Below, piece after piece: positions 1-64,000 of a stretch of 64,000 bases of DNA. Where the stretch lies: IMG/VR virus record IMGVR_UViG_3300025704_002294, positions 30,201 through 94,200 of that record, one strand, 5' to 3'. This DNA is from a virus. A program made the position numbers and the translations under genes. The notes beneath the pieces were generated by a model that worked only from the letters and a program-made list of their open reading frames with translations, had not been told where the DNA came from and made no database searches. Position 1 is the stretch's first letter. Each line of letters starts with the position of its first letter.

Positions 1-1
1 T

Positions 2-619
2 ATAACAGAAAATACACCAGACTCAGTAAAGTCTGACTCAAATAAAGTTGCAGACTTAGTTAGATCTGGGCAAGATATCAATTTGGCCGTAGATACATAT
101 AGAAATATTCATAGTGGACAATTAGATTATGACGCGGCTTTTTCTAAAGCATCTCAATCTAGATCAGGCTCTAACGAGCCTACTTCAGTAGGCAATACCG
201 CCGCTATGAATAAGAAAGAAATAGATGCCCTAGTTAGTAAGCAAGTTCAAGATAAATTAAATAAAAACGCCACTGCTAAAAAAGGATTAGGCGGTGAAAT
301 ACAAAAAGTAAAAGTTGAACCTTCGAGAAGTGAAGAGATGCCAGGTCAATATGTTACAGATCCAAAAACAGGTGCTTTAGTTCCTTCTAAACGTGCTTTT
401 AGAGGCAATCAATACACAGGAGGAATACCAGGTCCTACTAAAGCAATTCAGAAAGCAAAAGACATTATAGATGATCCTTTATCTTTTATTACTAATCCTT
501 TAGGTGCAACTGATACAGACGATGCTATAACTAAAGGCTCAGACCTTGGCAGAAGACTATTTACACCCAGAACGGGAATTAAGAAGAGCTCTAAATTATC
601 TATCCGGTCTCCGCAGTAA
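2..619 (+). CDS. hypothetical protein, 5'-truncated by the window edge
   Basis: Frame of ORF 83..619 is open back to position 2 (ITENTPDSVKSDSNK...); Lys/Gly-rich. Confidence 0.7.
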   Translation: MTENTPDSVKSDSNKVADLVRSGQDINLAVDTYRNIHSGQLDYDAAFSKASQSRSGSNEPTSVGNTAAMNKKEIDALVSKQVQDKLNKNATAKKGLGGEIQKVKVEPSRSEEMPGQYVTDPKTGALVPSKRAFRGNQYTGGIPGPTKAIQKAKDIIDDPLSFITNPLGATDTDDAITKGSDLGRRLFTPRTGIKKSSKLSIRSPQ

Positions 620-654
620 ACTCCAAAATTTAAGACTATTATTTTATTATTTTT

Positions 655-662
655 GATAAATA
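655..662 (+). promoter_or_regulatory. T4-type late promoter GATAAATA
   Basis: Intergenic box upstream of AGGAG SD and ATG 706; motif recurs before many genes. Confidence 0.75.
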
Positions 663-705
663 AATGTAATAGAGTGTTTTAACGAACACAAAAAAGGAGA
701 TTAAA

Positions 706-1050
706 ATGGCACAATCAAAAGGAAATGGAGCCGGTGTTGCCCAGTTTGTAACTGGAACATTAGTTTCAAATCATAATTTACAATCAGTCCTAATTGACAC
801 AGGTGCAAACCTGCAAACAGAAGATGATGCAACAAGAGAAGCAGTAGAAAGAGCATTAGGTTTTATACAACCACTTATGTATGTTATACCATCAGCAAGT
901 AATGGTGAAATACATGCTATAGTTGATGCAAGTCAATTTGACGCGGCGTCTTTACAGAAACAAATCAGAGCAATTGGCACTGACGATGTAAACAGTTATA
1001 ACTTTGCAACTGCAACTGTAACAGCAGGAACAGGAATGGTTATTAGTTAA
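706..1050 (+). CDS. small putative virion structural protein
   Basis: Own late promoter, strong SD, own terminator; Ala/Gly/Thr-rich. Confidence 0.6.
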   Translation: MAQSKGNGAGVAQFVTGTLVSNHNLQSVLIDTGANLQTEDDATREAVERALGFIQPLMYVIPSASNGEIHAIVDASQFDAASLQKQIRAIGTDDVNSYNFATATVTAGTGMVIS

Positions 1051-1067
1051 TTTTAAATTAATTTAAG

Positions 1068-1099
1068 AAAAAATGGCGGTTTTAACTGCCATTTTTTTT
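1068..1099 (+). terminator. intrinsic terminator
   Basis: AAAAAATGGCGGT-TTTA-ACTGCCATTTTTTTT. Confidence 0.85.
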
Positions 1100-1108
1100 G
1101 GGTTTTTT

Positions 1109-1116
1109 GATAAATA
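1109..1116 (+). promoter_or_regulatory. late promoter GATAAATA
   Basis: Directly after terminator, upstream of gene 1180. Confidence 0.75.
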
Positions 1117-1179
1117 TTATTAACAACGCATCATTAGACACTTCGGTGAAGAATTTAATGATCAAAAAGGAGATTAAAA

Positions 1180-1449
1180 ATGGCACAAACGGATAGAAGA
1201 GCGGCGGCAAGCGGCGAGTTTATTGGTAAGGACGTATTCCTTAAAAGTTTCCAACAACAATCAGGAAACATTTCAGCAACTCAACTTACTTCATTAGTAA
1301 GCACAGTTCAAAGTTTAAACCTTTCAATTTTAAAAATAGGTAGTTTTACAGCAGGAACTTCAGACACAGTTAAAATGATTGTTGAAGGTGCAGACAACTT
1401 AGCAAACGGTGACATAGCGGCACACGTTATTGCTGACGTATCGTTCTAA
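1180..1449 (+). CDS. small putative virion structural protein
   Basis: Near-identical AAAAAGGAGATTAAAA(A)TGGCACAA start context to gene 706; own promoter and terminator. Confidence 0.6.
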   Translation: MAQTDRRAAASGEFIGKDVFLKSFQQQSGNISATQLTSLVSTVQSLNLSILKIGSFTAGTSDTVKMIVEGADNLANGDIAAHVIADVSF

Positions 1450-1467
1450 GTTTTTATAACTTAATTT

Positions 1468-1495
1468 AAAAGCACTCTTCGGAGTGCTTTTTTTT
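1468..1495 (+). terminator. intrinsic terminator with UUCG tetraloop
   Basis: AAAAGCACTC-TTCG-GAGTGCTTTTTTTT. Confidence 0.9.
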
Positions 1496-1517
1496 GGCCC
1501 CATGGTCGACAACTTCT

Positions 1518-1525
1518 GATAAATA
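1518..1525 (+). promoter_or_regulatory. late promoter GATAAATA
   Basis: After terminator, upstream of AGGAG and ATG 1548. Confidence 0.75.
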
Positions 1526-1547
1526 GTGTAATATACAGGAGACACAC

Positions 1548-1952
1548 ATGAGTTTAACAAGAAGTGGCGCAATGGGTAGTTCTGAAGTTGTTTCAGGCAA
1601 CATAGAATTTTTTACATTGTTTACAATGTTAGACATTACACAAACAGGCGATTACAATGACAACAGCCAAAAAGATTTCGAAAGTGTTGTCCAAGTAATA
1701 GGATTAAGAGCAATGCCTGTAGTGATGAATGAACCCGTAGAACTTAGCGGTTCTGGGGCATTTGTTTTAGAAAATTATGGAGCACCAACATTAACAGGAG
1801 CAGGTTGGATATTTAAATTTGCTTTTGAAAGAGAAGGAGTGCATACTATAACTACTTTGACAGATGAATTAAACGGAATAGTATTGAATAGTGGAACAAT
1901 TGATACTAAAATTTCAGTAAATATGGAATTTACTAAACAAGATTTATTATAA
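1548..1952 (+). CDS. small putative virion structural protein
   Basis: Late promoter plus SD; third of three tandem small genes. Confidence 0.6.
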   Translation: MSLTRSGAMGSSEVVSGNIEFFTLFTMLDITQTGDYNDNSQKDFESVVQVIGLRAMPVVMNEPVELSGSGAFVLENYGAPTLTGAGWIFKFAFEREGVHTITTLTDELNGIVLNSGTIDTKISVNMEFTKQDLL

Positions 1953-1962
1953 GAGATAAACG

Positions 1963-2202
1963 ATGCCAAGAAAATCAGAACCAGATAAAAACATAAAACC
2001 TTATGTTGAGTCAGGTAATATAGAAGCACATATTATTGCTGACATGCTAAGAATAGAAAGCATTACAGCAGAGTTACGAGAGTTTAAAGAAACAACAAAA
2101 AGCAGATTAGACAAATTAGAAAGTTGGATAATTGCTATCGTTGGATTAACATTTACTTCGTTGGTTAGTATTATAATAGGAATAGTAATTAATTTAATAT
2201 GA
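1963..2202 (+). CDS. coiled-coil protein with C-terminal TM helix
   Basis: RLDKLE followed by hydrophobic WIIAIVGLTFTSLVSIIIGIV. Confidence 0.6.
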   Translation: MPRKSEPDKNIKPYVESGNIEAHIIADMLRIESITAELREFKETTKSRLDKLESWIIAIVGLTFTSLVSIIIGIVINLI

Positions 2203-2480
2203 TTTTAGAAGAAATAACAAAAGATATAATAGTCGAAAACAGAATGGTCTGGCGTAAGATGGGCAACAAAGTTGTCCGTGCTGTTCGATGCACATCTGGC
2301 AGACGTAAAGGTCGTGTTGTTTCTAAATCGCAACAATGTAGTGCGCCTATTAATATGAAAAAGCGAATGACTATTAAAAAGACAAGAGCAAAAATGGGCG
2401 GAAGAATTGCCAGAAAAGCACAAAGAACTAAACGTATGAATCCTGCTAGTCGAAGAGTAAGATCATTGAATAAGAGATGA
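2199..2480 (+). CDS. highly basic small protein, putative head-internal DNA-binding protein
   Basis: MILEEI leader, IVE junction, Arg/Lys-rich body; ATGA overlap. Confidence 0.6.
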   Translation: MILEEITKDIIVENRMVWRKMGNKVVRAVRCTSGRRKGRVVSKSQQCSAPINMKKRMTIKKTRAKMGGRIARKAQRTKRMNPASRRVRSLNKR

Positions 2481-2483
2481 TAA

Positions 2484-5400
2484 ATGAAGTTTACTGAAGT
2501 AAAAACATTAGAACATTTATTGAAAGAATACGGAATGTCTAGTTCTGGTTCGCCAACACCTTCCGGGCAACAGCAGTCTGGTAATTTTATAAAAAAAGTT
2601 GCAGGAGATATAGCCAAAAAAGTTGGAGCAAAAGCAAGTTCGGTTGGGCAATCAATGACACAGGCAATAAAAGGAACAGACAGCAAAACAACTCAAAGGA
2701 TAAAAAGTATAGTTCCTCAAAGAGGAGGCAAGATATCTGCAAGTCCTACAATAGGAGGTCAGAAAAACACTCCAGATTCTGTGATTAAAACAAAAGCAGG
2801 AGAAGTAGAAGCAGGTGCAGACATATATGATCAGTATGGTAATTATACAGGCAAAATTGATTCTCCATTAGGAGATAATAAAGCCGGTGGCCCTGAAAAA
2901 ATAGCAATATTAAACAAACAAAACGATTATGAAATCATAGATCCTAATGATGACTTATTTGTATCAAATCCACAAGCAAACGAAGGGAAACTATCTAAAT
3001 TAGCCAAACGCAAAAGCAAACATTCAAGAATAAAAACACTTAGAGGTAAAATTAAAAAATTATCTAAAAAAAGATTAAAAGAAGCAGATCCTAAGTTATT
3101 TGAAATAAATTTTAACAGACAAAATTTAGCAAGACAAAGTTTAGACGCACCTGTGAAATGCGGCTTTGAAGCAGAAACATTTTTCTATAATGTAGATAGT
3201 AGAGGTTCTTCTGACCATATAGACAACATGAGCATCAGTGAAATTGAATACCAATATGGTGATATGCCAGACCAAGTATGGGAAGACTTTGAAGATTGGT
3301 TGTATACTAAAGGACAAGACGAATACCTAGATGACATTATATCTGATAAAGTAGAAGAAGTCAGAGAAGATGAAGACTATCTAAATGACTTTATAGATAG
3401 TGGGGCAGGACCAAGTTCAGAAGCAATCGAAATATACAAAAAAGATTTTGAAGAAAACGATCCAAAAGAATACGAAAACCGTGAGGAAGATGGTTGGGAC
3501 TATATGAACTGGGTCAGAGAATATGTAGAAGAAGAATACGAAGATGAGTATTTGGCTTGGTTAAAAAAAGACGTTGCAGACGGTGATCTAGACGATGAGG
3601 CCAGAGAAGCCGCAAGAGATGATTATAGTGTAGAAGATTGGATATACGACAACTACAGTTACATGAGCAGTTTCCTTGATGATTATGGTTATGAGTATAA
3701 TAGTAGCAGTGAAGGCAATGTTGAAGGTGTTGCAGATGAGTTATACAACTGGATAAAAGATAATAGTAAATTTACAGACTATCCGGAAATAGGTGAGTAT
3801 GACTCCACTAATACCACAACTGCTTGGTCAGTAGAAACTGATAGCAGTATAGAAGCCGATGAAGGAGCAGGTGCAGAATTAATTTCGCCAGTATTTGATT
3901 CACCTAGAAAAATGCTTACAGAAATGAAAAGTTTATTTGACTGGAGTGAAAAAAACTTTGGCACAAACAACTCTACAGGACTACATGTTACTATGAGTTG
4001 GCAAGGTGAAAAAAGAGATTTAGTAAAAACAGACGATGATGAATTTTGGGGAGATGAGGCATCAGAACCAAACAAATTAAAGATGGCATTGCTATTAGGT
4101 GATGAATACTTACTTGCAGAGTTTGGTAGATTGCGTAACAGTTACACAAAAAGTCAATATCAAAATGTATTAAAATATGCAGAAGGCATGAAACGTGGTG
4201 ATGCAAAAAGTTTTGAAGCATTTGAGAAAGAACTTGCTAAAGGCATAGACCCTGGTAAGTTTAACAGTATAAATTTTAAAGGCGAGACTGATAAAGACTC
4301 AGGAAATAACCTTATAGAGTTTAGAATTGCCGGCGGTGTAGACTATAACACAATGTATGATAAAGTTGTTAAAGCATGTGTGAGATATGCTACTGTAATG
4401 AAAGCAGGATATAGTAAAGATGCTTTTAGACCAGAATATGTTAAAGCAGTATTTAGATTATTGCGTAAGTCACAGGAAATAGATCCTAAAAAATTAAAAA
4501 ATTTAGAAGTAGTTAATCACGAAGTAATAGATGCCGCCAAGAGCATTGTAGGCAAAAAAGATTACTTTGATGTAATTAAATTTCTAAGTGCCAGTGTTGA
4601 GTATTTACAAAACTATGAAAAATTAAGTAGTCCAGATGCAGATAAAATATGGAAGCAGGAAATAAAAGATTTCGAAAAAGGTACTGGTACTAAAGTAGAA
4701 ATAGAAGAAGAAACAATCAAAGGATATGTACAGCCTAACAGTATGTCACCAAGCAAGAGAGCGGCAGGCGAATTAGACAAAGCACAAGATAGATTTGGAT
4801 CAGCAGTAACATTATTAGCAAAAGACATAGCAGACGGTAATAACAGAGCACCTGTTACTGCTAAAAACATTGCGTCGTTTAGAAAGTTTGCCAAAGAATT
4901 ACAACTAAACAGTGATAGCATGGAAACACTGGTTTTTTCAAGTATGGAGAATCATAACATTGAAGGTTCTGACAAAGACAAAGTATTAATATTACAAAAA
5001 GGAATAAACACTTTATTCAAGCAAGACATAATTAAAAACCCAGAATATTTATCTCCGCAAGATGTAGACCGCATTGCCAGTAAAATGTGGCAGTTCTATC
5101 AATCAGACGATAGCAAAGATAATGTCAAATTAGATAAACTTGCAGACTTACTGGTTGTTTTAACCCCTGCAAACAAAAAAATAGATGTCGAAAACACATT
5201 AAGAGAATTATCTCATGAAAGACAAGAAAATAGTTTTGTTGCTAAACTGAAAGGCCGTGGATGGAATGTAAGAAACGAGTTATTAAAAAGCAATAGAATT
5301 ACCACAAAAGATTCAGCACAAGAATTATTAAAATTCTTAGAACCATATCAAGGTTACAAACATCCAACAAGCAGAGATCATCATGTTAATATTAAAAGTG

Positions 5401-8400
5401 ATGACAAATATTCAGACGTATTCCAGATGAGGCTCACACAGAGATTAAGAGACAGGTTAGATCATTTGAAAGATCTAGAAAGGGAAGACAAAGAAAAATT
5501 TGTAACTATTGCTAAACAAGTAAGCAAATTAGGATTAGAATTATTGGAAGGCTTAAAACCTAGACCAGATCTTTGGGCCGAAGATGAAAATGGATACACA
5601 CAAATCAACCGTGGCTCCGATGGAGAATCAAACTTGGCTTCGCATAGTAGTTTAGAACGTTGGAACGATGTAATGGACAGGCTTGTAAAAGCAGACAGTG
5701 AAATAGAGGCAGATGAACAAACATTTAATTTGCCTGCTCTTATAGATGATTATGTAGTAGGATCTATGCATATGGATAGATATTTTGCTTGGAAAGAAAA
5801 CAACGGGCCTGAGCAAGGTGCTGTTCTAAGACAATTACATAAAGAAAGATTTGCGGCAATAAAAAAATTCTTATCAGGATTTGATAAAATATTCCAGAAA
5901 GAAGGATTTGTAAATCTTAAACAAGAAATACAAGCAAAAAATACATTAGATAGAAGAAATAGAGACTTTGAAAAGAATGTCAGAGACAACGCAAAAGCAA
6001 AACTTAATATACCAAGTCACAGTTGGGTGTATATAGACCGAGACTTTTTTGATACTATCACAGATGAAGACTATGACGACAGAGAAGCATATTTAGATAG
6101 CAATTTAGATCATTTTAACGACAAAGTAAACCAGAGTAAAGTTTATGTTATACCTTCCAGTCACTGGAGTGATGCCGAAGATGCCACAAACGGTTTAGAA
6201 CTTATAGACACTTTTGAAAAAAATAAAAACTATTATCACACTTGGCGTAAAAAGGGTTATAAAAAAATAGTAAATAGATTCAACAACAAATATGGTTATA
6301 GTTGGAAGGACTTAAATGTCAAAGAAGCATTCATTCAAGGCGATGGTGATGTATACCACAAATTAAAAAATATCGGTATTGAAGTCACTCACAAAGGCGA
6401 CAGCAGAAAAGGTGCACCTGGACAAGACGATTTATTCCCAGATGAAGAAACACAAAATCCCAAAAGCGGTGAACCACTAAACAGAAGCAGTGGTATAAGT
6501 TGGGAAAATATGGATGATGAGGCAGAGCAAAAACGTTTTGATGCATTTGATTGGGAACAGTACCCAGCAAAAATGAAAGATGTAGTTGCTAAAGAAATGG
6601 CCAACAAACAAAGCAGTGGTGGTAGTTTTAAGGTAGCATTAGATAATATACTTAAAAAAGTACTTGACGGCGATGTAGGTATAGACAAAGACGATCTAGG
6701 CAAACCCTTAGACAAGATGGCTATAGCGGCTGGTATTGAACCCGACAATGGTGGTTCCTCAAATGGCATAGCAGGTGAAACAGATTGGGGCAATTTAGCA
6801 GACCATTTAGGAATAGAACGTGGCGTAAATGACCAGGGTGTAAACTTATTGAGAAAAGTATATCAACAGTTTGATGGCGACCACAACTGGAGACCTGCTG
6901 AAACCGACGAGAACGGCAAAAATGTAATTGGATTAGCAAGATGGGGTGCCGCAGTAAGAGATGCAGAAAAATATATCAGAGACAACTACAATGTGAGTGG
7001 TGGTAACTATTTTAGAAAAGATGCAGACGGTAATGATGACGATGATGTAAGCGGAGTATACGGAAGTTCAGATTGGACAAATACAGATTACGATAAAGCC
7101 AGGAAACACAGATTGTTTAATATTATGATGCAACAGGGAATGCAGAATTACTTACCAAAAGGCGAAGTAAATAAATTGGTAGCATTTTTAAACAATCCTC
7201 AGCAAGACACCAACTTTAAGAAAGAGGTTTTAGCAATACTTAGACTTAATGGACCTTTTGATACGTTTATGGGTGCCGTAAATGCGGCAAAAGAAATTTC
7301 ACAAGAAAGTATCTTTACCAAGTTTGATAAACTGCCTTTACAAGAACAGTTGCGTATATTACACGAATCAAATGTATTAGAAAAATTTACAAGAAATGAA
7401 AATACAATAAATACTAATATGAAAAAGTTTAACGAAGGCGAAGAAAGAAGTATTATTGCTAACAGTTGTGTTGAAAAATTAGTAGATGAGTTTAGTGGAA
7501 GAGAAAATCAATTTGCAAACAAAGATGATTTAGAATATGCAATATACCAAGCACTAGAAGACCTAGATGTAGAAGATTGTGTAGACCCAGAGATGGAAGT
7601 AGGCGGACAACCAATTGGGCACTTTGCTAGTGGCAGAGTAATTGATTGTTGCAGTAGCAGTGACATTATATATGATGTTATGGCTCATATGGACGAAACA
7701 CAAATAGGTGAAGCAAAAAAACCAAAAATGCCAAAGCAGAATAATCCAGTAGCAAAGAACAGCAAAAACATGCCAGGTGCTGGCGCACACAAATCACCAA
7801 AAGATTACGATAGAAAAAAAATTAAAGCAGATATCCGCAAAGAATTAGATGACAGTACCTATGTAAATAATATTATGCCTAGTGTTTTTGAAAGATTTGA
7901 AAAATTACCAATACAAAAACAATTAGAATTATTGAACACACCTATTGTTGAGGGTTATTTTAAAAATTTAGATACTATAGACAAAGAACAGAAAAGACTA
8001 GGAGTAGGAAAATATAATAAAGTAAGTAAAAGTGTTAAAAAGCCTGCCGGATCATATAATAAAGAACAGCATATAAAAAATACTTACAACAAGTTTAAAA
8101 CACAACATGGCGAAGTAAAGGCACAGGCTATGTTAAATAAAATGATCGACCGTGGATACTTTGACAAATCAAAAACAGAAAGTTTGTTAGGCATAGATGT
8201 ATTATTAAGAACTAAAAGACTAACAGAAAACATGCCTAACAATAACAAACTTGCTATACTAAAAAAATTATTATCAAAACATTTTCCAGTTGGTAATTTA
8301 GATATGCAATTCCAGGCATATTTAGCATTACCAATACCAAGGATGATGACAGCATTTAGCCAATTAAAAAGCATAGAAGGGCCAGAAGCATGTGGTAGAG

Positions 8401-9548
8401 ACATCCTAATGCATTTTGCAAAAAATAGATTACCAGATGCAGAAGTAAAACAACTTAATCTCAATGAAAGTTATATCAAAGAGGATGCAACAGAAGACAG
8501 ATTAAACAGCATAATGACTGCATTAGAAAAAAATCCAAATTTTGCTAGACGAGTTTACAAAATGTTAAAACTTGATAAAGAGTCTGCAGACCATTTGGAT
8601 ATTGAAGATAGACTTAAAAATAATGACACTGGTAAGGAAAACGATCATAGAATTAATAAGAATATTATGAGACAATTAGTTTTATCACTTGAACAACTAG
8701 ATCATGATTTTGACGAAATAGATGCATTTGTTGAAACTTACGGACATGCAGATTATGTAAACACAGAATTATTAAACAAGTCTGGTGTATTTAAAATTTC
8801 AGACATGTTTGTCGGAACTGATGCAGTATCTAAAGAATTTATAGATGATCTTTATGAAAAATTATTTGACTTTAGAATTAATATATCTGGATCAAACAGA
8901 GGGCCAGGTGAACTTGGATTGTGTTTACTGTCACCTAATGTAGAACTTGCTTCGGTAGGTGATATCAAAGTTAATGGCGAAGAAATAGAAGTTAAAGGTG
9001 AGGTATCGTCAGGTGGCGGTAGAATGGTTAACGGTATTGACGACTTTAAGTTTAGTGGATTAGCACAGGTCAAATCACAACTAGTACCATTTTATGAAAA
9101 GCATGATATTCCAGAAGAATTAAGAATTTACAATTTAAAAGGTGCAGTTGGCGGAGGCCGTAATCAGGGTCAGGCTCATATACTAGATCAAGCACAACAA
9201 TTAGAACAAGTAAAACAAGGTGTAGGTGCTGAATTTTTAAAATTAATTGTTAGCACATATCAATTTGTTATTGACTCAGAAGAAGAAGCAGAATTAACAA
9301 GTTCATTTATGAATATGGATAAGACAAGGTTCTTAACACTTGTAGGATTAATGTCATTTAAAAATTATGCATACATGTTAAACAAAAAAGGATTCAATAG
9401 ATTAATATTTTTAAATTGGAGATATGATAAAGTAGTAAATTGTACAACAGAAGAATTTCCAAAATACAGTGAGCATTTAGCATTTACAAGTTTAGATATG
9501 GCAGACAGTCAAAATGGTCCAGCAGTACAGGTATCAGTGTTAAAATGA
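2484..9548 (+). CDS. 2354-aa multidomain protein: COOH-NH2 ligase (amidoligase type 2) domain, acidic insert, C-terminal PD-(D/E)xK-like domain
   Basis: GFEAE, WSVETDSSI, ELISPV, TNNSTGLHVTMS, KFNSINF, IEFRIAGG (~3160-4340); GPGE...GDIKVNGEEIEVK near C-terminus; MKFTEV leader. Confidence 0.75.
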   Translation: MKFTEVKTLEHLLKEYGMSSSGSPTPSGQQQSGNFIKKVAGDIAKKVGAKASSVGQSMTQAIKGTDSKTTQRIKSIVPQRGGKISASPTIGGQKNTPDSVIKTKAGEVEAGADIYDQYGNYTGKIDSPLGDNKAGGPEKIAILNKQNDYEIIDPNDDLFVSNPQANEGKLSKLAKRKSKHSRIKTLRGKIKKLSKKRLKEADPKLFEINFNRQNLARQSLDAPVKCGFEAETFFYNVDSRGSSDHIDNMSISEIEYQYGDMPDQVWEDFEDWLYTKGQDEYLDDIISDKVEEVREDEDYLNDFIDSGAGPSSEAIEIYKKDFEENDPKEYENREEDGWDYMNWVREYVEEEYEDEYLAWLKKDVADGDLDDEAREAARDDYSVEDWIYDNYSYMSSFLDDYGYEYNSSSEGNVEGVADELYNWIKDNSKFTDYPEIGEYDSTNTTTAWSVETDSSIEADEGAGAELISPVFDSPRKMLTEMKSLFDWSEKNFGTNNSTGLHVTMSWQGEKRDLVKTDDDEFWGDEASEPNKLKMALLLGDEYLLAEFGRLRNSYTKSQYQNVLKYAEGMKRGDAKSFEAFEKELAKGIDPGKFNSINFKGETDKDSGNNLIEFRIAGGVDYNTMYDKVVKACVRYATVMKAGYSKDAFRPEYVKAVFRLLRKSQEIDPKKLKNLEVVNHEVIDAAKSIVGKKDYFDVIKFLSASVEYLQNYEKLSSPDADKIWKQEIKDFEKGTGTKVEIEEETIKGYVQPNSMSPSKRAAGELDKAQDRFGSAVTLLAKDIADGNNRAPVTAKNIASFRKFAKELQLNSDSMETLVFSSMENHNIEGSDKDKVLILQKGINTLFKQDIIKNPEYLSPQDVDRIASKMWQFYQSDDSKDNVKLDKLADLLVVLTPANKKIDVENTLRELSHERQENSFVAKLKGRGWNVRNELLKSNRITTKDSAQELLKFLEPYQGYKHPTSRDHHVNIKSDDKYSDVFQMRLTQRLRDRLDHLKDLEREDKEKFVTIAKQVSKLGLELLEGLKPRPDLWAEDENGYTQINRGSDGESNLASHSSLERWNDVMDRLVKADSEIEADEQTFNLPALIDDYVVGSMHMDRYFAWKENNGPEQGAVLRQLHKERFAAIKKFLSGFDKIFQKEGFVNLKQEIQAKNTLDRRNRDFEKNVRDNAKAKLNIPSHSWVYIDRDFFDTITDEDYDDREAYLDSNLDHFNDKVNQSKVYVIPSSHWSDAEDATNGLELIDTFEKNKNYYHTWRKKGYKKIVNRFNNKYGYSWKDLNVKEAFIQGDGDVYHKLKNIGIEVTHKGDSRKGAPGQDDLFPDEETQNPKSGEPLNRSSGISWENMDDEAEQKRFDAFDWEQYPAKMKDVVAKEMANKQSSGGSFKVALDNILKKVLDGDVGIDKDDLGKPLDKMAIAAGIEPDNGGSSNGIAGETDWGNLADHLGIERGVNDQGVNLLRKVYQQFDGDHNWRPAETDENGKNVIGLARWGAAVRDAEKYIRDNYNVSGGNYFRKDADGNDDDDVSGVYGSSDWTNTDYDKARKHRLFNIMMQQGMQNYLPKGEVNKLVAFLNNPQQDTNFKKEVLAILRLNGPFDTFMGAVNAAKEISQESIFTKFDKLPLQEQLRILHESNVLEKFTRNENTINTNMKKFNEGEERSIIANSCVEKLVDEFSGRENQFANKDDLEYAIYQALEDLDVEDCVDPEMEVGGQPIGHFASGRVIDCCSSSDIIYDVMAHMDETQIGEAKKPKMPKQNNPVAKNSKNMPGAGAHKSPKDYDRKKIKADIRKELDDSTYVNNIMPSVFERFEKLPIQKQLELLNTPIVEGYFKNLDTIDKEQKRLGVGKYNKVSKSVKKPAGSYNKEQHIKNTYNKFKTQHGEVKAQAMLNKMIDRGYFDKSKTESLLGIDVLLRTKRLTENMPNNNKLAILKKLLSKHFPVGNLDMQFQAYLALPIPRMMTAFSQLKSIEGPEACGRDILMHFAKNRLPDAEVKQLNLNESYIKEDATEDRLNSIMTALEKNPNFARRVYKMLKLDKESADHLDIEDRLKNNDTGKENDHRINKNIMRQLVLSLEQLDHDFDEIDAFVETYGHADYVNTELLNKSGVFKISDMFVGTDAVSKEFIDDLYEKLFDFRINISGSNRGPGELGLCLLSPNVELASVGDIKVNGEEIEVKGEVSSGGGRMVNGIDDFKFSGLAQVKSQLVPFYEKHDIPEELRIYNLKGAVGGGRNQGQAHILDQAQQLEQVKQGVGAEFLKLIVSTYQFVIDSEEEAELTSSFMNMDKTRFLTLVGLMSFKNYAYMLNKKGFNRLIFLNWRYDKVVNCTTEEFPKYSEHLAFTSLDMADSQNGPAVQVSVLK

Positions 9549-11575
9549 GATTATACGAAGTAACTAAACCTGGACAATGCCCAAGAACAAAAGCAACCGA
9601 ATGCAGTTGCGAAAGGCTAAGGCAATTATCAGAAGCAGAAAAGCCTATAAAAGCAGTTGCAGTACTAGAACACGGCGATGCTAAAGGCATAATTAATTTT
9701 GTACAAAAGCCAGGTAAAGCAACAATTATAAGCGGTACTATAAGCGGCTTAACAGAAGGCTTACATGGATTTCACATACACGAATTTGGCGATCTCAGTG
9801 ATGGATGCGATAGTGCAGGCGGTCATTATAATCCGCATGGTGTCGATCATGGCGATGTAGATAATGGTCATATCGGCGACTTAGGAAATATAGAAGCCAA
9901 CAGCAAAGGTGTAGCAGAATTTAAAATAAAATCCAAAACAATTCAATTACAAGGTGCCACAAGCATAGTTGGTAGAGCAGTTGTTGTACACCAAGACGAA
10001 GACGACTTAGGCAAAGGCGGCGATGAGGAAAGTTTAAAAACAGGCAACGCAGGTGATAGAGCAGGATGCGGTGTAATAAAATTATCTGAATTAACACAAT
10101 CAGCAATAGCAGATTTAGATAAAAACATTAGCGACAAGCATTTTAGTAGAAATGAAATGCCGCAAGTCAAAGAACCAGATTTAATAGATAATGATATACC
10201 TTATAAAAAAGGCAAAATAAGTGTAACAAATATTAAACCAGTTCAAACAGATAGAGTACCAGGATTAGCACAAAAAGTTGCAGAAGACTTTCACGGTAAA
10301 GACAAGCCTTTTATACTAGATAAAAACAATTACTTGGTTAATGGTCATCATAGATATGATGCGGCTAGATTATTAGGCATAGAAAAAGTAGATGCAATAA
10401 AAGTAAATGTGCCTATTGAATTATTAATGAAACAATTTAGCCATACCACTAGTGATACAATGGTCGAACATCTAAGCGACGAGGCATCAACGCCAGAAAT
10501 ACACAACAAAGCATTGCAAATGGCCAAGGATGCATATAGAAAGTCTAATAAACAAGTGTCATTTACTGCATTATATGATAAGGCACTAAATAAATTACAA
10601 CCCGGAAACCCACCAACAAAACTAAGTCCTGGTTTCAAGTTAGGTAAACTTCCACATGAAGAAGTAGAGTCAGTTATTCATCAATGGGTCAATCAAGAAG
10701 ATCACATAGAATTAAGTAATGGCATGCATGTACTCAGTGGTGAGAATCACGGTTATGATGATAATGTAGCACTAATAGTTGATGCTGATTATAAAATATT
10801 GGACCATGATGATGACATTGTTGAACTAATGCAACAATTCACAGCACAAGAAATAAACCCAAGCATTGTAGAAAACTTTGACGATGGTAAAAAGAAAGGC
10901 AAAAGCAGACCAGGTAGAGTAAAACGTAGTGGAGCAAGTTGCAATGGTAGTGTTACAGCATTACGCAAACGTGCAAAAAACAGCAGTGGTGAAAAAGCAA
11001 AAATGTATCATTGGTGTGCTAATATGAAGTCTGGCAAAAAGAAAACAAATGAAGATATGGAGAATTTATCTCCTAGTGCAAAACTGGCAGGCGAATATAT
11101 TGACAGTGACGTTAAGAGTGGCAAAATTAAAAACCTAGATGACCTCAAAAGATATATAGTAGAATTACGACTTTCAAGGATAATAGATCATGCCGAAGAT
11201 GCCAGAGCACTTTGGATACATCACTTGACCGTCAATCCACACAATTTACCAGATGCAGTCAACGAATCAGCATTTGAAAATTTAAAATTACCAACTTGGA
11301 TGTCACATACCAGTTTAGAAAAATTATTTGCACAAGAGTACGGTCCTAGATACGGTGACTATGTTGCACATATGGACCTAGACAGTGACGACGATTTGGC
11401 AATGAATGCCAGTGGCATGGGTGATATGGCTTTTGAAATGGTTAAAGCAAATGATATCAAAGTTATGCAAAAATTCTTAGCACAAATGCCTGTGCAGTTT
11501 ACAGTAGATGACCTTAGATTAGACGACGGTATTCAAGTTTGGCATCTAGTTCAACAAAACAAAACTGTACACTAA
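9545..11575 (+). CDS. polyprotein: Cu/Zn superoxide dismutase, ParB/Srx-like domain, small basic modules
   Basis: GFHIHEFGD, CDSAGGHYNP, HIGDLGNI, GRAVVVH, TGNAGDRAGCG; LVNGHHRYDAA; MRLYEV leader. Confidence 0.85.
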   Translation: MRLYEVTKPGQCPRTKATECSCERLRQLSEAEKPIKAVAVLEHGDAKGIINFVQKPGKATIISGTISGLTEGLHGFHIHEFGDLSDGCDSAGGHYNPHGVDHGDVDNGHIGDLGNIEANSKGVAEFKIKSKTIQLQGATSIVGRAVVVHQDEDDLGKGGDEESLKTGNAGDRAGCGVIKLSELTQSAIADLDKNISDKHFSRNEMPQVKEPDLIDNDIPYKKGKISVTNIKPVQTDRVPGLAQKVAEDFHGKDKPFILDKNNYLVNGHHRYDAARLLGIEKVDAIKVNVPIELLMKQFSHTTSDTMVEHLSDEASTPEIHNKALQMAKDAYRKSNKQVSFTALYDKALNKLQPGNPPTKLSPGFKLGKLPHEEVESVIHQWVNQEDHIELSNGMHVLSGENHGYDDNVALIVDADYKILDHDDDIVELMQQFTAQEINPSIVENFDDGKKKGKSRPGRVKRSGASCNGSVTALRKRAKNSSGEKAKMYHWCANMKSGKKKTNEDMENLSPSAKLAGEYIDSDVKSGKIKNLDDLKRYIVELRLSRIIDHAEDARALWIHHLTVNPHNLPDAVNESAFENLKLPTWMSHTSLEKLFAQEYGPRYGDYVAHMDLDSDDDLAMNASGMGDMAFEMVKANDIKVMQKFLAQMPVQFTVDDLRLDDGIQVWHLVQQNKTVH

Positions 11576-11595
11576 ACATTCAATAAATATGTACT

Positions 11596-13053
11596 ATGCA
11601 AATAGTACATCATCCTAATTGGTATAGAGATTTTTTAGAAGACATGGCCCGCAGAGGCCCAACACATCTTAGAGATGCCAGTCGACATTGTCCTATTGAC
11701 AATACCATTAATAGTTTTACACACTTCCTGGGAGATAAAAGTTTTATCAAACCTAGAGATCAGATTGATGAATCAAAAAGTTTCTTTTACATGATTAGTA
11801 TTGATTGCTGTGACGATGACAGTATTGCAGAACTAATTTACTATGGCAGAGAACTTGTAAATCAAAAATTAGTAAGACCTTACATTACACAAGAAGCAAT
11901 AGATGATTTAAATAACTTTCACAACTGCGGATTAATAATAGAAAATGCGGCTGAAGGGCATGCCAGTGATAAACTGTTTGACGCATTGCATATATTAGTT
12001 AGCCAAGTAGGTATACCATTTGAAAAAACTTATTACACAAATAGCACTCAAAATTTAAGAGAAATGTATGACAAATATTTACTTAATAAACCTTATGCTA
12101 CAATAGACAAAATTAAAATGTTTAATTGCGGCGGGTGGAATGAATTGGTATGTCAACAAATGCTCGATGACAATTATCAGATTGAAAAAGAGGAAGACAT
12201 GTGCGAGTTTAGAGCAGAAAATCTTATTGATTCTGATGAAATGTGGAGTTTATCTGTGGAATGCTCTAAGCCATTAGAACATATTAGAGAGGATGTTAAT
12301 AAACCGCATTTATTCTTGTATAAACATATGAATGCAAAACGTGGGTTTAGAACATTGTTTTTAGCATTACTTCACAAAGAACATTTACTTGACAATAATT
12401 TATACAGCACACCTGAAGAATGGAGAGGTACGCAAAGTAGTGCTGTAAAATATATTAATTCTATAACATGGGACAGAAATTGGGCAGAAGGTTTCGAAGA
12501 ATTGTACCCTACATTATTAAATGTTAGAGGCAAAATACCAACATACATTGATAGAGAACACAACCATTTAGACTTTGATCCTAACACAAATTTTAGTAGC
12601 GATAATTATATGTACTACAATGCTAGAAGAAACTGTGATATTGAAATTGTAGGCGAAAGTGAATTTGAAGGTTCTATATTTTTAACAGAAAAGTTTCTCA
12701 AAGCAATTATATTTAAACAACCTTTTATAATACTAGGCTCTACTGGCAGTTGGGAAAAGATTAAACAAATGGGTTATATATCATACGAGCCATATATTAA
12801 AGAATCTTATGATAAAAACGATGACGAACTACACCGTATGAATGAAATAATTCAAGAAATCAAACGATTAACAGACTTAAAACGCGATAAACAAGCATGG
12901 AAGGATTGGCTACAAGGTGTGAATAGAATTGCTGTACAAAATTATAATATCTATTTGAACAACCTAATACGTCGTGTAAGAATGAAAACACTAGATGATT
13001 ATGTAGCAGGCACAGGTGAATTAGGAATTCCTATACAAGAGTTAGGCGATTAA
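11596..13053 (+). CDS. GT10-like (TEK...PF motif) putative glycosyltransferase, paralog 1 of 4
   Basis: FLTEKFLKAIIFKQPFIILG...MGYISYEPYIKESYD; AATAAATA 6 nt before ATG. Confidence 0.5.
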   Translation: MQIVHHPNWYRDFLEDMARRGPTHLRDASRHCPIDNTINSFTHFLGDKSFIKPRDQIDESKSFFYMISIDCCDDDSIAELIYYGRELVNQKLVRPYITQEAIDDLNNFHNCGLIIENAAEGHASDKLFDALHILVSQVGIPFEKTYYTNSTQNLREMYDKYLLNKPYATIDKIKMFNCGGWNELVCQQMLDDNYQIEKEEDMCEFRAENLIDSDEMWSLSVECSKPLEHIREDVNKPHLFLYKHMNAKRGFRTLFLALLHKEHLLDNNLYSTPEEWRGTQSSAVKYINSITWDRNWAEGFEELYPTLLNVRGKIPTYIDREHNHLDFDPNTNFSSDNYMYYNARRNCDIEIVGESEFEGSIFLTEKFLKAIIFKQPFIILGSTGSWEKIKQMGYISYEPYIKESYDKNDDELHRMNEIIQEIKRLTDLKRDKQAWKDWLQGVNRIAVQNYNIYLNNLIRRVRMKTLDDYVAGTGELGIPIQELGD

Positions 13054-13067
13054 AGATAAATACATAT

Positions 13068-13223
13068 ATGCGTATAAAAGAGGTTGACATAAACATAGAT
13101 TCGTTCTATAATAGTATCAATGAAACAGTAGCAGGTGCTATTGGTGGCGTGGCAATGCCTCTATTCAAAGAACCAATAAAACGCAAGCCTACTAAGAAAA
13201 AGAAGAAAAAGAAAAATGCGTAG
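13068..13223 (+). CDS. 51-aa protein with poly-Lys tail (not in ORF track)
   Basis: MRIKEVDINIDSFYNSINETVAGAIGGVAMPLFKEPIKRKPTKKKKKKKNA; GATAAATA (13055-62) + 5 nt + ATG. Confidence 0.7.
   Translation: MRIKEVDINIDSFYNSINETVAGAIGGVAMPLFKEPIKRKPTKKKKKKKNA
13084..13112 (+). promoter_or_regulatory. sigma70-type promoter inside coding sequence
   Basis: TTGACA-17nt-TATAAT perfect consensus. Confidence 0.7.
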
Positions 13224-13437
13224 CATAGACAGTAAATACGGATTAACATACATAATGGGCGAAGAAATCTCATTTTGTGAAACATTAAAAGAGTTTGGAA
13301 CATATTACAAAGGCAAAATGAGCGAAAGGCAAATTCAGATTGCTGAAGATTTAAGAAAAAGAGAGATAATTAAACTAGTAAAACTCAAAGATGGACAAGA
13401 CGGATATAGACTATATGCAACAAGTAAACGAATCTGA
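13216..13437 (+). CDS. hypothetical protein
   Basis: ORF overlapping neighbours in operon fashion. Confidence 0.55.
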   Translation: MRSIDSKYGLTYIMGEEISFCETLKEFGTYYKGKMSERQIQIAEDLRKREIIKLVKLKDGQDGYRLYATSKRI

Positions 13438-13834
13438 TTTAAAATCACAACTTCAAGAAGTACTAAGTGGTATTATTGCTACTTTAGATATATATGAAGT
13501 CGTTGACAATGGCGATACTTACGATATAGTAAATCTTAAAAACAATGAAATAGTATGCGAAGAAATACATTTAAACATTGTTGCAAATATTGTTGCCGCG
13601 GCAATGAATACTGGCGAAGATCTAAATACGTCTACTATAGATAAGATATTAAAAACAGAAAAATATGCTGTATCTAAAATGGTAGAAGTCAAAATATACG
13701 AAGAGTTGACGGAAAATTCTACAAATTTTGACAGAATGGCAATTTATGAAACCAAACTTACAGAGGCAGAACACAAATCTAGTAATGCAATTAACAATTT
13801 GCTGTCACAATGTCAACTGTTAATCTCCTTATAA
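13391..13834 (+). CDS. hypothetical protein
   Basis: 147-aa ORF; start uncertain. Confidence 0.6.
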   Translation: MDKTDIDYMQQVNESDLKSQLQEVLSGIIATLDIYEVVDNGDTYDIVNLKNNEIVCEEIHLNIVANIVAAAMNTGEDLNTSTIDKILKTEKYAVSKMVEVKIYEELTENSTNFDRMAIYETKLTEAEHKSSNAINNLLSQCQLLISL

Positions 13835-13875
13835 AAGTACTTCTTTGATAAATATAACTATTAGAAGGGACTACT

Positions 13876-15075
13876 ATGGAAGTAAAACATTTAAATTCAG
13901 ATAACTTAACTAGATTAGGTAAACTTCAGAATTACCTAACAGAAAATTATGACATCAACGTCAACAAAGTTTTACCTAAGCAGAAGTTAGAACAAGCATA
14001 TCAAAATGTTGAAAAAAGACTTGTAAATTTAAGAAATAAAAGTAACAAGTTTCAACAAGATCCTAACTATGGTATGAATATTATGGTTAGAGATGCATTA
14101 GGCATCATGATAAACGAAGGTCTATACTACGAAGGTGAAACATATCGCAGACTAATGGACGAACTGCATGAATACAGTTGCTCATTAGCAGAAAGTGGCG
14201 ACGACTACGATACTATAATGGACAGTTGCAGTAAAAAATATGAGGCCATGCCTGCTAGATATCCAAAAGATATGATACTAGCCGCTATTGCAGAAAAAAT
14301 AATGCCTATGTTCGATGGCAGTATGCAAGAAGACATAGAAGACGAAATAATGGACGTTATTGACGAACCAGAAGTAAAAATTAATGTAGATAATTCAGAA
14401 GATATCCCTTCAAACTTCGAAAATGCTACGGAAGAAATGTTAGCAGAACTAATTGGTGATTATCTAGGAAAAGATAATTGGAAAGAATTTGCATTAGGCG
14501 AACTATTTTCAGAATTAGAAAGTGTTGATATAGAAAAAGCAAATAAGGTAGATAATATGGCAAAAAAATATGGAATAACAGACTTAAAAGAAATGAAGCA
14601 ATTTGAAACATTCTTAGATGATCTAGTAAGCGAGATGGTTGGAGATGACACAATTACTGAAGAAATTTCAGGTACTAGTGTTGAAGAAGCAGAAGTTGTT
14701 ATGGCGGCAAGAGCCTTAAGTAACGACATTCAAGACCACATTGAAAGAATCGGTAGAATGGCAAACGAAGATATACCTTCAATTGCTGATTCAATGGCAC
14801 ATGAATTTGGTGCACAAAAAGCCGCAGAATTCAAAAATCAAATGGAAGGATTACTAAGTTCTTTACTTGATGCTAACAAAAGTTCAAAAGAAGGTGTCGA
14901 CGCTCTTATTGGTACAATGACTGGAGAAGAATCAGCCGCACCAATGCCATCAGAAGATCCACTAGGTGGTGACATGATGGAACCAGCACTAGATGAACCA
15001 GTAGATGATTTTGCTGGTGCAGACGCAGAAGCAGGACCTGAAGAAGAACCTCTAGGTAGAGCAGAAAAGATTTAA
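13876..15075 (+). CDS. acidic putative prohead core/scaffold-like protein
   Basis: Very acidic, helical, many xxE junctions; late promoter GATAAATA 13847-54. Confidence 0.5.
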   Translation: MEVKHLNSDNLTRLGKLQNYLTENYDINVNKVLPKQKLEQAYQNVEKRLVNLRNKSNKFQQDPNYGMNIMVRDALGIMINEGLYYEGETYRRLMDELHEYSCSLAESGDDYDTIMDSCSKKYEAMPARYPKDMILAAIAEKIMPMFDGSMQEDIEDEIMDVIDEPEVKINVDNSEDIPSNFENATEEMLAELIGDYLGKDNWKEFALGELFSELESVDIEKANKVDNMAKKYGITDLKEMKQFETFLDDLVSEMVGDDTITEEISGTSVEEAEVVMAARALSNDIQDHIERIGRMANEDIPSIADSMAHEFGAQKAAEFKNQMEGLLSSLLDANKSSKEGVDALIGTMTGEESAAPMPSEDPLGGDMMEPALDEPVDDFAGADAEAGPEEEPLGRAEKI

Positions 15076-15077
15076 TC

Positions 15078-15434
15078 ATGAGGTTTACGGACTTTGCACT
15101 CACAGAATCTGACATGAATGATGTTACATCAGACGTTAAGGAACTTGTTATTAACAAAATAGACGGTGGTGTGCAGTCTGCAAGTCTTGATGCATTTGTA
15201 GAAGAAGTAAACAATTTAGGTATTCCAATTTCAAAAGCAATGCTTAGATTAATTTTAGAGTCACCAGAGTTTGAAAACTTAATTGCAAACGTAGACAATT
15301 CAGAAATAGAATTTAATACACCTGGAAATGTGCCAGACGAAATGGTACCAGAACCAGAAGACATGGAAAATAATGTTTCTAACTTGGCAACATCGGCCGC
15401 TAACCAAGGCATAGGAGATGAACTAAATGTCTGA
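15078..15434 (+). CDS. acidic hypothetical protein (MRFTDF leader)
   Basis: ORF in late operon. Confidence 0.6.
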   Translation: MRFTDFALTESDMNDVTSDVKELVINKIDGGVQSASLDAFVEEVNNLGIPISKAMLRLILESPEFENLIANVDNSEIEFNTPGNVPDEMVPEPEDMENNVSNLATSAANQGIGDELNV

Positions 15435-15750
15435 TAGTATTTTTATAAACGCAACAGAGGCTCGTAGAAGAAGCCGAGATAGTGTTGTAATTCTTAATGA
15501 AGTCAGAGCACTCGAAGCCAATGTCTTATCAAACATAAGTGCAGGTTCATTGCAACTAATACAATCAACAGGAACAACAATGACTGGTAATACTTCTTAT
15601 TACCAAGCCTACAATGGCATAACAACTAACACTACTATAACTGATCAAATCAGTACAGTCAAAAAACATTTCACTGACAAAGGGTATTCGGTAAATATTA
15701 CTACAAATTCATCAACCGGAAATACAATTCAGTGGACAATCAAGTGGTAG
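15427..15750 (+). CDS. hypothetical, Thr/Ser-rich putative structural protein
   Basis: SD AGGAG, overlaps upstream gene. Confidence 0.6.
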   Translation: MSDSIFINATEARRRSRDSVVILNEVRALEANVLSNISAGSLQLIQSTGTTMTGNTSYYQAYNGITTNTTITDQISTVKKHFTDKGYSVNITTNSSTGNTIQWTIKW

Positions 15751-16448
15751 CAGAAAGCCTTTTAGAAAACAAATACAATTACCCCCAATTAAAAAGAGTT
15801 ACAGCAAAGTCAGGACAACGCCAATACACTGGTGATGACAACAAGCCTGTACCTAGTGTCACAACCATCCTATCAGATACAGGAGACAAGTCGGCATTGA
15901 TTGCCTGGCGTAAACGTGTAGGAGATGCAGAAGCAACTCGCATAAGCACAGAAGCCGCAGGCCTTGGTACCAAAGTCCATAATGCATTAGAAAAGTATAT
16001 ACTTGGCGAGGAATGGAACACTTTTGGTAATAATCATGTTAGTGTGTTAGCAGAATCAATGACGTCAGAAATGATCGACAATGGATTAACTAAAATAGAT
16101 GAACTATGGGGTGTTGAAGTAGCCTTAATTGCCAAAGGATTATATGCAGGTACGTCAGATGCTATCGGTATATACGAAGGCGAACATGCTATTATCGATT
16201 TTAAAACTGCTAAAAAAATTAAAAAACGCGAATGGATCGAAGACTACTTTATGCAAGGATGTGCATACGCATTAGCACATAATGAAATGTTCGAAACAAA
16301 GATACGAAAAGTAGTCATACTCATGGTAGACAGAGAATCCAAATTTAAAGAATTCATTATTGAAGGTGAAGAATTTGACAAGTACTGTGGTAAGTGGGCC
16401 GAAAGATTGGCTGATTACTATGGAAAAGTTGATGCACAAAAAGTCTAG
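15732..16448 (+). CDS. PD-(D/E)xK (Cas4/RecB-like) exonuclease
   Basis: PSVTTIL, WRKRVG, GTKVH, YAGTSD, IIDFKT, QGCAYALA. Confidence 0.85.
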   Translation: MDNQVVAESLLENKYNYPQLKRVTAKSGQRQYTGDDNKPVPSVTTILSDTGDKSALIAWRKRVGDAEATRISTEAAGLGTKVHNALEKYILGEEWNTFGNNHVSVLAESMTSEMIDNGLTKIDELWGVEVALIAKGLYAGTSDAIGIYEGEHAIIDFKTAKKIKKREWIEDYFMQGCAYALAHNEMFETKIRKVVILMVDRESKFKEFIIEGEEFDKYCGKWAERLADYYGKVDAQKV

Positions 16449-16491
16449 CATACGTTTATCTGCAAAGTAAACAAAAAAGATAAATAGTTGT

Positions 16492-18240
16492 ATGGCAGAA
16501 AAAGAAATAATTATATCACGAATGCAACAACGCAGAGGTAATCGTATAGATTTACCTCAACCCTTACGAGCGGGGGAGATAGCATTAGCATCAGACAGCA
16601 AAGAAGTATTCATAGGCTTAGATCCTGAGATAGGAGTCACGGCTCAAAATGCAAATGTTGTTTCAGTTAATAATATAGCAGAAGGCTTTAATTATGCTAA
16701 TTCATATCTAAATAATAATTTTGTAAGACTTATCATGCCTAGTAAAAGATTCCCTACAGGAACTTTTAACGGTACTACAAATAACACAACTTTTATAGTC
16801 AGTAGCAGTAGCGGTCAAGCACACGGACAACCTGTATTTAATGCAAGTATAACAACAGGAAATATTAAAAACGTGTTTGATTCCAGTGCATTTGAATCAA
16901 CAGATTTTACAGGTGCTAAAAATGGAGTTGCATTAAGTACAAATGCCACAAGAACTGCGGCTAACTTGCTTAATAACGAATTTTTTGTATCTTCGCCAAC
17001 AAGTACAGGTCAAAACACTACCATAACATTCGGCAATAATCCAACTGGTACAGATGATATCACAATAAACTACTATAGTAATGTCGATATTATTAATGCT
17101 ATGTTTGACACAGGTGTTATAGGAACTACATCAACAACAGGATTTTATGAAGCAAAAAGTGTTGCTAGTTATAGACAATTTAATAATGCGTATATTAGAG
17201 CAGATTACGAAGTAGGCACAGCATTTATTGGTTTAGAAAATAAACACACAGAAGTTTTTGCAGAGTCAACAGTAGTTACTGCTAGTTTAAGCACTCTTAC
17301 AGATATAAAAATTACACCTGCAGGCCTTACTGAAAGAACAGTTTCTTTTCCATCAAATATTTCTAGTATTGCTAATGTTATTAATACGATCAACACAACT
17401 GCAAACGTAAATGCGTATGTTAAGGCTTACGATGTATCTGTTGGTGATAATGTATATTGGTATATATCATCAGATGACGAATTTGCAATTGATCATACAG
17501 TAGGGAGCGATGGAACTGCATTAGGTATAGCAAATATTTCATATACCAAAGCAAACAATTCTATTAAAGGCCAATTAGAAAACTGGATTCATGGCTCATT
17601 AAATGACCCTGCGTTTAACATGTTTGTAGCGGCGCAGGTTGGCAATAAATTTAATTCAGGTGCAACTAGAATTAGTAAGTATACACCATCGACTAGCAGT
17701 GAAAATTTGACATTAACTTTTACAGGTAATCAAGAAGCAGAAAACTTTTCAACAATAACAAATAAAATTTTTGGTGCCAGTGCAAATTCTGATATTACTG
17801 GACTAACAAATGTAAAAACAAACCAAAGACTATTAACACAAGACGACTATGCTGTTCTATTAACAGGTTCCGCTAATTCATTATTCGAAGCAATACCAAA
17901 AACATGTCTAAAAGGTGCAACAACCGATATTGCATCGTTCCAAATTTCAGATGTCGATAGTGCCATTATAGAATATTCAGTAAGAGCATCCGGTGGTTCT
18001 GGTAATGCGTATACTAGAACTGGAACAGTACACATGACAGGCAGTAGTGTACTTGCAGACGCAACACTTAATGACACTGGTGCTGTGATGCAAAACGGTT
18101 TTGGCTCAACTACATTTGATTTAAGTGCAGTATGGGACGGCTTATCAAATACAATGATATTAAGAGCAACAAATAATTTATCAGATGGAACAACAAGACC
18201 AGCCACATTTAAATATCTAGTTAGAAAATGGTTGGGATAA
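16492..18240 (+). CDS. virion structural/tail protein with Mtd N-terminal-like domain
   Basis: QQRRGN..LPQPLRAGEIALASD..VFIG N-terminus; Thr/Ser/Asn-rich; GATAAATA (16479-86) + 5 nt + ATG. Confidence 0.65.
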   Translation: MAEKEIIISRMQQRRGNRIDLPQPLRAGEIALASDSKEVFIGLDPEIGVTAQNANVVSVNNIAEGFNYANSYLNNNFVRLIMPSKRFPTGTFNGTTNNTTFIVSSSSGQAHGQPVFNASITTGNIKNVFDSSAFESTDFTGAKNGVALSTNATRTAANLLNNEFFVSSPTSTGQNTTITFGNNPTGTDDITINYYSNVDIINAMFDTGVIGTTSTTGFYEAKSVASYRQFNNAYIRADYEVGTAFIGLENKHTEVFAESTVVTASLSTLTDIKITPAGLTERTVSFPSNISSIANVINTINTTANVNAYVKAYDVSVGDNVYWYISSDDEFAIDHTVGSDGTALGIANISYTKANNSIKGQLENWIHGSLNDPAFNMFVAAQVGNKFNSGATRISKYTPSTSSENLTLTFTGNQEAENFSTITNKIFGASANSDITGLTNVKTNQRLLTQDDYAVLLTGSANSLFEAIPKTCLKGATTDIASFQISDVDSAIIEYSVRASGGSGNAYTRTGTVHMTGSSVLADATLNDTGAVMQNGFGSTTFDLSAVWDGLSNTMILRATNNLSDGTTRPATFKYLVRKWLG

Positions 18241-18693
18241 TTGCTTGACCAAATAACAAATCCCCAGCAACGATTATCTATATGGCGAGACTATAAAAAC
18301 GGTCGCCCAACACTGGAAAATGTGTTACAATACATCAATTGTATAAAACCAATAAGTAGAACTTTTGATTACTATACTCCTAGTCATTGGCCCACACCAT
18401 GGGAAATATTAGACCAAGGCTTGTTTTGTGTAAGTGGTAAAGCAATTTTATTATACCATACACTAGCACAATTAGAATATATAGATACAAAAAATGTTAG
18501 GTGGATTGTAGCAGAAAATAAAGAAATTTTTGAAGAAGGACTTGTGTTTTTTGACGGAGTATGTTATTATAACGTTTTACCGGATACAAGTGTAAATATT
18601 GAAAATTTTGATAATTACATAACAGTTAGAGAAATTATTAGACAGGAAAAACTCACAAAGATTTATGAAAGTTACAAAGAGAGACGGCACTAA
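18241..18693 (+). CDS. hypothetical protein (possible transglutaminase-like fold)
   Basis: DYYTPSHWPTPWEIL..GLFC motif. Confidence 0.55.
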   Translation: MLDQITNPQQRLSIWRDYKNGRPTLENVLQYINCIKPISRTFDYYTPSHWPTPWEILDQGLFCVSGKAILLYHTLAQLEYIDTKNVRWIVAENKEIFEEGLVFFDGVCYYNVLPDTSVNIENFDNYITVREIIRQEKLTKIYESYKERRH

Positions 18694-20953
18694 AGAAGAC
18701 CTAAACATTGACAAATTACACAAGGTTGTGATGTATGCAGTAGAAAACCTCACTGGAGTAAGTGCATCACAAGTAGAAATCAACAGCCGGATACAATTCT
18801 ATGACGGCATTAATTCAACTGATATACAAGAAACTTTGATTAAAAGTACAGCAGATCTTATATCAGAAGAAACACCAAACTATCAATATGTTGCTGGTAG
18901 ATTAATCAATTACCATTTGCGTAAGCAAGTATACAACACATTTGAACCACCATGTCTTTGTGATATTGTACAAAAAAATATTGATGCTGGTTTTTATGAT
19001 CCAGAATTTGTAGAACTATACACAAAAGAAGAAATCAATGTATTGCAATCTTATATTAAGCATGACAGAGATGAAGATTTAACCTATGCGGCTATGGAAC
19101 AATTTCGTGGCAAGTACCTAGTACAAAATAGAAGTACAGGTGAGATATACGAAACACCACAAGTAGCATATATGATGATTGCGGCAACATTGTTTAGCAA
19201 GTACCCTGCTAAGAAAAGAATGGCGTATGTGAAAGCATACTACGATGCTATTAGTACATTTAGAATTAGTTTACCTACACCAGTAATGGCAGGTGTGCGT
19301 ACACCACAAAGACAATTTAGCAGTTGCGTACTCATTGAAACTGATGATAGTTTGGATAGCATTAACGCAACGTCTAGTGCTGTAGTTAAGTATGTAAGTC
19401 AAAAGGCAGGCATTGGTATAGGTGCAGGTAGTATTAGAGCAATTGGTTCTAAGATTAGGAGTGGAGACGCAACTCACACAGGAGTTATTCCCTTCTACAA
19501 ACTATTCCAATCAGCAGTTAAGTCTTGCTCACAAGGTGGAGTAAGAGGTGGAGCGGCTACACTATACTATCCTATTTGGCATTTAGAAGTTGAAGACTTG
19601 CTAGTATTAAAGAACAACAAAGGTACAGAAGATAATCGTGTACGTCATATGGACTATGGTGTACAGTTTAACAAATTAATGTACGAAAGACTTATTAGTG
19701 GAGGCAATATCACATTGTTCTCGCCTAAAGATGTTCCTGGTTTATATGATTCATTCTTTACCAACCAAGATAAATTTAAAGAATTATATGAAGCGGCAGA
19801 ACGTAAAACAAGTATTAGGAAAAAGTCTATTCCTGCCATTGAATTGTTTAGTTCGTTTGTTCAAGAACGTAAAGATACAGGAAGAATTTATTTAATGAAT
19901 GTTGACCATGCTAATACCCATGGAGCATTTATAGAAGACTTAGCACCAATTAGACAAAGTAATTTATGTTGTGAAATTAATTTACCGACTAAACCGCTTT
20001 CACATATTAATGATAAGGAAGGTGAAATCAGTTTGTGTACATTAAGTGCAGTAAATTGGGGTGTTATCAAAGACTTTGAGGAAATGAACAAAGTATGTAA
20101 GTTAGCAGTTAGAGGGTTAGATGAGTTATTAGACTATCAACAGTATCCTGTGTTAGCGGCTGAACTCAGCACAATGAATAGACGTCCATTAGGTATTGGT
20201 ATTATTAACTTTGCTTATTGGATGGTTAAACACGACATGACATATCAAGAGCCTAACTTAGAATTAATTGATGAGTGGGCAGAAGCATGGAGTTACAGTT
20301 TAATCAAAGCCAGTAATAAACTAGCAATGGAAAAAGGTGCTTGTCCTAAGTCAATGGAAACAAAATACGGACACGGTATTACTCCTAACCAAACATACAA
20401 AAAAGATTTAGATGAACTAGTTAAACACAAAGAAAGACAGAATTGGAAAGAACTAAGAAAGAATCTAGTAGAACATGGTATAAGAAACAGTACGTTAATG
20501 GCACTTATGCCTGCTGAAACATCCGCACAGATTAGTAATAGCACAAATGGTATTGAACCACCACGTGGATATATCAGTATTAAGCAAAGTAAACACGGCG
20601 TATTAAAACAAGTAGTACCAGGCTTTCCTTACTACAAAAACAAATACGACTTGTTATGGGACCAAAAGTCTCCGCAAGGCTATTTAAAAATAATGGCGGT
20701 GTTACAAAAGTACATAGACCAAGGTATTTCGGTAAATACATCGTATAATCCAGAACACTATGAAGACGAAAAAGTACCAATGAGCGTACTGATTCAGGAC
20801 CTCCTAATGTTTTATAAGTATGGCGGCAAACAGTTATACTACAATAACACATACGATGGCCAAGGTGAAATTGATATTAACAAAGATGACAAATTAGAAG
20901 ATTTGCCAATGGGGGAAATCGATGACGAAGACTGCGAATCGTGTAAAATTTAA
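18665..20953 (+). CDS. nrdA: class Ia ribonucleotide reductase alpha subunit
   Basis: ATP cone VTKRDG, SLPTPVMAG, QFSSCVL, SNLCCEI, LMPAETS, C-terminal CESC. Confidence 0.97.
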   Translation: MKVTKRDGTKEDLNIDKLHKVVMYAVENLTGVSASQVEINSRIQFYDGINSTDIQETLIKSTADLISEETPNYQYVAGRLINYHLRKQVYNTFEPPCLCDIVQKNIDAGFYDPEFVELYTKEEINVLQSYIKHDRDEDLTYAAMEQFRGKYLVQNRSTGEIYETPQVAYMMIAATLFSKYPAKKRMAYVKAYYDAISTFRISLPTPVMAGVRTPQRQFSSCVLIETDDSLDSINATSSAVVKYVSQKAGIGIGAGSIRAIGSKIRSGDATHTGVIPFYKLFQSAVKSCSQGGVRGGAATLYYPIWHLEVEDLLVLKNNKGTEDNRVRHMDYGVQFNKLMYERLISGGNITLFSPKDVPGLYDSFFTNQDKFKELYEAAERKTSIRKKSIPAIELFSSFVQERKDTGRIYLMNVDHANTHGAFIEDLAPIRQSNLCCEINLPTKPLSHINDKEGEISLCTLSAVNWGVIKDFEEMNKVCKLAVRGLDELLDYQQYPVLAAELSTMNRRPLGIGIINFAYWMVKHDMTYQEPNLELIDEWAEAWSYSLIKASNKLAMEKGACPKSMETKYGHGITPNQTYKKDLDELVKHKERQNWKELRKNLVEHGIRNSTLMALMPAETSAQISNSTNGIEPPRGYISIKQSKHGVLKQVVPGFPYYKNKYDLLWDQKSPQGYLKIMAVLQKYIDQGISVNTSYNPEHYEDEKVPMSVLIQDLLMFYKYGGKQLYYNNTYDGQGEIDINKDDKLEDLPMGEIDDEDCESCKI

Positions 20954-22041
20954 TGAGCGTACTTAATACTAAATCAAAATATACTGACAAAAGTAAAATG
21001 TTTTTATCAGAAGACATGGGCATTCAGCGATTTGATGTTTTAAAATATAGACAGTTTGATAAACTCACAGAAAAACAGTTAGGGTTCTTTTGGCGTCCAG
21101 AAGAAGTTGACATTACCAAAGACAGCAAGGATTTTAAAGACTTAACAGACTTTGAACAACACATCTTTACTAGTAATTTAAAAAGACAAATACTGTTAGA
21201 TAGTGTACAAGGACGATCACCTAACTTGGCGTTACTGCCAATTGTCAGTCTACCAGAATTAGAAACTTGGATTGAAACTTGGGCATTCAGTGAAACAATC
21301 CACAGTAAAAGTTATACACATATTATTAGAAATGTGTACCCAGATCCTAGTAAAGTGTTTGATGAGATGATGAGCATTAAAGAAATCATTGATTGTTCAG
21401 ACAGTATAACACAATACTACGATTCATTAATTGAGTATAACAGACTTAGAGAAAACGGCAGTTCTAAATACAGCGAGTATGAACACAAGAGACGTATTTG
21501 GATGTGTTTAATGAGTGTAAACATTTTAGAAGGTGTACGTTTTTATGTATCTTTTGCTTGTAGTTGGGCATTTGCTGAACTTAAGAAAATGGAAGGTAAT
21601 GCTAAGATTATAAAACTTATTGCTAGAGATGAAAATGTTCACCTGGCAAGTACACAACAAATGCTAAAACTTTTACCGCGTGAAGATAAGGACTTTGAAA
21701 AAATATCCAAAGAAACCTATGATGACTGTACACAATTATTTTTAGATGCAGTTGAGCAAGAAAAGAAATGGGCGGACTATTTGTTTAAAGATGGTAGTAT
21801 TATTGGATTAAATGCAGAACTATTAAAACAATATGTAGAATACATTGCAGGTAAAAGAATGCATGCCGTAGGGCAAGAAAAAATTTTTAACACTGGAACT
21901 AATCCGTTACCTTGGACACAAGCATGGATTACAGGTGGCGAAGTTCAAGTAGCACCACAAGAAACTGAAATAAGTAGTTATGTAATTGGTGGTACAAAAC
22001 AAGATGTCGACAAAGAATCCTTTAGCGGCTTTTCATTATAA
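20953..22041 (+). CDS. nrdB: class Ia ribonucleotide reductase beta subunit
   Basis: FFWRPEEV, ETIHSKSY, EGVRFYVSF, RDENVH, VAPQETEISSY. Confidence 0.97.
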   Translation: MSVLNTKSKYTDKSKMFLSEDMGIQRFDVLKYRQFDKLTEKQLGFFWRPEEVDITKDSKDFKDLTDFEQHIFTSNLKRQILLDSVQGRSPNLALLPIVSLPELETWIETWAFSETIHSKSYTHIIRNVYPDPSKVFDEMMSIKEIIDCSDSITQYYDSLIEYNRLRENGSSKYSEYEHKRRIWMCLMSVNILEGVRFYVSFACSWAFAELKKMEGNAKIIKLIARDENVHLASTQQMLKLLPREDKDFEKISKETYDDCTQLFLDAVEQEKKWADYLFKDGSIIGLNAELLKQYVEYIAGKRMHAVGQEKIFNTGTNPLPWTQAWITGGEVQVAPQETEISSYVIGGTKQDVDKESFSGFSL

Positions 22042-22068
22042 TATAAATATTCACACACAGAGGAACAC

Positions 22069-22365
22069 ATGTTAGTAAATAAATCTCATACAAAAGGTGA
22101 CGTTGTCACAATCAAATTAACCAGCGATACAGAAATCATTACACGTTTTATCAGGCAAGATGAAAATGGTATCACAATAGAAAAGCCTATGGCAGTACAA
22201 ATTACTCAACAAGGATTAGGATTAATGCCGTGGTTGTTTAGTGCTGATGCTTCTAAAGAAATTACTATTTCAAATGAAAAAGTGTTTTGCACTATGGATA
22301 CACTAAAGGATCTTGCTGATCAGTATCTTGAAGGCACTACTGGAATAAGTTTAGCAAAGGCTTAA
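22069..22365 (+). CDS. small Sm-like-fold hypothetical protein
   Basis: GDVVTIKL..DTEII...GLGLMPW; TATAAATA 22042-49 and SD GAGGA. Confidence 0.55.
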   Translation: MLVNKSHTKGDVVTIKLTSDTEIITRFIRQDENGITIEKPMAVQITQQGLGLMPWLFSADASKEITISNEKVFCTMDTLKDLADQYLEGTTGISLAKA

Positions 22366-22943
22366 ATAGTAGACAAATCCAAACGGTGTTCAGCAATCAA
22401 AGATTGTTTTTCATCTTCACTTAGTTCTGTTCTACCGGGATTGTTTGGAAATACACAACAAGGTTGCACATTGTAAAAACTGTTATTTTCTTCGCACCAT
22501 TCTCTTCTATAGAACTTGTCAGTACCGTATTTGTCCCATTCGATATGAAGTTTTTTAGCAGGGTCTTGTATTACTGTTATCATATCTTTACCAACTTGCA
22601 CATTAGTATCTCTCTGTAAGCGATCTAAATATCTACCTTCAAATAAACCATAGGCAGGAAATGCCTCAGTATATTCAGGGTGGTCATTATGCCATTGTTC
22701 CATTTCCTGTGGACCAGCCGTTAAAGGCTGATATACACTGAATCTATCTGAATAATTATCACTAATCCATTTCTTTTCATTTTCCCATGGGTCTCCTACA
22801 TCATATTTGCCCATATTAGCAACTTCGTTGCCGTCGGTAATCTTAAGTATGTTGTCGCCGCCGTTATATGACTTGTACATAATATTGTCTATTTTGCAAT
22901 AAACAAAACCTTCTGCTTGATTGTGGGTCCATTCTAGTTTCAT
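22362..22943 (-). CDS. hypothetical protein (start corrected to MKLEWTHN)
   Basis: AATAAATA-CATGT-ATG on minus strand; longer track ORF is antisense to the PAAR gene. Confidence 0.65.
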   Translation of the reverse strand: MKLEWTHNQAEGFVYCKIDNIMYKSYNGGDNILKITDGNEVANMGKYDVGDPWENEKKWISDNYSDRFSVYQPLTAGPQEMEQWHNDHPEYTEAFPAYGLFEGRYLDRLQRDTNVQVGKDMITVIQDPAKKLHIEWDKYGTDKFYRREWCEENNSFYNVQPCCVFPNNPGRTELSEDEKQSLIAEHRLDLSTI

Positions 22944-22974
22944 ACATGTATTTATTATGATAAATAATATTACT

Positions 22975-23238
22975 ATGTCAAAAGCCGCACTTAATGGAAT
23001 ATCAGTTGCAGGAGGTCCTGCAGTTGCATCAGCAACAAAAACAACTATTGAATCTTTACAGCCTGTAAGAATAGACGATTCAGTTACAGGGCACGGTGAT
23101 TCACCGCATGGCAATCCCACAGTTGCAGAAGCCTCATCTAAAGTTAGAATTGAAGGTAAATTTGCTTCAAGAGTAGGAGATGCCGCTTCATGTGGCCATG
23201 CATTAGAAAGTGGTGCTAGTAGAACAAACATTGGATAA
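22975..23238 (+). CDS. PAAR-repeat baseplate spike tip protein (T4 gp5.4-like)
   Basis: PVRIDD..GHGDSPH...ASRVGDAASCGH; GATAAATA 22959-66. Confidence 0.85.
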   Translation: MSKAALNGISVAGGPAVASATKTTIESLQPVRIDDSVTGHGDSPHGNPTVAEASSKVRIEGKFASRVGDAASCGHALESGASRTNIG

Positions 23239-24271
23239 ACTATTTAATAACAAATGTGAACTAGACGAACGCAAATATTTCAAAGTTTTGCGTGACGACA
23301 TAGATAAGACCGAACTTAGAGAATACAAAAAAGACATTCTATATCTTGGTGGCGAAATTGAGCGACAAAAAGCATTAACTACTCGTGCAAATACAAACAA
23401 AACTTTATCGGAGTTTGACGACAGTTACGAGTACATTGTCTCCACTGTAAAAAAAGATCTTAATTATAAAAACTTTGATGACCTATTCGAAAAGGTATAT
23501 AGAGAAAAGTTAGAGTCAATACCTCATAATGTTTTCATAAGTGGTGGTATTGATAGCACCACATTATATAACGTGCTTAAACGCAAGGACATTGCGTTTA
23601 AACCGTATTGTATACGATACAAATCGCAGGGCACAGTATTCAACGATTATGAAATAAAAAATATTGCTGACGATGTTGTAACAATAGATTTTGATATTTT
23701 AAAGTTTTTTGATAGTGGCGATTTTTTAGAAACAGCACAAAAATATCATTGCGTTACTCCACAGTTTTTACCATTATTAAAAGCATTTGAATCAATAGAC
23801 GGGCCTATAATAGAAACATCAAGTGCACCAAATGGCAGTATAAATAACAATGTATCAGTTGATAGATTAAGTACAAAGTACTTGTCTTATAGATATGCTC
23901 TAGATTTAAGAAACGACAATAGTATATTTAATTTTTATAGAAGTCATCATTTTATAGATCAATTATCTACAAATGTGTATAAAAAGTTAAATAGCAAATA
24001 TAAAAGAGATGTATCGCGAGGAGCAGGCGTAGATGCATGGGATCAGGAATACAACATCAAAATACAATTATATAAAAATATTTTTGATACAGTTGGCCAT
24101 AAGGCTGTCAAATTCACTGGTTTTGAGGCACTGAAAACTTGGTATGCAGATAAATATATAGGTAACGATCCTTATCTGCAAGTGTTCGATAAACATTTTA
24201 GACAACCATTGCTAAAACGCAACATTGACAAGTTTAAGGATTTATTAATTATAAACATATTAAAGGGATAA
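23210..24271 (+). CDS. PP-loop / asparagine-synthase-like adenine nucleotide alpha-hydrolase
   Basis: VFISGGIDS motif; start may be TTG 23231. Confidence 0.6.
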   Translation: MVLVEQTLDKLFNNKCELDERKYFKVLRDDIDKTELREYKKDILYLGGEIERQKALTTRANTNKTLSEFDDSYEYIVSTVKKDLNYKNFDDLFEKVYREKLESIPHNVFISGGIDSTTLYNVLKRKDIAFKPYCIRYKSQGTVFNDYEIKNIADDVVTIDFDILKFFDSGDFLETAQKYHCVTPQFLPLLKAFESIDGPIIETSSAPNGSINNNVSVDRLSTKYLSYRYALDLRNDNSIFNFYRSHHFIDQLSTNVYKKLNSKYKRDVSRGAGVDAWDQEYNIKIQLYKNIFDTVGHKAVKFTGFEALKTWYADKYIGNDPYLQVFDKHFRQPLLKRNIDKFKDLLIINILKG

Positions 24272-24275
24272 TAAA

Positions 24276-25979
24276 ATGGCTGTTAAATCATATATCGTAT
24301 CGTTTGAACACGAACACATAGATGGTGATTCTGTTACTTTTAACCAGTCTGGGACAGAATCTGCACTAACGGGTGCAGGTGCAACAATAGATAGTAGTTT
24401 TGATCATGCTAAGTCTGGTATGTACAAGATAGATATTGACGAGACTAACATAAGTAGCATTTCATCACTTTCAGGTTACGTTGCATCAGAAAATGTAACA
24501 GACCAAGCAGATGCCACACTATTAATAAGTGAAGCAACAAGCGAATGGCACAAACAAAGAATAGTAACTAGAAACTTACCACTAAGGACAACATTTGATC
24601 CTGTATATACAGGCTCTGGCTCAATGGTGTATTTAATGGACAGTGGTGTTGACCAAGGTCACCCAGAGTTCTCAGGAAAAAGTTTTGAACCTATATATTC
24701 AGTATTAGAATCACCCGGTGGATTTGCTGAATTTATAGAAGACGGCAACGCCGGTACAGATTTTGATACATCAGACAAACACGGTCATGGAACAGCAATG
24801 GCTAGTTTAATCAATGGTGCTACATACGGTGTAGCCGGAGATGCCACAATAGGAATTGTAAAAATTTCCGATCCCTCAGTAGATGGCGGTGCTATCAAAT
24901 TAGAAAATGTACTAAATGCATTCAAGGCAATGAGATTAGCAGACATTAATTTCCTTGATTCCAGTCTTGAATCCTCTTATACTAATACACCAACTGTATG
25001 CATGGCTTGGAGTTTTCCAAAATCACAAGTACTAGACAGATATGTTTCCTTAATGCAAAATCGCGAAGGCTTCTTAATGGTTGCCGCGGCAGGTAATAAT
25101 GGTGCTGATGTTGATAATTATTCACCAAGCGGTATCAATGAAATTTTAACAGTAGGCGCAAGTGACAGTTCAGATAACGTACCTTCATTCTCAAATGATG
25201 CAGGTGCTATCGTAGAACAAGGTACTGGACTACAAACAAACGGTGGTGAAGAAGTTGATGTATTTGCTCCAGGTGTTGCAGTAAACTATGCAGACATCAG
25301 CAATAGATTAAATGACAGCAATTATACAGGCGTTACAGGCGATGACTTAAAAACTACAGGTAGTGGAACAAGTATATCTTGTGCCATAGTTGCAGGTATG
25401 GGTGCTATGTCTTCACAAAGATTTGGAAGTGCTAGGGCAACAGCAAATGCACTCAAAGAACTAATTATCGAGCAATCATTAACTGGACTACTTTTCCAAG
25501 ATCCAGCATTATACAGTAGTACACCAAATAACATCGTGTTTGCAGAAAACGAATATTATGCAACTGTTTGGAATACAGCCGCTGGTAATTTAGGTGACTT
25601 CCTATTAACAGGAGCAGGCGATATTAATATTAGTTTAGATGTAGCAAATACTGTAACAGATATTTCTGGTTCAGAGTTTGCCGCTATGCCTCCAGCATTA
25701 ACTTTAAGTGGTAATGCATCAGCAGGTTGGAATATTACAGCAGATACTAGTGTAACAGGTACTATGAGCAACACAACCATTTATAACTTTATCCTTACAG
25801 CAACCAAAAACGATAATACCAAATACAACAGACATTTTTCAGTAAGTTTGTTTGGTGGTAGTGAAATTACAGAAGATGAAAGAACTGCAGGTAATGAAAC
25901 ATACTTTGTAAACGATGGCGGCACATTAAGTGAAGTTGTTTATGGTTCAGGTCAATATGCAGGTAGACAGTTAAAATAA
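24276..25979 (+). CDS. subtilisin-family (S8) serine protease
   Basis: YLMDSGV (Asp), HGHGTAMASLI (His), AAAGNNG (oxyanion Asn), VFAPG, SGTSIS (Ser); possible prodomain and C-terminal beta domain. Confidence 0.9.
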   Translation: MAVKSYIVSFEHEHIDGDSVTFNQSGTESALTGAGATIDSSFDHAKSGMYKIDIDETNISSISSLSGYVASENVTDQADATLLISEATSEWHKQRIVTRNLPLRTTFDPVYTGSGSMVYLMDSGVDQGHPEFSGKSFEPIYSVLESPGGFAEFIEDGNAGTDFDTSDKHGHGTAMASLINGATYGVAGDATIGIVKISDPSVDGGAIKLENVLNAFKAMRLADINFLDSSLESSYTNTPTVCMAWSFPKSQVLDRYVSLMQNREGFLMVAAAGNNGADVDNYSPSGINEILTVGASDSSDNVPSFSNDAGAIVEQGTGLQTNGGEEVDVFAPGVAVNYADISNRLNDSNYTGVTGDDLKTTGSGTSISCAIVAGMGAMSSQRFGSARATANALKELIIEQSLTGLLFQDPALYSSTPNNIVFAENEYYATVWNTAAGNLGDFLLTGAGDINISLDVANTVTDISGSEFAAMPPALTLSGNASAGWNITADTSVTGTMSNTTIYNFILTATKNDNTKYNRHFSVSLFGGSEITEDERTAGNETYFVNDGGTLSEVVYGSGQYAGRQLK

Positions 25980-25993
25980 AATTAATTTATAAT

Positions 25994-26024
25994 AAAAAGT
26001 AGGCTGGGAACAGCCTATTTTTTT
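25994..26024 (+). terminator. intrinsic terminator
   Basis: GTAGGCTG-GGAA-CAGCCTATTTTTTT. Confidence 0.85.
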
Positions 26025-26047
26025 GACTGTACAAAATAAATACTACT

Positions 26048-26524
26048 GTGGAAACAACCAATATATCATTTGAAACTATTTGTCACGTATGGCAGAAACA
26101 TTTATGGCAAAATAGAGTAAGTCCAATTGAAACCCATAGTGCTATGACTTGGCCATATGATGGAAATCCACTAGAATTTGACATGGATATTTTTGACTAT
26201 GAGCCTTCATTTTTTGGTGTAATTACAAATGGTAGAGTTGTTGGTGTAAACAGCGGCCACAGAACAAAAGACAATATTTATAGAAGCAGGGGAATTTGGG
26301 TTGACCATGATGTTAGAAAAAAAGGTGTTGCTCAATTACTATTTAATGCTACAGAAAAACAAGCAATCAAAGAAGGTTGTAATATGATATGGAGCATACC
26401 TCGTAAAAGTGCCTTACCGGCATATACTAAATTTGGCTTTGAAACTATAGGTAACTTTTTTGATGAAGGCATGGAGTTTGGGCCTAACATTTATGTGACT
26501 AAGGTGTTAAATGTATCCAACTAA
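26048..26524 (+). CDS. GNAT acetyltransferase
   Basis: GIWVDHDVRKKGVA motif A, AYTKFGF; AATAAATA + 5 nt + GTG. Confidence 0.85.
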   Translation: METTNISFETICHVWQKHLWQNRVSPIETHSAMTWPYDGNPLEFDMDIFDYEPSFFGVITNGRVVGVNSGHRTKDNIYRSRGIWVDHDVRKKGVAQLLFNATEKQAIKEGCNMIWSIPRKSALPAYTKFGFETIGNFFDEGMEFGPNIYVTKVLNVSN

Positions 26525-27530
26525 AGTACACGGACCACGTCCGGAGCACCTGCCTAAAGACATTACTATACAATGGAGCATGGGAAACAGTTGTAACTTT
26601 GAATGTGAATACTGCCCTACCCAATTACACGATGGCAGTTTAGGTTGGCACGACACAAACAAGTATATTGATATAATAGAAAAAATATGTAAACACTATC
26701 AAGAACAAGACAAAGTAGTAAACTTTGAATTTATTGGCGGTGAAGTCACAGTTATACCTGGCTTTATTGATATACTAGAAAAAGTAAAAGAGTACAACGG
26801 ACACAATATAATTTTTACAAATGGTAGCAGAACAGTTAATTGGTGGAGCAAAGCAAAGCATTTAATTGATGACTTAGTTATCAGTTACCACCCACAATCA
26901 ATGGATGAAGACTCGCTTATAGAAATTGCAGAAGAAATAAAAGACTCAGTATATACAAGTTATCAATTAGCAGGTGTAAAAGATTACTTACCTAGATTAG
27001 AACTGTTAGCAGAGAGGCTTAGAACAGTATATAAGCATAGTACAGTACAAGACTACTGGGGTGTTAATATTGCAATAAAAACCATGTACAAAAAACTATT
27101 AGGTCCAGGTGCTAAACAAGATACATTTTATGACTATAGTGGCAATGATTGGCGTATTTTAAATTTACCTACATGGAAAGAAAATCCAGACACGCCCCCA
27201 CCACCACCAGATCCAAATGCACCGCCTCCACCAGAGCCGCACCCAGGTAGATTTTTATTTACATACCAGACACCTGAAGAAACAAACTACTACAATGCAG
27301 ATCAAATTATGGATCAAGGACTAAACAAATTTCAGGGAATGATGTGCCACATAGGTGAGCGAGGTTTTAATATCGACATGCGTGGCAACATTGTTAGCAG
27401 TTGGTGTGGTGCAAAAACTTACGGAAATGTATTTGAAAAAGATTTTGAATTACCTACACCTGATGGTGTAGTGTGTCCACATGAACATTGTAATAATCCA
27501 AAAGATATCCAGATTCTCAAAACTGCCTAA
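26511..27530 (+). CDS. radical SAM enzyme with C-terminal Cys cluster (twitch/SPASM-like)
   Basis: CNFECEYC, FIGGEVT, FTNGS; C..G...WC...CPHEHC; internal poly-Pro. Confidence 0.85.
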   Translation: MYPTKVHGPRPEHLPKDITIQWSMGNSCNFECEYCPTQLHDGSLGWHDTNKYIDIIEKICKHYQEQDKVVNFEFIGGEVTVIPGFIDILEKVKEYNGHNIIFTNGSRTVNWWSKAKHLIDDLVISYHPQSMDEDSLIEIAEEIKDSVYTSYQLAGVKDYLPRLELLAERLRTVYKHSTVQDYWGVNIAIKTMYKKLLGPGAKQDTFYDYSGNDWRILNLPTWKENPDTPPPPPDPNAPPPPEPHPGRFLFTYQTPEETNYYNADQIMDQGLNKFQGMMCHIGERGFNIDMRGNIVSSWCGAKTYGNVFEKDFELPTPDGVVCPHEHCNNPKDIQILKTA

Positions 27531-27555
27531 AACCCCTATAAAATCAATAACATAA

Positions 27556-27563
27556 TATAAATA
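27556..27563 (+). promoter_or_regulatory. late promoter TATAAATA
   Basis: Exact T4 late consensus upstream of small-ORF cassette. Confidence 0.65.
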
Positions 27564-27686
27564 GACTGTATAAAAGGATATAACTTACTTTTATATTATT
27601 TTTGCCCACATTCAAGATAAAAATTAATAACATGCTAGGTTGTGTGTTGTGTTATTCTATTTTTGGGCATATACAACAGACAACAA

Positions 27687-27773
27687 ATGGAAAAACTTAG
27701 AGACAAAGCAGAGTTATTTACACTAATATCAATATTTTTATTCAGTGTTATCGCACTAACACCTGTAACATGA
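27687..27773 (+). CDS. 28-aa single-TM peptide
   Basis: MEKLRDKAELFTLISIFLFSVIALTPVT; ATGA-coupled to next ORF. Confidence 0.5.
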   Translation: MEKLRDKAELFTLISIFLFSVIALTPVT

Positions 27774-27898
27774 AATATGCTTTATGTTACATGATGCTAC
27801 TATTTGCCGCACAGACTGATAACATAGCAGGCATTTTACGTGGCTTACGAGATGTAAATCATACACCTTATTATTTGGAACCTAAAAATGAACATTAA
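27770..27898 (+). CDS. 42-aa peptide
   Basis: MKYALCYMMLLFAAQTDNIAGILRGLRDVNHTPYYLEPKNEH; coupled overlap. Confidence 0.45.
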   Translation: MKYALCYMMLLFAAQTDNIAGILRGLRDVNHTPYYLEPKNEH

Positions 27899-27956
27899 TC
27901 GACTTTTAAAAACAATTTACAAATACTGGATAGCACCATGGCACCCGATCAAGTAA
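27888..27956 (+). CDS. 22-aa peptide
   Basis: MNINRLLKTIYKYWIAPWHPIK; overlaps both neighbours. Confidence 0.3.
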   Translation: MNINRLLKTIYKYWIAPWHPIK

Positions 27957-28120
27957 GAGACGCAACACCTGAAGAACAAGCAGAGTGGTTTGAAACAGAC
28001 TTCTTTATGAAAGGTGACTTTGATGTACTACAAATGTTTGTGGTTATACCAGCAGTAATCCAAGTAGTAGTATTTGGCTTAATGTTAGCAGTAATGTATT
28101 TAAATACATTCTTCTTTTGA
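27938..28120 (+). CDS. 60-aa membrane protein
   Basis: C-terminal hydrophobic helix. Confidence 0.6.
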   Translation: MAPDQVRDATPEEQAEWFETDFFMKGDFDVLQMFVVIPAVIQVVVFGLMLAVMYLNTFFF

Positions 28121-28278
28121 TCAAAGAAGCAATACAGGCCGTTGTTGGTGTAGGCAAAGACAACAGCCAAATAAAAATCACACCCTTGCGAGTTCTTCTA
28201 TTTGCATTTTTAGTAGCAGGAATATTTTTAGGCACAATTACATTGTTGCTTTTGTTTGCTTCTTTTGTAACAAATTAA
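28117..28278 (+). CDS. 53-aa membrane protein (DUF2970-like pattern)
   Basis: TTG start in TTGA overlap; MIKEAIQAVVGVGK...PLRVLLFAFLVAGIFLGTITLLLLFASFV. Confidence 0.55.
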   Translation: MIKEAIQAVVGVGKDNSQIKITPLRVLLFAFLVAGIFLGTITLLLLFASFVTN

Positions 28279-28346
28279 GGATTTAATAAACCAATTTATC
28301 TGGCAAATAAGGTAAATACATGTAACAATTTATTAAAGTAAAAAAT

Positions 28347-28508
28347 ATGTCAAATAAAACACCATATGAAATCCGTCTAGAACTTATCCAAGAGGCTAGG
28401 CTTATTCTTCAAGCAAAAGCAAACAAGCCTGAGTACATGCCAACGGCAGAAGAAGTTATTGAAGAAGCAGAAAAACTTAATAAGTTTGTATCCAAAAGAC
28501 CCGAATAA
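28347..28508 (+). CDS. 53-aa phage protein
   Basis: MSNKTPYEIRLELIQEAR...PTAEEVIEEAEKLNKFVS; GGTAAATA at 28311-18. Confidence 0.7.
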   Translation: MSNKTPYEIRLELIQEARLILQAKANKPEYMPTAEEVIEEAEKLNKFVSKRPE

Positions 28509-28542
28509 TCACTCTCCTATCAAGTAAATAATATCTAGTAAC

Positions 28543-28618
28543 GCCACCGTAACTCAGTTGGTAGAGTAACTGATTTGTAATCAGTAGGTCGTCAGTTCGA
28601 GTCTGACCGGTGGCTCCA
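28543..28618 (+). tRNA. tRNA-Thr(UGU)
   Basis: Cloverleaf: GCCACCG/CGGTGGC acceptor, ACTGA-TTTGTAA-TCAGT anticodon arm, GTTCGAG T-loop, encoded CCA; 76 nt. Confidence 0.97.
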
Positions 28619-28659
28619 TTTATATAAATAAATGCGACTCACAAATAACAGGAACACAA

Positions 28660-29739
28660 ATGGCACGGAATAAAAAGTCCAGAAATAAAAAATACGATCC
28701 AGAAAAATCACAGAATACAATTAAAGGTTCTCAAGACGTTAAATCAGGTATATCTGAGGATCTTACACCTCAACAAATAGCAGAGCAAGAAACACTTTTT
28801 AATCTATTAGAAAGAAAGATTGAAATTCCTGTACAAAGTTTTGAAAATAAACATCTGTTTATTGCAACACCGTGTTACGGTGGTCAAGTAACAGAACCGT
28901 ATCTTAGAAGTATGGTTAGACTTATTTTGCTTATGAATAGATTCAATGTTAAATTTACAATGAGCACACTAGCAAATGAAAGTTTAATTACAAGAGGTAG
29001 AAATACCCTTGTTAGTTTCTTTATGGAAAATAAAGATGCAACACATCTAATGTTTATTGATGCTGATATTGAATTTAATCCTGAAGATGCACTTAGAATG
29101 TTAGCATACGATAAACCAATTATTGTTGGTGCATATCCTAAGAAAGCATTAAACTGGGATAGTATCTTACAAGCGGCTAGAACACCTGGATTAAATGAGA
29201 CCCCACAGACTATTGAAGGACATAGTTCTAATTATGTTACAAATTTTGCATTTGCAGAGGATGAAAACGGCAATAAAATACCTTCAGTACAAATTAAAGA
29301 TAACTTAATTAAACTCTTAGATGGCGGTACAGGATTTATGACAATTAAGAAAGAAGTTATACAAACTATGTTTGACAAGTATCCTGAAACAAAGTATAAC
29401 AATGATTTAAACATTGATCAAAAGTTTGAGCCATTTATGTATGCATTGTTTGATTGTATTATTGATCCAGAAAGCAGACGTTACTTGTCAGAAGATTATA
29501 CATTCTGCAGACGTTGGCAACAAATCGACGGAGATATTTGGCTAGATCCTAGAGTAAGCCTTAATCATGTTGGTCACTATACATTTAATGGTAATGTTAG
29601 AAAAATGCTTACAGGTGAAGCAAGAGTGCAACAACAATATGTATCACCTGACGATAGACCATTTGTTATTGGTGCATCAGATAAAGTTACAGAACAACCA
29701 CAACCACAAAAATCCATACAAATAAGTAAAAAGAAATGA
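28660..29739 (+). CDS. GT-A fold glycosyltransferase
   Basis: FIATPCYGG, LITRGRN, HLMFIDADI, LSEDYTFC, HVG; TATAAATA 28623-30. Confidence 0.85.
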   Translation: MARNKKSRNKKYDPEKSQNTIKGSQDVKSGISEDLTPQQIAEQETLFNLLERKIEIPVQSFENKHLFIATPCYGGQVTEPYLRSMVRLILLMNRFNVKFTMSTLANESLITRGRNTLVSFFMENKDATHLMFIDADIEFNPEDALRMLAYDKPIIVGAYPKKALNWDSILQAARTPGLNETPQTIEGHSSNYVTNFAFAEDENGNKIPSVQIKDNLIKLLDGGTGFMTIKKEVIQTMFDKYPETKYNNDLNIDQKFEPFMYALFDCIIDPESRRYLSEDYTFCRRWQQIDGDIWLDPRVSLNHVGHYTFNGNVRKMLTGEARVQQQYVSPDDRPFVIGASDKVTEQPQPQKSIQISKKK

Positions 29740-30554
29740 AAAAAATAAGTGTACTATTAGCAACAAGACAAAGAACAGAAATGCTTGATAAAAGCATTGA
29801 CAGTTTATTAAAAAATGTAAGCAATACAGATAATGTTGAAATTATGTTAGGTATTGACAATGATGATCACGAAACATTAGATTTTGTACAGTCAGATGAC
29901 TTTCAAAATAAAATGCAAGATGAATATAACGTTGATGTACAAGCAGTAGTATTTGATAGACTAGGTTATAAAAATTTACATCAATATATGAATCAACTTT
30001 GGGGTAAAGCAAATGGCGAATGGCTAATGCTGTGGAACGATGATGCTATTATGGAAAGCAAAGATTGGGATTTAGAAATAGGCAAATTTGATGAAGAATT
30101 TGCATTACTTAAATTTAATCAAACAAATCATGACCACCCATACGCATTGTTTCCTGTAATACCCACAGACTGGTGCAGACTTATTGGTACCTTTAGTATG
30201 AATTCACAAAACGATGCTTGGCTTAATTTAATTGCTAAACCATTAGGTATTATTAAAGATATTCCTGTAGATGTATTACATGATAGATTTGATCTTACTG
30301 GTAATAATGACGATGAAATATTTAGAAGCAGAGAATATGCTGAAGGAAATCCGCAAGATCCAAATGATTTAATGAGCGAAAATAATATCAGAATGAGAGA
30401 TGCAATTATACACAAGATTGCATGGTATTGTAACCGTATAGGGCAAACAGAAACTAGCGATTACTTCGATAAAGTAAAAGCAGGGGATTTAGATCCTTTT
30501 GAAGATTGGAAAAAAGTTAGGGAAAGTGCAGTAGGATTAGGCTCTGGTTTATAA
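29736..30554 (+). CDS. GT2-like glycosyltransferase
   Basis: ISVLLATR, IDNDD, MLWNDD. Confidence 0.75.
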   Translation: MKKISVLLATRQRTEMLDKSIDSLLKNVSNTDNVEIMLGIDNDDHETLDFVQSDDFQNKMQDEYNVDVQAVVFDRLGYKNLHQYMNQLWGKANGEWLMLWNDDAIMESKDWDLEIGKFDEEFALLKFNQTNHDHPYALFPVIPTDWCRLIGTFSMNSQNDAWLNLIAKPLGIIKDIPVDVLHDRFDLTGNNDDEIFRSREYAEGNPQDPNDLMSENNIRMRDAIIHKIAWYCNRIGQTETSDYFDKVKAGDLDPFEDWKKVRESAVGLGSGL

Positions 30555-30562
30555 ATAGTAGC

Positions 30563-30766
30563 ATGGCAAAGAAAGATAAAAGACGAACAATAGTATACCT
30601 AATACCGGAAGGCGAAACAAGGGATCACCACACATATCATTATACCGCAGTGAAAACAAAAGCACTGGTAATTGAAAATAGAAAATTAAAACTTAAAAAA
30701 TTTAATCCTGTTAAGCAAAAACACGAGTATTTTGTAGAAGCAAAACTACCACCACATAGCAAATAA
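30563..30766 (+). CDS. rpmG: ribosomal protein bL33 (Zn-free type)
   Basis: RTIVYLI...HYTAVKTK...KLKLKKFNPVKQKHEYFVEAK; TATAAATA + 5 nt + ATG. Confidence 0.75.
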   Translation: MAKKDKRRTIVYLIPEGETRDHHTYHYTAVKTKALVIENRKLKLKKFNPVKQKHEYFVEAKLPPHSK

Positions 30767-30770
30767 ATAG

Positions 30771-30799
30771 TTGACATATACTATAAATAGTAGTATAAT
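30771..30799 (+). promoter_or_regulatory. sigma70 promoter with nested late box
   Basis: TTGACA-17-TATAAT; TATAAATA at 30782-89 within the spacer. Confidence 0.85.
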
Positions 30800-30808
30800 A
30801 AGGGCACT

Positions 30809-31231
30809 ATGGAAGAAACAATAAAAATATTTGTATACGGCACACTGAAATCAGGCAATTCTACACGAGGATTAGATAGTCCTCAATTTGCAGACATTGA
30901 TAAAACAAAGTTAGGTATTGCTAAAACTACTGGAAGTAAATTCAACATGGTTGACTTAGGTGCATTCCCAGGAGTAATTGTAAACGGCGAGCATGATATA
31001 GTTGGCGAAGTTTGGGAAGGTGGCAAAGACTTCTTAGAACTATGCGATAGCATTGAAGGACACGAGGGCGATAAACTAAACAATTTCTATCACAGAGATT
31101 TAGTTGGTACCACAGAAGGCCCAGCATACATATATCATTTAGACCCTTGGTATTGGAGTGATTACGGAGACGATTACGAAAATGTTCCTAGTATCACATT
31201 GTCTAATAACACACTAACTTGGAACAGATAA
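30809..31231 (+). CDS. gamma-glutamylcyclotransferase (AIG2-like)
   Basis: IFVYGTLK, FPG, GEVW, DSIEG. Confidence 0.85.
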   Translation: MEETIKIFVYGTLKSGNSTRGLDSPQFADIDKTKLGIAKTTGSKFNMVDLGAFPGVIVNGEHDIVGEVWEGGKDFLELCDSIEGHEGDKLNNFYHRDLVGTTEGPAYIYHLDPWYWSDYGDDYENVPSITLSNNTLTWNR

Positions 31232-31776
31232 TGGAATACGCATCACAATGGAATACTACTCTAGTAGATCCTAAACACCCAGTATTAAGAAATGAATGCA
31301 CAATAGACCCGTTGACTACTGACATAGTGTGGCAAACAGTTGAGCAAGAAATGTTTAAACTCATGCATGAAAGACTAGGCCTAGGCCTTGCCGCACCGCA
31401 ACTTGGTAATCCTGTAAAAATGTTTGTAATGAGACACAGCACAGAAGGTGACATTGCTGTTTACAATCCTAAAATTATAAATGTGTCTGAAGAAAAAGTT
31501 ACATTAGAAGAAGGATGCTTAACATTTCCAGGATTGTTTTTTCATATAACTAGACCCGAAGGCGTACAAGTTACTTTTCAAAACAGAAAAGGCGAAGAGC
31601 AAAGCATGGAACTAATTGGAATGGATTCACGTTGCTTTCAGCATGAAACCGATCATTTACATGGTATACTTAATCTAACGTATGTGAGTGATCTCAAATT
31701 ACAACGTGCAATAAACAAAAGAGATAAACTCATTAAAAAATATTCCAAGATGAAAAGATCAGTTAGTCGTGTATGA
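31231..31776 (+). CDS. def: peptide deformylase
   Basis: GLGLAAPQLG, EEGCLT, QHETDHLHG; TAATG coupling suggests start 31231. Confidence 0.95.
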   Translation: MEYASQWNTTLVDPKHPVLRNECTIDPLTTDIVWQTVEQEMFKLMHERLGLGLAAPQLGNPVKMFVMRHSTEGDIAVYNPKIINVSEEKVTLEEGCLTFPGLFFHITRPEGVQVTFQNRKGEEQSMELIGMDSRCFQHETDHLHGILNLTYVSDLKLQRAINKRDKLIKKYSKMKRSVSRV

Positions 31777-32354
31777 TTCCGAAATACATATATGACATTC
31801 CTAGTTTTATGTCTAAATCAGACTTAGAATCTATTTACGACTTAGCATATACATTACCAAGCAATAGCAATATATTAGAAATTGGCTGTTTTTTAGGCAG
31901 TACTACTTGTACATTAAAAGAAGCAAGACAAGATTCTAATTTATATTGCGTAGACAAATGGACAAATGAAGAACATAATGATTATTTAATAGGATATGAT
32001 AGGAAGACAATATATGAAAACATAGAGTCTGATAAAAATACATGGAGGCAAAATACAAAGCATTTAAAAAATGTTTTTATGTATCATGAAAAGTCGCTAG
32101 ATGTTGAATTTGATAAAGACTTAAAATTTGATTTGATATTTTTAGACGGTGACCACACATATGGTAATGTAATGGGGGAATTGATAAAATTTTCTAGTCT
32201 ATTAAAACCAAACGGTATATTAGCAGGTCATGATTACGGATGTGCACCATGCACAAACGCAATTACAAAATTTGCCACAGATAATAATTTAGCAGTATGG
32301 ACATTATTAGATAGTGTATGGTACTATAAACCTTATAGGACTAGGCAGAAATGA
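31773..32354 (+). CDS. class I SAM methyltransferase (Methyltransf_24-like)
   Basis: LEIGCFLGST, DLIFLDGDH, GHDY. Confidence 0.85.
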   Translation: MIPKYIYDIPSFMSKSDLESIYDLAYTLPSNSNILEIGCFLGSTTCTLKEARQDSNLYCVDKWTNEEHNDYLIGYDRKTIYENIESDKNTWRQNTKHLKNVFMYHEKSLDVEFDKDLKFDLIFLDGDHTYGNVMGELIKFSSLLKPNGILAGHDYGCAPCTNAITKFATDNNLAVWTLLDSVWYYKPYRTRQK

Positions 32355-33196
32355 ATTATCCTTTTTGGGTCTTTGATTGGAATCGTGTAAGAGACTATCA
32401 AGAACAATACCCACTTTCAAAAGAAATATTTAAACACCCATTAAGTTTATGGTATGGTAATCGTAGTGCAAAACCTATTAAAGGTTTAGATAAAAGTTTA
32501 CGCAGATTATTTAAACGTAGTGGTGATAAAATGCCTATACTTGTAGTGTACAACATGCCTAACAGAGACATTGGGCAATACAGTAAAGGTGGTGCCCAAA
32601 CCCATGCTGAGTATCTAGAATTTATACAAGACTTTTCTAATGGCATAGGCAACAACAAACCAATTGTTGTATTTGAACCAGATGCTATTCCACATTTAAC
32701 ACACTTAGATAAAAGCGAAGCAGATAGTAGAATACAATTGATTAAAGAAGCATTAGAAATCTTAACACAAACAGGTGCATTTGTTTATATAGATGTTGGG
32801 CACAGTAACTGGTTAAGTCCCGAAGAAGTAAATCTTTATTTAAATAAAGTTTCCAATACTAAAGTAAGAGGCTTTAGTGTTAATGTAAGTAACTATAGAA
32901 CAACATTAGAGTCGGCAAAGTGGGCAAACAAAATATGCGAACTAAGACCGCATGATTATTATGTTATAGATACTAGCCGTAACGGCAATGGTCCACATGG
33001 TAACGATTGGTGTAATCCACCAGGTAGAGCATTAGGAGAGTCGCCTACATGCGATACAGGATTAGAAAAATGCGATGCTTATCTGTGGATTAAAATACCC
33101 GGTGAAAGCGACGGTAAATGCAATGGCGGACCAAGAGCAGGAAGAATGTGGGGCGAAATGGCCGAGGAACTAGTAAGGAATACAACATGGATTTAA
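32351..33196 (+). CDS. glycoside hydrolase family 6 (endoglucanase-type)
   Basis: VYNMPNRD, EPDA, YIDVGHSNW, GFSVNVSNY, IDTSRNGNG, WCNPPG, WIKIPGESDG. Confidence 0.92.
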   Translation: MNYPFWVFDWNRVRDYQEQYPLSKEIFKHPLSLWYGNRSAKPIKGLDKSLRRLFKRSGDKMPILVVYNMPNRDIGQYSKGGAQTHAEYLEFIQDFSNGIGNNKPIVVFEPDAIPHLTHLDKSEADSRIQLIKEALEILTQTGAFVYIDVGHSNWLSPEEVNLYLNKVSNTKVRGFSVNVSNYRTTLESAKWANKICELRPHDYYVIDTSRNGNGPHGNDWCNPPGRALGESPTCDTGLEKCDAYLWIKIPGESDGKCNGGPRAGRMWGEMAEELVRNTTWI

Positions 33197-33765
33197 ACTT
33201 TTTTATAATGGATAACTTTTATACTAACCCTGACCAAGTTCGAGAATTTGCACTTAGTAGAGAATTTATTACAGAAGGCAATTACCCTGGATACAGGACT
33301 GGCCCAGAAGAAACACAACAACATAACTATTTAAAAACATTTTTTGAAGAAAGTATAATTAAAAAACCAATTTCGTATTGGCCGGAAGAATATAATACTG
33401 CATATCAAATTACCACACAAGAATCTAAAACATGGATTCACCACGACGAAACTACATGGGCGGCAGTATTATACTTAACACCAGACGCACCTGCAGAATC
33501 AGGTACTGGTATTTATAGACACAAACCAACAGGCATATACGAATGGGACGGTGTTAAAGATTCTGCATCTGATTTTAATAATTCTGATTTTCTAGGTGAG
33601 GAACATATGGACCAATGGGAACAGATTGCATTTGTTGGTAATGTGTATAATAGGCTAGTATGTTACAAAGGAAGCCTATACCATAGAAGTGTATTACCTG
33701 GATTTGGAACAGATAAATATTCAGGTAGATTGTTTCAAACATTCTTTTTTAGTACACAGGAATAG
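33187..33765 (+). CDS. 2OG-Fe(II) oxygenase-like protein (DUF6445-type)
   Basis: DNFYTNPD, YPGYRT, WIHHD, YLTP, YNRLV, YHRS, RLFQTFF; start moved to ATG after SD. Confidence 0.7.
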   Translation: MDLNFFIMDNFYTNPDQVREFALSREFITEGNYPGYRTGPEETQQHNYLKTFFEESIIKKPISYWPEEYNTAYQITTQESKTWIHHDETTWAAVLYLTPDAPAESGTGIYRHKPTGIYEWDGVKDSASDFNNSDFLGEEHMDQWEQIAFVGNVYNRLVCYKGSLYHRSVLPGFGTDKYSGRLFQTFFFSTQE

Positions 33766-33766
33766 T

Positions 33767-34444
33767 ATGGATAGTTATTGGCAATGGAATAAAGAAAACT
33801 TTGATTGGCATTACGATCCTGCGTCTAAACATTCCGATGTGCAATATGTAGGAAAATATATATCTAATCCAACAACGTTGCTTACAGACGTTGTAAGTGC
33901 GTCTAGTGATGCCTTATCCGACGACGATGCATACGATGAAGTAAGTATCAAAGGTACTCCTTACAACAAAGAAGCCGCAGAAATAATGGAAGGATATCAT
34001 AACGATTTAACTCGAGCAGGGTTTACTCCACATAATACAGGCGGCAGACAAACATGGAATGTATGCGATACATTTCGTAGAATGGGAGAGTTAAGTGGAT
34101 TAAAAAACCCACAAATAATGTTTTTAGAACAACCACCAGGAAAAGCAATTCCTTGGCATAGAGATAGTTATAATAATTATAGACGTAACTTTGCTAAAGT
34201 TAGTGATGATACAGAAGTAATACGTTACTTAGTACAACTAAATGATTGGCAATGGGGACATTATGTTAGTGTTGGCAATGATGTACTGCACCAATACAGC
34301 ATAGGTGACATACATTGTTGGAAAGAAGGCATATATCATGCTACAGGAAATGTAGGATATTGGCCTAGATGGAGTTTAACTATTACTGGCCAAGTAACAC
34401 CCGAGTCATTGCATTTACACCAACCTAAAGAAATACTGATATGA
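33767..34444 (+). CDS. cupin/2OG-Fe(II) oxygenase-like protein
   Basis: PPG..IPWHRD, DWQWGH, YHATGN, R..LTITG; GATAAATA 33712-19 upstream. Confidence 0.65.
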
Positions 34445-34770
34445 CATTTGTAGTAGGAAGTCCGTGTGTAGGCTGTAAAGATACCGCCTGTGTCACTGTG
34501 TGCCCAGTAGATTGTTTTTACGAAGGCCCTGACATGCTTTACATTGATCCGGATGAATGTATTGACTGTGCATTATGTGAACCTGAATGTCCTGTAGAAG
34601 CAATATGGAGCGATGACGAACTTCCAAACGAACAAATTCCTTTTATTGATATTAATATCAAAGGTTCTGAAAAATATAGAGATGCTAACATAGTGGATCA
34701 ACAAGAACCATTAGCACATAAATCACCATATACTACTGCTGAAGCAATCAAGGTAGTACAGATAGATTAG
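34441..34770 (+). CDS. fdxA: 7Fe-type dicluster ferredoxin
   Basis: [21 protein letters not shown]...[19 protein letters not shown]. Confidence 0.9.
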
Positions 34771-34790
34771 AAAAAAAGATAAATACTACT

Positions 34791-36704
34791 ATGGACCGTT
34801 CAAATATCATAGTAGTATACCCAGGTAGATTCCAACCTTTTCACAAAGGACACAAATCAGTGTTCGAACATCTTAAAAAAGACTGGGCAAATGTGTATAT
34901 TGCTACCACAAACAAAGTGCAACCAGGTAAATCACCATTTAACTTTCAAGATAAATTAAATTTTATGCAACTGCTAGGCATCGACAGTAATGAAGTACTA
35001 GAAGTAAAAAATACATACAATGGACAAGAATATATAGACCAATTTGGCAAGAAATTTACTGCTAGTGATACAGGATTGATCATGGTTGTTAGCGAAAAAG
35101 ATATGGTAGATGACCCAAGATTTAACTTTCCTAACATGGGTGTATCACTTAAAAAAGACGGCAATCCTGCATATTTACAAAAATTTACACACGAAGATGA
35201 CATGAAAAGCATGGCTGAGCATGGTTATATTATGACTGCTCCTATCTTTCCATTTAAAATAGCAGGACACGATTTAGATAGTGCTAGTCAAATTAGAGAA
35301 CTAATGAAAGGTGATGAAGAACTAGCAAAACAGGTTTTTGTGGACTTATATGATAAATACAACGAAGACTTATTTAAACTTATACGAGAGAAACTTATGA
35401 TAACTGAACAAGAAATATTAGATTTAAACTATATGCGTAAAATGGCAGGTTTAAACGAAATAGATGTCGAGGACGACGACTATGCAGATGCACCAGGATA
35501 CAAGGAAATGCCTATGTTTGACCAATTAGGAAAAATCATAGACAGTGACGAGATGTCCAAAGATGGCGATGACATAAAAAATCCTAAATCAACTGTGAAA
35601 ACAGATGACGGTTCAGAAGTTGAAGTAAGTGTAGGCGAAGCAAAAGCAGTTAGAAAAATGTTAAACATGCTGGGCTCTAATAGAGGAGCAGATGCAAAAT
35701 CACCTAGAGAAAAGTTTCAAGATGCAATTCAAAAAGAAGAAGGTTTAACAAATATGATTGAATTTGCTAATTCAAAAGGATTAGTAGAAGAAAGTGACGT
35801 AGTAGACAGTGAGGAATACGCATTAGAAGATTTAGACTTAAATGATATCAGATATGACTATGGTGTTAAGCCAGTATCAGAAGGTGGCAATGCATTTGAT
35901 ATAGCAATGACAGATTCAGAAGATATTATTATGACATGCCAAGATCAAGAAGAATGTTTAAAAGAGTTAGAAGCATTAATAGTAGATAATGCAGATGAGT
36001 GGGATAGCAAATATGCAAACGAAGTAGTGCAAGACTACATCACATTGGTAGTTGATAAAGGTATTGAAGGTGCCAAAGAATATGTAGAGCAACAAGATAA
36101 AGAACCAGAAGGTGCACCATTAGAAAGTAAAGGTTCAAAGCCTGACTACATTGATATAGACGGCGATGGCGACAAAGAAGAGCCAATGAAAAAAGCAGTC
36201 AAAGATAAAAACAAGAAAGACGAAAGTTTTGACGCAAGTGCAGAACAAAGTCGTGAAGAAGAAGCATACGAAGAATTAATGAATGCCCTACAAAGTGGTG
36301 GTGAAGAAGCATACGCAGAAGCATGTGGTTTATCAATGGAAGAACTTGATCAGGAAATGGGCGAGATTTCCAGAGACTTAAACTTACACATGGATGATGA
36401 CAGAGATGAAATTATTCAAAGACATGCTGAAGATACTGTAGATAGTGCAGATTGGAAAGACCATGGCGAACCTGAAGTAGACGAAGATATTCAAAGAATG
36501 CGAGACCTAGCAGGATTAGGTGAAATGTTAGGTAAGGATGGTAAAAAGCCAGGAGTACCTTATAGCAAATCTACTCAAAAAGATTTAGATGACAGAATAG
36601 CAGTCGCAACTCCTCCTAAAGGCGATACTGGCGAAGCAGATGCAGAAGAAGGTGAAACAGCACGTTTCTTAAGACATATGAAAAATATAAAGAAAGCAAA
36701 GTAA
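34791..36704 (+). CDS. HxGH nucleotidyltransferase domain fused to acidic head-cargo-type modules
   Basis: YPGRFQPFHKGH...SASQIR; two RxxAGL motifs; DIDGDGD EF-hand-like; GATAAATA + 5 nt + ATG. Confidence 0.75.
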   Translation: MDRSNIIVVYPGRFQPFHKGHKSVFEHLKKDWANVYIATTNKVQPGKSPFNFQDKLNFMQLLGIDSNEVLEVKNTYNGQEYIDQFGKKFTASDTGLIMVVSEKDMVDDPRFNFPNMGVSLKKDGNPAYLQKFTHEDDMKSMAEHGYIMTAPIFPFKIAGHDLDSASQIRELMKGDEELAKQVFVDLYDKYNEDLFKLIREKLMITEQEILDLNYMRKMAGLNEIDVEDDDYADAPGYKEMPMFDQLGKIIDSDEMSKDGDDIKNPKSTVKTDDGSEVEVSVGEAKAVRKMLNMLGSNRGADAKSPREKFQDAIQKEEGLTNMIEFANSKGLVEESDVVDSEEYALEDLDLNDIRYDYGVKPVSEGGNAFDIAMTDSEDIIMTCQDQEECLKELEALIVDNADEWDSKYANEVVQDYITLVVDKGIEGAKEYVEQQDKEPEGAPLESKGSKPDYIDIDGDGDKEEPMKKAVKDKNKKDESFDASAEQSREEEAYEELMNALQSGGEEAYAEACGLSMEELDQEMGEISRDLNLHMDDDRDEIIQRHAEDTVDSADWKDHGEPEVDEDIQRMRDLAGLGEMLGKDGKKPGVPYSKSTQKDLDDRIAVATPPKGDTGEADAEEGETARFLRHMKNIKKAK

Positions 36705-36705
36705 T

Positions 36706-37113
36706 ATGAGTAAAGTTAGCAAAGAAGATTTAAAAAGATTACAGGAATTAGCAGGCATATACGGCCAACTATTCGAAAAAGATGCTGGTGACAGCGACAA
36801 TGTAAAAGTGGCAATTGGTCATGTTGATAATGAAAGAGATATGATTAGACGCCAATTATACCAAATGGGAAAATATAGTGTAGAGATCGCAAAGACTCTA
36901 AAAGAATTGCCAGATTCAGATTTCCCAAATTGGTGGCAAGCAAAGATTACTAAAGCAGGAGCATATCTAAGTGACTGTGCTCACTATTTAGAAAACACAA
37001 TGCAAGTACCGCCAGGCGATGATATGACTGGTGACGGTAGTCAAGGTGACATAGAAGTATCAGATCCAAACTACAACGACGACAGAGATCAAGACCCAAG
37101 CGGCGTAAGTTAA
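36706..37113 (+). CDS. putative head-associated protein
   Basis: LKRLQELAGI motif; WWQAKITKA...HYLE module. Confidence 0.6.
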   Translation: MSKVSKEDLKRLQELAGIYGQLFEKDAGDSDNVKVAIGHVDNERDMIRRQLYQMGKYSVEIAKTLKELPDSDFPNWWQAKITKAGAYLSDCAHYLENTMQVPPGDDMTGDGSQGDIEVSDPNYNDDRDQDPSGVS

Positions 37114-37154
37114 AAACTCCATAAATATCCATAGTAAACAAGATAAATATTACT

Positions 37155-37808
37155 ATGGCGGCTACAAAACAAGAGCAATATATTGATAAGATATCCAGAG
37201 ACGGTGCAATAGAATTTGTAGGGTCAGAAAGTCGACTTGATTTTGATTTAATGGGTAAAGATCATTTTGAATATCTATTATATCACGGACTAAACCCTAA
37301 TCATGTATTATTTGATGTTGGTTGTGGTGCACTGAGAACAGGGCAGTTTGTTATTCCATATTTAGATTCAACTAATTACTTTGGATTAGATCGAATGCCA
37401 GAACTAATTGAATACGGTTTAAATGAAGTATTAACACCCGAAACTGTGTTTGATAAAACTCCTAGATTTTCTGTAAATAGCGAGTTTAATTGTGCATTTG
37501 TAGACAAACCAGTTGATTATGCATGGTGTCAAAGTTTGATGTCACATCTAAGTGTAGCAGATATAAAGCATTGCTTAAACAATGTTAAAGACACATTATC
37601 GCCTGATGGTAAAATTTACTTTACTTACTTCCAGTTAGAAGGGTTAGAAGAAAATCAAGCAAATCAACAAGCAACTCATTCCAAAGAAGATTTATTCTAC
37701 AGCGAACAACATATGGATAATATTGTTGCAAGTTGTGGATTAAAGAAAATATTTAACGGTCCAATTGGCCATCCAAGAGGTCAATGGATGTACATTAGCA
37801 AGGTATAA
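37155..37808 (+). CDS. class I SAM methyltransferase
   Basis: LFDVGCGALR, QSLMSH, LSPDG; leaderless context. Confidence 0.85.
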   Translation: MAATKQEQYIDKISRDGAIEFVGSESRLDFDLMGKDHFEYLLYHGLNPNHVLFDVGCGALRTGQFVIPYLDSTNYFGLDRMPELIEYGLNEVLTPETVFDKTPRFSVNSEFNCAFVDKPVDYAWCQSLMSHLSVADIKHCLNNVKDTLSPDGKIYFTYFQLEGLEENQANQQATHSKEDLFYSEQHMDNIVASCGLKKIFNGPIGHPRGQWMYISKV

Positions 37809-37816
37809 ATAAAATT

Positions 37817-38044
37817 ATGAAAGTTGAAATATATAGCAAACCACAATGTCCTTATTGCGTTCAAGCAAAAGCATTAGCAGAAAGAGAAGGTCACAAACTA
37901 ACATATAAAATGTTAGATGAGGACTTTAATAGAGAACAGTTAATGGAAACATTTCCTGGTGCTAGGACATTCCCACAAATTATAGTAGACGGTAATAAGA
38001 TTGGCGGTTTTACAGAGTATAAGGCATTAGTAGACGCAAGTTAA
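37817..38044 (+). CDS. glutaredoxin
   Basis: CPYC, TFPQI, IGGF; TATAAATA + 5 nt + ATG. Confidence 0.95.
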   Translation: MKVEIYSKPQCPYCVQAKALAEREGHKLTYKMLDEDFNREQLMETFPGARTFPQIIVDGNKIGGFTEYKALVDAS

Positions 38045-38583
38045 ATCTGTGTTGCTACAATGTGTATTCGATCATCATTGCTGAAATTAACTGCTGAATG
38101 CAAATAATTAGTACGCATCAAGTACGCATTTCCAGGTTCTAAATTGTAATGTTTAATAGAGATATCAGTACCTGTATCACTTGCTACAGGCTTATCCGTG
38201 TAGAACATTAAAAAGTTTTGATCGTTCGTTATAACAGGTATGTGTAGGCGCATTACATGGTCTGTGCCGTCATGATGAACACTATAACATGTGCGTCTTG
38301 CTTTATTCATTATACGCCATCTACAGTAATTAGGTGCTAAACTTTGTATTAATTCGCCTATATAACGGTCTTTTATGCTGTTATTAATAGTAGTAAACTC
38401 GTGTTCGCTATAGTTTAAATTAGCAATTTTGCCTATGCTACAATCCCAATCGTCATTGCCTGTGATACTTGTAAGGCTGATTTGTTGATTAGGCCACAAT
38501 GGTGTTAACCCAAGTATATACTCGACATCTTCTAATAATTGTTTTTGATCTATTTGTATAGATAGTTTGTTTATATATTCCAT
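38041..38583 (-). CDS. Asp/Asn beta-hydroxylase-like 2OG-Fe(II) oxygenase
   Basis: VHHD, RLHIPVITN, HSAVN, RIHIV. Confidence 0.75.
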   Translation of the reverse strand: MEYINKLSIQIDQKQLLEDVEYILGLTPLWPNQQISLTSITGNDDWDCSIGKIANLNYSEHEFTTINNSIKDRYIGELIQSLAPNYCRWRIMNKARRTCYSVHHDGTDHVMRLHIPVITNDQNFLMFYTDKPVASDTGTDISIKHYNLEPGNAYLMRTNYLHSAVNFSNDDRIHIVATQI

Positions 38584-39206
38584 GGTACTAACTTAAATCT
38601 CTCTTTTGGTAAGCCTAAGTATTTAGTAGTCCATTTGCTTTGCCCAACAAAATCTAAGTGTGCCCATTCTTCTTTTTTAGCAAGTTTTTCTTTGGCAAAG
38701 TTATTCCAATCTGTATTTACTAATAGTTCTTCTATGACAGATTTTTTACTTTCTACTTCATCTAAACTATTACTATCCCATTCGTAATGAAATAACTCCA
38801 TAGTCTTATATCTATTGCTATCAACATAATCTATACTTATATCAATACCCCACTTAGGTTTAAGTTGAGTCATTTTGTGTATAAGATGATTGCCTTCTGC
38901 CCAATGCCCTAACTGTTCTAGAGCATATCCGTGATAGCCTTTGCGTTCAAACAAATAAGAATGATTTATATGTGGACCTGTTTTACTATCACTTAGTAAC
39001 CAAGGTTTAGCAATAGCACGTCTATATCTTACAAAGTATGCTTCGCCCATATTTACTTTGGCATACTCTTGTTCAAGTGGACATAAATCATAACCACTTT
39101 GATCAAATAGTTGTAATGATTCTGCATTAGGACAATGCATTTGTTCTATGGCTGTGCCCCAAGTACCTTGTGAATTAAATATATTTTTGCTTTTACTAAT
39201 GTGCAT
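38571..39206 (-). CDS. hypothetical protein
   Basis: 211-aa ORF in minus-strand operon. Confidence 0.7.
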   Translation of the reverse strand: MHISKSKNIFNSQGTWGTAIEQMHCPNAESLQLFDQSGYDLCPLEQEYAKVNMGEAYFVRYRRAIAKPWLLSDSKTGPHINHSYLFERKGYHGYALEQLGHWAEGNHLIHKMTQLKPKWGIDISIDYVDSNRYKTMELFHYEWDSNSLDEVESKKSVIEELLVNTDWNNFAKEKLAKKEEWAHLDFVGQSKWTTKYLGLPKERFKLVPWNI

Positions 39207-39735
39207 GCCAATCCAAAATTAAATGTATTCTATCTTCGTCTGAGTTATTATAAACTGAATGCATATCCTGATTATCAATTTCAAATATTTCTCCTTGCTT
39301 CATATAGATAGTCTCAGATCCTACTGTGAATTCAACTTTATCATTAGTGACTATGGGTATATGTATTCTACTATTTACAGAAAAAGAATCACCTGTATCA
39401 GTGTGCGGATATATAAAACATTGTGCTGGTAGAAGAGCAAACATAACTCTTATAGGATGACCAGTTTTATAAGTATTAATTTTTTTAAATAACTCTTTAA
39501 AAAATACTTTATCAACATATTTGTCCCAATATTCTGTTTTAGGTGCACTTTTAGATGTATATTCAAACTTGATAGATTCCAAAGACCACATCAATGGAAT
39601 TATATGTGTATCACTGTGAACTGCATAGTAGGAATGTCGAATTATGGAATAAGGATTATTCCAGTCATTGTTATTAGATAATTTATTAGCAATAGAATCA
39701 ATATTGATATCACCAATATAAACAAATGGTTTCAT
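39196..39735 (-). CDS. Asp/Asn beta-hydroxylase-like 2OG-Fe(II) oxygenase
   Basis: IYPHTD, RIHIPIVTN, HSVYN, RIHLILD. Confidence 0.8.
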   Translation of the reverse strand: MKPFVYIGDINIDSIANKLSNNNDWNNPYSIIRHSYYAVHSDTHIIPLMWSLESIKFEYTSKSAPKTEYWDKYVDKVFFKELFKKINTYKTGHPIRVMFALLPAQCFIYPHTDTGDSFSVNSRIHIPIVTNDKVEFTVGSETIYMKQGEIFEIDNQDMHSVYNNSDEDRIHLILDWHAH

Positions 39736-42117
39736 CTACCAGGCGCGGCAACTCCAGTACCTTGCTTTAGTACGAGGACCCGGATTATCACAGTTGTGTC
39801 TTGCTCTAAAACTCTTGCGTCTTGCTGGATTAGACTTTTTAATTTTCATAGTCTTTTGCCCGGCTTTTTTAGCACTAGTACCACCATGTCCAAAGTTTAC
39901 CTTTTTCACATTTCCTGTTTTAGGATCTTTTACATAAACTTTAAACTTCTTAACATCGCCTCTAGTTGGTTTGCCCAACTTAACTTTACGTCCTTGATAT
40001 TCTGCTTCATTCTTAACTAATTTAAGTTCAGGCTTTTTATATCCTTTAAGGTAATAATCTACTTCCTTATCTGATAGTCTTGGAAAATAGTTTCTAAACT
40101 CTGTTTCTAAATCAACATCTTTACCATAACTGTTTATTATTTGCATAATAACTTCTTTGGCAGATGCATCTGTGATTTCATTGAGTTGATCTAAGCCTGC
40201 TAATTTTTTTAATTCTGCTAATTGTCTAGCACCTTCGACAACAATGTCTTCTGCTAGTTCGTCCCAACCAATTAATATGTTTTCGTTTACAACATGTAAC
40301 ACAGGTACAACAATACCTTCGCCATCTGCTGTTTCAATCATTAACTCGTCGCCTGCTTGTATGCTTTCTTCCTTTTTCCTCTTTTTAGGCTTATCGTGTT
40401 TGTCGACAGTATCAGTTCCAAATGTATCTTCAATTCTGCCTTCGTTCTTTTTACAAGAACCTTTTTCGCCTGCTTTTTTACCTGGGACTTTGCTGTAACC
40501 TGTCCAGCACTTTTTATATATTTTGCTATTACCATGCTGTTCGCCTTCAGCAATACCAAGTTCGTGTTTGGCATTTTTTACATAATTACTAAAACGTAAA
40601 CTTGCTCTATTTTTTTTTGTTTCTCCATGTGACTGTTCCCATTCCCAGTATGTGGGCCAATCTAATGGCCTATTATCCATTGTTACTGGCAACATATAGT
40701 CACTAGTGGTTTCTATTTCTTTCCATTTATTTTCGTTCATGTTCTCTCCCATACTAGCATGTTTGGCCGCCATGTGATTTTTGTATTTTGCTGAGCCTTT
40801 CTTATGTGGGGATTTGCCTTCTAAATACTTGTCAAGATATTTTTCTTGTTGTTTTGTTCCTAATTCTTTAAAATCCTCTTCTGTTTTACCAGGATTCAAC
40901 TTTTTAAAATCATCTACTGCTTTTTTATACCCTGAATTTGATCGTTGTAAAAATGGCACTTGATCTTCAGTGGTTAAACCTGCTTTCTTCATTCCTTTGG
41001 CAACTAAACTGGCTCTTTGTGCTCTGCCCAAATTTGGATATTCCTGATTAACATACTGTAATGTATCTCTAGGATCTTGCCCACTTGACTTTAATTGCTT
41101 GGCTGTACTAGCCGCAAAGTCTATAACTGCTTCGTCGCCCGGATAGTTATCTTTTGCTTGTTGTCTTTGTGCTTGACGTTCATCATGGTCTTTAATTGCC
41201 TTCCAACTTACTGTGTCGCCATCATAAGTTAATTCACCATCGTCACAACCATAATTACCAAATCCATAACAATCTTCATTATCCTCTACATTAGGACATT
41301 CTGGACAATGGCCGTCTTTAACATACTCTGCTTCGACACTATTTGATTGTGCTAACGCATCCTGTAATTGATCGTATGCTTCTTGTCTTTCTTCAGCATC
41401 GTAATAACCATCAGGTTCGCCTATCATGTTATTTGTATAACCACCTCTTGCTGGATTATAATCAGGTGCACCCATCATCTTTTGTTCGATTTCGTTTAAA
41501 TCGTTTGTCATATCTATCTCTTCATTTGCGTGGTCGTGTCCTGGACACTCGCAATCTTTTTCCATTCTGCCACAGTCTACACATTTGTTAAGTCCTTTAG
41601 CCTTATTAATAGGATCTGCATTTACATAAGGTAAATGTCCTTTAGCCTTATTAATAGGAGCCATCTGTCTCATATGTCTATCCCACGGATCTTCCTCTGC
41701 TTCTTCTATGTTTTCTGGATCTGCTTTTTTGACTGTATATTTGACTTTTGGACTTCTTTGTTGTAATTCTTCTGCCGCCTTTTTGGCATCTGATAAACTA
41801 CTATACCTAGCAGTAACATCCTTGCCATCAGCAAAAATACCATAAATTGCATCACTTGGTGCTTTCTCTTCGATGTTATCATCATCCATACCTACATAAC
41901 GCCAGTTCCAAGCACCTGCGCCTATGTAACCATCTTGTACATAGCCTGCCATGTGCATAGCATCATCGCTCTTTATACCCTTCTTATCAGCCCATTGACC
42001 AATGTACCAGGTACGGGTTTTAGCATCTACATCAGCAAACTTCCTGACTATTTCAGGGTTTGCCTTGGGATTGTCTGATGCGTAGTTTATTGCTTCTAGT
42101 AATGATTGTAAATTCAT
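39736..42117 (-). CDS. 793-aa modular putative head-internal polyprotein
   Basis: Short modules separated by xxE; Cys clusters; LKKLAGL; C-terminal KKVNFG...RKSFRARHNC...RYWSC; GATAAATA + 5 nt + ATG. Confidence 0.7.
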   Translation of the reverse strand: MNLQSLLEAINYASDNPKANPEIVRKFADVDAKTRTWYIGQWADKKGIKSDDAMHMAGYVQDGYIGAGAWNWRYVGMDDDNIEEKAPSDAIYGIFADGKDVTARYSSLSDAKKAAEELQQRSPKVKYTVKKADPENIEEAEEDPWDRHMRQMAPINKAKGHLPYVNADPINKAKGLNKCVDCGRMEKDCECPGHDHANEEIDMTNDLNEIEQKMMGAPDYNPARGGYTNNMIGEPDGYYDAEERQEAYDQLQDALAQSNSVEAEYVKDGHCPECPNVEDNEDCYGFGNYGCDDGELTYDGDTVSWKAIKDHDERQAQRQQAKDNYPGDEAVIDFAASTAKQLKSSGQDPRDTLQYVNQEYPNLGRAQRASLVAKGMKKAGLTTEDQVPFLQRSNSGYKKAVDDFKKLNPGKTEEDFKELGTKQQEKYLDKYLEGKSPHKKGSAKYKNHMAAKHASMGENMNENKWKEIETTSDYMLPVTMDNRPLDWPTYWEWEQSHGETKKNRASLRFSNYVKNAKHELGIAEGEQHGNSKIYKKCWTGYSKVPGKKAGEKGSCKKNEGRIEDTFGTDTVDKHDKPKKRKKEESIQAGDELMIETADGEGIVVPVLHVVNENILIGWDELAEDIVVEGARQLAELKKLAGLDQLNEITDASAKEVIMQIINSYGKDVDLETEFRNYFPRLSDKEVDYYLKGYKKPELKLVKNEAEYQGRKVKLGKPTRGDVKKFKVYVKDPKTGNVKKVNFGHGGTSAKKAGQKTMKIKKSNPARRKSFRARHNCDNPGPRTKARYWSCRAW
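41592..41659. repeat. 23-bp direct repeat x2 (period 45)
   Basis: GTCCTTTAGCCTTATTAATAGGA at 41592 and 41637; encodes PINKAKG twice on the minus strand. Confidence 0.9.
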
Positions 42118-42164
42118 ACTAGTATTTATCAGAACTTATTCGTCTGAAGGAGTTTTCCAAATAC

Positions 42165-42659
42165 TTATATATCATCTTTTAGCCACATAGCAAGAGAGTA
42201 TCTTTCACCCGATGTTAGCATTTTAACACCGTGTACAGAATCTATATTTGAAAAAATTACAGCATCGCCTTTATTCATTGGAATTACTTCGTTGTTGTAA
42301 ACAAAATCCCCACCAGTATAAGAGGAATTTAATTGTATAATAATTGTTTTTTCTGTTGGATCTACATGGGGGACGCAAAACTCTCCTTCTTGATATCTAA
42401 TCACATACATCCTATTGTCCATTGCAGATACTTGCTTTTCTAACAACTTGCTAATTTTTGATAGGATTGTATGAGATACATTAAGTTCAATTCTTGTGGG
42501 TAATAATTCTAACCTATACCAAGTGTCTAACGGTACTTCCTCGTTTTCTCTATCTATTGCTGGTGCTGTATTGATATCTAATAATGGCAACTTACCAATA
42601 AAGTTATCGCATTCTATTGGGGAAAGAAAATTTTTGATAAATTTATACTGAGTAGGCAT
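42165..42659 (-). CDS. prolyl-4-hydroxylase-like 2OG-Fe(II) oxygenase
   Basis: NFLSPIEC, PHVD, YTGG, HGV, RYSL; TATAAATA + 5 nt + ATG. Confidence 0.8.
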   Translation of the reverse strand: MPTQYKFIKNFLSPIECDNFIGKLPLLDINTAPAIDRENEEVPLDTWYRLELLPTRIELNVSHTILSKISKLLEKQVSAMDNRMYVIRYQEGEFCVPHVDPTEKTIIIQLNSSYTGGDFVYNNEVIPMNKGDAVIFSNIDSVHGVKMLTSGERYSLAMWLKDDI

Positions 42660-42678
42660 AAATTTATTTATAGATATT

Positions 42679-42885
42679 TTATTGTTCTGAAGGAGTTTTC
42701 CAAACTATCTCAATGCCGCGTCTAACAAGTTCATTGCTACACTTCTGTTTGATTTTAGGCTTCTGTCCTTTGTTTAGATAATCTATTAATTCCTGTTTAG
42801 GAGTATTTTTGATGTAAAAGTGTTCTATGTTAGTACCTTTACCTTTGATGAATGTTTTTTGTGATGGTTTAAATTTTATCGGCAT
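42679..42885 (-). CDS. small basic protein
   Basis: SD GGGAG; HFYIKNTPK...KCSNELVRRG. Confidence 0.65.
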   Translation of the reverse strand: MPIKFKPSQKTFIKGKGTNIEHFYIKNTPKQELIDYLNKGQKPKIKQKCSNELVRRGIEIVWKTPSEQ

Positions 42886-42886
42886 G

Positions 42887-43042
42887 TTATCTCCCTTGTC
42901 CGTTGTATTTTTTATGTGAGCGTTTTTTGTGTTTATTCATTGTAGACATGCCAATTTTACAACGTCTACCTCTGCCGCCACTGCCTATACTGGAACATTT
43001 CCTAGTTTGGGTTCTGTTTGATTTCTTTGCCGCTTTTGCCAT
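42887..43042 (-). CDS. 51-aa highly basic protein (not in ORF track)
   Basis: MAKAAKK...STMNKHKKRSHKKYNGQGR; SD AGGAG; CATAAATA 43069-76. Confidence 0.75.
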   Translation of the reverse strand: MAKAAKKSNRTQTRKCSSIGSGGRGRRCKIGMSTMNKHKKRSHKKYNGQGR

Positions 43043-43085
43043 CTCTCTCCTGGTTTAATTACAGGAATTATTTATGATGAATGAT

Positions 43086-43343
43086 TTACTTTTTCTTTTT
43101 AAGATTGGCAACTTCTTTTTCAAGTTGTACTATGCGGTTGCCTAATAGGGGATATTGTGCTAACCATTTTTCTTCTCTACTTGCTATTTCTAAGTCGTAT
43201 CGCTTTGCTACCCATTCCATGGTGTTGTCCATTTTGATTTGGAACCATACGCCCATCTTTGTGTTTTTAAACCATTGATAAAAACTACTGCCTATAATAC
43301 TTGATAGTATTGCCTTAAGTGATAAGATTAATAACCAGTTCAT
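43086..43343 (-). CDS. small membrane-anchored protein
   Basis: N-terminal hydrophobic segment, C-terminal coiled coil; TAATG coupling. Confidence 0.65.
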   Translation of the reverse strand: MNWLLILSLKAILSSIIGSSFYQWFKNTKMGVWFQIKMDNTMEWVAKRYDLEIASREEKWLAQYPLLGNRIVQLEKEVANLKKKK

Positions 43344-44107
43344 TAACTAATTTCGTTCCTAGGATCAACCTTACCTACCGCGGCTGTATTGTTACGATGA
43401 TTTGCTCTAGTAATAGGACTGTTAATAGGATTCTTGCTTACTTTTGTATTAATAGGTGCTCTTCTTTTAAATGCTGGTTCATCATACTTACTGAAATCTT
43501 GTTTAGGCTTATTAAGTTCTTTTTCTGCTCTTGCTTTGTTTTGAGCATTTTGGAATTCAGTTTGATACTTAACTAAATTTTGATTAACTGCGTCATAAGT
43601 TTTGCTACCATGCATCTGCACCATATACTTTCTAAATTCTTCGTGATTAAATACTGTTCGTGCCGCATTTGCAAGATCTCTTTGTATTTGCATATCGGCT
43701 TTAGTAGATTGTCTAGCAGGTTTTTTAGTAGTTGCCATTTGGTCTTTATTCATATACATTCCGCCCATTTTGTCTGGTGCTTCGCCTACCATTTTACCAC
43801 GCATTTTATTAGGGGATTCATGTCCAGTAGTTGGTTTTACTTTCATAGTGTTTTTATCACTAGTCTTTGCATACTTCTTACTTGCATATTTTTCTTTTAA
43901 TTTGTTTAATATTGGATCGTTATTTTCCACTTCGTCTTCTCCTAACTTTGATAAGTCTATACTTAAAGGACCTTTTGGCTTTTTAAAATTTTTATGTTTT
44001 TTACCTGAGACAATTTTCTCAATCTTTTTTGCTTTTCTAACGCGAGGCATTTCGCCACCGTTATTATTGAGTCCTTGTAATCCGTTTAGTGCCTCATCTA
44101 TCTTCAT
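43343..44107 (-). CDS. basic putative head-internal protein (start corrected to MKIDEAL)
   Basis: GATAAATA (44113-20)-CATGT-ATG; LGE/VGE junctions. Confidence 0.65.
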   Translation of the reverse strand: MKIDEALNGLQGLNNNGGEMPRVRKAKKIEKIVSGKKHKNFKKPKGPLSIDLSKLGEDEVENNDPILNKLKEKYASKKYAKTSDKNTMKVKPTTGHESPNKMRGKMVGEAPDKMGGMYMNKDQMATTKKPARQSTKADMQIQRDLANAARTVFNHEEFRKYMVQMHGSKTYDAVNQNLVKYQTEFQNAQNKARAEKELNKPKQDFSKYDEPAFKRRAPINTKVSKNPINSPITRANHRNNTAAVGKVDPRNEIS

Positions 44108-44141
44108 ACATGTATTTATCTCAGAGATAGAAATTTTGGCC

Positions 44142-44171
44142 AAAAAAATCCCCCTAAAATAAGGGGGATTT
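44142..44171 (-). terminator. intrinsic terminator
   Basis: AAATCCCCCT/AGGGGGATTT stem with T-run on the minus strand. Confidence 0.8.
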
Positions 44172-44187
44172 GATTTCTATCTTTGGA

Positions 44188-45165
44188 TTATATTGAACCG
44201 TTATCTGTAACAAGTCCGTAATCTGTAGGTTGTATAGAACCTTCTGTTTCAATTTCCACGGAAACTCTGGCTGTACCTGCCGAAGCGGTACCTTGAGTTA
44301 CCTCTGCTACTAATTGCACCGTTGAACTGCTTGGCCATATGTAATGGAAGTCTGATCTATATTGTCCGGCTGATGTTAAATCAATATCACTTGCCTTAAA
44401 TAATAAATCTGTATCTGTGCTAGAACCAACAGTAATTGCTGTTGTGTTATTAGCATCAGTCCATGCCGCATCAACTTCGATTATAACTGCTGAGGCTCTG
44501 ACTGCATTATTGACTAGGAATATATTTGCAGTACCGCTATCGTATGAAACGTTAGCAGTTGCAAAAACCAAGCCATTTGCACTAGAACTAGCACCAACAC
44601 CTTTTGTACCAACGTATTGGTGAGCAACTAAAAATACATTGCTACTAATACCTGATGGTACATTATTTGGGAAGTGTAAAATACCTGCCGCATAATCGAA
44701 CACCCATTCTTCATTGGAACTTAACGCATTCATCTTACTTGAATCTGCTTTAGCATTTGATTCAGTTGTATAAACCTTAGCAAGATATGTACTACCAATC
44801 GAAGGTGGTATAAAGTCTCTTAGTCTATTAGCACTACCTGGAACAACGTTACCTGTCGGATCGGCCACTGCTATCCATGTCTTACCTCCTGAAACGGTTG
44901 GGTCAGCAACCATTTGAATTGGTTCAGCAACGTAATCGCCACTGGCCGAGTTCGCACCATAATATTTCACTGGTGTGTCTGCACTACTTGTAGGTGCTGT
45001 TGCAGGTATATCTGAGGATTTTTGCCAAACGTCTTGTGCAAGGGTTAAAGTTTCACTCTTGTAAATTTCGTTAGGTCCGTCTTTGCCATCAATGTTCGTT
45101 TCGGTTACACCGTATACGACCTTCTTCCAAAGGAAATCTAATTTATCGCTATCTGTAATTGCCAT
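44188..45165 (-). CDS. putative virion structural protein
   Basis: Ser/Thr/Ala-rich; WVFDYAAGILHF; SD AGGAGG. Confidence 0.65.
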   Translation of the reverse strand: MAITDSDKLDFLWKKVVYGVTETNIDGKDGPNEIYKSETLTLAQDVWQKSSDIPATAPTSSADTPVKYYGANSASGDYVAEPIQMVADPTVSGGKTWIAVADPTGNVVPGSANRLRDFIPPSIGSTYLAKVYTTESNAKADSSKMNALSSNEEWVFDYAAGILHFPNNVPSGISSNVFLVAHQYVGTKGVGASSSANGLVFATANVSYDSGTANIFLVNNAVRASAVIIEVDAAWTDANNTTAITVGSSTDTDLLFKASDIDLTSAGQYRSDFHYIWPSSSTVQLVAEVTQGTASAGTARVSVEIETEGSIQPTDYGLVTDNGSI

Positions 45166-45178
45166 TATTCATTCCTCC

Positions 45179-47017
45179 TTAAGAAACACTAATTGCTGAT
45201 ATAGAGTCTGAACTACCTAGTTTGACTCTAATCAAAACAACGTTATTGGTGGCGTTTGTTGTGCTTTCTGTACCTAATGTAATCGAAACTGAGCCGGAAC
45301 TCCCACTTGCAATTGAACCATTACCACAGCCTGCGCCATTGCCTACCCCACCTGGGTTACCTGAGCCATCATATAATGTAAATGCATCATACCATGCTCC
45401 GCCAGTTGCGTTAGGTGATGTGCTATTGCTATCACTAACCCCTGGCAATCCTATATATAGTCCTGTATAAGAACCTGTTATGCTAATACTAAAAGTACTA
45501 ACGGCTGATTTGGCAAAATAGAATGTCATATACTGAGTAGCATCTTTGCCACTATAGTCTACAACATTTTCATTTGGCCAATAGCCTGATGTGTAATCAG
45601 TTTGATCAGAGGATAAAATACCTGCAACTACACCAGCCTCGTGAGCATAGCCACTTGCTGTTAAGTCTTGAGTACTGTCCCATGTTAAACTACTACTTGG
45701 AAGGTTGCCTGCGCCTAAAGGTGTATCACCTGTTGCACTTGAACCTAAGTCTACTCTATTACCGCCAGTTGCTCCTGATGGTATAGATATGTTTTGCTCA
45801 TCTACATCACTGCTTCGCGCCGTGCCTGCTTTGAGTAATATTGTACCTGATACAGACTGAGAGCCTGAACCATTTACGTTTGTACCTGTTACTGTTAATG
45901 TTCCTGACGTGTGTCTGTTAGAACCATTAACATTTACTGTTAAAGCACTCAAGGATTGAGCACTTGTTGTTTGTCTGGTAATCGGAGTTGATACGCCTAC
46001 GTCTGAATAAGAGTAAGACTGTGTACTGATTATGCTATCAGAGCCAGATACGGAAATAGGGTTACCATTTCTATATGTCTCTCCTGCCAAATTCGTCATT
46101 GTCAAATTGCCAATAGTTACAGCACCGCTTGAACCAAAATGTTCAATACCTGAACTGTATGCTGTTGTACCATTAGTGTCACCTGTTATAGTTCCTGACG
46201 CAACTGTTGGTGATCCTGTTAGATCATCTACTACAAAGTACACTTCATTAGTGTCACTTGTATCAGTTTTTGTCATTTGGATTCTATTCCACCCTGTACT
46301 TAGAGCCGATGCAATTCTAATTTGTGCATCACTTTCTGTATAAAATCCTGGGGTATCACTTGGTGAGTCTGCATATCCGCTAACGAGTAAATCAGTATAA
46401 GTACCATCTTTGTCTGTGCCGTCAAATGTAACACTACCTGAGGTAGAGCCATTGACTACAGCCGCTAACGTTCCTGAGTCTGATCTAAAGTTGTCTACTT
46501 GACTTGAATTTGGAGTTGTATCAGTAACACGAGTCACACTTGCACCTGCACTTGCTGGTAGTGTGCCTCCTGAGGTTCTATCTGGAACTGAGCCATCTGC
46601 TAGGTAAGGTGCACTTCCAACACTTGAAACTGTTAAAGTTTCACTGTTTGGAAAATCACCTGGTGCTGTTGGTACTAACAAGCCTAACGTTTCATTTAGT
46701 GTATCGATCGCACTTGAAATTTTAGTACTATCTGTTAGTGTTATTGCACCGCCGGCATAACTTCCGTCACCATAAGACGTAACGTCGCCCAAACTAATTT
46801 GGAATCCATCAGCACTACCAGATAGACCTGCGTCCATCTGTGCTTTTGTTACGAAATGACTTGAAGCAGTACCGTTTGCTCCTGCGATTGTGGCCAATGC
46901 ACCAGCGGTCGTTTTAAGGATGACGTTTCCGCCATCGCTCTCGATCGTGTTGCCTCTTTTGCCTAATTCTATATTGGCGCCTACACCTTTTAATCCATAA
47001 TTTTTAGTGTCTGCCAT
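45179..47017 (-). CDS. Ser/Gly/Thr-rich virion structural (fibre/appendage-like) protein
   Basis: Composition; SD GGAG; late promoter GATAAATA 47079-86 (minus). Confidence 0.65.
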   Translation of the reverse strand: MADTKNYGLKGVGANIELGKRGNTIESDGGNVILKTTAGALATIAGANGTASSHFVTKAQMDAGLSGSADGFQISLGDVTSYGDGSYAGGAITLTDSTKISSAIDTLNETLGLLVPTAPGDFPNSETLTVSSVGSAPYLADGSVPDRTSGGTLPASAGASVTRVTDTTPNSSQVDNFRSDSGTLAAVVNGSTSGSVTFDGTDKDGTYTDLLVSGYADSPSDTPGFYTESDAQIRIASALSTGWNRIQMTKTDTSDTNEVYFVVDDLTGSPTVASGTITGDTNGTTAYSSGIEHFGSSGAVTIGNLTMTNLAGETYRNGNPISVSGSDSIISTQSYSYSDVGVSTPITRQTTSAQSLSALTVNVNGSNRHTSGTLTVTGTNVNGSGSQSVSGTILLKAGTARSSDVDEQNISIPSGATGGNRVDLGSSATGDTPLGAGNLPSSSLTWDSTQDLTASGYAHEAGVVAGILSSDQTDYTSGYWPNENVVDYSGKDATQYMTFYFAKSAVSTFSISITGSYTGLYIGLPGVSDSNSTSPNATGGAWYDAFTLYDGSGNPGGVGNGAGCGNGSIASGSSGSVSITLGTESTTNATNNVVLIRVKLGSSDSISAISVS

Positions 47018-47128
47018 TATTTTTTCTCCACTTATATTTTTAACCGGTTATAGTATATGTGTGTATGTTTGATAAAAGTATTTATCGTAAATCAAAGAAT
47101 AGTGACAGGTTACTTATTAAATACACAC

Positions 47129-48184
47129 ATGTCACTAATGTCATTACTACCTAGTACGCAAAAAAATAAGATTATGCAGTTCTATGATCGTATGAACCTA
47201 ATAGATGTGTATGACTTACCTATACCAAAGCCACTAAAGCAAGGTGAGAACTTTGAAGCAATAGACTTAGATAAAATTTTAGAGTATTGTGTCAGTAACT
47301 CAATTGACCCAAGCAGGGTGGTTTTAGCAGAGCCAACATTAAACGGAATTAAAAATACACCCTTTTTACATGTACATTATCCGTTGCACCTCATAACACA
47401 TTATATTATTCACGAAATTCCTGATACTACACCAACTAAACATTTTAATTTCTTAGCAGGTAATTTTCATTATGATAGATTTATGCTACTGCAAGGTTTG
47501 TTTGAAAAAGATTTATTAAAAGATACGCATTGGTCAGCATACAGAACAATTAATACTGATATGCATAAGCAACATCATTTTACAAACGAGTTTATGCAAT
47601 ACTGTAAATTACAAATACCACGCACAATGATACAACTTGATGTGCATAATTCTTACCCAGAAGAAATACCAGAATCTAGTAGGTTTACTGGCGGCTTTCA
47701 TTTAAATGATCGTAACAATCTGGACGGAATTATTTTTAAAGATAGTGCAGTCACAATTACTGTAGATTCAATGGCAAACACAGTACCTGGTGTTTACGAA
47801 AAAGACTGGCATGATGTAGAACAAAAGGTAGGTGCTACTATGTTCTATACTGCAAAAATAATCAAACCTATAAAACACAAAAGACCATTCATACACTTAA
47901 TAGGTAAAGGTAAAGGGGTAGATAAGTATCTCACAGACATGGGTTTTAAAACATTTAATAGCATGTGGAATGAAGATTACTATAATGCAAATACACCAAA
48001 AGAAAGAGTTGACCTAGCAGTTGAATTATGCTATAATTTATCTAAATTAGAAGTAACCGAGATACATGATAAAACTAAAGAAATTTGCGAACATAATTAC
48101 AATGTACTCACAAAAACGGATTGGGTAGAATGGTATCTGAATCAAATACAGACAACTTTACATATACGGCAGGCGACTACATAA
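47129..48184 (+). CDS. GT10-like putative glycosyltransferase, paralog 2 of 4
   Basis: FYTAKIIKPIKHKRPFI...MGFKTFNSMWNEDY...ICEHNY; ATTAAATA + 5 nt + ATG. Confidence 0.5.
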   Translation: MSLMSLLPSTQKNKIMQFYDRMNLIDVYDLPIPKPLKQGENFEAIDLDKILEYCVSNSIDPSRVVLAEPTLNGIKNTPFLHVHYPLHLITHYIIHEIPDTTPTKHFNFLAGNFHYDRFMLLQGLFEKDLLKDTHWSAYRTINTDMHKQHHFTNEFMQYCKLQIPRTMIQLDVHNSYPEEIPESSRFTGGFHLNDRNNLDGIIFKDSAVTITVDSMANTVPGVYEKDWHDVEQKVGATMFYTAKIIKPIKHKRPFIHLIGKGKGVDKYLTDMGFKTFNSMWNEDYYNANTPKERVDLAVELCYNLSKLEVTEIHDKTKEICEHNYNVLTKTDWVEWYLNQIQTTLHIRQATT

Positions 48185-48699
48185 AAACAGACATTGCTTG
48201 GAATCCGCCAGACGTCAAAACTTTTTGCGAATTTGCTGTAGAGCATTTAGTTAATGCTTTTCCAAATCATGATATCTTTATGCACGGTGCATTTCCGCAT
48301 TTGCCTACATGGGACATAGACATTGCAATAATAGGCAAGCCAACCGACGAAGCAGGTAAAACAATAATAGACTTGACAAACACCAGCCTAAACCAGTATA
48401 ATATGCTTGTGGATATATCATTATACGAAACACCTGCATTATTCGAAGGTGTACATACATACAATCAAACAGGTGATGTCAGCAAGTTAGGCAGAACAGA
48501 TATGTACAAACCTTATTATGAAGTATACAAAAACGGAGAACCATTGCATTATCTAGAACGTAAAGTTGAAAAAATTTCAGAACATTTGTACAAACACTAC
48601 ACTTCACTAGAAGCACCACAACCTAAATTCAATAAAGAAAGAAAACACATATATGAAGCAAAACATATATCAACATTCCTAAAGGTGTATAATGTTTAA
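48121..48699 (+). CDS. Pol-beta-like nucleotidyltransferase-fold protein
   Basis: FMHGAF....TWDIDIAI. Confidence 0.5.
   Translation: MGRMVSESNTDNFTYTAGDYIKTDIAWNPPDVKTFCEFAVEHLVNAFPNHDIFMHGAFPHLPTWDIDIAIIGKPTDEAGKTIIDLTNTSLNQYNMLVDISLYETPALFEGVHTYNQTGDVSKLGRTDMYKPYYEVYKNGEPLHYLERKVEKISEHLYKHYTSLEAPQPKFNKERKHIYEAKHISTFLKVYNV
48373..48402 (+). promoter_or_regulatory. sigma70-type promoter inside CDS, upstream of uvsE
   Basis: TTGACA-18-TATAAT. Confidence 0.55.
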
Positions 48700-49771
48700 C
48701 AACTCAGTTAAAAGAATTGGTTTTTGTTGTAAATACTTAGACAGCGATCAAACACAGAAACCTAAAGTATTAAAAGAAATACAACAACAATACACCGAGA
48801 AAGGCACAACTGTTGCATGGTGCAATAGACAAGAAAAAAGTGTTGCTGAACAAAAACTATTAGACATAGTTGAACACAACATGCAAAGTGCCTACAACCT
48901 CGTTGATTACGCCAGCAGTTTACCTGCAGGCAGGAGAATGGTTAGACTGGGCAGTAACCAAATACCAATGGCAACTGAACCCAGTTGGAGATATGTTTTC
49001 GAAGATAAAACAGTTCGTAAGGAACTTGCCCGTGGATTTGGAAGAATTGGTGATCATGCTCGTGAGCGTGATGTTCGGATTAGTTTTCATCCTGGTCAGT
49101 TTTGTGTCCTTGCTTCGGACAATGATGACGTCGTAGAACGTAGCATTGACGAATTCGAGTATCATGCTGATATGGCCAGATGGATGGGTTACGGCAAAGA
49201 GTTTATGGATATGAAACTAAATGTACACATATCAGGTAGACGTGGATATCAGGGTATCATAGATGTATTGCCTAGGCTTTCCCCTGAGGCTAGGAACACT
49301 ATTGCTATTGAGAATGACGAAATGTGTCATGGCTTAGACGCAAGTCTTATGCTGAAAGATCATGTTGCACTAGTGCTAGACATACATCATCATTGGATTA
49401 GAGATGAAGAATATATACAAGCAGATGATGACCGTGTTAAAATGGTCATTGACAGTTGGCGTGGTGTTAGGCCTACTATACATTATAGTTATAGCAGGGA
49501 TGAATGGCTCAATCAGTCAAGTAGAATTGATGAGTCGAACAGGCACACTACCTTACACTCCATACCCGATCTATTAGAGACAGGCGGCAAGAAACAAAAA
49601 CTAAGAGCACATTCTGACTACTATCCTAATCAAGATGCAAATGACTGGGCATTAACGTTTTTAGATGAGTTCGATATACAATGCGAGGCAAAGGCTAAGA
49701 ATCTAGCAAGTGAGCAACTATACAATAGAGCAGTTGAAACTAAAAAAGTAAATGAGGTGGATGTATTCTGA
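48692..49771 (+). CDS. uvsE: UV damage endonuclease
   Basis: RIGFCC, RLGS, RISFHPGQF, NVHISG, IENDE, LDIHHH, HYS, AHSDY, EAKAK. Confidence 0.92.
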   Translation: MFNNSVKRIGFCCKYLDSDQTQKPKVLKEIQQQYTEKGTTVAWCNRQEKSVAEQKLLDIVEHNMQSAYNLVDYASSLPAGRRMVRLGSNQIPMATEPSWRYVFEDKTVRKELARGFGRIGDHARERDVRISFHPGQFCVLASDNDDVVERSIDEFEYHADMARWMGYGKEFMDMKLNVHISGRRGYQGIIDVLPRLSPEARNTIAIENDEMCHGLDASLMLKDHVALVLDIHHHWIRDEEYIQADDDRVKMVIDSWRGVRPTIHYSYSRDEWLNQSSRIDESNRHTTLHSIPDLLETGGKKQKLRAHSDYYPNQDANDWALTFLDEFDIQCEAKAKNLASEQLYNRAVETKKVNEVDVF

Positions 49772-49849
49772 TATCGTGTATCTTAGAGTTTCATCAGAGG
49801 GACTCAAATTGTTAAAGGTTGTGAGAATTTTATCACAACCTCATTTACA
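49742..49849 (-). ncRNA. candidate late small RNA
   Basis: TGTAAATA (49862-55); predicted +1 at the 5' arm of an 11-bp closing stem GTAAATGAGGT/ACCTCATTTAC followed by T6. Confidence 0.45.
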
Positions 49850-49930
49850 TAATATATTTACAGGATCTGCCTTAAACCGTTTCATAATAGGTAAAAAACA
49901 GTTAAATATGAGCAAGAATAGGAAAAAACC

Positions 49931-50758
49931 ATGTCAAACATAGTCTCAATGGCCCTTTGCCGTATTAAGAACAACGATAAATTAGAATATAATACAGACC
50001 AGGGTGCGGATAATACATTTAAACTGTATTCTAGTATGAGCGAAATAGTATGCGAAAGTGTTGATACATTTCTAGAAGGCGACTGGGATTTTGAAATCAT
50101 TGAAAATGAAGTAGACAGTTACCAGGAAGTTTTTGATAAAAACTTTGGCGAAGTTTATGAAATGTGGGATGGTGGCAAAAACAATATACTGTTTTTAGAC
50201 TTAGATACAATTATGCTAAAGCCAGTAAATGTGTTTGATCAACTGGAACACTTTCAAATGTTTAATTACACAGATCCTAAAACATTAGGCGGCAAAGATG
50301 CAAACAACAAATATGGATTACAACATCAACATTACTTTAATGCAGGTGTACGATACTATCCTAAAACAATGTCACAGGAAGTTTGGGACTTAGGTTGGAA
50401 GTATGCTAACGATTGGGACTACAACATTTGGGGAACAGAACAAATTATATTTAATGAAATGATGTACAGCGAAAACAAAGATGTTAACCAATGGCATAAC
50501 CCAACAATGAATTTTCAAATGATGAATGCTGTACCACAAGCAATATCTAATCCACATTACATAGCACAAATAGAAGCATGGAATGGAGCAAACATAGACG
50601 ATGCAAAAATTATGCATCTGCATGGAACAAGAGGCGCCGACAAAACTGTCATGACACAATGGCAATTGTGGAAACAAGTAACAGGGGACGAGTTTGAATT
50701 TGAACACATAAATATTGTTCAAGATAACGGCATGGCCGTAGAAGTAGAATACAAATAA
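49931..50758 (+). CDS. GT-A (GT8-like) glycosyltransferase
   Basis: ILFLDLDT, FNAGV, EQ, HLHG. Confidence 0.7.
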   Translation: MSNIVSMALCRIKNNDKLEYNTDQGADNTFKLYSSMSEIVCESVDTFLEGDWDFEIIENEVDSYQEVFDKNFGEVYEMWDGGKNNILFLDLDTIMLKPVNVFDQLEHFQMFNYTDPKTLGGKDANNKYGLQHQHYFNAGVRYYPKTMSQEVWDLGWKYANDWDYNIWGTEQIIFNEMMYSENKDVNQWHNPTMNFQMMNAVPQAISNPHYIAQIEAWNGANIDDAKIMHLHGTRGADKTVMTQWQLWKQVTGDEFEFEHINIVQDNGMAVEVEYK

Positions 50759-50922
50759 TGGACGGAGTAATATTAGCGGCAGGTATGATAGCAAGTTTGA
50801 TTGCTATTGTGAGTTTACTGCTGAGTGAAGGTGGCGGTACCAAAGGCATCACAAATGAATATGTTACTAAGTCAGGTGTTAAGCACACAGCAAAGAAGAG
50901 TAGAGAGCAACACATAGTATGA
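50758..50922 (+). CDS. 54-aa membrane-anchored protein (not in ORF track)
   Basis: MDGVILAAGMIASLIAIVSLLLSEGGG...; TAATG and ATGA coupling. Confidence 0.65.
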   Translation: MDGVILAAGMIASLIAIVSLLLSEGGGTKGITNEYVTKSGVKHTAKKSREQHIV

Positions 50923-51107
50923 AAATTATCAGAGCAACAATCACAGTAGAAGTTCCTTACAGCAATGAACTACTAAACGATGGAACTAAGTTAGATAAAG
51001 AACTTAGAAAAGTTATTAACAATGCTAAATTTATTCCTTGCAAGATTACAGCAGGTGAGTTAGATTACAGTAAACAACCAGTAGTCAGAGATGAAATTAA
51101 ATTATAA
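50919..51107 (+). CDS. hypothetical protein
   Basis: Coupled ORF. Confidence 0.55.
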   Translation: MKIIRATITVEVPYSNELLNDGTKLDKELRKVINNAKFIPCKITAGELDYSKQPVVRDEIKL

Positions 51108-51537
51108 AGATTGCGGAAAGATAGGATTTACTTGTTCTACTTTTGACTTGCTACATGCAGGACATATCACAATGCTAGAAGAAGCAAAACATCACTGTGA
51201 TTATTTAATTGTAGGATTACAAAACGATCCAACAGAAGACAGACCAGAAAAAAATAAACCTGTACAAACAATAGTCGAAAGACAAATACAACTAGCGGCA
51301 GTTAAGTATGTAGATGAAATAGTTATTTACAACACCGAGCAAGACTTACTAGACTTACTTCTTACATTACCAATAGATGTTAGAGTACTAGGTGACGAAT
51401 ATAAAAACAAAGACTTTACAGGCAAAGATATTGCTAAACAACGTGGCAGTAAGATAGTGTATAACGGCAGAGATCACAGTTTTAGCAGTACGTCTTTACG
51501 CAAAAGAGTGCATAGAGCAGAAGACACTAAAGTATAA
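51091..51537 (+). CDS. glycerol-3-phosphate cytidylyltransferase-like (TagD family)
   Basis: FDLLHAGH, LIVGL, KYVDE, FSSTSLR. Confidence 0.88.
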   Translation: MKLNYKDCGKIGFTCSTFDLLHAGHITMLEEAKHHCDYLIVGLQNDPTEDRPEKNKPVQTIVERQIQLAAVKYVDEIVIYNTEQDLLDLLLTLPIDVRVLGDEYKNKDFTGKDIAKQRGSKIVYNGRDHSFSSTSLRKRVHRAEDTKV

Positions 51538-51541
51538 ATAG

Positions 51542-51570
51542 TTGACACATTCACACAAATTTGTTATAAT
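51542..51570 (+). promoter_or_regulatory. sigma70 promoter preceded by late box
   Basis: TTGACA-17-TATAAT with TGn; TATAAATA at 51533-40. Confidence 0.85.
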
Positions 51571-51596
51571 ATAGTTTATATAAAGGGGCAAGAGAT

Positions 51597-52139
51597 ATGA
51601 ACAAGTATAAGAAGTTGATGTTGATAGCAACATTTTTCTGTACATCAGTACAAGCATCAATGATAGGACCGTTAGATCTGCGTCAAGAAGCAGAATGCCT
51701 AGCATTGAATATCTATCACGAAGCAAGAAGCGAAAGAACCTCAGGAATGTGGGCAGTAGCAGATGTCACTATCAATAGAGTCAAAAGTGTGGCTTTTCCA
51801 AACACTATTTGTGAAGTAGTTAAACAAGGCCCTGTATATGAAAGTTGGAAAACTGCTAGGTTTGAAGACTTGCGTCAAGAAGAACGCATCTTCAATCCAG
51901 TAAAAGGTATGTGCCAGTTCAGTTGGTGGTGCGATGGTATCAGTGATGAACCTACCGAGCCAGACAGTTGGCAAAGAGCATTAGATGTTGCATATGGTGT
52001 AATCAATCATGATCTAGGTTTAGGATTAACAGATGGATCAGATCATTATCATGCAAACTTCATTGAGCCGTTTTGGGCACCTCATATGACACTCGTCACC
52101 ACAATTGGTAACCACAAATTTTATAAGTCTATTAGATAA
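51597..52139 (+). CDS. SleB-like cell wall hydrolase (Hydrolase_2)
   Basis: CLALNIYHEARSE, NRV, FPNTICEVV, CQFSW, IGNHKFY; signal-like N-terminus. Confidence 0.9.
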   Translation: MNKYKKLMLIATFFCTSVQASMIGPLDLRQEAECLALNIYHEARSERTSGMWAVADVTINRVKSVAFPNTICEVVKQGPVYESWKTARFEDLRQEERIFNPVKGMCQFSWWCDGISDEPTEPDSWQRALDVAYGVINHDLGLGLTDGSDHYHANFIEPFWAPHMTLVTTIGNHKFYKSIR

Positions 52140-52174
52140 ATACTCTTATAATCCCGTAGGTGGGAGTAGGAGTA
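52135..52174 (+). promoter_or_regulatory. late promoter overlapping an SD-sequestering hairpin
   Basis: GATAAATA 52135-42; 52141-56 pairs with 52161-74, which contains AGGAG. Confidence 0.6.
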
Positions 52175-52179
52175 AAACA

Positions 52180-52662
52180 ATGTACGAGTATAGATGTAAG
52201 ATACTCAAAGTTGTTGATGGCGACACAGTAGACGTAGACATAGATTTAGGCTTTGGTGTGGTACTCAGCGACGAACGAGTAAGAATAATGGGTATCGACA
52301 CCCCAGAAAGTCGAACAAGCGATAAGGTCGAAAAGGTATTTGGTATTGCGGCTAAGAATGCTCTTAAGGCAATGCTAGGTAAAACCTCAATTCTAAAAAC
52401 ACAAATCAATAGAGATGGCGAAGATATGAAAGGCAAGTTCGGACGTATCCTTGGTGATTTTATTATTGACAAAGATGGCGAGCAATGTAGTGTAGTAACA
52501 GCACTAATGGACGCAGGTCATTGTGTTGATTACTATGGTGGTAGCAAAGAAGAGTTATATGAAAGACATATGGCAAACAGAACAAGACTACTTGCTGAAG
52601 GCGTAATTGATAAAAAAGAATACGACAAAGCAGTTGCCATAATGGAAAAGAAAAAGAAGTAA
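52180..52662 (+). CDS. thermonuclease (SNase-like)
   Basis: VVDGDTVD, RIMGIDTPE, KFGRIL; start moved to ATG after SD. Confidence 0.88.
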   Translation: MYEYRCKILKVVDGDTVDVDIDLGFGVVLSDERVRIMGIDTPESRTSDKVEKVFGIAAKNALKAMLGKTSILKTQINRDGEDMKGKFGRILGDFIIDKDGEQCSVVTALMDAGHCVDYYGGSKEELYERHMANRTRLLAEGVIDKKEYDKAVAIMEKKKK

Positions 52663-52686
52663 TTACCAGAATTTATAAAAAATAGG

Positions 52687-52715
52687 TTGACTGATGCCTA
52701 AATAGATCTTATAAT
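52687..52715 (+). promoter_or_regulatory. sigma70 promoter
   Basis: TTGACT-17-TATAAT. Confidence 0.75.
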
Positions 52716-52739
52716 AGTAAAACTATTTGAGGCATATAG

Positions 52740-53228
52740 ATGAACAAAAGATTTTATTCAGGTAAAACATATTCGCATTCAACTGGCCACAGTTGTGCGT
52801 TTAGGCAGTGGAAGGCAGATAGTCACTGTAACTTAATCCATGGTTATGCTCTACAGTTTGAATTCACCTTTGGTGGAGACGAACTTGACGAGAGTAACTG
52901 GATAGTAGACTTTGGTGGATTGAAGCCACTTAAAGAATGGTTGAAACACATGTTTGATCATACTTACTTGGTAGCAGAGAATGATCCAGAAATGGAAACC
53001 ATTGAGTTGTTACAAGCCAAAGGTCTAATTGATATGCGAGTAGTATCGCATACAGGTTGTGAAAGGTTTGCTGAAATGGCTTTTGACAAAGCAGATGAAA
53101 TTGTTAAGGAATTAACAAATGGAAGATGTTGGGTACAAAAGACCACAGTAAGAGAACATGAGCATAATAGTGCTACTGTTGAACTTAACGACCATCAAAA
53201 ATTGCGTTTCATAGAAGACGTACAATAA
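52740..53228 (+). CDS. queD: 6-carboxytetrahydropterin synthase (QueD/PTPS family)
   Basis: SHCNLIHGY, WIVDFG, FDH, GCERFA, VREH. Confidence 0.8.
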   Translation: MNKRFYSGKTYSHSTGHSCAFRQWKADSHCNLIHGYALQFEFTFGGDELDESNWIVDFGGLKPLKEWLKHMFDHTYLVAENDPEMETIELLQAKGLIDMRVVSHTGCERFAEMAFDKADEIVKELTNGRCWVQKTTVREHEHNSATVELNDHQKLRFIEDVQ

Positions 53229-53341
53229 ACGGAGAAAGAATAGTTAAACTATTCCTAATTGCATAGAGGACGGCACCCTTAACTGCTCGAGCAATTAGAT
53301 ATATAATGATATAGAGAACGTAGAAAAAGTAACCGGTGCCC

Positions 53342-54724
53342 TTACTGATTGAATTCTTCGTCTACTTTCCTTCTAAAATTATAATAATTGTTTACACACA
53401 GATTTGCCATGTCGGCAAATTGATTTAATTGAAAATCTGTGCTATAAAATAAATCTAAATTAAATTTACAAATTTCCAAAACTTTATCTCTATCAGGGGG
53501 ATTATCTAGAAATGTTTTTATAGAATCTAGTACCATCTTGTATCTAACTTCAGCATCAGTTTCTTTGTCATACGATTCATCTATAAGACCGTCGAATGTT
53601 TTAAACCCTAATTGTCTAACTTTAAGTAAACTAAAAGCATTTCCTAAAATTACAAAAGGCATTCCCCATGCAATTGGTTTGAACACTTTTTCACTGATAA
53701 ACCTAATAGGGTAATGCGTATAACCCTGCTGAAGTAGTTGAGATTCCACTGACATATAACTTTCTGTGCCAACATATAATTTTGATTTAAGAATCCAGTC
53801 ATAATTTGCAACAGAGTCATGTTGCATAAATCCATCAACACTTATATTATGCTCTGGTTCGCTATCAGCAAGAATAGGCAACGTGAAATCTTTTAAAATA
53901 TCACTTGCTTCTCCTACTTCATTAATTTCTTGTAAACTATAAAAACTATTATCTAAATACCCATCCTTGTACAAATCGTTAACTATAGCGGCTCTGTGTG
54001 CTTTGTATGTACGGTTTAACAGTAACAAATCTTTACTTTTTTCTGTTTTTTGTTGCAATTCAAAAAATGAATTTATATCAAAGTCTGTCTTGTTATCTAA
54101 CTTAGACCCATGGTAGGTGACACCACTTTGCACCCATGTATCATATAAAAAATATTCAAATACTACAATACTTGCAGGAATTTTATTTACAGTTAACCAT
54201 TTTTGTAAACCATTATGTGAATTAGGTTTTATAATATTGATATTAAAAGGTGCTACTGCATCGTTGCATTCTTTAATAAACTCAAAAACATTATACATAG
54301 ATAGTGTTGGATTATGGTCTAAAAATTCTGGTTCCCATACATCTGATATAACTATATTAAAATTAGGAACTGCCTTTAGCCAAAATTCACGCGAAAGGAC
54401 ACAGGCAAGATGCTCACTCATAGTAATATAAATTATTATTTCGTCGTCGTATGAATCAGACAGTCGTCTGCCTATTTGATCTAATAAATCAATATCATCC
54501 ACTGCAAGCCTAAATGGACTGATCGACACTTTTTTATCATACTTCGAAAAATCCAAATCGCTATTGTACATCGGAGATCTTGAAAGTACATGAAAAATAT
54601 CGTGTTCAATATAATCCTTACCTGTTAGACTTAATTCGTTTTCCATATGTTGAACTTTTGTTTCATCAACAAAATATCCAGTTGCATAAGTGCTTATATC
54701 TAAAGGTACAAAAATATTAATCAT
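53342..54724 (-). CDS. GT10-like putative glycosyltransferase, paralog 3 of 4
   Basis: LLLNR...HR; FISEKVFKPIAWGMPFVILG...LGFKTFDGLIDESYD. Confidence 0.55.
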   Translation of the reverse strand: MINIFVPLDISTYATGYFVDETKVQHMENELSLTGKDYIEHDIFHVLSRSPMYNSDLDFSKYDKKVSISPFRLAVDDIDLLDQIGRRLSDSYDDEIIIYITMSEHLACVLSREFWLKAVPNFNIVISDVWEPEFLDHNPTLSMYNVFEFIKECNDAVAPFNINIIKPNSHNGLQKWLTVNKIPASIVVFEYFLYDTWVQSGVTYHGSKLDNKTDFDINSFFELQQKTEKSKDLLLLNRTYKAHRAAIVNDLYKDGYLDNSFYSLQEINEVGEASDILKDFTLPILADSEPEHNISVDGFMQHDSVANYDWILKSKLYVGTESYMSVESQLLQQGYTHYPIRFISEKVFKPIAWGMPFVILGNAFSLLKVRQLGFKTFDGLIDESYDKETDAEVRYKMVLDSIKTFLDNPPDRDKVLEICKFNLDLFYSTDFQLNQFADMANLCVNNYYNFRRKVDEEFNQ

Positions 54725-56171
54725 CTATATTTTGTTCGTCAATTCTATCAATTATAATTCGCATCGGATCTACTAATCTGCTAGATACCCAATATGTGTC
54801 ATGTATCATATTAAAATTATGTACAAGCGAATCTTTGATTTCTTCAATGCTATGCTCTTCTGATAGAAATTTTTCGAAGGAATCAAACATGGCTTGTATT
54901 CGTAAATTAAAATTCTCTAGGTCATCATAACTTTCATCAAACCACTCTGGAAATGTTTTAAAACCTAAATCTCTTATACGTTGCAGGCCATGTTGGTTGC
55001 CTACAAATAGAAAAGGCATTCCCCACGCCATTGCTTTAAATGTTTTTTCTGTTAAAAATCTTACCGGGTGTGGAGGTGTATGCTCAATGATCAAATCTCT
55101 TGCTTGACTTTCTGTAATTATGTTTACTTTGCATTTTTGTGGCCATTTTAAATTAAATTTCCTGTCGTGGCGAATAGGTATATTGTTTCCTGATATGTTA
55201 TCATGCGGTTCAAATTCTGCTTGTTTTGGTAACATATTAATAATTTTACTATCTAATTCATGATCCTCTCCAGGTGTTACCATGCCCATTGGTTCTGCGC
55301 CACAACTCCATATCATGTTATCTAGCAATCCGCGTTTTTCTGCTTCTATAATAGTTGTTAGTCTGTGTTGCTTTGGCATCCTATTTAAAAGCAATGCATC
55401 ATATTCCTTGTCATCATGCCAAACACTATCCATAACTTTTTCTATATCAAATGGCTGATCGTCCATTGCTTCTTCCCAATCCATCATATCCATATTTCTG
55501 GAAGACTTTATACCACATGTATTGTTTACATCGAATAAAAAATATTCAAATGGCACAACTTCGAAATCTACGCCTTGTGACTGTAAAAAATGTGTATAAT
55601 CCTTGTCTGAATTAGATTTTATATAAAATCGTTTATGTTTACATTCTCCTGCAGGTCTAAGATGTCGTTTACAATTTTCTACAAAGTATTCCCATACTTC
55701 AACGTTATCATCACTTCCTGTTTGCGGTTTAGTATCTTTTTGAGGACCACATTCCCAAATATCACTCACCATAGCACTAAATTCTGGATGATTAAAAAAT
55801 TTACTAAAAATTGCACCTTGCAAACTAAATGCCGCTTTCTCCGAAATAGATATAACAACACGCCAATCTTGAATAGGTTCAAACCTTTTTACTAAATCTA
55901 CCCAAAACGGACTTTCAACATTGATTGCTTCGTTAATATCAATTGATACTGGATATATAAAATGATCTGATGTCAAATTAACGGAAATTTCTCTTCGTAA
56001 ACGTTTAGACCTGTGTAATACCCACCTAATATAATCATGTTTATTAACATAATTAAGTGTGTTATAGTCTTTATCATGTATAGAATCTGAGATAAAGGCT
56101 TTTGCTATTTTTTTCTGTACTGTATTATAATCGGTAGGATTTACAGTTGCGTTAACGAAAATTGTTCTCAT
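54717..56171 (-). CDS. GT10-like putative glycosyltransferase, paralog 4 of 4
   Basis: LLLNR...HR; FLTEKTFKAMAWGMPFLFVG...LGFKTFPEWFDESYD. Confidence 0.55.
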   Translation of the reverse strand: MRTIFVNATVNPTDYNTVQKKIAKAFISDSIHDKDYNTLNYVNKHDYIRWVLHRSKRLRREISVNLTSDHFIYPVSIDINEAINVESPFWVDLVKRFEPIQDWRVVISISEKAAFSLQGAIFSKFFNHPEFSAMVSDIWECGPQKDTKPQTGSDDNVEVWEYFVENCKRHLRPAGECKHKRFYIKSNSDKDYTHFLQSQGVDFEVVPFEYFLFDVNNTCGIKSSRNMDMMDWEEAMDDQPFDIEKVMDSVWHDDKEYDALLLNRMPKQHRLTTIIEAEKRGLLDNMIWSCGAEPMGMVTPGEDHELDSKIINMLPKQAEFEPHDNISGNNIPIRHDRKFNLKWPQKCKVNIITESQARDLIIEHTPPHPVRFLTEKTFKAMAWGMPFLFVGNQHGLQRIRDLGFKTFPEWFDESYDDLENFNLRIQAMFDSFEKFLSEEHSIEEIKDSLVHNFNMIHDTYWVSSRLVDPMRIIIDRIDEQNIDD

Positions 56172-56199
56172 ATGTGTATATTATCCGATAAATATGTAT

Positions 56200-57804
56200 A
56201 TGATATTTGGTATTCTAACATTAATAACTGCTCTGGCTATTGCCGGTGTTGCCGCATGGTTTTCCATAGTCGGCTTAATGCTACTATTTAGTGGTATGCC
56301 ACTGAGTATAGCCGTAATGGCTGGCACACTTGAAGTAGGTAAACTACTAACAGCAAGTTGGCTGTACAGATATTGGAACGAAACATCCTTAATGTTACGG
56401 GCCTACCTCACGACCGCAGTTGTCATACTAATGGTTATTACAAGTATAGGTATCTTTGGTTATCTCAGCAAAGCCGCTGGAGATCAAGCAAGTAACACAG
56501 GAGATGCTGTAGCAATAGTAGAACGTGTAGATGCTCAAATAGCCAGAGAAGAAAATAAAATTGTAATATTAGAAGACAGAATACAAAGCATCGGTGGTTC
56601 CATTGATGTTAGTTCTAGCATAACACAACAAGAAGAAATCAGAGATGGTGCTTGGATTAGAGTTCAAGGTGACATTGATTACAACCAAGAACAAATAACC
56701 ACAGTTAGAGAACAACTCACAGTAGATCTCTCTCAACAGGATAGTAGATTAGCAGAACTAGATAAAGCAGTAAATGATTTAAGAAGTAAAGGTATAGAAA
56801 TTATCACACTCGACGAAGGCGGAATATTCCAAGGTGCTGAAACAGAAAAGATAGATTATGTAGCACAGGCTAACGAACTGCGAAATAGCCAAACAGATGA
56901 AAGAGATGAAATCAGAGATGAGAAGATTAGACTAAGAGATCAAGCAAGTAAAGACATTAAAGTTTTCCAAGATGCAATTGACAATTACAGGGCACAGGCG
57001 CAAGACACTATTAAAGGTGCTAATGATGAAATTAACAGATTGCGTGGCCAGAGTTCATCGCAGGCAGATGATAACTTAATAAAGATAGATACTTTTAACA
57101 GCGACATTGACGCCATTTACAGTAACATAGTAGCACTTAAAGACGAGAAATTTGACGCAGAACAAAAAGTTAGGACACTAGATAGAGAAGTAGGACCAAT
57201 TAAATACTTGGCACAATTAATATATGGTAATGACGAACGTGATGTGTTAGACCAGGCAATACGTTTATTCATTCTACTATTAGTATTTGTATTTGATCCA
57301 CTAGCAGTTATGCTAGTTATTGCCGCTAACCAAACATTATTACGTCATGGTATTAACTTAGAAAGCAGTGGTCCTCCACTACCACCAAAAGATCCAGACC
57401 CAGAACCGGAAGAAAGTGTGGAAGAATTTGAAATCGATGAAGCAACAGGCAGAGAAGTAGTAGAGGAAATATCAGACGAAGATTACAAACCACTGCCAAG
57501 TGCTGTTGATGATGCCGCTGATGTGATGAGTGATTACAATGGTAGAGATAAAACTTTCTTTGAAAGTATCAATGAGCCAATTGTTAATATTGACAATCAA
57601 AAAACAGCAGACATTGTAAATCAAATTGAGAAAACAGAAAAACTAGAAGACGACCTAAACAAAATATTAGGTGGCAAGACTAAATCGCAACTTTTACAAA
57701 TGGCACTAGATGGTGGTGTTGAAATACCTGCTCAATTTTCTAAAGCAGAAATTGTTGCCAACGTTATTGCTAACTACGACAGTATCACCAAAAAAAAAAT
57801 TTAA
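56200..57804 (+). CDS. membrane protein with long coiled coil
   Basis: N-terminal TM helices, coiled coil, GPIKYLA...FVFDPLAV TM; GATAAATA (56187-94) + 5 nt + ATG; ends in A10 run. Confidence 0.8.
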   Translation: MIFGILTLITALAIAGVAAWFSIVGLMLLFSGMPLSIAVMAGTLEVGKLLTASWLYRYWNETSLMLRAYLTTAVVILMVITSIGIFGYLSKAAGDQASNTGDAVAIVERVDAQIAREENKIVILEDRIQSIGGSIDVSSSITQQEEIRDGAWIRVQGDIDYNQEQITTVREQLTVDLSQQDSRLAELDKAVNDLRSKGIEIITLDEGGIFQGAETEKIDYVAQANELRNSQTDERDEIRDEKIRLRDQASKDIKVFQDAIDNYRAQAQDTIKGANDEINRLRGQSSSQADDNLIKIDTFNSDIDAIYSNIVALKDEKFDAEQKVRTLDREVGPIKYLAQLIYGNDERDVLDQAIRLFILLLVFVFDPLAVMLVIAANQTLLRHGINLESSGPPLPPKDPDPEPEESVEEFEIDEATGREVVEEISDEDYKPLPSAVDDAADVMSDYNGRDKTFFESINEPIVNIDNQKTADIVNQIEKTEKLEDDLNKILGGKTKSQLLQMALDGGVEIPAQFSKAEIVANVIANYDSITKKKI

Positions 57805-58313
57805 AAATCGACGAACTTGAAACCGAATTAAAAGATTCAGAATATAGGTATCAAAAGCAATTAGACGAATTAAACGATAAGTATAAACGAACACTAGAAA
57901 ATCTCGAAGATGTTAAGAATTCGCTTGACATAAAACCTAAAGAAGTTATAATAGAAAAAGAAATCATTAAGGAAGTTATTAAGGAGGTTCCTGTTGAGGT
58001 CGAGAAGGTTGTCACAATTGAGAAGGAGGTCCCTGTCACAAAGGAGGTCGTGGTCACTCGCGAAGTCGAAGTTCCCGGACCAGAGCGAATTGTTGAAGTC
58101 CCCGGACCAGAGCGAATCGTGGAAAGAATCGTGGAAGTCGAAGTCCCCGGACCAGAGCGAATTGTTGAAAAAATAGTCGAAGTTCCAGTAGCACCTAAAC
58201 CAAAACCAAAAGTACCAAACAGTTGGACATTTACTCCCAAAACTGAATTGCCAGTAGATAACAAAGAAAATCCTACAGATAGTAAATACTACATTAAGAA
58301 ACCTAAAAGTTAA
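57789..58313 (+). CDS. start-less -1-frame continuation: coiled coil plus VPV/EKIVEV repeats
   Basis: Frame open from 57774; first ATG/GTG at 58050; reads KKNLKIDELETELKDSEY...EKEVPV... Confidence 0.65.
   Translation, partial: QKKNLKIDELETELKDSEYRYQKQLDELNDKYKRTLENLEDVKNSLDIKPKEVIIEKEIIKEVIKEVPVEVEKVVTIEKEVPVTKEVVVTREVEVPGPERIVEVPGPERIVERIVEVEVPGPERIVEKIVEVPVAPKPKPKVPNSWTFTPKTELPVDNKENPTDSKYYIKKPKS
58068..58169 (+). repeat. three ~30-bp coding repeats (EVPGPERIVE)
   Basis: GAAGTYCCCGGACCAGAGCGAATYGTKGAA at 58068, 58095 and 58140. Confidence 0.9.
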
Positions 58314-59551
58314 TGACAGAAGACAACAGCACAGATAAAAACTCACTATCATGTAATTTTTGTGGCAAGCATAGAAGCGAAGTTAATAAACTTGTTGCAG
58401 GTCCAGATGTCTACATTTGCAACGAATGTATAGATTTATCATATAAAATTATAGACGATGAGTTCGACGATGATGACTTACAATTAGAAAACATTGCTGA
58501 TCCAAAAGAAATACGCGAGTACTTAGACCAATATATTGTAGGGCAAGAATATGCCAAAAAAGTTTTAAGTGTAAGTGCATACAATCATTATAAACGCATT
58601 GATTCACCTGTAGTAGATGGCGTCGAAATAGAAAAAAGTAATATACTAATGCTAGGTCCGTCTGGTGTTGGTAAAACATTACTTGCTAAAACACTATCTA
58701 AAAAACTAAAAGTACCTTTTACAATAGCAGATGCAACCACATTAACTGAAGCAGGGTATGTCGGTGAAGATGCAGAAAGTGTACTTGAAAGATTAATACA
58801 AGCCGCCAATGGAGATGTTGCTCTTGCTGAAAAAGGCATAGTGTTTATCGACGAATTAGATAAAAAGGCTCGTAGCAGTGAGTCTAACACATCTACACGT
58901 GATGTCAGTGGCGAAGGCGTCCAACAAGCACTCTTGAGATTAATAGAAGGCACAACAACGTACATAAACGTTGGTTCAAATAAATTATCAAGTGAAAAAA
59001 TAGAATTTAGCACTGATAATATTTTGTTTATATTGGGCGGAGCATTTGTCGGAATAGATAAAATTATTAAAGCAAGAGTAAACAAGAAAAATAAAATAGG
59101 ATTTAAATCTGCACTTGATAGCGAAAATGACTTAGACAAAGATGTTTATTTACATGCTACACATGAAGATATTATACAATACGGATTAATACCAGAACTA
59201 GTAGGAAGGGTACCTGTCTTAGCAGGTTTAACAACTTTGGATGTTAATGACTTAATACACATACAACAAGAAAGTAAAAATAGTGTTAGCAATCAAGTTA
59301 AGGCGTTATACAAACTTGAAGGAATAATTATAGGCTTTACAGATAACTTTTATAAAACAGTATCAGAAGAAGCAATCAAAATAAAAACAGGTGCTAGAGG
59401 TATAAGAAGTATTTTAGAAGCATATTTTATAGATTTAACATATAATATAACAGATCTTAAAGAGAAAAAAGTCAAAGAAATGTATATTAACGATCTAGAT
59501 CACAGTACAATTTCGTATATCAACGAGGTTGACAAACTAGATGATAACTAG
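58313..59551 (+). CDS. clpX: ClpX AAA+ ATPase
   Basis: CNFCGK...ICNECI Zn finger, GPSGVGKT, TEAGYVGED, RDVSGEGVQQALL, IGF, TGARG. Confidence 0.95.
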   Translation: MTEDNSTDKNSLSCNFCGKHRSEVNKLVAGPDVYICNECIDLSYKIIDDEFDDDDLQLENIADPKEIREYLDQYIVGQEYAKKVLSVSAYNHYKRIDSPVVDGVEIEKSNILMLGPSGVGKTLLAKTLSKKLKVPFTIADATTLTEAGYVGEDAESVLERLIQAANGDVALAEKGIVFIDELDKKARSSESNTSTRDVSGEGVQQALLRLIEGTTTYINVGSNKLSSEKIEFSTDNILFILGGAFVGIDKIIKARVNKKNKIGFKSALDSENDLDKDVYLHATHEDIIQYGLIPELVGRVPVLAGLTTLDVNDLIHIQQESKNSVSNQVKALYKLEGIIIGFTDNFYKTVSEEAIKIKTGARGIRSILEAYFIDLTYNITDLKEKKVKEMYINDLDHSTISYINEVDKLDDN

Positions 59552-59557
59552 TATAAT
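59529..59557 (+). promoter_or_regulatory. sigma70 promoter for bS21 operon
   Basis: TTGACA-17-TATAAT. Confidence 0.85.
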
Positions 59558-59584
59558 AAAAATAATATTAAAAAAGAGGTAAAG

Positions 59585-59998
59585 TTGAATAACAAATTTA
59601 AAGGAAATGATATCAAGAAAGGATATCAATATGATTACAAAAAGAAGCAAGACTTCAAAAAGAAGTTCGAGCCACGTGATCCATTTGATTCTGCAATATA
59701 CGTTCGCAATGGTAATGTAGACCAAGCAATCAGAACTTTAAAGAAAAAATTATTAAAAGATAATTTCCAAAAAGAACTTGCTAAAAGAGAATACTACGAA
59801 AAACCAAGTGCTAAACGTAAAAGAGTAAAAGCCACAGGTGTTAAAAAAGGACAAAAATTGTTGCGTGAGAAAATAATGAGAGGGGAAGCAATGCCTCCAG
59901 CAACAGTTGGCCAAAAACACCTTAAAGGTAAAAGATCACTAAACAAATATCGTGCAACTAAGAGGCTCATGCAACAAAGAGATTGGGCAAGGAAGTAA
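59585..59998 (+). CDS. rpsU: ribosomal protein bS21 with long N- and C-terminal extensions
   Basis: VRNGNVDQAIRTLKKK...KREYYEKPSAKRKR core; 137 aa; SD GAGGT, TTG start. Confidence 0.85.
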   Translation: MNNKFKGNDIKKGYQYDYKKKQDFKKKFEPRDPFDSAIYVRNGNVDQAIRTLKKKLLKDNFQKELAKREYYEKPSAKRKRVKATGVKKGQKLLREKIMRGEAMPPATVGQKHLKGKRSLNKYRATKRLMQQRDWARK

Positions 59999-60000
59999 GA

Positions 60001-60798
60001 ATGAAATATGATTACGCACTCGTTAGTGGCGGGTTTGATCCTGTGCATCTTGGACATTTGCAAATGTTTAAAGATGCAAGTAAGTTAGCAGACAATGTAA
60101 TAGTGCTACTTAACAGCGACGAATGGCTTACTAGAAAGAAAGGCAGACCATTTATGGATCAAGTTCAGCGAAAAGCCATACTGGAAGAAATGAAGTGTGT
60201 AAGTCAAGTAATCATACAATCTCAAGATGTAGATGATAGTAGCAGTAATGCTATTATGAATTTTGCAATTAGAAATCCTGATGCAAGAATATGTTTTTGC
60301 AATGGCGGTGATCGTAGTGATACTAAAAGAATACGAGAAACAGATATATGCAATAAATACGATGTAGCACTAGAGTTCGGCATTGGCGGTGAAGCCAAAG
60401 TTGCAAGTAGTAGTAAGTTATTACAAGATTACACAACCACAGTCATTGAACGACCATGGGGCAGATACAGGCAACTATATGCCGGTGAAGGATATGTTGT
60501 TAAGGAACTTGAGATAGATCCAGGTAAAGAACTTAGTGATCAATTTCATTTTCACAGAAGCGAACACTGGATAGTATTAAGCGGTATAGGACATCTTAAA
60601 CAAGGTGCTACTAGACAAATGCCTGAAAGAGAATTTTATATTCCAGAAGGCGAAAGTGTGTATATTAGGCCAGCACAGACACACAAACTAAGTAACCCAG
60701 GCCAAGTGCCGTTGCGTATAGTCGAAGTTTGGGCAGGAGAGATATTAGAAGAAACCGACATTAAAAGATTGGATGTTGGACCAAATTACGGAGAATAA
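60001..60798 (+). CDS. cytidylyltransferase fused to mannose-6-phosphate isomerase type II cupin
   Basis: SGGFDPVHLGH, NGGDR, SSS; ERPWG, QFHFHRSEHW, HKLSNPG. Confidence 0.85.
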   Translation: MKYDYALVSGGFDPVHLGHLQMFKDASKLADNVIVLLNSDEWLTRKKGRPFMDQVQRKAILEEMKCVSQVIIQSQDVDDSSSNAIMNFAIRNPDARICFCNGGDRSDTKRIRETDICNKYDVALEFGIGGEAKVASSSKLLQDYTTTVIERPWGRYRQLYAGEGYVVKELEIDPGKELSDQFHFHRSEHWIVLSGIGHLKQGATRQMPEREFYIPEGESVYIRPAQTHKLSNPGQVPLRIVEVWAGEILEETDIKRLDVGPNYGE

Positions 60799-60839
60799 TG
60801 AAAGAATTAGGAATGAGTTTATTAGGAAAATAAGGATAT

Positions 60840-61280
60840 ATGGAATTGAAAGATTTAAATGAATCGAAAGTATGCGATATACTTAATAGAATAGTGGAAT
60901 TAGAAATGGCTGGTGTAGTACGTTATGCTCACAGTTCACTAATGGTCAGAGGACCTAATAGGATTCCTATCGTGACATTCTTACAAGAACAAGCCAATGA
61001 AAGTTTAGCACACGCCTTGCAGGCAGGCGAATACATCACAGGCTTTAACGGTCACCCAAGTCAAAATATTTCGCCTATTGAAGAAAATCACAATCATAGT
61101 GTTGAACAAATTCTACAAGAAAGTTTAGCACATGAAATGGCGGCTGTAGAAATGTACAAAGTTCTATTAGAAGAAGTTGCAGATGCTAGTATAATGTTAG
61201 AAGAATATGCTAGAGGGCAGATTGGCATGGAAGAGCAACACGCATTAGAAATAAGGAAAATGCTACAAGACTACAGTTGA
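60840..61280 (+). CDS. bacterioferritin/ferritin-like protein
   Basis: ELEMAGVVRY, ESLAHA, HEMAA, EEQHA ferroxidase-type ligands. Confidence 0.8.
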   Translation: MELKDLNESKVCDILNRIVELEMAGVVRYAHSSLMVRGPNRIPIVTFLQEQANESLAHALQAGEYITGFNGHPSQNISPIEENHNHSVEQILQESLAHEMAAVEMYKVLLEEVADASIMLEEYARGQIGMEEQHALEIRKMLQDYS

Positions 61281-61504
61281 TGGATAAATCGCAAAAACTT
61301 CACTTGTCAAAAGCAGTAACGTGGCGTATTATAGCATCAATAACAACAGCCTTGATAGCATTATCTTTTGGATTGCCACAAAAAGCAGTAGCAGGCGTGT
61401 TTGTAGCAGATTTAATTATTAAATTTATATTATACTATGGGCACGAAAGAATGTGGTATAATTTAGCAAAGTTGTTTGAGGATGATCAAAAAGGCAAGTT
61501 GTAA
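61277..61504 (+). CDS. DUF2061-type small membrane protein
   Basis: KAVTWRIIA...YYGHERMW. Confidence 0.75.
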   Translation: MMDKSQKLHLSKAVTWRIIASITTALIALSFGLPQKAVAGVFVADLIIKFILYYGHERMWYNLAKLFEDDQKGKL

Positions 61505-62181
61505 CCAAACAACTTACAATCCTCGTAGTAAAACTCAGTAAACAAATCCTTAAATTGTTGATTGCTTCCTTTGTGTTCTGTTGGTCTTTCTATTTTTCTA
61601 TCAAGAGTCTGGTTAATACTACCAGGTATAGTTATACCGTACTTGTTTGATATTTCAGGCCAGAACTTTGTATCCATTTCTTCAAACCAATAAATGTTCC
61701 AGTCACTAGTAACGTAATGATGTTGCGGTCGCATGTGGTTATCAAACACAAATGACAACTTATTTCTTAAAAATGCATCAGTGTCCATTCTATATTGAAA
61801 CTCGTTTGTTTTATATGCAGTAAGTCTTTGTATTGTAAATTCTTCTAAATATTTAAAAAAGTTATCAGTAAATCCTTCTGCTGTTACTAATTGCCCAATA
61901 TTAGTTTGCCACATAAATTCTGATATCAGTCTAGTATATGGATTTCTAATAACTGTAAATTGATCTGTGCAATTTTCACTGGGCATTATAAGTTTTTCTA
62001 TGAGTTCTGCATGGTAATGCTGTGGATTACATGGCTTTTCATCGTAGCCTGTCTTCATTGGCTCATTTAAATATCCCCAGTCGTAACCAGCATTTCTAAA
62101 AGAATTTTCTATAGCAGTACCACCGCATTTAGGAACATGAACAAATAAAACTAGGTCATCACCGTTATGAAATAGGGGCAT
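61486..62181 (-). CDS. sulfotransferase family 2 protein (start corrected to MPLFHNG)
   Basis: FVHVPKCGGT, IRNPYTRLIS, HMRPQ, YYEDCKLFGY. Confidence 0.85.
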   Translation of the reverse strand: MPLFHNGDDLVLFVHVPKCGGTAIENSFRNAGYDWGYLNEPMKTGYDEKPCNPQHYHAELIEKLIMPSENCTDQFTVIRNPYTRLISEFMWQTNIGQLVTAEGFTDNFFKYLEEFTIQRLTAYKTNEFQYRMDTDAFLRNKLSFVFDNHMRPQHHYVTSDWNIYWFEEMDTKFWPEISNKYGITIPGSINQTLDRKIERPTEHKGSNQQFKDLFTEFYYEDCKLFGYNLPF

Positions 62182-62188
62182 TTTTTTC

Positions 62189-62217
62189 TTGACCTTTGGT
62201 AGACATTGTGTTATATT
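62189..62217 (+). promoter_or_regulatory. sigma70-type promoter overlapping a divergent late box
   Basis: TTGACC-17-TATATT with TGn; TATAAATA on minus at 62214-21; ATG 7 nt after the -10. Confidence 0.6.
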
Positions 62218-62224
62218 TATAACT

Positions 62225-62713
62225 ATGACAATGCATCTACAACAAGGTCTGAGTACCATAAATACTCGTAAGACACGCAAGATGCCTAAGTTGACAAAAG
62301 CAAAGTTGCAAGAGGTAGAACTTAGGTGGCGTAAACACAACAAGGATTGCAAACGTAATCATATGCATGCCTTTAGATACGACACACTTGAAGATTACAT
62401 AGAGTACTGCTATGGTCTCAAGAAAAAACCTGATCCTCGTGATAGAAGTACATTTAAGATTAGAACACCTGAAACTAACTGGAGAGCAGAACTAGACAGA
62501 GAGCATAGAGAAAAATATCCTAGTCTTATGGAAGAGGCTATGAAGAAAGGCGAGTTCAACAAACTAGGTGATGGTAAAGGCACTAAGAAGGAGCCTATGA
62601 AGTACACAGGCGACCTTATAACAGGTATTGCTACAATGCATAAGTCTAACGCAGTACCAGTAATGAAAGGCACAACACAAGCAATAGACATTGCAAGAAT
62701 GAGAAGAGGATGA
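62225..62713 (+). CDS. basic hypothetical protein of T4-like type
   Basis: YTGDLITGIATMHKSNAVPV C-terminal motif. Confidence 0.7.
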   Translation: MTMHLQQGLSTINTRKTRKMPKLTKAKLQEVELRWRKHNKDCKRNHMHAFRYDTLEDYIEYCYGLKKKPDPRDRSTFKIRTPETNWRAELDREHREKYPSLMEEAMKKGEFNKLGDGKGTKKEPMKYTGDLITGIATMHKSNAVPVMKGTTQAIDIARMRRG

Positions 62714-62901
62714 CAAAACAAGATCAAGAAGAGTTGAAACAGCACTATCGGAATCAAAATTTAGAAGTGCCAGACCATTTTGTTTTTCCTACATGCGATC
62801 ACCCAATAGAAAAATGGTGTAAGAATTGTGACTTTGATTGCGATACATATGAAAAGATACCGCATTTTAGAAAATATAAGGAACTGCATTTTTTTGATTA
62901 A
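62710..62901 (+). CDS. small Cys-containing hypothetical protein
   Basis: ATGA coupling; CDH...WCKNC. Confidence 0.55.
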   Translation: MTKQDQEELKQHYRNQNLEVPDHFVFPTCDHPIEKWCKNCDFDCDTYEKIPHFRKYKELHFFD

Positions 62902-62918
62902 CACAAAGGAAAATATAC

Positions 62919-63071
62919 ATGTCAGCAGATAAACACTTCACAGGCAAAGGCTCTAAGCAAAGGCCTACTGATCCAAAGAACCCAAGAGCGTACCAGGATA
63001 ACTGGGAAAAGATTTTTGGTAATAACAAAAAGGAAAAAGATGATAAAGATAAATCCAAATCCAGTAATTGA
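62919..63071 (+). CDS. 50-aa phage protein (not in ORF track)
   Basis: MSADKHFTGKGSKQRPTD...YQDNWEKIFG; SD AAGGA. Confidence 0.7.
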   Translation: MSADKHFTGKGSKQRPTDPKNPRAYQDNWEKIFGNNKKEKDDKDKSKSSN

Positions 63072-63663
63072 GGGACTTCCTATTTGGAATGGTTCTTTGA
63101 ACTGGAAACTGAAACCAGAAGAAATCAGCGAACAAACCGAATGGGATGAAATTGAAAAGGGTAAACATTTACTAGTCGAGCCTTCAGGAAATACCATAAA
63201 GAATTTAGAAAATTTATTAGGTTATTTTGGCTCTCATAGAATAATTGATAATCTACCAATAGAAGAAATTGGTGATTATTTGTACGACCAATGGGCAACC
63301 GATAACATAAGAGATCCTGACTATTTAAAAACAATATTAAGTTATCATTCTAGTATTGTTAAACACTCTGTGGGATATAAAAAAACACCATACAATGATA
63401 ACAGAATTATATTTGGTAAAATTATTGTAAATTTAAATGATTATTTACTAACGCCACCAGTTTTATTTACTAGTAACATGGATTGGCCAGTTACCGATGT
63501 AATAGTAGAAAAAGATTGGGATTACTTAGATGCACTTTTATTTTTAAATAGCAACGATTTTTATTATGGTACACAAAATAATACTAAAAGAGATTGCTAC
63601 TTTTTAGAGTGTGATTTAACACTTGAGCCACTTTTTCTGGTTGACAGAGACTTCTTAATTTAG
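63040..63663 (+). CDS. hypothetical protein
   Basis: SD AAGGA before ATG 63040. Confidence 0.6.
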   Translation: MIKINPNPVIEGLPIWNGSLNWKLKPEEISEQTEWDEIEKGKHLLVEPSGNTIKNLENLLGYFGSHRIIDNLPIEEIGDYLYDQWATDNIRDPDYLKTILSYHSSIVKHSVGYKKTPYNDNRIIFGKIIVNLNDYLLTPPVLFTSNMDWPVTDVIVEKDWDYLDALLFLNSNDFYYGTQNNTKRDCYFLECDLTLEPLFLVDRDFLI

Positions 63664-63669
63664 TATAAT
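63641..63669 (+). promoter_or_regulatory. sigma70 promoter
   Basis: TTGACA-17-TATAAT. Confidence 0.85.
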
Positions 63670-63694
63670 ATACTTAAATTGTTAGGAGTTACAT

Positions 63695-64000
63695 ATGATC
63701 GAAATACTACAAGAAATAACTGATTGGGGCAAATACCCAGTTGCAAATGGTGTTTATCATGTTAATAGTGCAGGACAACTTGTTCAGCATAATGATAAAG
63801 TATTTAAAAATCCAATTAAACAATTCTCTAAGAGCAGACGTAAGTTTACTAAGATAGGTGAAAGACCAGAAGAATTAGCCGCTGATGTAATACAAGTACA
63901 AGGTAGTAATGGTAAAGTATACACTATCGAAGATGGTAAATGCTCTTGTCCTGGTTATACATTTAGAGGAAATTGTAAGCATGTTAAACAAGTCGCTTAA
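63695..64000 (+). CDS. SWIM zinc-finger protein
   Basis: CSCPGYTFRGNCKHV; SD AGGAG. Confidence 0.85.
   Translation: MIEILQEITDWGKYPVANGVYHVNSAGQLVQHNDKVFKNPIKQFSKSRRKFTKIGERPEELAADVIQVQGSNGKVYTIEDGKCSCPGYTFRGNCKHVKQVA

What the first reader, a model, noticed from the sequence alone, without database searches (positions are those of the whole stretch)
7406..7877. Two in-frame leaderless starts hidden inside the 2354-aa gene
Seen: AATAAATA(7406-13)-CTAAT-ATG(7419) gives MKKFNE, and TGTAAATA(7862-69)-ATATT-ATG(7875) gives MPSVFE. Both are in frame, have the exact 5-nt spacing and sit at apparent module boundaries. The second precedes SVFERFEKLPIQKQLELL, a diverged copy of SIFTKFDKLPLQEQLRIL (~7310-7360). 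Inference: either nested C-terminal isoforms are made, or the giant gene grew by capturing whole promoter-plus-gene units, which would explain how the polyproteins assemble. A weaker case is GATAAATA 35352-59 ahead of in-frame ATG 35397.
Basis: partly seen in the sequence, partly recalled or inferred. Interest (0 to 1): 0.7.

Follow-up and report, generated by a model that had tools for sequence, protein, structure and literature searches.

The report
In-frame late promoter inside giant gene
A giant phage gene carries, in its own reading frame, a copy of the phage's late promoter placed so that transcription would start on an internal ATG; many distant marine relatives keep this at the same spot, so the last quarter of the protein is probably also made on its own.

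Summary
Both sites are real and in frame in the 2354-aa ORF (2484-9548) of a fragment (about 26% complete) of a marine jumbo phage.

**The signal in this genome.** ATAAATA-N5-start is a true start signal here. About 17 long ORFs begin that way, and T4 late-promoter geometry puts +1 on the A of the ATG.

**The two sites.**
- Site 1 (7406-7421) scores 19.8 bits, like a median bona fide promoter.
- Site 2 (7862-7877, G at -12) scores 10.0 bits, below every bona fide promoter.

**Comparative evidence.**
- A metagenome search that did not specify the box found about 40 homologous giant genes in four deep clades (23-36% aa identity).
- Every one has [G/A/C]ATAAATA-N5-ATG in frame just before the same conserved C-terminal block.
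- Codon choices show selection on the DNA.
- Elsewhere in these genes the heptamer is about 14-fold depleted.

**Reading.** This is a conserved internal late promoter with a leaderless nested start. It would give a 709-aa isoform, and possibly a 557-aa one.

**Limits.**
- No free-standing gene starts at these Mets.
- The weaker case at 35352 is not supported.
- No transcript or protein data exist.
- This scan has not reported it on other DNA.

The parts
2484..9548 (+). Giant ORF of 2354 aa (P0001). It is a mosaic multi-module protein. It follows an upstream ORF whose stops (TGA, then TAA) directly precede its ATG, and sits about 1 kb downstream of a leadered late box at 1519.
   Evidence: It stays a single ORF of about 2200-2300 aa in relatives L001-L008.
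7305..7361 (+). mod1, the first copy of the conserved motif (ES-IFTKFDKLPLQEQLRIL). It is 'type I': no Met and no box in front.
7406..7421 (+). Site 1: late box AATAAATA (-13..-6), then CTAAT, then in-frame ATG (Met1646). It predicts a leaderless mRNA and a 709-aa isoform.
   Evidence: PWM score 19.8 bits, rank 9 of 188,358 positions, equal to the median of bona fide gene-start promoters. The 21-mer AATAAATACTAATATGAAAAA is identical to the internal site of relatives L005-7 and L099.
7434..7712 (+). Module A (EGEERSII...MAHMDETQIGE), a mobile domain of about 93 aa inserted after site 1.
   Evidence: Found at 50-84% identity at varied positions in many proteins of different architecture, always after an [I/L]xE-like junction. 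Absent from relatives L002-L008.
7713..7847 (+). Module B (basic peptide AKKPKMPKQNNPVAK...KADIRKEL).
   Evidence: Shared with L002-4, L098 and L141 and with other proteins.
7862..7877 (+). Site 2: sub-consensus box TGTAAATA (G at -12), then ATATT, then in-frame ATG (Met1798). It is the positional ortholog of the conserved internal promoter/start and predicts a 557-aa isoform.
   Evidence: PWM score 10.0 bits, rank 28, below the training minimum of 12.4. L141 has the same G variant.
7884..7934 (+). mod2, the second copy of the motif (VFERFEKLPIQKQLELL). It is 'type II', directly after the internal Met.
7875..9545 (+). Conserved C-terminal block (mod2 plus about 200 aa plus a nuclease-like domain). 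It is the unit that would be expressed from the internal start.
   Evidence: The same block lies behind other N-terminal parts in P0003, L101, L105 and L108.
8469..9545 (+). C-terminal 359-aa domain with invariant GPGE...GD...E-x-K. It occurs as a free-standing late gene of about 350 aa in distant relatives. It has a possible restriction-endonuclease-like fold.
   Evidence: AF2 pLDDT 89.4. Only weak fold matches: HhaI Z 4.4, HinP1I Z 4.1, MspI Z 3.5. Foldseek and Pfam found nothing.
35352..35399 (+). The 'weaker case': GATAAATA, then 37 nt, then an in-frame ATG inside the cytidylyltransferase-like gene. It is not supported as a nested start.
   Evidence: The box is kept only where the peptide YDKYN is kept. 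The ATG is not conserved in relatives at 52-56% identity. Both are absent at 35% identity.

Best explanation
The giant gene contains a functional internal late promoter written into its own reading frame.

**How it would work.**
- The 8-bp T4-type late box occupies -13 to -6 and is followed by exactly 5 nt and an in-frame ATG. RNA polymerase with a gp55-type late sigma would therefore start on the A of that ATG.
- The resulting mRNA is leaderless and is translated from its 5' end.
- The product is a nested C-terminal isoform: the conserved motif, about 200 aa, and a nuclease-like domain. It is made in addition to the full-length protein.

**In this window.**
- Site 1 (7406-7421) is the strong copy and would give a 709-aa product that also carries two inserted mobile modules, A and B.
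- Site 2 (7862-7877) is the positional ortholog of the site conserved in relatives. Its box is weakened (G at -12), so it may be weakly active or decaying.
- The two copies most likely arose when two lineages of the gene, each with the internal promoter, recombined in the hypervariable linker.

**What is shown and what is inferred.**
- Shown: the sequence anatomy, conservation with selection at the DNA level, and avoidance of the box elsewhere.
- Inferred: transcription from the sites, leaderless translation, and the role of the short form. One possibility is a form lacking the N-terminal head-targeting-like leader that acts in the infected cell rather than being packaged. Another is extra copies of the C-terminal cargo.
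For: **1. The signal is a real start signal in this genome.**
- Of 51 ATAAATA heptamers in the 94-kb contig, about 20 lie 5-6 nt before the start codon of a long ORF. Most others lie 19-56 nt upstream of SD-led starts.
- The T4 late box spans -13 to -6, so N5 puts +1 on the ATG (PMC2988020).
- Related Rak2-like jumbo phages have a predicted ATAAATA late motif and a gp55-like sigma (PMC5259590).
- A complete 328-kb relative has a gp55-like gene, E 1.6e-23.

**2. Site 1 scores like a real promoter.** It scores 19.8 bits against a training median of 19.6.

**3. The box is conserved without having been asked for.**
- The metagenome pattern specified only ATG-x-x-[IV]FE.F[DE].L...Q, not the box.
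- Every true homolog has TAAATA invariant at -11..-6, A at -12 in 27 of 29, and G at -13 in 18 of 29. That is 40 loci, 29 distinct segments and 4 clades at 23-36% aa identity.
- All lie deep inside long ORFs.

**4. The constraint is on the DNA.**
- The residue before Ile varies (T, M, A, R, K, Q), but its third base is G, through codons that are rare in these genes: ACG 4%, GCG 4%, AGG 7%, AAG 17%.
- Ser is always AGT, Ile always ATA and Asn always AAT.

**5. The box is avoided elsewhere.** In 32 distinct giant ORFs (158 kb) the heptamer occurs 35 times in frame 0, and 33 of these are this site. It occurs 0 times in frame 1 (21.8 expected) and 4 times antisense (36.1 expected).

**6. The Met always accompanies the box.** In the protein search, which was not biased by the pattern, all 8 'type II' representatives carry Met at the N5 position. 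No box without Met was seen.
Against: - There are no RNA 5' ends and no peptides. The evidence is entirely comparative.
- The own contig (26% complete) shows no credible gp55; the best hit has E 0.005 and lies inside a structural gene.
- About three quarters of homologous clusters ('type I') lack both box and Met, as do L002-4 and L008 in the window's own clade. The feature is therefore dispensable.
- The ATG was part of the metagenome pattern, so its invariance there is by construction.
- Site 2 scores below all bona fide promoters.
- A conserved in-frame box without an ATG at N5 exists in another gene family. Internal boxes therefore need not mean nested proteins.
Confidence: 0.68

Rival explanations
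1. The boxes are functional internal promoters, but their purpose is to re-supply transcripts for the 3' part of the operon. That would include the translationally coupled SodC-ParB gene at 9545 and beyond, after a 7-kb gene. The nested protein would be an unselected by-product or not made at all.
For: - The gene at 9545 overlaps the giant gene's stop and has no box of its own.
- A conserved in-frame GATAAATA without an ATG at N5 exists in relatives of the cytidylyltransferase-like gene.
Against: - A promoter alone needs no ATG at +1 and no particular frame.
- Yet all 8 representative clusters from the unbiased protein search have Met exactly at N5, in frame.
- No out-of-frame box-N5-ATG exists in 158 kb of giant ORFs.
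Confidence: 0.15
2. The sites are evolutionary scars. Free-standing late genes, each with a leaderless promoter, were fused into the polyprotein by recombination at promoter boxes. The motifs persist without present function.
For: - The linker is mosaic, and modules A and B are mobile.
- The cassette is found behind different N-terminal parts.
- Module A can sit at the N-terminus of free-standing genes such as P0042 and P0078.
- The box was lost in L002-4 and L008.
Against: - A neutral scar would not stay invariant across clades at 23-36% aa identity while flanking codons change.
- It would not hold rare G-ending codons at -13.
- It would not survive in genes that otherwise purge the heptamer about 14-fold.
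- No free-standing gene starting at the conserved motif was found.
Confidence: 0.1
3. Chance, or a protein-level motif. I-N-[ST]-x-M would be a conserved peptide (a linker or cleavage site) that happens to spell the box in an AT-rich genome.
For: - The peptide is short.
- ATA (54%) and AAT (66%) are the commonest codons for Ile and Asn in these genes.
Against: - The variable residue before Ile keeps a rare G-ending codon, and Ser is never TCN.
- In the window, 2 in-frame hits compare with 0.094 expected.
- The heptamer is depleted everywhere else.
- Random non-homologous hits of the same pattern have no box.
Confidence: 0.05

Closest known systems
Shigella virF: an internal promoter gives a leaderless mRNA translated into the shorter VirF21 (PMC5101355, title and abstract)
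   Same: It is one gene with two in-frame proteins. The short one comes from a leaderless transcript that starts inside the coding sequence.
   Different: That is a cellular regulator read by the host's own RNA polymerase. Here it is a phage late (T4-type) box, in a giant multi-module virion-cargo-like gene, conserved across many phage lineages. Expression here is inferred, not shown.
T4-type late promoters (TATAAATA at -13..-6, gp55/gp33/gp45; PMC2988020) and the ATAAATA late motif of Rak2-like jumbo phages such as CBB (PMC5259590)
   Same: The box and position are the same, and variation at -13/-12 is tolerated. The terminase is closest to the PA5oct and Rak2-like jumbo phages (57% identity).
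   Different: From my own knowledge, T4 late mRNAs normally carry a leader with an SD. Here about 20 boxes sit exactly 5-6 nt from the start codon. In this finding the box is written into a reading frame.
Nested in-frame phage genes (lambda C/Nu3, T7 4A/4B, T4 gene 49 and 17 products; recalled from my own knowledge, not checked here)
   Same: A C-terminal part of a phage protein is also made separately from an internal in-frame start.
   Different: As I recall, most of these use an internal ribosome-binding site on the same mRNA. Here a dedicated internal promoter is predicted to create the 5' AUG.
Polyvalent proteins and head-packaged internal proteins of large phages (Iyer, Aravind et al., recalled; T4 internal proteins with capsid-targeting leaders cleaved after L/I-x-E, recalled)
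   Same: It is a giant protein built from shuffled enzymatic and small modules. Module junctions resemble [L/I]xE sites, and N-termini resemble short targeting leaders.
   Different: Packaging and cleavage were not tested here. Pfam recognises none of its domains. To my knowledge an internal promoter has not been described for such proteins.

Membership tests
T4-type late promoter | An 8-bp box matching TATAAATA about one helical turn upstream of +1 (-13..-6), with variation tolerated at -13/-12 | tested here: met
   Site 1 is AATAAATA; A at -13 is a known T4 variant, and it scores 19.8 bits. Site 2 is TGTAAATA with G at -12, not seen at bona fide starts here; C or T at -12 is seen at three of them.
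T4-type late promoter | The phage encodes a gp55-type late sigma, plus the gp33 and gp45 partners | tested here: inconclusive
   phrog_234 gives only E 0.005, inside a structural gene, in the own contig, which is 26% complete. A gp55-like gene (E 1.6e-23) is present in the complete 328-kb distant relative G003. gp33 and gp45 were not searched.
T4-type late promoter | Transcripts start at the predicted +1 late in infection | not testable with these tools
   No RNA data. The phage is uncultured.
Leaderless mRNA start | The start codon lies at the transcript's 5' end, with no room for an SD | tested here: met
   This is geometry only. N5 between box and ATG holds at both sites and at about 17 gene starts. 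The 5' end itself is not mapped.
Nested in-frame gene (internal isoform) | An internal start in frame, conserved among relatives beyond what the protein sequence requires | tested here: met
   29 distinct segments, 4 deep clades, DNA-level constraint, and no other-frame copies.
Nested in-frame gene (internal isoform) | The short protein is detected | not testable with these tools
   No proteomic data.
Gene fusion by capture of a promoter-plus-gene unit | Relatives have a free-standing gene that starts at the same Met with the same promoter | tested here: not met
   In about 40 homologous loci the Met is always internal or the contig ends. Only the distal 359-aa domain is free-standing, with a different leadered start. 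Module A can lie near the N-terminus of free-standing genes, but behind another leader.
PD-(D/E)xK restriction-endonuclease-like nuclease (C-terminal domain) | The core fold, with a D...(D/E)-x-K catalytic motif | tested here: inconclusive
   D165, E174 and K176 are invariant in 18 sequences. The best structural matches are HhaI, HinP1I and MspI, but only at Z 4.4-3.5. Foldseek gave nothing below E 0.001. The PDB sequence search and Pfam gave nothing.
Amidoligase domain (N-terminal part) | A match to the family profile | tested here: inconclusive
   No Pfam hit for residues 200-780, even at E<=1. The only evidence is motif-level resemblance (GFEAE, ELISP, GLHV) and 27-29% matches to hypothetical proteins of jumbo phages RsoM2USA and Atu_ph07.

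The most novel reading that the evidence does not exclude
A clade of marine jumbo phages uses an in-frame, leaderless late promoter as a built-in 'splitter' in giant head-cargo polyprotein genes. The full-length product, with its N-terminal targeting-like leader, would be packaged and delivered to the next host. The promoter-driven C-terminal nuclease-like isoform, lacking that leader, would stay and act in the current infected cell. The same promoter-ATG cassette would also serve as the recombination joint by which modules are shuffled between polyproteins.
Probability: 0.2. Interest if true: 0.85.

Novelty: new variant of a known kind. Interest (0 to 1): 0.66.

Why it matters
- It would add a transcriptional route to nested proteins in phages: a promoter encoded as amino acids (I-N-T/S-x-M) that creates a leaderless start.
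- It shows that gene callers miss real products inside giant phage ORFs.
- The strong purging of the heptamer elsewhere in these genes is an independent, sequence-only sign that the box is read wherever it occurs. This could be used to find promoters in uncultured phages.
- It gives a concrete, testable handle on how giant multi-module (polyvalent, cargo-like) proteins are expressed and reshuffled.

Tried and rejected
DNA for representative proteins P0003, P0006, P0007, P0056 and P0058 could not be fetched directly. A box-free DNA pattern scan of metagenomes was used instead.
- **GenBank phages.** There was no DNA match and no protein match for the C-terminal 709 aa. The N-terminal part had only weak hits to jumbo-phage hypothetical proteins.
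- **P0007 in IMG/VR.** No relative found.
- **Family and structure searches for the giant protein.** Pfam and PHROGs gave nothing for the whole protein or six pieces. A PDB sequence search gave nothing credible. Foldseek gave nothing.
- **gp55 in the own contig.** No credible hit.
- **The weaker case at 35352.** Rejected as a nested start. The ATG at 35397 is not conserved, the spacing is 37 nt, and the box is lost in relatives at 35% identity.
- **A second example that was not one.** I first thought relatives L160-L183 had an upstream gene fused in frame to the cytidylyltransferase-like gene. This was wrong: the open frame simply begins inside that gene's own promoter box.
- **Module A.** It is not repeated elsewhere in this contig.
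- **Literature.** Full-text searches found no paper describing in-frame leaderless late promoters in phage genes.

Full report
**What is in the sequence.**
- The window is bases 30201-94200 of a 94.2-kb viral contig. CheckV rates the contig about 26% complete.
- Its large terminase is closest (57% identity) to Pseudomonas jumbo phage PA5oct and its kin. It also carries UvsX-, gp32- and gp41-like genes. So this is a fragment of an uncultured marine jumbo phage with T4-like replication and packaging genes.
- The ORF 2484-9548 encodes 2354 aa.
- AATAAATA (7406-13), CTAAT and ATG (7419) are exactly as described, and so are TGTAAATA (7862-69), ATATT and ATG (7875). Both ATGs are in frame, as Met1646 and Met1798.
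- The two copies of the motif S-[IV]-F-x-x-F-[DE]-K-L-P-[LI]-Q-x-Q-L are real paralogous segments: 37-40% identity, E 1e-4 to 3e-6 against the contig.

**Is the box a real signal here?**
- TAAATA-N5-ATG occurs 14 times in the window against 2.9 expected.
- Of 21 hits in the contig, about 16 sit at the first ATG of a long ORF with a stop a few codons upstream.
- Of all 51 ATAAATA heptamers, about 20 lie 5-6 nt before a start codon. Most others lie 19-56 nt upstream of starts that have an SD.
- The T4 late promoter is an 8-bp box at -13 to -6 with tolerated variation at -13/-12 (PMC2988020). N5 spacing therefore puts +1 on the A of the ATG.
- Rak2-like jumbo phages have a predicted ATAAATA late motif and a gp55-like sigma (PMC5259590).
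- I found no credible gp55 in this incomplete contig. A complete 328-kb distant relative has one.

**How good are the two sites?**
- I built a weight matrix from 17 gene-start promoters.
- Site 1 scores 19.8 bits, rank 9 of 188,358 positions. The training median is 19.6.
- Site 2 scores 10.0 bits, rank 28, below the training minimum of 12.4. The cause is G at -12. C or T at -12 does occur at three real starts, including the terminase gene.
- Codon shuffles of the giant gene give 0.094 in-frame hits on average. Two or more arise in 10 of 2000 shuffles.

**Relatives.**
- Eight IMG/VR loci at 82-100% identity keep one ORF of about 2200-2300 aa.
- The linker between the two motif copies is hypervariable and mosaic.
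- L005-7 carry the identical 21-mer AATAAATACTAATATGAAAAA directly before the second motif copy. L002-4 and L008 have neither box nor Met.
- An exhaustive profile-free search of 1.8 billion representatives showed four things:
  - The roughly 93 aa after site 1 (module A) is a mobile domain. It is present at 50-84% identity at varied positions in many unrelated architectures, always after an [I/L]xE-like junction.
  - Module B is likewise mobile.
  - The last 359 aa occur as free-standing genes of about 350 aa.
  - The C-terminal block also occurs behind a SodC-ParB protein (P0003).
- Among 35 representative proteins with the motif, 8 are 'type II', preceded by x-I-N-[ST]-x-M-x-x. The rest are 'type I', with no Met and no box.

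**The decisive test.**
- I scanned metagenome contigs with a DNA pattern that encodes only M-x-x-[IV]-F-E-x-F-[DE]-x-L-x-x-x-x-Q. It says nothing about the bases upstream of the ATG.
- All hits that are true homologs carry TAAATA at -11..-6 without exception. There are 40 loci and 29 distinct 90-nt segments. A is at -12 in 27 of 29, with G in L141 and in the window's site 2. At -13 the counts are G 18, A 8, C 2 and T 1.
- They fall into four clades that share only 23-36% aa identity over the 450 aa after the Met.
- The Met is always deep in a long ORF, with 200-2000 open codons upstream, unless the contig ends.
- Random non-homologous hits of the pattern have no box.
- The constraint is on the DNA:
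  - The residue before Ile varies (T, M, A, R, K, Q), yet its codon ends in G, using ACG, GCG, AGG, AAG or CAG. These make up 4%, 4%, 7%, 17% and 19% of their codon families in these genes.
  - Ser is always AGT, never TCN.
  - Ile is always ATA and Asn always AAT.
- In 32 distinct giant ORFs (158 kb), box-N5-ATG occurs 33 times, all in frame and all at this site, against 2.0 expected.
- The bare heptamer is otherwise almost absent. It occurs twice more in frame 0 (about 25 expected in all), 0 times in frame 1 (21.8 expected) and 4 times antisense (36.1 expected).
- Genes that purge the box everywhere but keep it at one place, with an ATG exactly at +1 and in frame, are best explained by a functional internal promoter and start.

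**Reading of this window.**
- Site 2 is the positional ortholog of the conserved site. The arrangement B module, box, motif also occurs in L098 (perfect box) and L141 (the same G variant).
- Site 1 is the sequence ortholog of the site in the L099 and L005 lineage. About 29 nt are alike with one mismatch. It is now separated from the motif by modules A and B.
- A recombinant origin for the double site is therefore likely. This is inference.
- Predicted products are 709 aa from 7419 and, if site 2 still fires, 557 aa from 7875.
- The giant gene's own start has no box. It follows an upstream ORF whose stops (TGA, then TAA) directly precede its ATG, and sits about 1 kb downstream of a leadered box at 1519.

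**What the short form might do (inference).**
- The C-terminal 359 aa fold confidently (pLDDT 89.4).
- They have invariant GPGE...GD...E-x-K.
- The best but weak structural neighbours are the restriction enzymes HhaI, HinP1I and MspI, at Z 4.4-3.5. Foldseek, Pfam and the PDB sequence search are silent.
- Free-standing versions in distant phages are late-box genes with 20-24 nt leaders. Their N-termini resemble short targeting leaders.
- The internal isoform would lack the giant protein's N-terminal leader. That suggests a different fate from the full-length form, but nothing here tests it.

**Limits.**
- No RNA or protein evidence exists.
- The ATG was part of the metagenome pattern. Its conservation rests on the unbiased protein set, where 8 of 8 type II representatives have it.
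- Most lineages lack the feature, and L002-4 and L008 in the window's own clade lack it.
- A conserved in-frame GATAAATA without an ATG at N5 in another gene family shows that internal boxes can exist for transcription alone.

**The weaker case at 35352.** It is not supported. The box persists only where the peptide YDKYN persists. The ATG at 35397 is not conserved at 52-56% identity. Both vanish at 35% identity.

**Earlier notes of this scan.** Notes on the same genome had already proposed genome-wide leaderless late starts and a cargo polyprotein. My counts agree with the first. I tested the second only in part.

Noticed in passing
L160-L183 (relatives of window gene 34791-36704), about 390-440 nt into the ORF: There is a conserved in-frame GATAAATA encoding Q-[MK]-I-N-[TS], with the rare AAG codon where the residue is Lys. 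No ATG lies at N5; AAG, GAG or AGA follow instead. It may be a conserved internal late promoter without a nested start. The window's own copy of the gene lacks it.
   Followed up: partly
window 22943-22958 (- strand), inside ORF 22362..23231(-): AATAAATA-CATGT-ATG scores 19.7 bits (rank 10) and is in frame, with 100 open codons upstream. It is either the true start of a 193-aa gene or a third nested in-frame start. A + strand box at 22960 faces it.
   Followed up: no
32 giant ORFs from L049 and L074-L146 plus window 2484-9548: The late-box heptamer ATAAATA is about 14-fold depleted in sense and antisense outside the one conserved site: 6 observed against about 83 expected from codon shuffles.
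   Followed up: yes
window 7434-7712; proteins P0013-P0078: Module A (EGEERSII...) is a widely shuffled domain of about 93 aa with conserved Cys and Asp residues. It is found in dozens of marine phage proteins, always after [I/L]-x-E-like junctions and ending in ...[IL]-x-E. This looks like prohead-protease-type cleavage sites delimiting polyprotein modules.
   Followed up: partly
P0003; L101, L105, L108: The same X-module, box-ATG and C-terminal block cassette is joined to different N-terminal parts. In P0003 it follows the SodC-ParB protein, which in this window is the separate downstream gene 9545-11575.
   Followed up: partly
contig-wide, e.g. window 1519, 13848, 22043, 30783 against 16481, 34780, 37144, 42128(-): There are two classes of late-box genes. 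Leaderless genes have the box 5-6 nt from the start codon. Leadered genes have the box 19-56 nt upstream with an SD such as AGGAG. The host therefore uses SD, and leaderless starts are a phage choice.
   Followed up: partly
L045, ORF aa 1179: A type I giant gene has ATTAAATA-CACCT-ATG in frame, about 70 aa downstream of the conserved motif. Its sister L044 lacks it. It may be chance or an independent gain.
   Followed up: no
whole contig: IMG/VR classes the record as 'provirus'. CheckV completeness is 26%, implying a genome of about 360 kb. The gene content looks like a lytic T4-like jumbo phage rather than a prophage.
   Followed up: no

Follow-up and report, generated by a model that had tools for sequence, protein, structure and literature searches.

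Late promoters of phage T4 are read by gp55 together with gp33 and the gp45 clamp and carry the box TATAAATA, the first T of which is numbered -13, with the box spanning -13 to -6 (PMC2988020). In the related jumbo phages CBB and GAP32, both of which have a gene for a gp55-like sigma factor, ATAAATA has been proposed as the late promoter, and the authors of the CBB study did not find homologs of gp33 and gp45 in the CBB clade (PMC5259590). The Pseudomonas phage PA5oct depends on host RNA polymerase (PMC7318152), and neither of the latter two papers mentions leaderless transcripts. In the Thermus phages phiYS40 and Lalka27a, according to a preprint that cites the YS40 work, most transcripts are leaderless (bioRxiv 10.64898/2026.04.20.719267).

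The DNA analysed here belongs to IMGVR_UViG_3300025704_002294, a fragment (about 26% complete) from an uncultured marine jumbo phage, whose 94.2-kb contig (G000) contains the window, i.e. the whole stretch of 64,000 nt under analysis. Its closest cultured relative is PA5oct, as judged from 57% TerL identity and synteny. Three further fragments (G001, G002 and G003; all four are 16-26% complete) were included, of which G001 is a diverged relative with a TerL 67% identical to that of G000. From our point of view, the layout found here, ATAAATA-N5-start (Table 1), is likely to be a gp55-type promoter fused to the start codon that gives rise to leaderless mRNAs. The box, mostly preceded by G, would represent the -10-like element of a gp55-type late or non-early promoter class and would be read by host RNA polymerase with a phage sigma factor. 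As the T4 box lies at -13 to -6, a geometry that the original prediction had assumed and that agrees with the published numbering, a 5-nt spacer would place +1 on the A of the ATG. Leaderless mRNAs would hence arise from more than half of the box promoters and for about 20 of the contig's approximately 112 genes; provided that the host can translate such mRNAs, ribosomes would bind their 5'-terminal AUG directly, with no Shine-Dalgarno (SD) sequence. In RNA reading through from upstream, the same AUG would be internal and without SD, so that each such gene would need, and has, a box of its own. Translation would thereby depend on transcription starting at precisely this promoter. We found no description of this layout in the literature searched.

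Table 1. Boxes, promoters and terminators in the window (window coordinates; G001, diverged relative).
Feature	Position	Strand	Start (product)	Remark
AATAAATA-N6-ATG	11582..11598	+	11596 (485 aa)	same layout in G001
GATAAATA-N5-ATG	13055..13070	+	13068 (51 aa)	conserved in G001
GATAAATA-GTTGT-ATG	16479..16494	+	16492 (582 aa)	
AATAAATA-CATGT-ATG	22941..22956	-	22943 (193 aa)	
AATAAATA-CTACT-GTG	26035..26050	+	26048 (GNAT acetyltransferase, 158 aa)	
TATAAATA-GTAGC-ATG	30550..30565	+	30563 (67 aa, weak bL33-like)	
GATAAATA-CTACT-ATG	34778..34793	+	34791 (637 aa, cytidylyltransferase-like N-terminus)	
GATAAATA-TTACT-ATG	37142..37157	+	37155 (methyltransferase, 217 aa)	
TATAAATA-AAATT-ATG	37804..37819	+	37817 (glutaredoxin, 75 aa)	
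GATAAATA-CTAGT-ATG	42115..42130	-	42117 (793 aa)	
TATAAATA-AATTT-ATG	42657..42672	-	42659 (2OG-Fe(II) oxygenase, 164 aa)	
GATAAATA-CATGT-ATG	44105..44120	-	44107 (254 aa)	replaces ORF-list TTG start 44143
ATTAAATA-CACAC-ATG	47116..47131	+	47129 (candidate start)	box TTAAATA
ATAATATA-CACAT-ATG	56169..56184	-	56171 (484 aa)	100% conserved in G001
GATAAATA-TGTAT-ATG	56187..56202	+	56200 (534 aa)	
ATAAATA-CTAAT-ATG	7406..7421	+	7419	in-frame within 2354-aa gene, residue 1646
Box with leader	656..662	+	706 (SD-led ATG)	43 nt before ATG
Box with leader	1110..1116	+	1180 (SD-led ATG)	
Box, 22-nt gap	1519..1525	+	1548 (SD-led ATG)	homolog of PA5oct structural gp250
Box, 21-nt gap	13848..13854	+	13876 (SD-led ATG; 399 aa)	virion protein, PA5oct gp247 homolog
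Box, 19-nt gap	22043..22049	+	22069 (SD-led ATG)	
Box, 29-nt gap	28624..28630	+	28660 (SD-led ATG)	
Box, 61-nt gap	47079..47085	-	47017 (SD-led tail gene)	
Consensus sigma70-type promoter, TTGACA-N17-TATAAT	30771..30799	+	before ATG 30809	
Intrinsic terminator, hairpin + T7 run	25994..26024	+		dG -16.3 kcal/mol; conserved in G001
Intrinsic terminator, hairpin + T run	44142..44169	-		dG -16.2 kcal/mol; directly upstream of 44107 box

With T4, the phage shares the box core, the lack of a -35 element, an A/T-rich downstream segment, the placement of boxes in front of packaging and virion genes and their presence on both strands. T4 late transcripts, however, have leaders: 1 of 65 ATAAATA boxes lies at 5 nt, compared with about 31% in G000, and the distances to long-ORF starts cluster broadly around 21-29 nt. 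In addition, position -13 is mostly G in the present phage and T in T4. PA5oct, CBB and GAP32 resemble it in using the same box before structural genes and belong, by TerL and synteny, to the same phage clade, but 5 of 145 boxes in PA5oct lie at 5 nt, 2 matches occur in the 359 kb of GAP32, and most boxes in these PA5oct-like and Rak2-like phages are followed by leaders of 16-31 nt with an SD. The PA5oct orthologs of three leaderless genes have the same box with a 19-25 nt leader and SD, the homolog of the gene starting at 16492 has box and leader, and the glutaredoxin homolog has a sigma70-like promoter instead. The phages phiYS40 and Lalka27a are alike in having promoters directly before genes, whereas their leaderless transcripts were established in a Thermus host by mapping of 5' ends and those of G000 are deduced from sequence; their motifs differ as well (extended -10 and TAGGGT versus a gp55-type box), and in G000 the putative leaderless genes coexist with SD-led early and late genes.

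When spacing was counted over the whole contig from each ATAAATA box to ORF starts (ORFs of 50 aa or more), 16 of the 51 boxes were found at exactly 5 nt, none at 4 and two at 6, while 200 dinucleotide shuffles averaged 0.145 and never exceeded 2 at 5 nt. Among all heptamers at -12 to -6 of candidate starts, ATAAATA ranked first with 16 occurrences (runner-up, 4). Placement was non-random, since 34 of the 51 boxes lie in intergenic DNA or the 3'-terminal 12 nt of a gene, which together make up 4.3% of the contig. The 5-nt spacing recurs in G001 (25 of 71 boxes), the sites of which are orthologous to those of G000 and thus not independent observations, and in G002 (13 in 62 kb) and G003 (10 in 38.5 kb). 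The sharp peak at 5 nt, proposed as a check against shuffles and relatives, was therefore borne out, and every site of the original prediction is present as described. Its argument that there is no room for an SD holds too: the box occupies -12 to -6, no SD word was found between box and start at about 20 sites, and the sole SD-like word (start 37817) precedes the box. The 41 site contexts of G000 and G001 comprise 38 ATG and 3 GTG starts. On leaderless mRNA, E. coli strongly prefers AUG as the 5'-terminal codon.

Across 13 G000/G001 ortholog pairs (38-96% amino acid identity), the box changed at 1 of 91 positions, the start codon at 0 of 39 and the spacer at 13 of 65 (0.20), against 0.24 upstream, 0.25 at codon position 3 and 0.12-0.13 at positions 1 and 2. 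Spacing between box and start is free of indels in these pairs, while the sequence of the 5-nt spacer changes at a near-neutral rate. At 26048 both the box and the GTG are kept in G001. The excess of third-position changes typical of coding DNA starts at codon 2, and the corrected starts at 22943(-), 44107(-) and 56200 are supported because the orthologs align from residue 1.

In all 41 contexts ATAAATA is unchanged; at -13, G occurs most often (20 of 41), and between -32 and -14 no position carries more than 0.7 bit, so that the box is the only conserved element and a -35 element is lacking. The leaderless set and the boxes 19-63 nt upstream of SD-led genes have G-13, T-4, G-2, T-1 and A+1 in common, but TG at +2/+3 was not seen in the latter, which argues that the T/A step is a property of the promoter and not of the codon.

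This bears on the possibility that the box is indeed a promoter whose initiation is offset from the T4 geometry, giving a leader of 1-4 nt or a start inside the ATG. The distance from promoter to +1 can differ by a nucleotide, N6 variants (11596 and contig position 3941) and a single N8 site (22975) exist, and the sigma geometry is assumed for a lineage whose sigma was not found on the G000-G003 fragments. We nevertheless regard such an offset as rather unlikely, given the sharpness of the peak, the T-1/A+1 preference of leadered boxes at the same offset, and a coding signature and ortholog alignment that begin at the very start of the gene; a leader of 1-3 nt would in any case still be functionally leaderless.

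A second reading takes the box not as a promoter but as an RNA-level substitute for the SD, or an A/U-rich translation enhancer, on polycistronic mRNAs. The box sits where an SD would be, the consecutive, co-oriented genes at 34791, 37155 and 37817 have one apiece, as cistrons need ribosome binding sites, and in two cases (30563 and 37817) the preceding gene has its stop codon within the box, so that termination-reinitiation on polycistronic RNA could also take place at these starts. Within genes, however, the box is rarer than under a codon-permutation null (12 versus 22.3 in sense orientation; 5 versus 25.3 in antisense orientation, with none of 100 permutations reaching the observed value). 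This depletion is the strongest among eight A/T-rich control words and indicates a DNA-level signal; a five-fold shortfall on the antisense strand of genes would be unexpected for one in RNA. Moreover, the extended motif recurs 19-63 nt upstream of genes with a true SD, SD spacing is normally flexible whereas that of the box is fixed, and the motif matches the late promoters of T4, CBB and GAP32. Terminators stand directly upstream of two sites (that before 26048 stops 11 nt short of the box), which leaves no upstream transcript to carry the gene. Taken together, an RNA-level role seems improbable to us.

Still more doubtful is that box and start form the operator of a RegA-like phage repressor of translation, or of some other regulator that binds RNA or DNA, with only secondary likeness to a promoter. 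In T4, the binding sites of RegA are A/U-rich and surround start codons (PMC3014915), and at 16492 the conserved block extends past the box (-31 to +3, identical in 16 related loci), but a nearly neutral spacer would be odd for an operator spanning the start, and leadered box copies lie far from any start codon. Finally, an artefact of chance, or of composition in a genome rich in A and T, would fit the total of ATAAATA in the window, which is not enriched (40 versus 39.5 expected), but is refuted by the shuffles (16 observed versus 0.145 expected at 5 nt) and the conservation in diverged G001 orthologs, and the layout is almost absent from T4, GAP32 and PA5oct despite their similar G+C content.

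For the promoter fused to a start codon, the question arises which sigma factor reads it. In the fragments G000 to G003, no credible match to the gp55-like families phrog_234 and phrog_12791 was found; the closest complete relatives, namely PA5oct (E 5.6e-83) and the IMG/VR genomes G007 and G008, encode a gp55-family sigma factor, and synteny with PA5oct suggests that the gene of G000 lies off the contig. The original prediction of late leaderless mRNAs starting at a T4-type box agrees with the sequence tests as far as the +1 on the start codon is concerned, while "late" is deduced from the box alone and may be the wrong label, since several of the putative leaderless genes encode enzymes belonging to the early or middle class in T4, and a box also stands at the front of the RNR operon. 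Box carriers comprise TerL, several virion-protein homologs and a tail gene as well as the glutaredoxin, methyltransferase, GNAT and 2OG oxygenase genes; TerL and one virion protein belong to the leaderless set. The gene at 16492, the N-terminus of which shows homology to structural protein gp243 of PA5oct, heads an operon continuing into nrdA/nrdB; metagenome contigs scanned for a 5' end at its ATG were DNA contigs reaching further upstream. As to the two-tier design suggested by the original prediction, in which presumably abundant structural genes would retain an SD, MS-detected PA5oct virion proteins have homologs in both the leaderless and the SD-led tier, and one ortholog pair is leadered in G000 and leaderless in PA5oct. 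The bL33 assignment at 30563 is not supported, the Pfam match being sub-threshold (E 0.005; score 17.6 bits, cut-off 25).

Nearly all of the 16 near-consensus sigma70-type promoters on the contig are followed by leader and SD, which indicates that the SD route is in use in the host. The spacer of the one at 30771..30799 contains a perfect TATAAATA box. Upstream of the tail gene at 47017, the box region comprises 139 nt identical in G001.

Outside this clade, the marine Pelagibacter (SAR11) myophage HTVC008M, a 147-kb T4-like member of the Kyanoviridae and not a PA5oct-like jumbo phage, shows a spacing of exactly 5 nt to a long-ORF start at 9 of its 45 ATAAATA boxes; the spacers are similar (GTAGC, GTAAT, GTATT), and the phage has a clear gp55 homolog (E 3.5e-66). 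To our knowledge, the layout has been neither described nor mapped there. Whether the marine PA5oct-like giant-phage lineage and, independently, HTVC008M have turned more than half of their gp55-type promoters into promoter-start-codon fusions that leave read-through RNA silent is, to our mind, evenly balanced. If true, ocean phages would possess a widespread but so far unrecognised way of controlling late genes, which may be an adaptation to the translation machinery of streamlined marine hosts.

Two divergent gene pairs lie 28-31 nt apart with back-to-back boxes filling the gaps: the box of 22943(-) abuts one on the plus strand (22960-22966), 8 nt before the ATG at 22975, and between 56200(+) and 56171(-) the entire intergenic gap is 28 nt. 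The N5 element predicted at 56171(-) is present but matches the box poorly, and could equally be a weak box variant or a sigma70-like -10 (TAATAT) 6 nt before the ATG. Both the N6 spacing at 11596 and the variant box at 47129 are as predicted, and the gene of the latter candidate start is absent from the corresponding place in G001. The internal site with its ATG at 7419 lies outside the original prediction; the same 2354-aa gene carries a second one in frame, GTAAATA-ATATT-ATG (ATG 7875, residue 1798), and at the position aligned with this second site G001 has a perfect box.

Among the 51 ATAAATA boxes of the 94-kb contig G000, which correspond to the core of T4-type late promoters, 16 are followed after exactly 5 nt by an ATG or GTG opening at least 50 codons (box-N5-start); none is found at a spacing of 4 nt and two are found at 6 nt. 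A distance peak at 5 nt was expected from the original prediction, which had claimed leaderless late mRNAs, and all sites that it named were found as described. In 200 dinucleotide shuffles of G000, the same count averaged 0.145 and never exceeded 2. In G000 itself, every heptamer other than ATAAATA occurred at most 4 times at -12 to -6 of candidate starts. The total number of boxes is not above expectation; it is their placement that is non-random. Once the N6 cases and one-letter variants of the box (CTAAATA before the large terminase gene, TerL, and TTAAATA before 47129) are counted in, about 20 of roughly 112 genes show the layout, and in none of them does an SD word lie between box and start (positions refer to the window unless given as contig positions, i.e., in G000 numbering). 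These genes are predicted to be leaderless; genes with a box further upstream and an SD-led start are termed leadered.

Judged by the genomes compared, the layout is both conserved and lineage-specific. In G001, a 130-kb relative with a 67% identical TerL, 25 of 71 boxes lie at 5 nt, and two other fragmentary relatives, G002 and G003, hold 13 pattern matches in 62 kb and 10 in 38.5 kb, respectively. In PA5oct, the nearest cultured relative, 5 of 145 boxes are at 5 nt and a broad hump is seen at 16–31 nt; T4 has 1 of 65, GAP32 has 2 pattern matches in 359 kb, and two complete 363-kb IMG/VR relatives have 11 and 7. Across 72 loci around gp55-like sigma genes the peak is small yet visible (18/218, 8%), and in the cultured SAR11 myophage HTVC008M, which has a clear gp55 homolog, it comprises 9 of 45 boxes.

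When 13 orthologous pairs of G000 and G001 (38–96% protein identity) were compared, changes were seen at 1 of 91 box positions, 0 of 39 start-codon positions and 13 of 65 spacer positions. At 0.20, the rate in the 5-nt spacer is near that of the upstream flank (0.24) and of third codon positions (0.25), and no indels were present between box and start. As such, selection keeps the distance and not the sequence of the spacer. The excess of changes at codon position 3 (0.25) over positions 1 and 2 (0.12–0.13) further indicates that the frame is coding from codon 2 onwards. For the 582-aa gene starting at 16492, 16 related loci are identical from -31 to +3 and diverge further upstream.

In T4 late-promoter numbering, with A(-13) in place of T, the box occupies -13 to -6 (PMC2988020), so that with the 5-nt spacer +1 would fall on the A of the ATG, and the corresponding arithmetic of the original prediction is correct. 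For CBB and GAP32, both of which have a gp55-like sigma, ATAAATA has been put forward as the late promoter (PMC5259590). PA5oct, which relies on host RNA polymerase (PMC7318152), also encodes a gp55-like sigma. When the 63 nt preceding each site were folded, strong intrinsic terminators (about -16 kcal/mol, then a T run) were found to end 11 nt before the box of 26048 and ~21 nt before that of 44107(-), which leaves the box as the sole possible driver of these two SD-less genes. The divergent starts 56171(-)/56200(+) and 22943(-)/22975(+) lie 28 and 31 nt apart, respectively, and both gaps are taken up by back-to-back boxes.

Reinitiation on read-through RNA may contribute at 30563 and 37817, where the box contains the stop codon of the preceding gene. 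An RNA-level signal at starts is unlikely compared with a promoter, as the box is also found 19–63 nt upstream of genes with a good SD (706, 1180, 1548, 13876, 22069, 28660 and 47017(-)) and as it is avoided on the untranscribed orientation, which speaks for a DNA-level signal. Compared with a codon-permutation null, 5 in-gene boxes were observed against 25.3 ± 4.9 on the antisense strand (0/100 permutations) and 12 against 22.3 ± 4.1 on the sense strand; seven other A/T-rich control words displayed no comparable avoidance. Leadered and leaderless boxes have G-13, T-4, G-2, T-1 and A+1 in common, and since the T/A step is present in leadered copies too, this step six bases past the box is a property of the element, as would be expected of an initiating nucleotide. 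An ATG within the promoter consensus ('TATG'-type initiator) is ruled out by leadered boxes without TG at +2/+3.

For the leaderless genes at contig 6418, 46692 and 21783(-), all three PA5oct orthologs have the same box followed by a 19–25 nt leader and an SD. Conversely, PA5oct gp262, a virion protein detected by MS, is leaderless by the N5 rule with a leadered ortholog in G000; it starts at NC_071039.1:144985 with ATAAATA-CGTGT-ATG, and gp278 is among its leadered neighbours. Given these switches in both directions, the promoter is the constant part and the leader is gained or lost, and the orthologs provide a natural experiment on the reasons for losing a leader. G000 also contains 16 near-consensus TTGACA-N16-18-TATAAT promoters, mostly before replication and small genes. 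Nearly all of its sigma70-type promoters have a 15–30 nt leader and an SD, so this host makes use of sigma70-type promoters and starts translation at SDs. It is to the box class that the leaderless layout belongs, with the primase gene and perhaps 56171(-) as exceptions.

Searches with phrog_234 and phrog_12791 gave no credible gp55-like sigma match on G000 to G003; a single match (E 0.005) inside a structural gene was discarded, as its family also matches control genomes (8 of 14). Scans of IMG/VR with the PA5oct sigma and with a 10-sequence profile yielded 127 loci, of which none had a dense N5 layout; a contig from the sample of G002 had 1 pattern match in 82 kb. By synteny, we infer that the sigma gene of the lineage lies off the G000 fragment. 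Likewise, we infer the label 'late' from the box alone. The leaderless genes include TerL and virion-protein homologs, and also glutaredoxin, methyltransferase, GNAT and 2OG oxygenase genes, and the box at 16492 heads an operon containing nrdA and nrdB, with the same gene order in PA5oct. Both the leaderless and the SD-led tier of the two-tier design that had been postulated together with the leaderless mRNAs contain homologs of PA5oct virion proteins detected by MS.

The window spans bases 30201-94200 of G000, an IMG/VR contig of 94.2 kb. CheckV estimates G000 (35% G+C) to be 26% complete, which would make it part of a jumbo phage of roughly 350 kb. By large terminase, Pseudomonas phage PA5oct (Arenbergviridae) comes first with 57% identity, with Rak2-like jumbo phages next, and the gene order across the packaging, virion, UvsX, primase, DnaB and RNR region is PA5oct-like; Megablast against isolated phages found no DNA-level similarity. 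Metagenome matches include TARA Oceans scaffolds, which makes the lineage a marine one. The phage ClpX was uninformative as a host pointer, its matches being ~50% identical across many phyla. When metagenome contigs beginning at the ATG of 16492 were sought as assembled transcripts, 17 of 17 ran further upstream.

From our point of view, host polymerase with a gp55-like sigma would open the box and initiate on the first base of the start codon, an A or rarely a G, and the 5'-terminal AUG would be bound by ribosomes without an SD. Such SD-free binding at a 5'-terminal AUG is established for leaderless initiation, and T4, the textbook model of gp55-type late transcription for 50 years, has leadered late transcripts. 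Within read-through RNA the same AUG would have no SD, hence the need of each gene for its own box, and translation of each gene would thereby be tied to the firing of its own promoter. For T4 gene e and I-TevI, only late-promoter transcripts are translatable (PMC3014915), which is a parallel in promoter-gated translation, although the means differ from the layout proposed here. Phage-wide leaderless programmes are described for Thermus phages in a preprint (bioRxiv 10.64898/2026.04.20.719267), and gp55-type boxes are already known in the PA5oct-like/Rak2-like clade. In the literature searched, we found no description of a systematic fusion of gp55-type box and start codon or of leaderless transcripts with TATAAATA; published work on the jumbo phages phiKZ and AR9 reports no leaderless transcripts, or only long UTRs. 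Should the 5' ends prove to lie where they are predicted, a large group of environmental phages would couple gp55-type late transcription with SD-independent translation. This would correct start errors of ORF callers (four or more on G000 alone), make late genes and true N-termini of uncultured phages recognizable by a simple rule at the sequence level, and raise the testable question by what means leaderless mRNA is efficiently translated in the hosts, or in the infected cell.

Local features of G000 beside the box-N5-start layout
Position	Strand	Feature	Observation
contig 22639-22675 (before window)		Primase gene	TTGACA-N16-TATAAT-aaactt-ATG; a sigma70-type +1 would hit the ATG
2484-9548		2354-aa gene	Two in-frame box-N5-ATG sites, 7406-7421 (residue 1646) and 7862-7877 (residue 1798); one perfect site in the G001 ortholog (2222 aa), aligned with the second; extra module of ~150 aa in G000, opening with its own box; suggests either an internal promoter that yields a nested C-terminal isoform, or a gene-fusion relic
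16492-22041		nrdA, nrdB	Directly downstream of a virion-protein homolog, as in PA5oct; no promoter of their own was seen; for the RNR subunits of PA5oct, the annotation gives detection by MS in virions
30563-30766		67-aa protein	Best Pfam match Ribosomal_L33, sub-threshold (E 0.005, 17.6 bits vs 25); C-terminal half bL33-like by eye; 96% identical in G001
30771-30811		Promoter of gamma-glutamyl cyclotransferase-like gene (start 30809)	Perfect TTGACA-N17-TATAAT with a perfect TATAAATA late box in the spacer; kept in G001; looks like overlapping early and late promoters
30763-30776, 51534-51547		ATAAATAG	In both G000 and G001, immediately adjacent to the -35 TTGACA of two consensus sigma70 promoters; may serve as an UP-like element and not as a late box; C at the predicted +1
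46950-47090		Tail-gene start, leader and box	139 nt 100% identical between G000 and G001 (TerL only 67%); homology ends abruptly past the box, and G001 lacks the next gene (47057/47129-48184) at this place; may mark a recombination boundary or mobile module
42130-42175, 42672-42715	-	GGAAAACTCCTTCAGA	Same 16-nt word at about -42 to -27 of two adjacent leaderless genes, lying in each case in the 3' end of the gene upstream; the one copy checked, before 42659, is not conserved in G001
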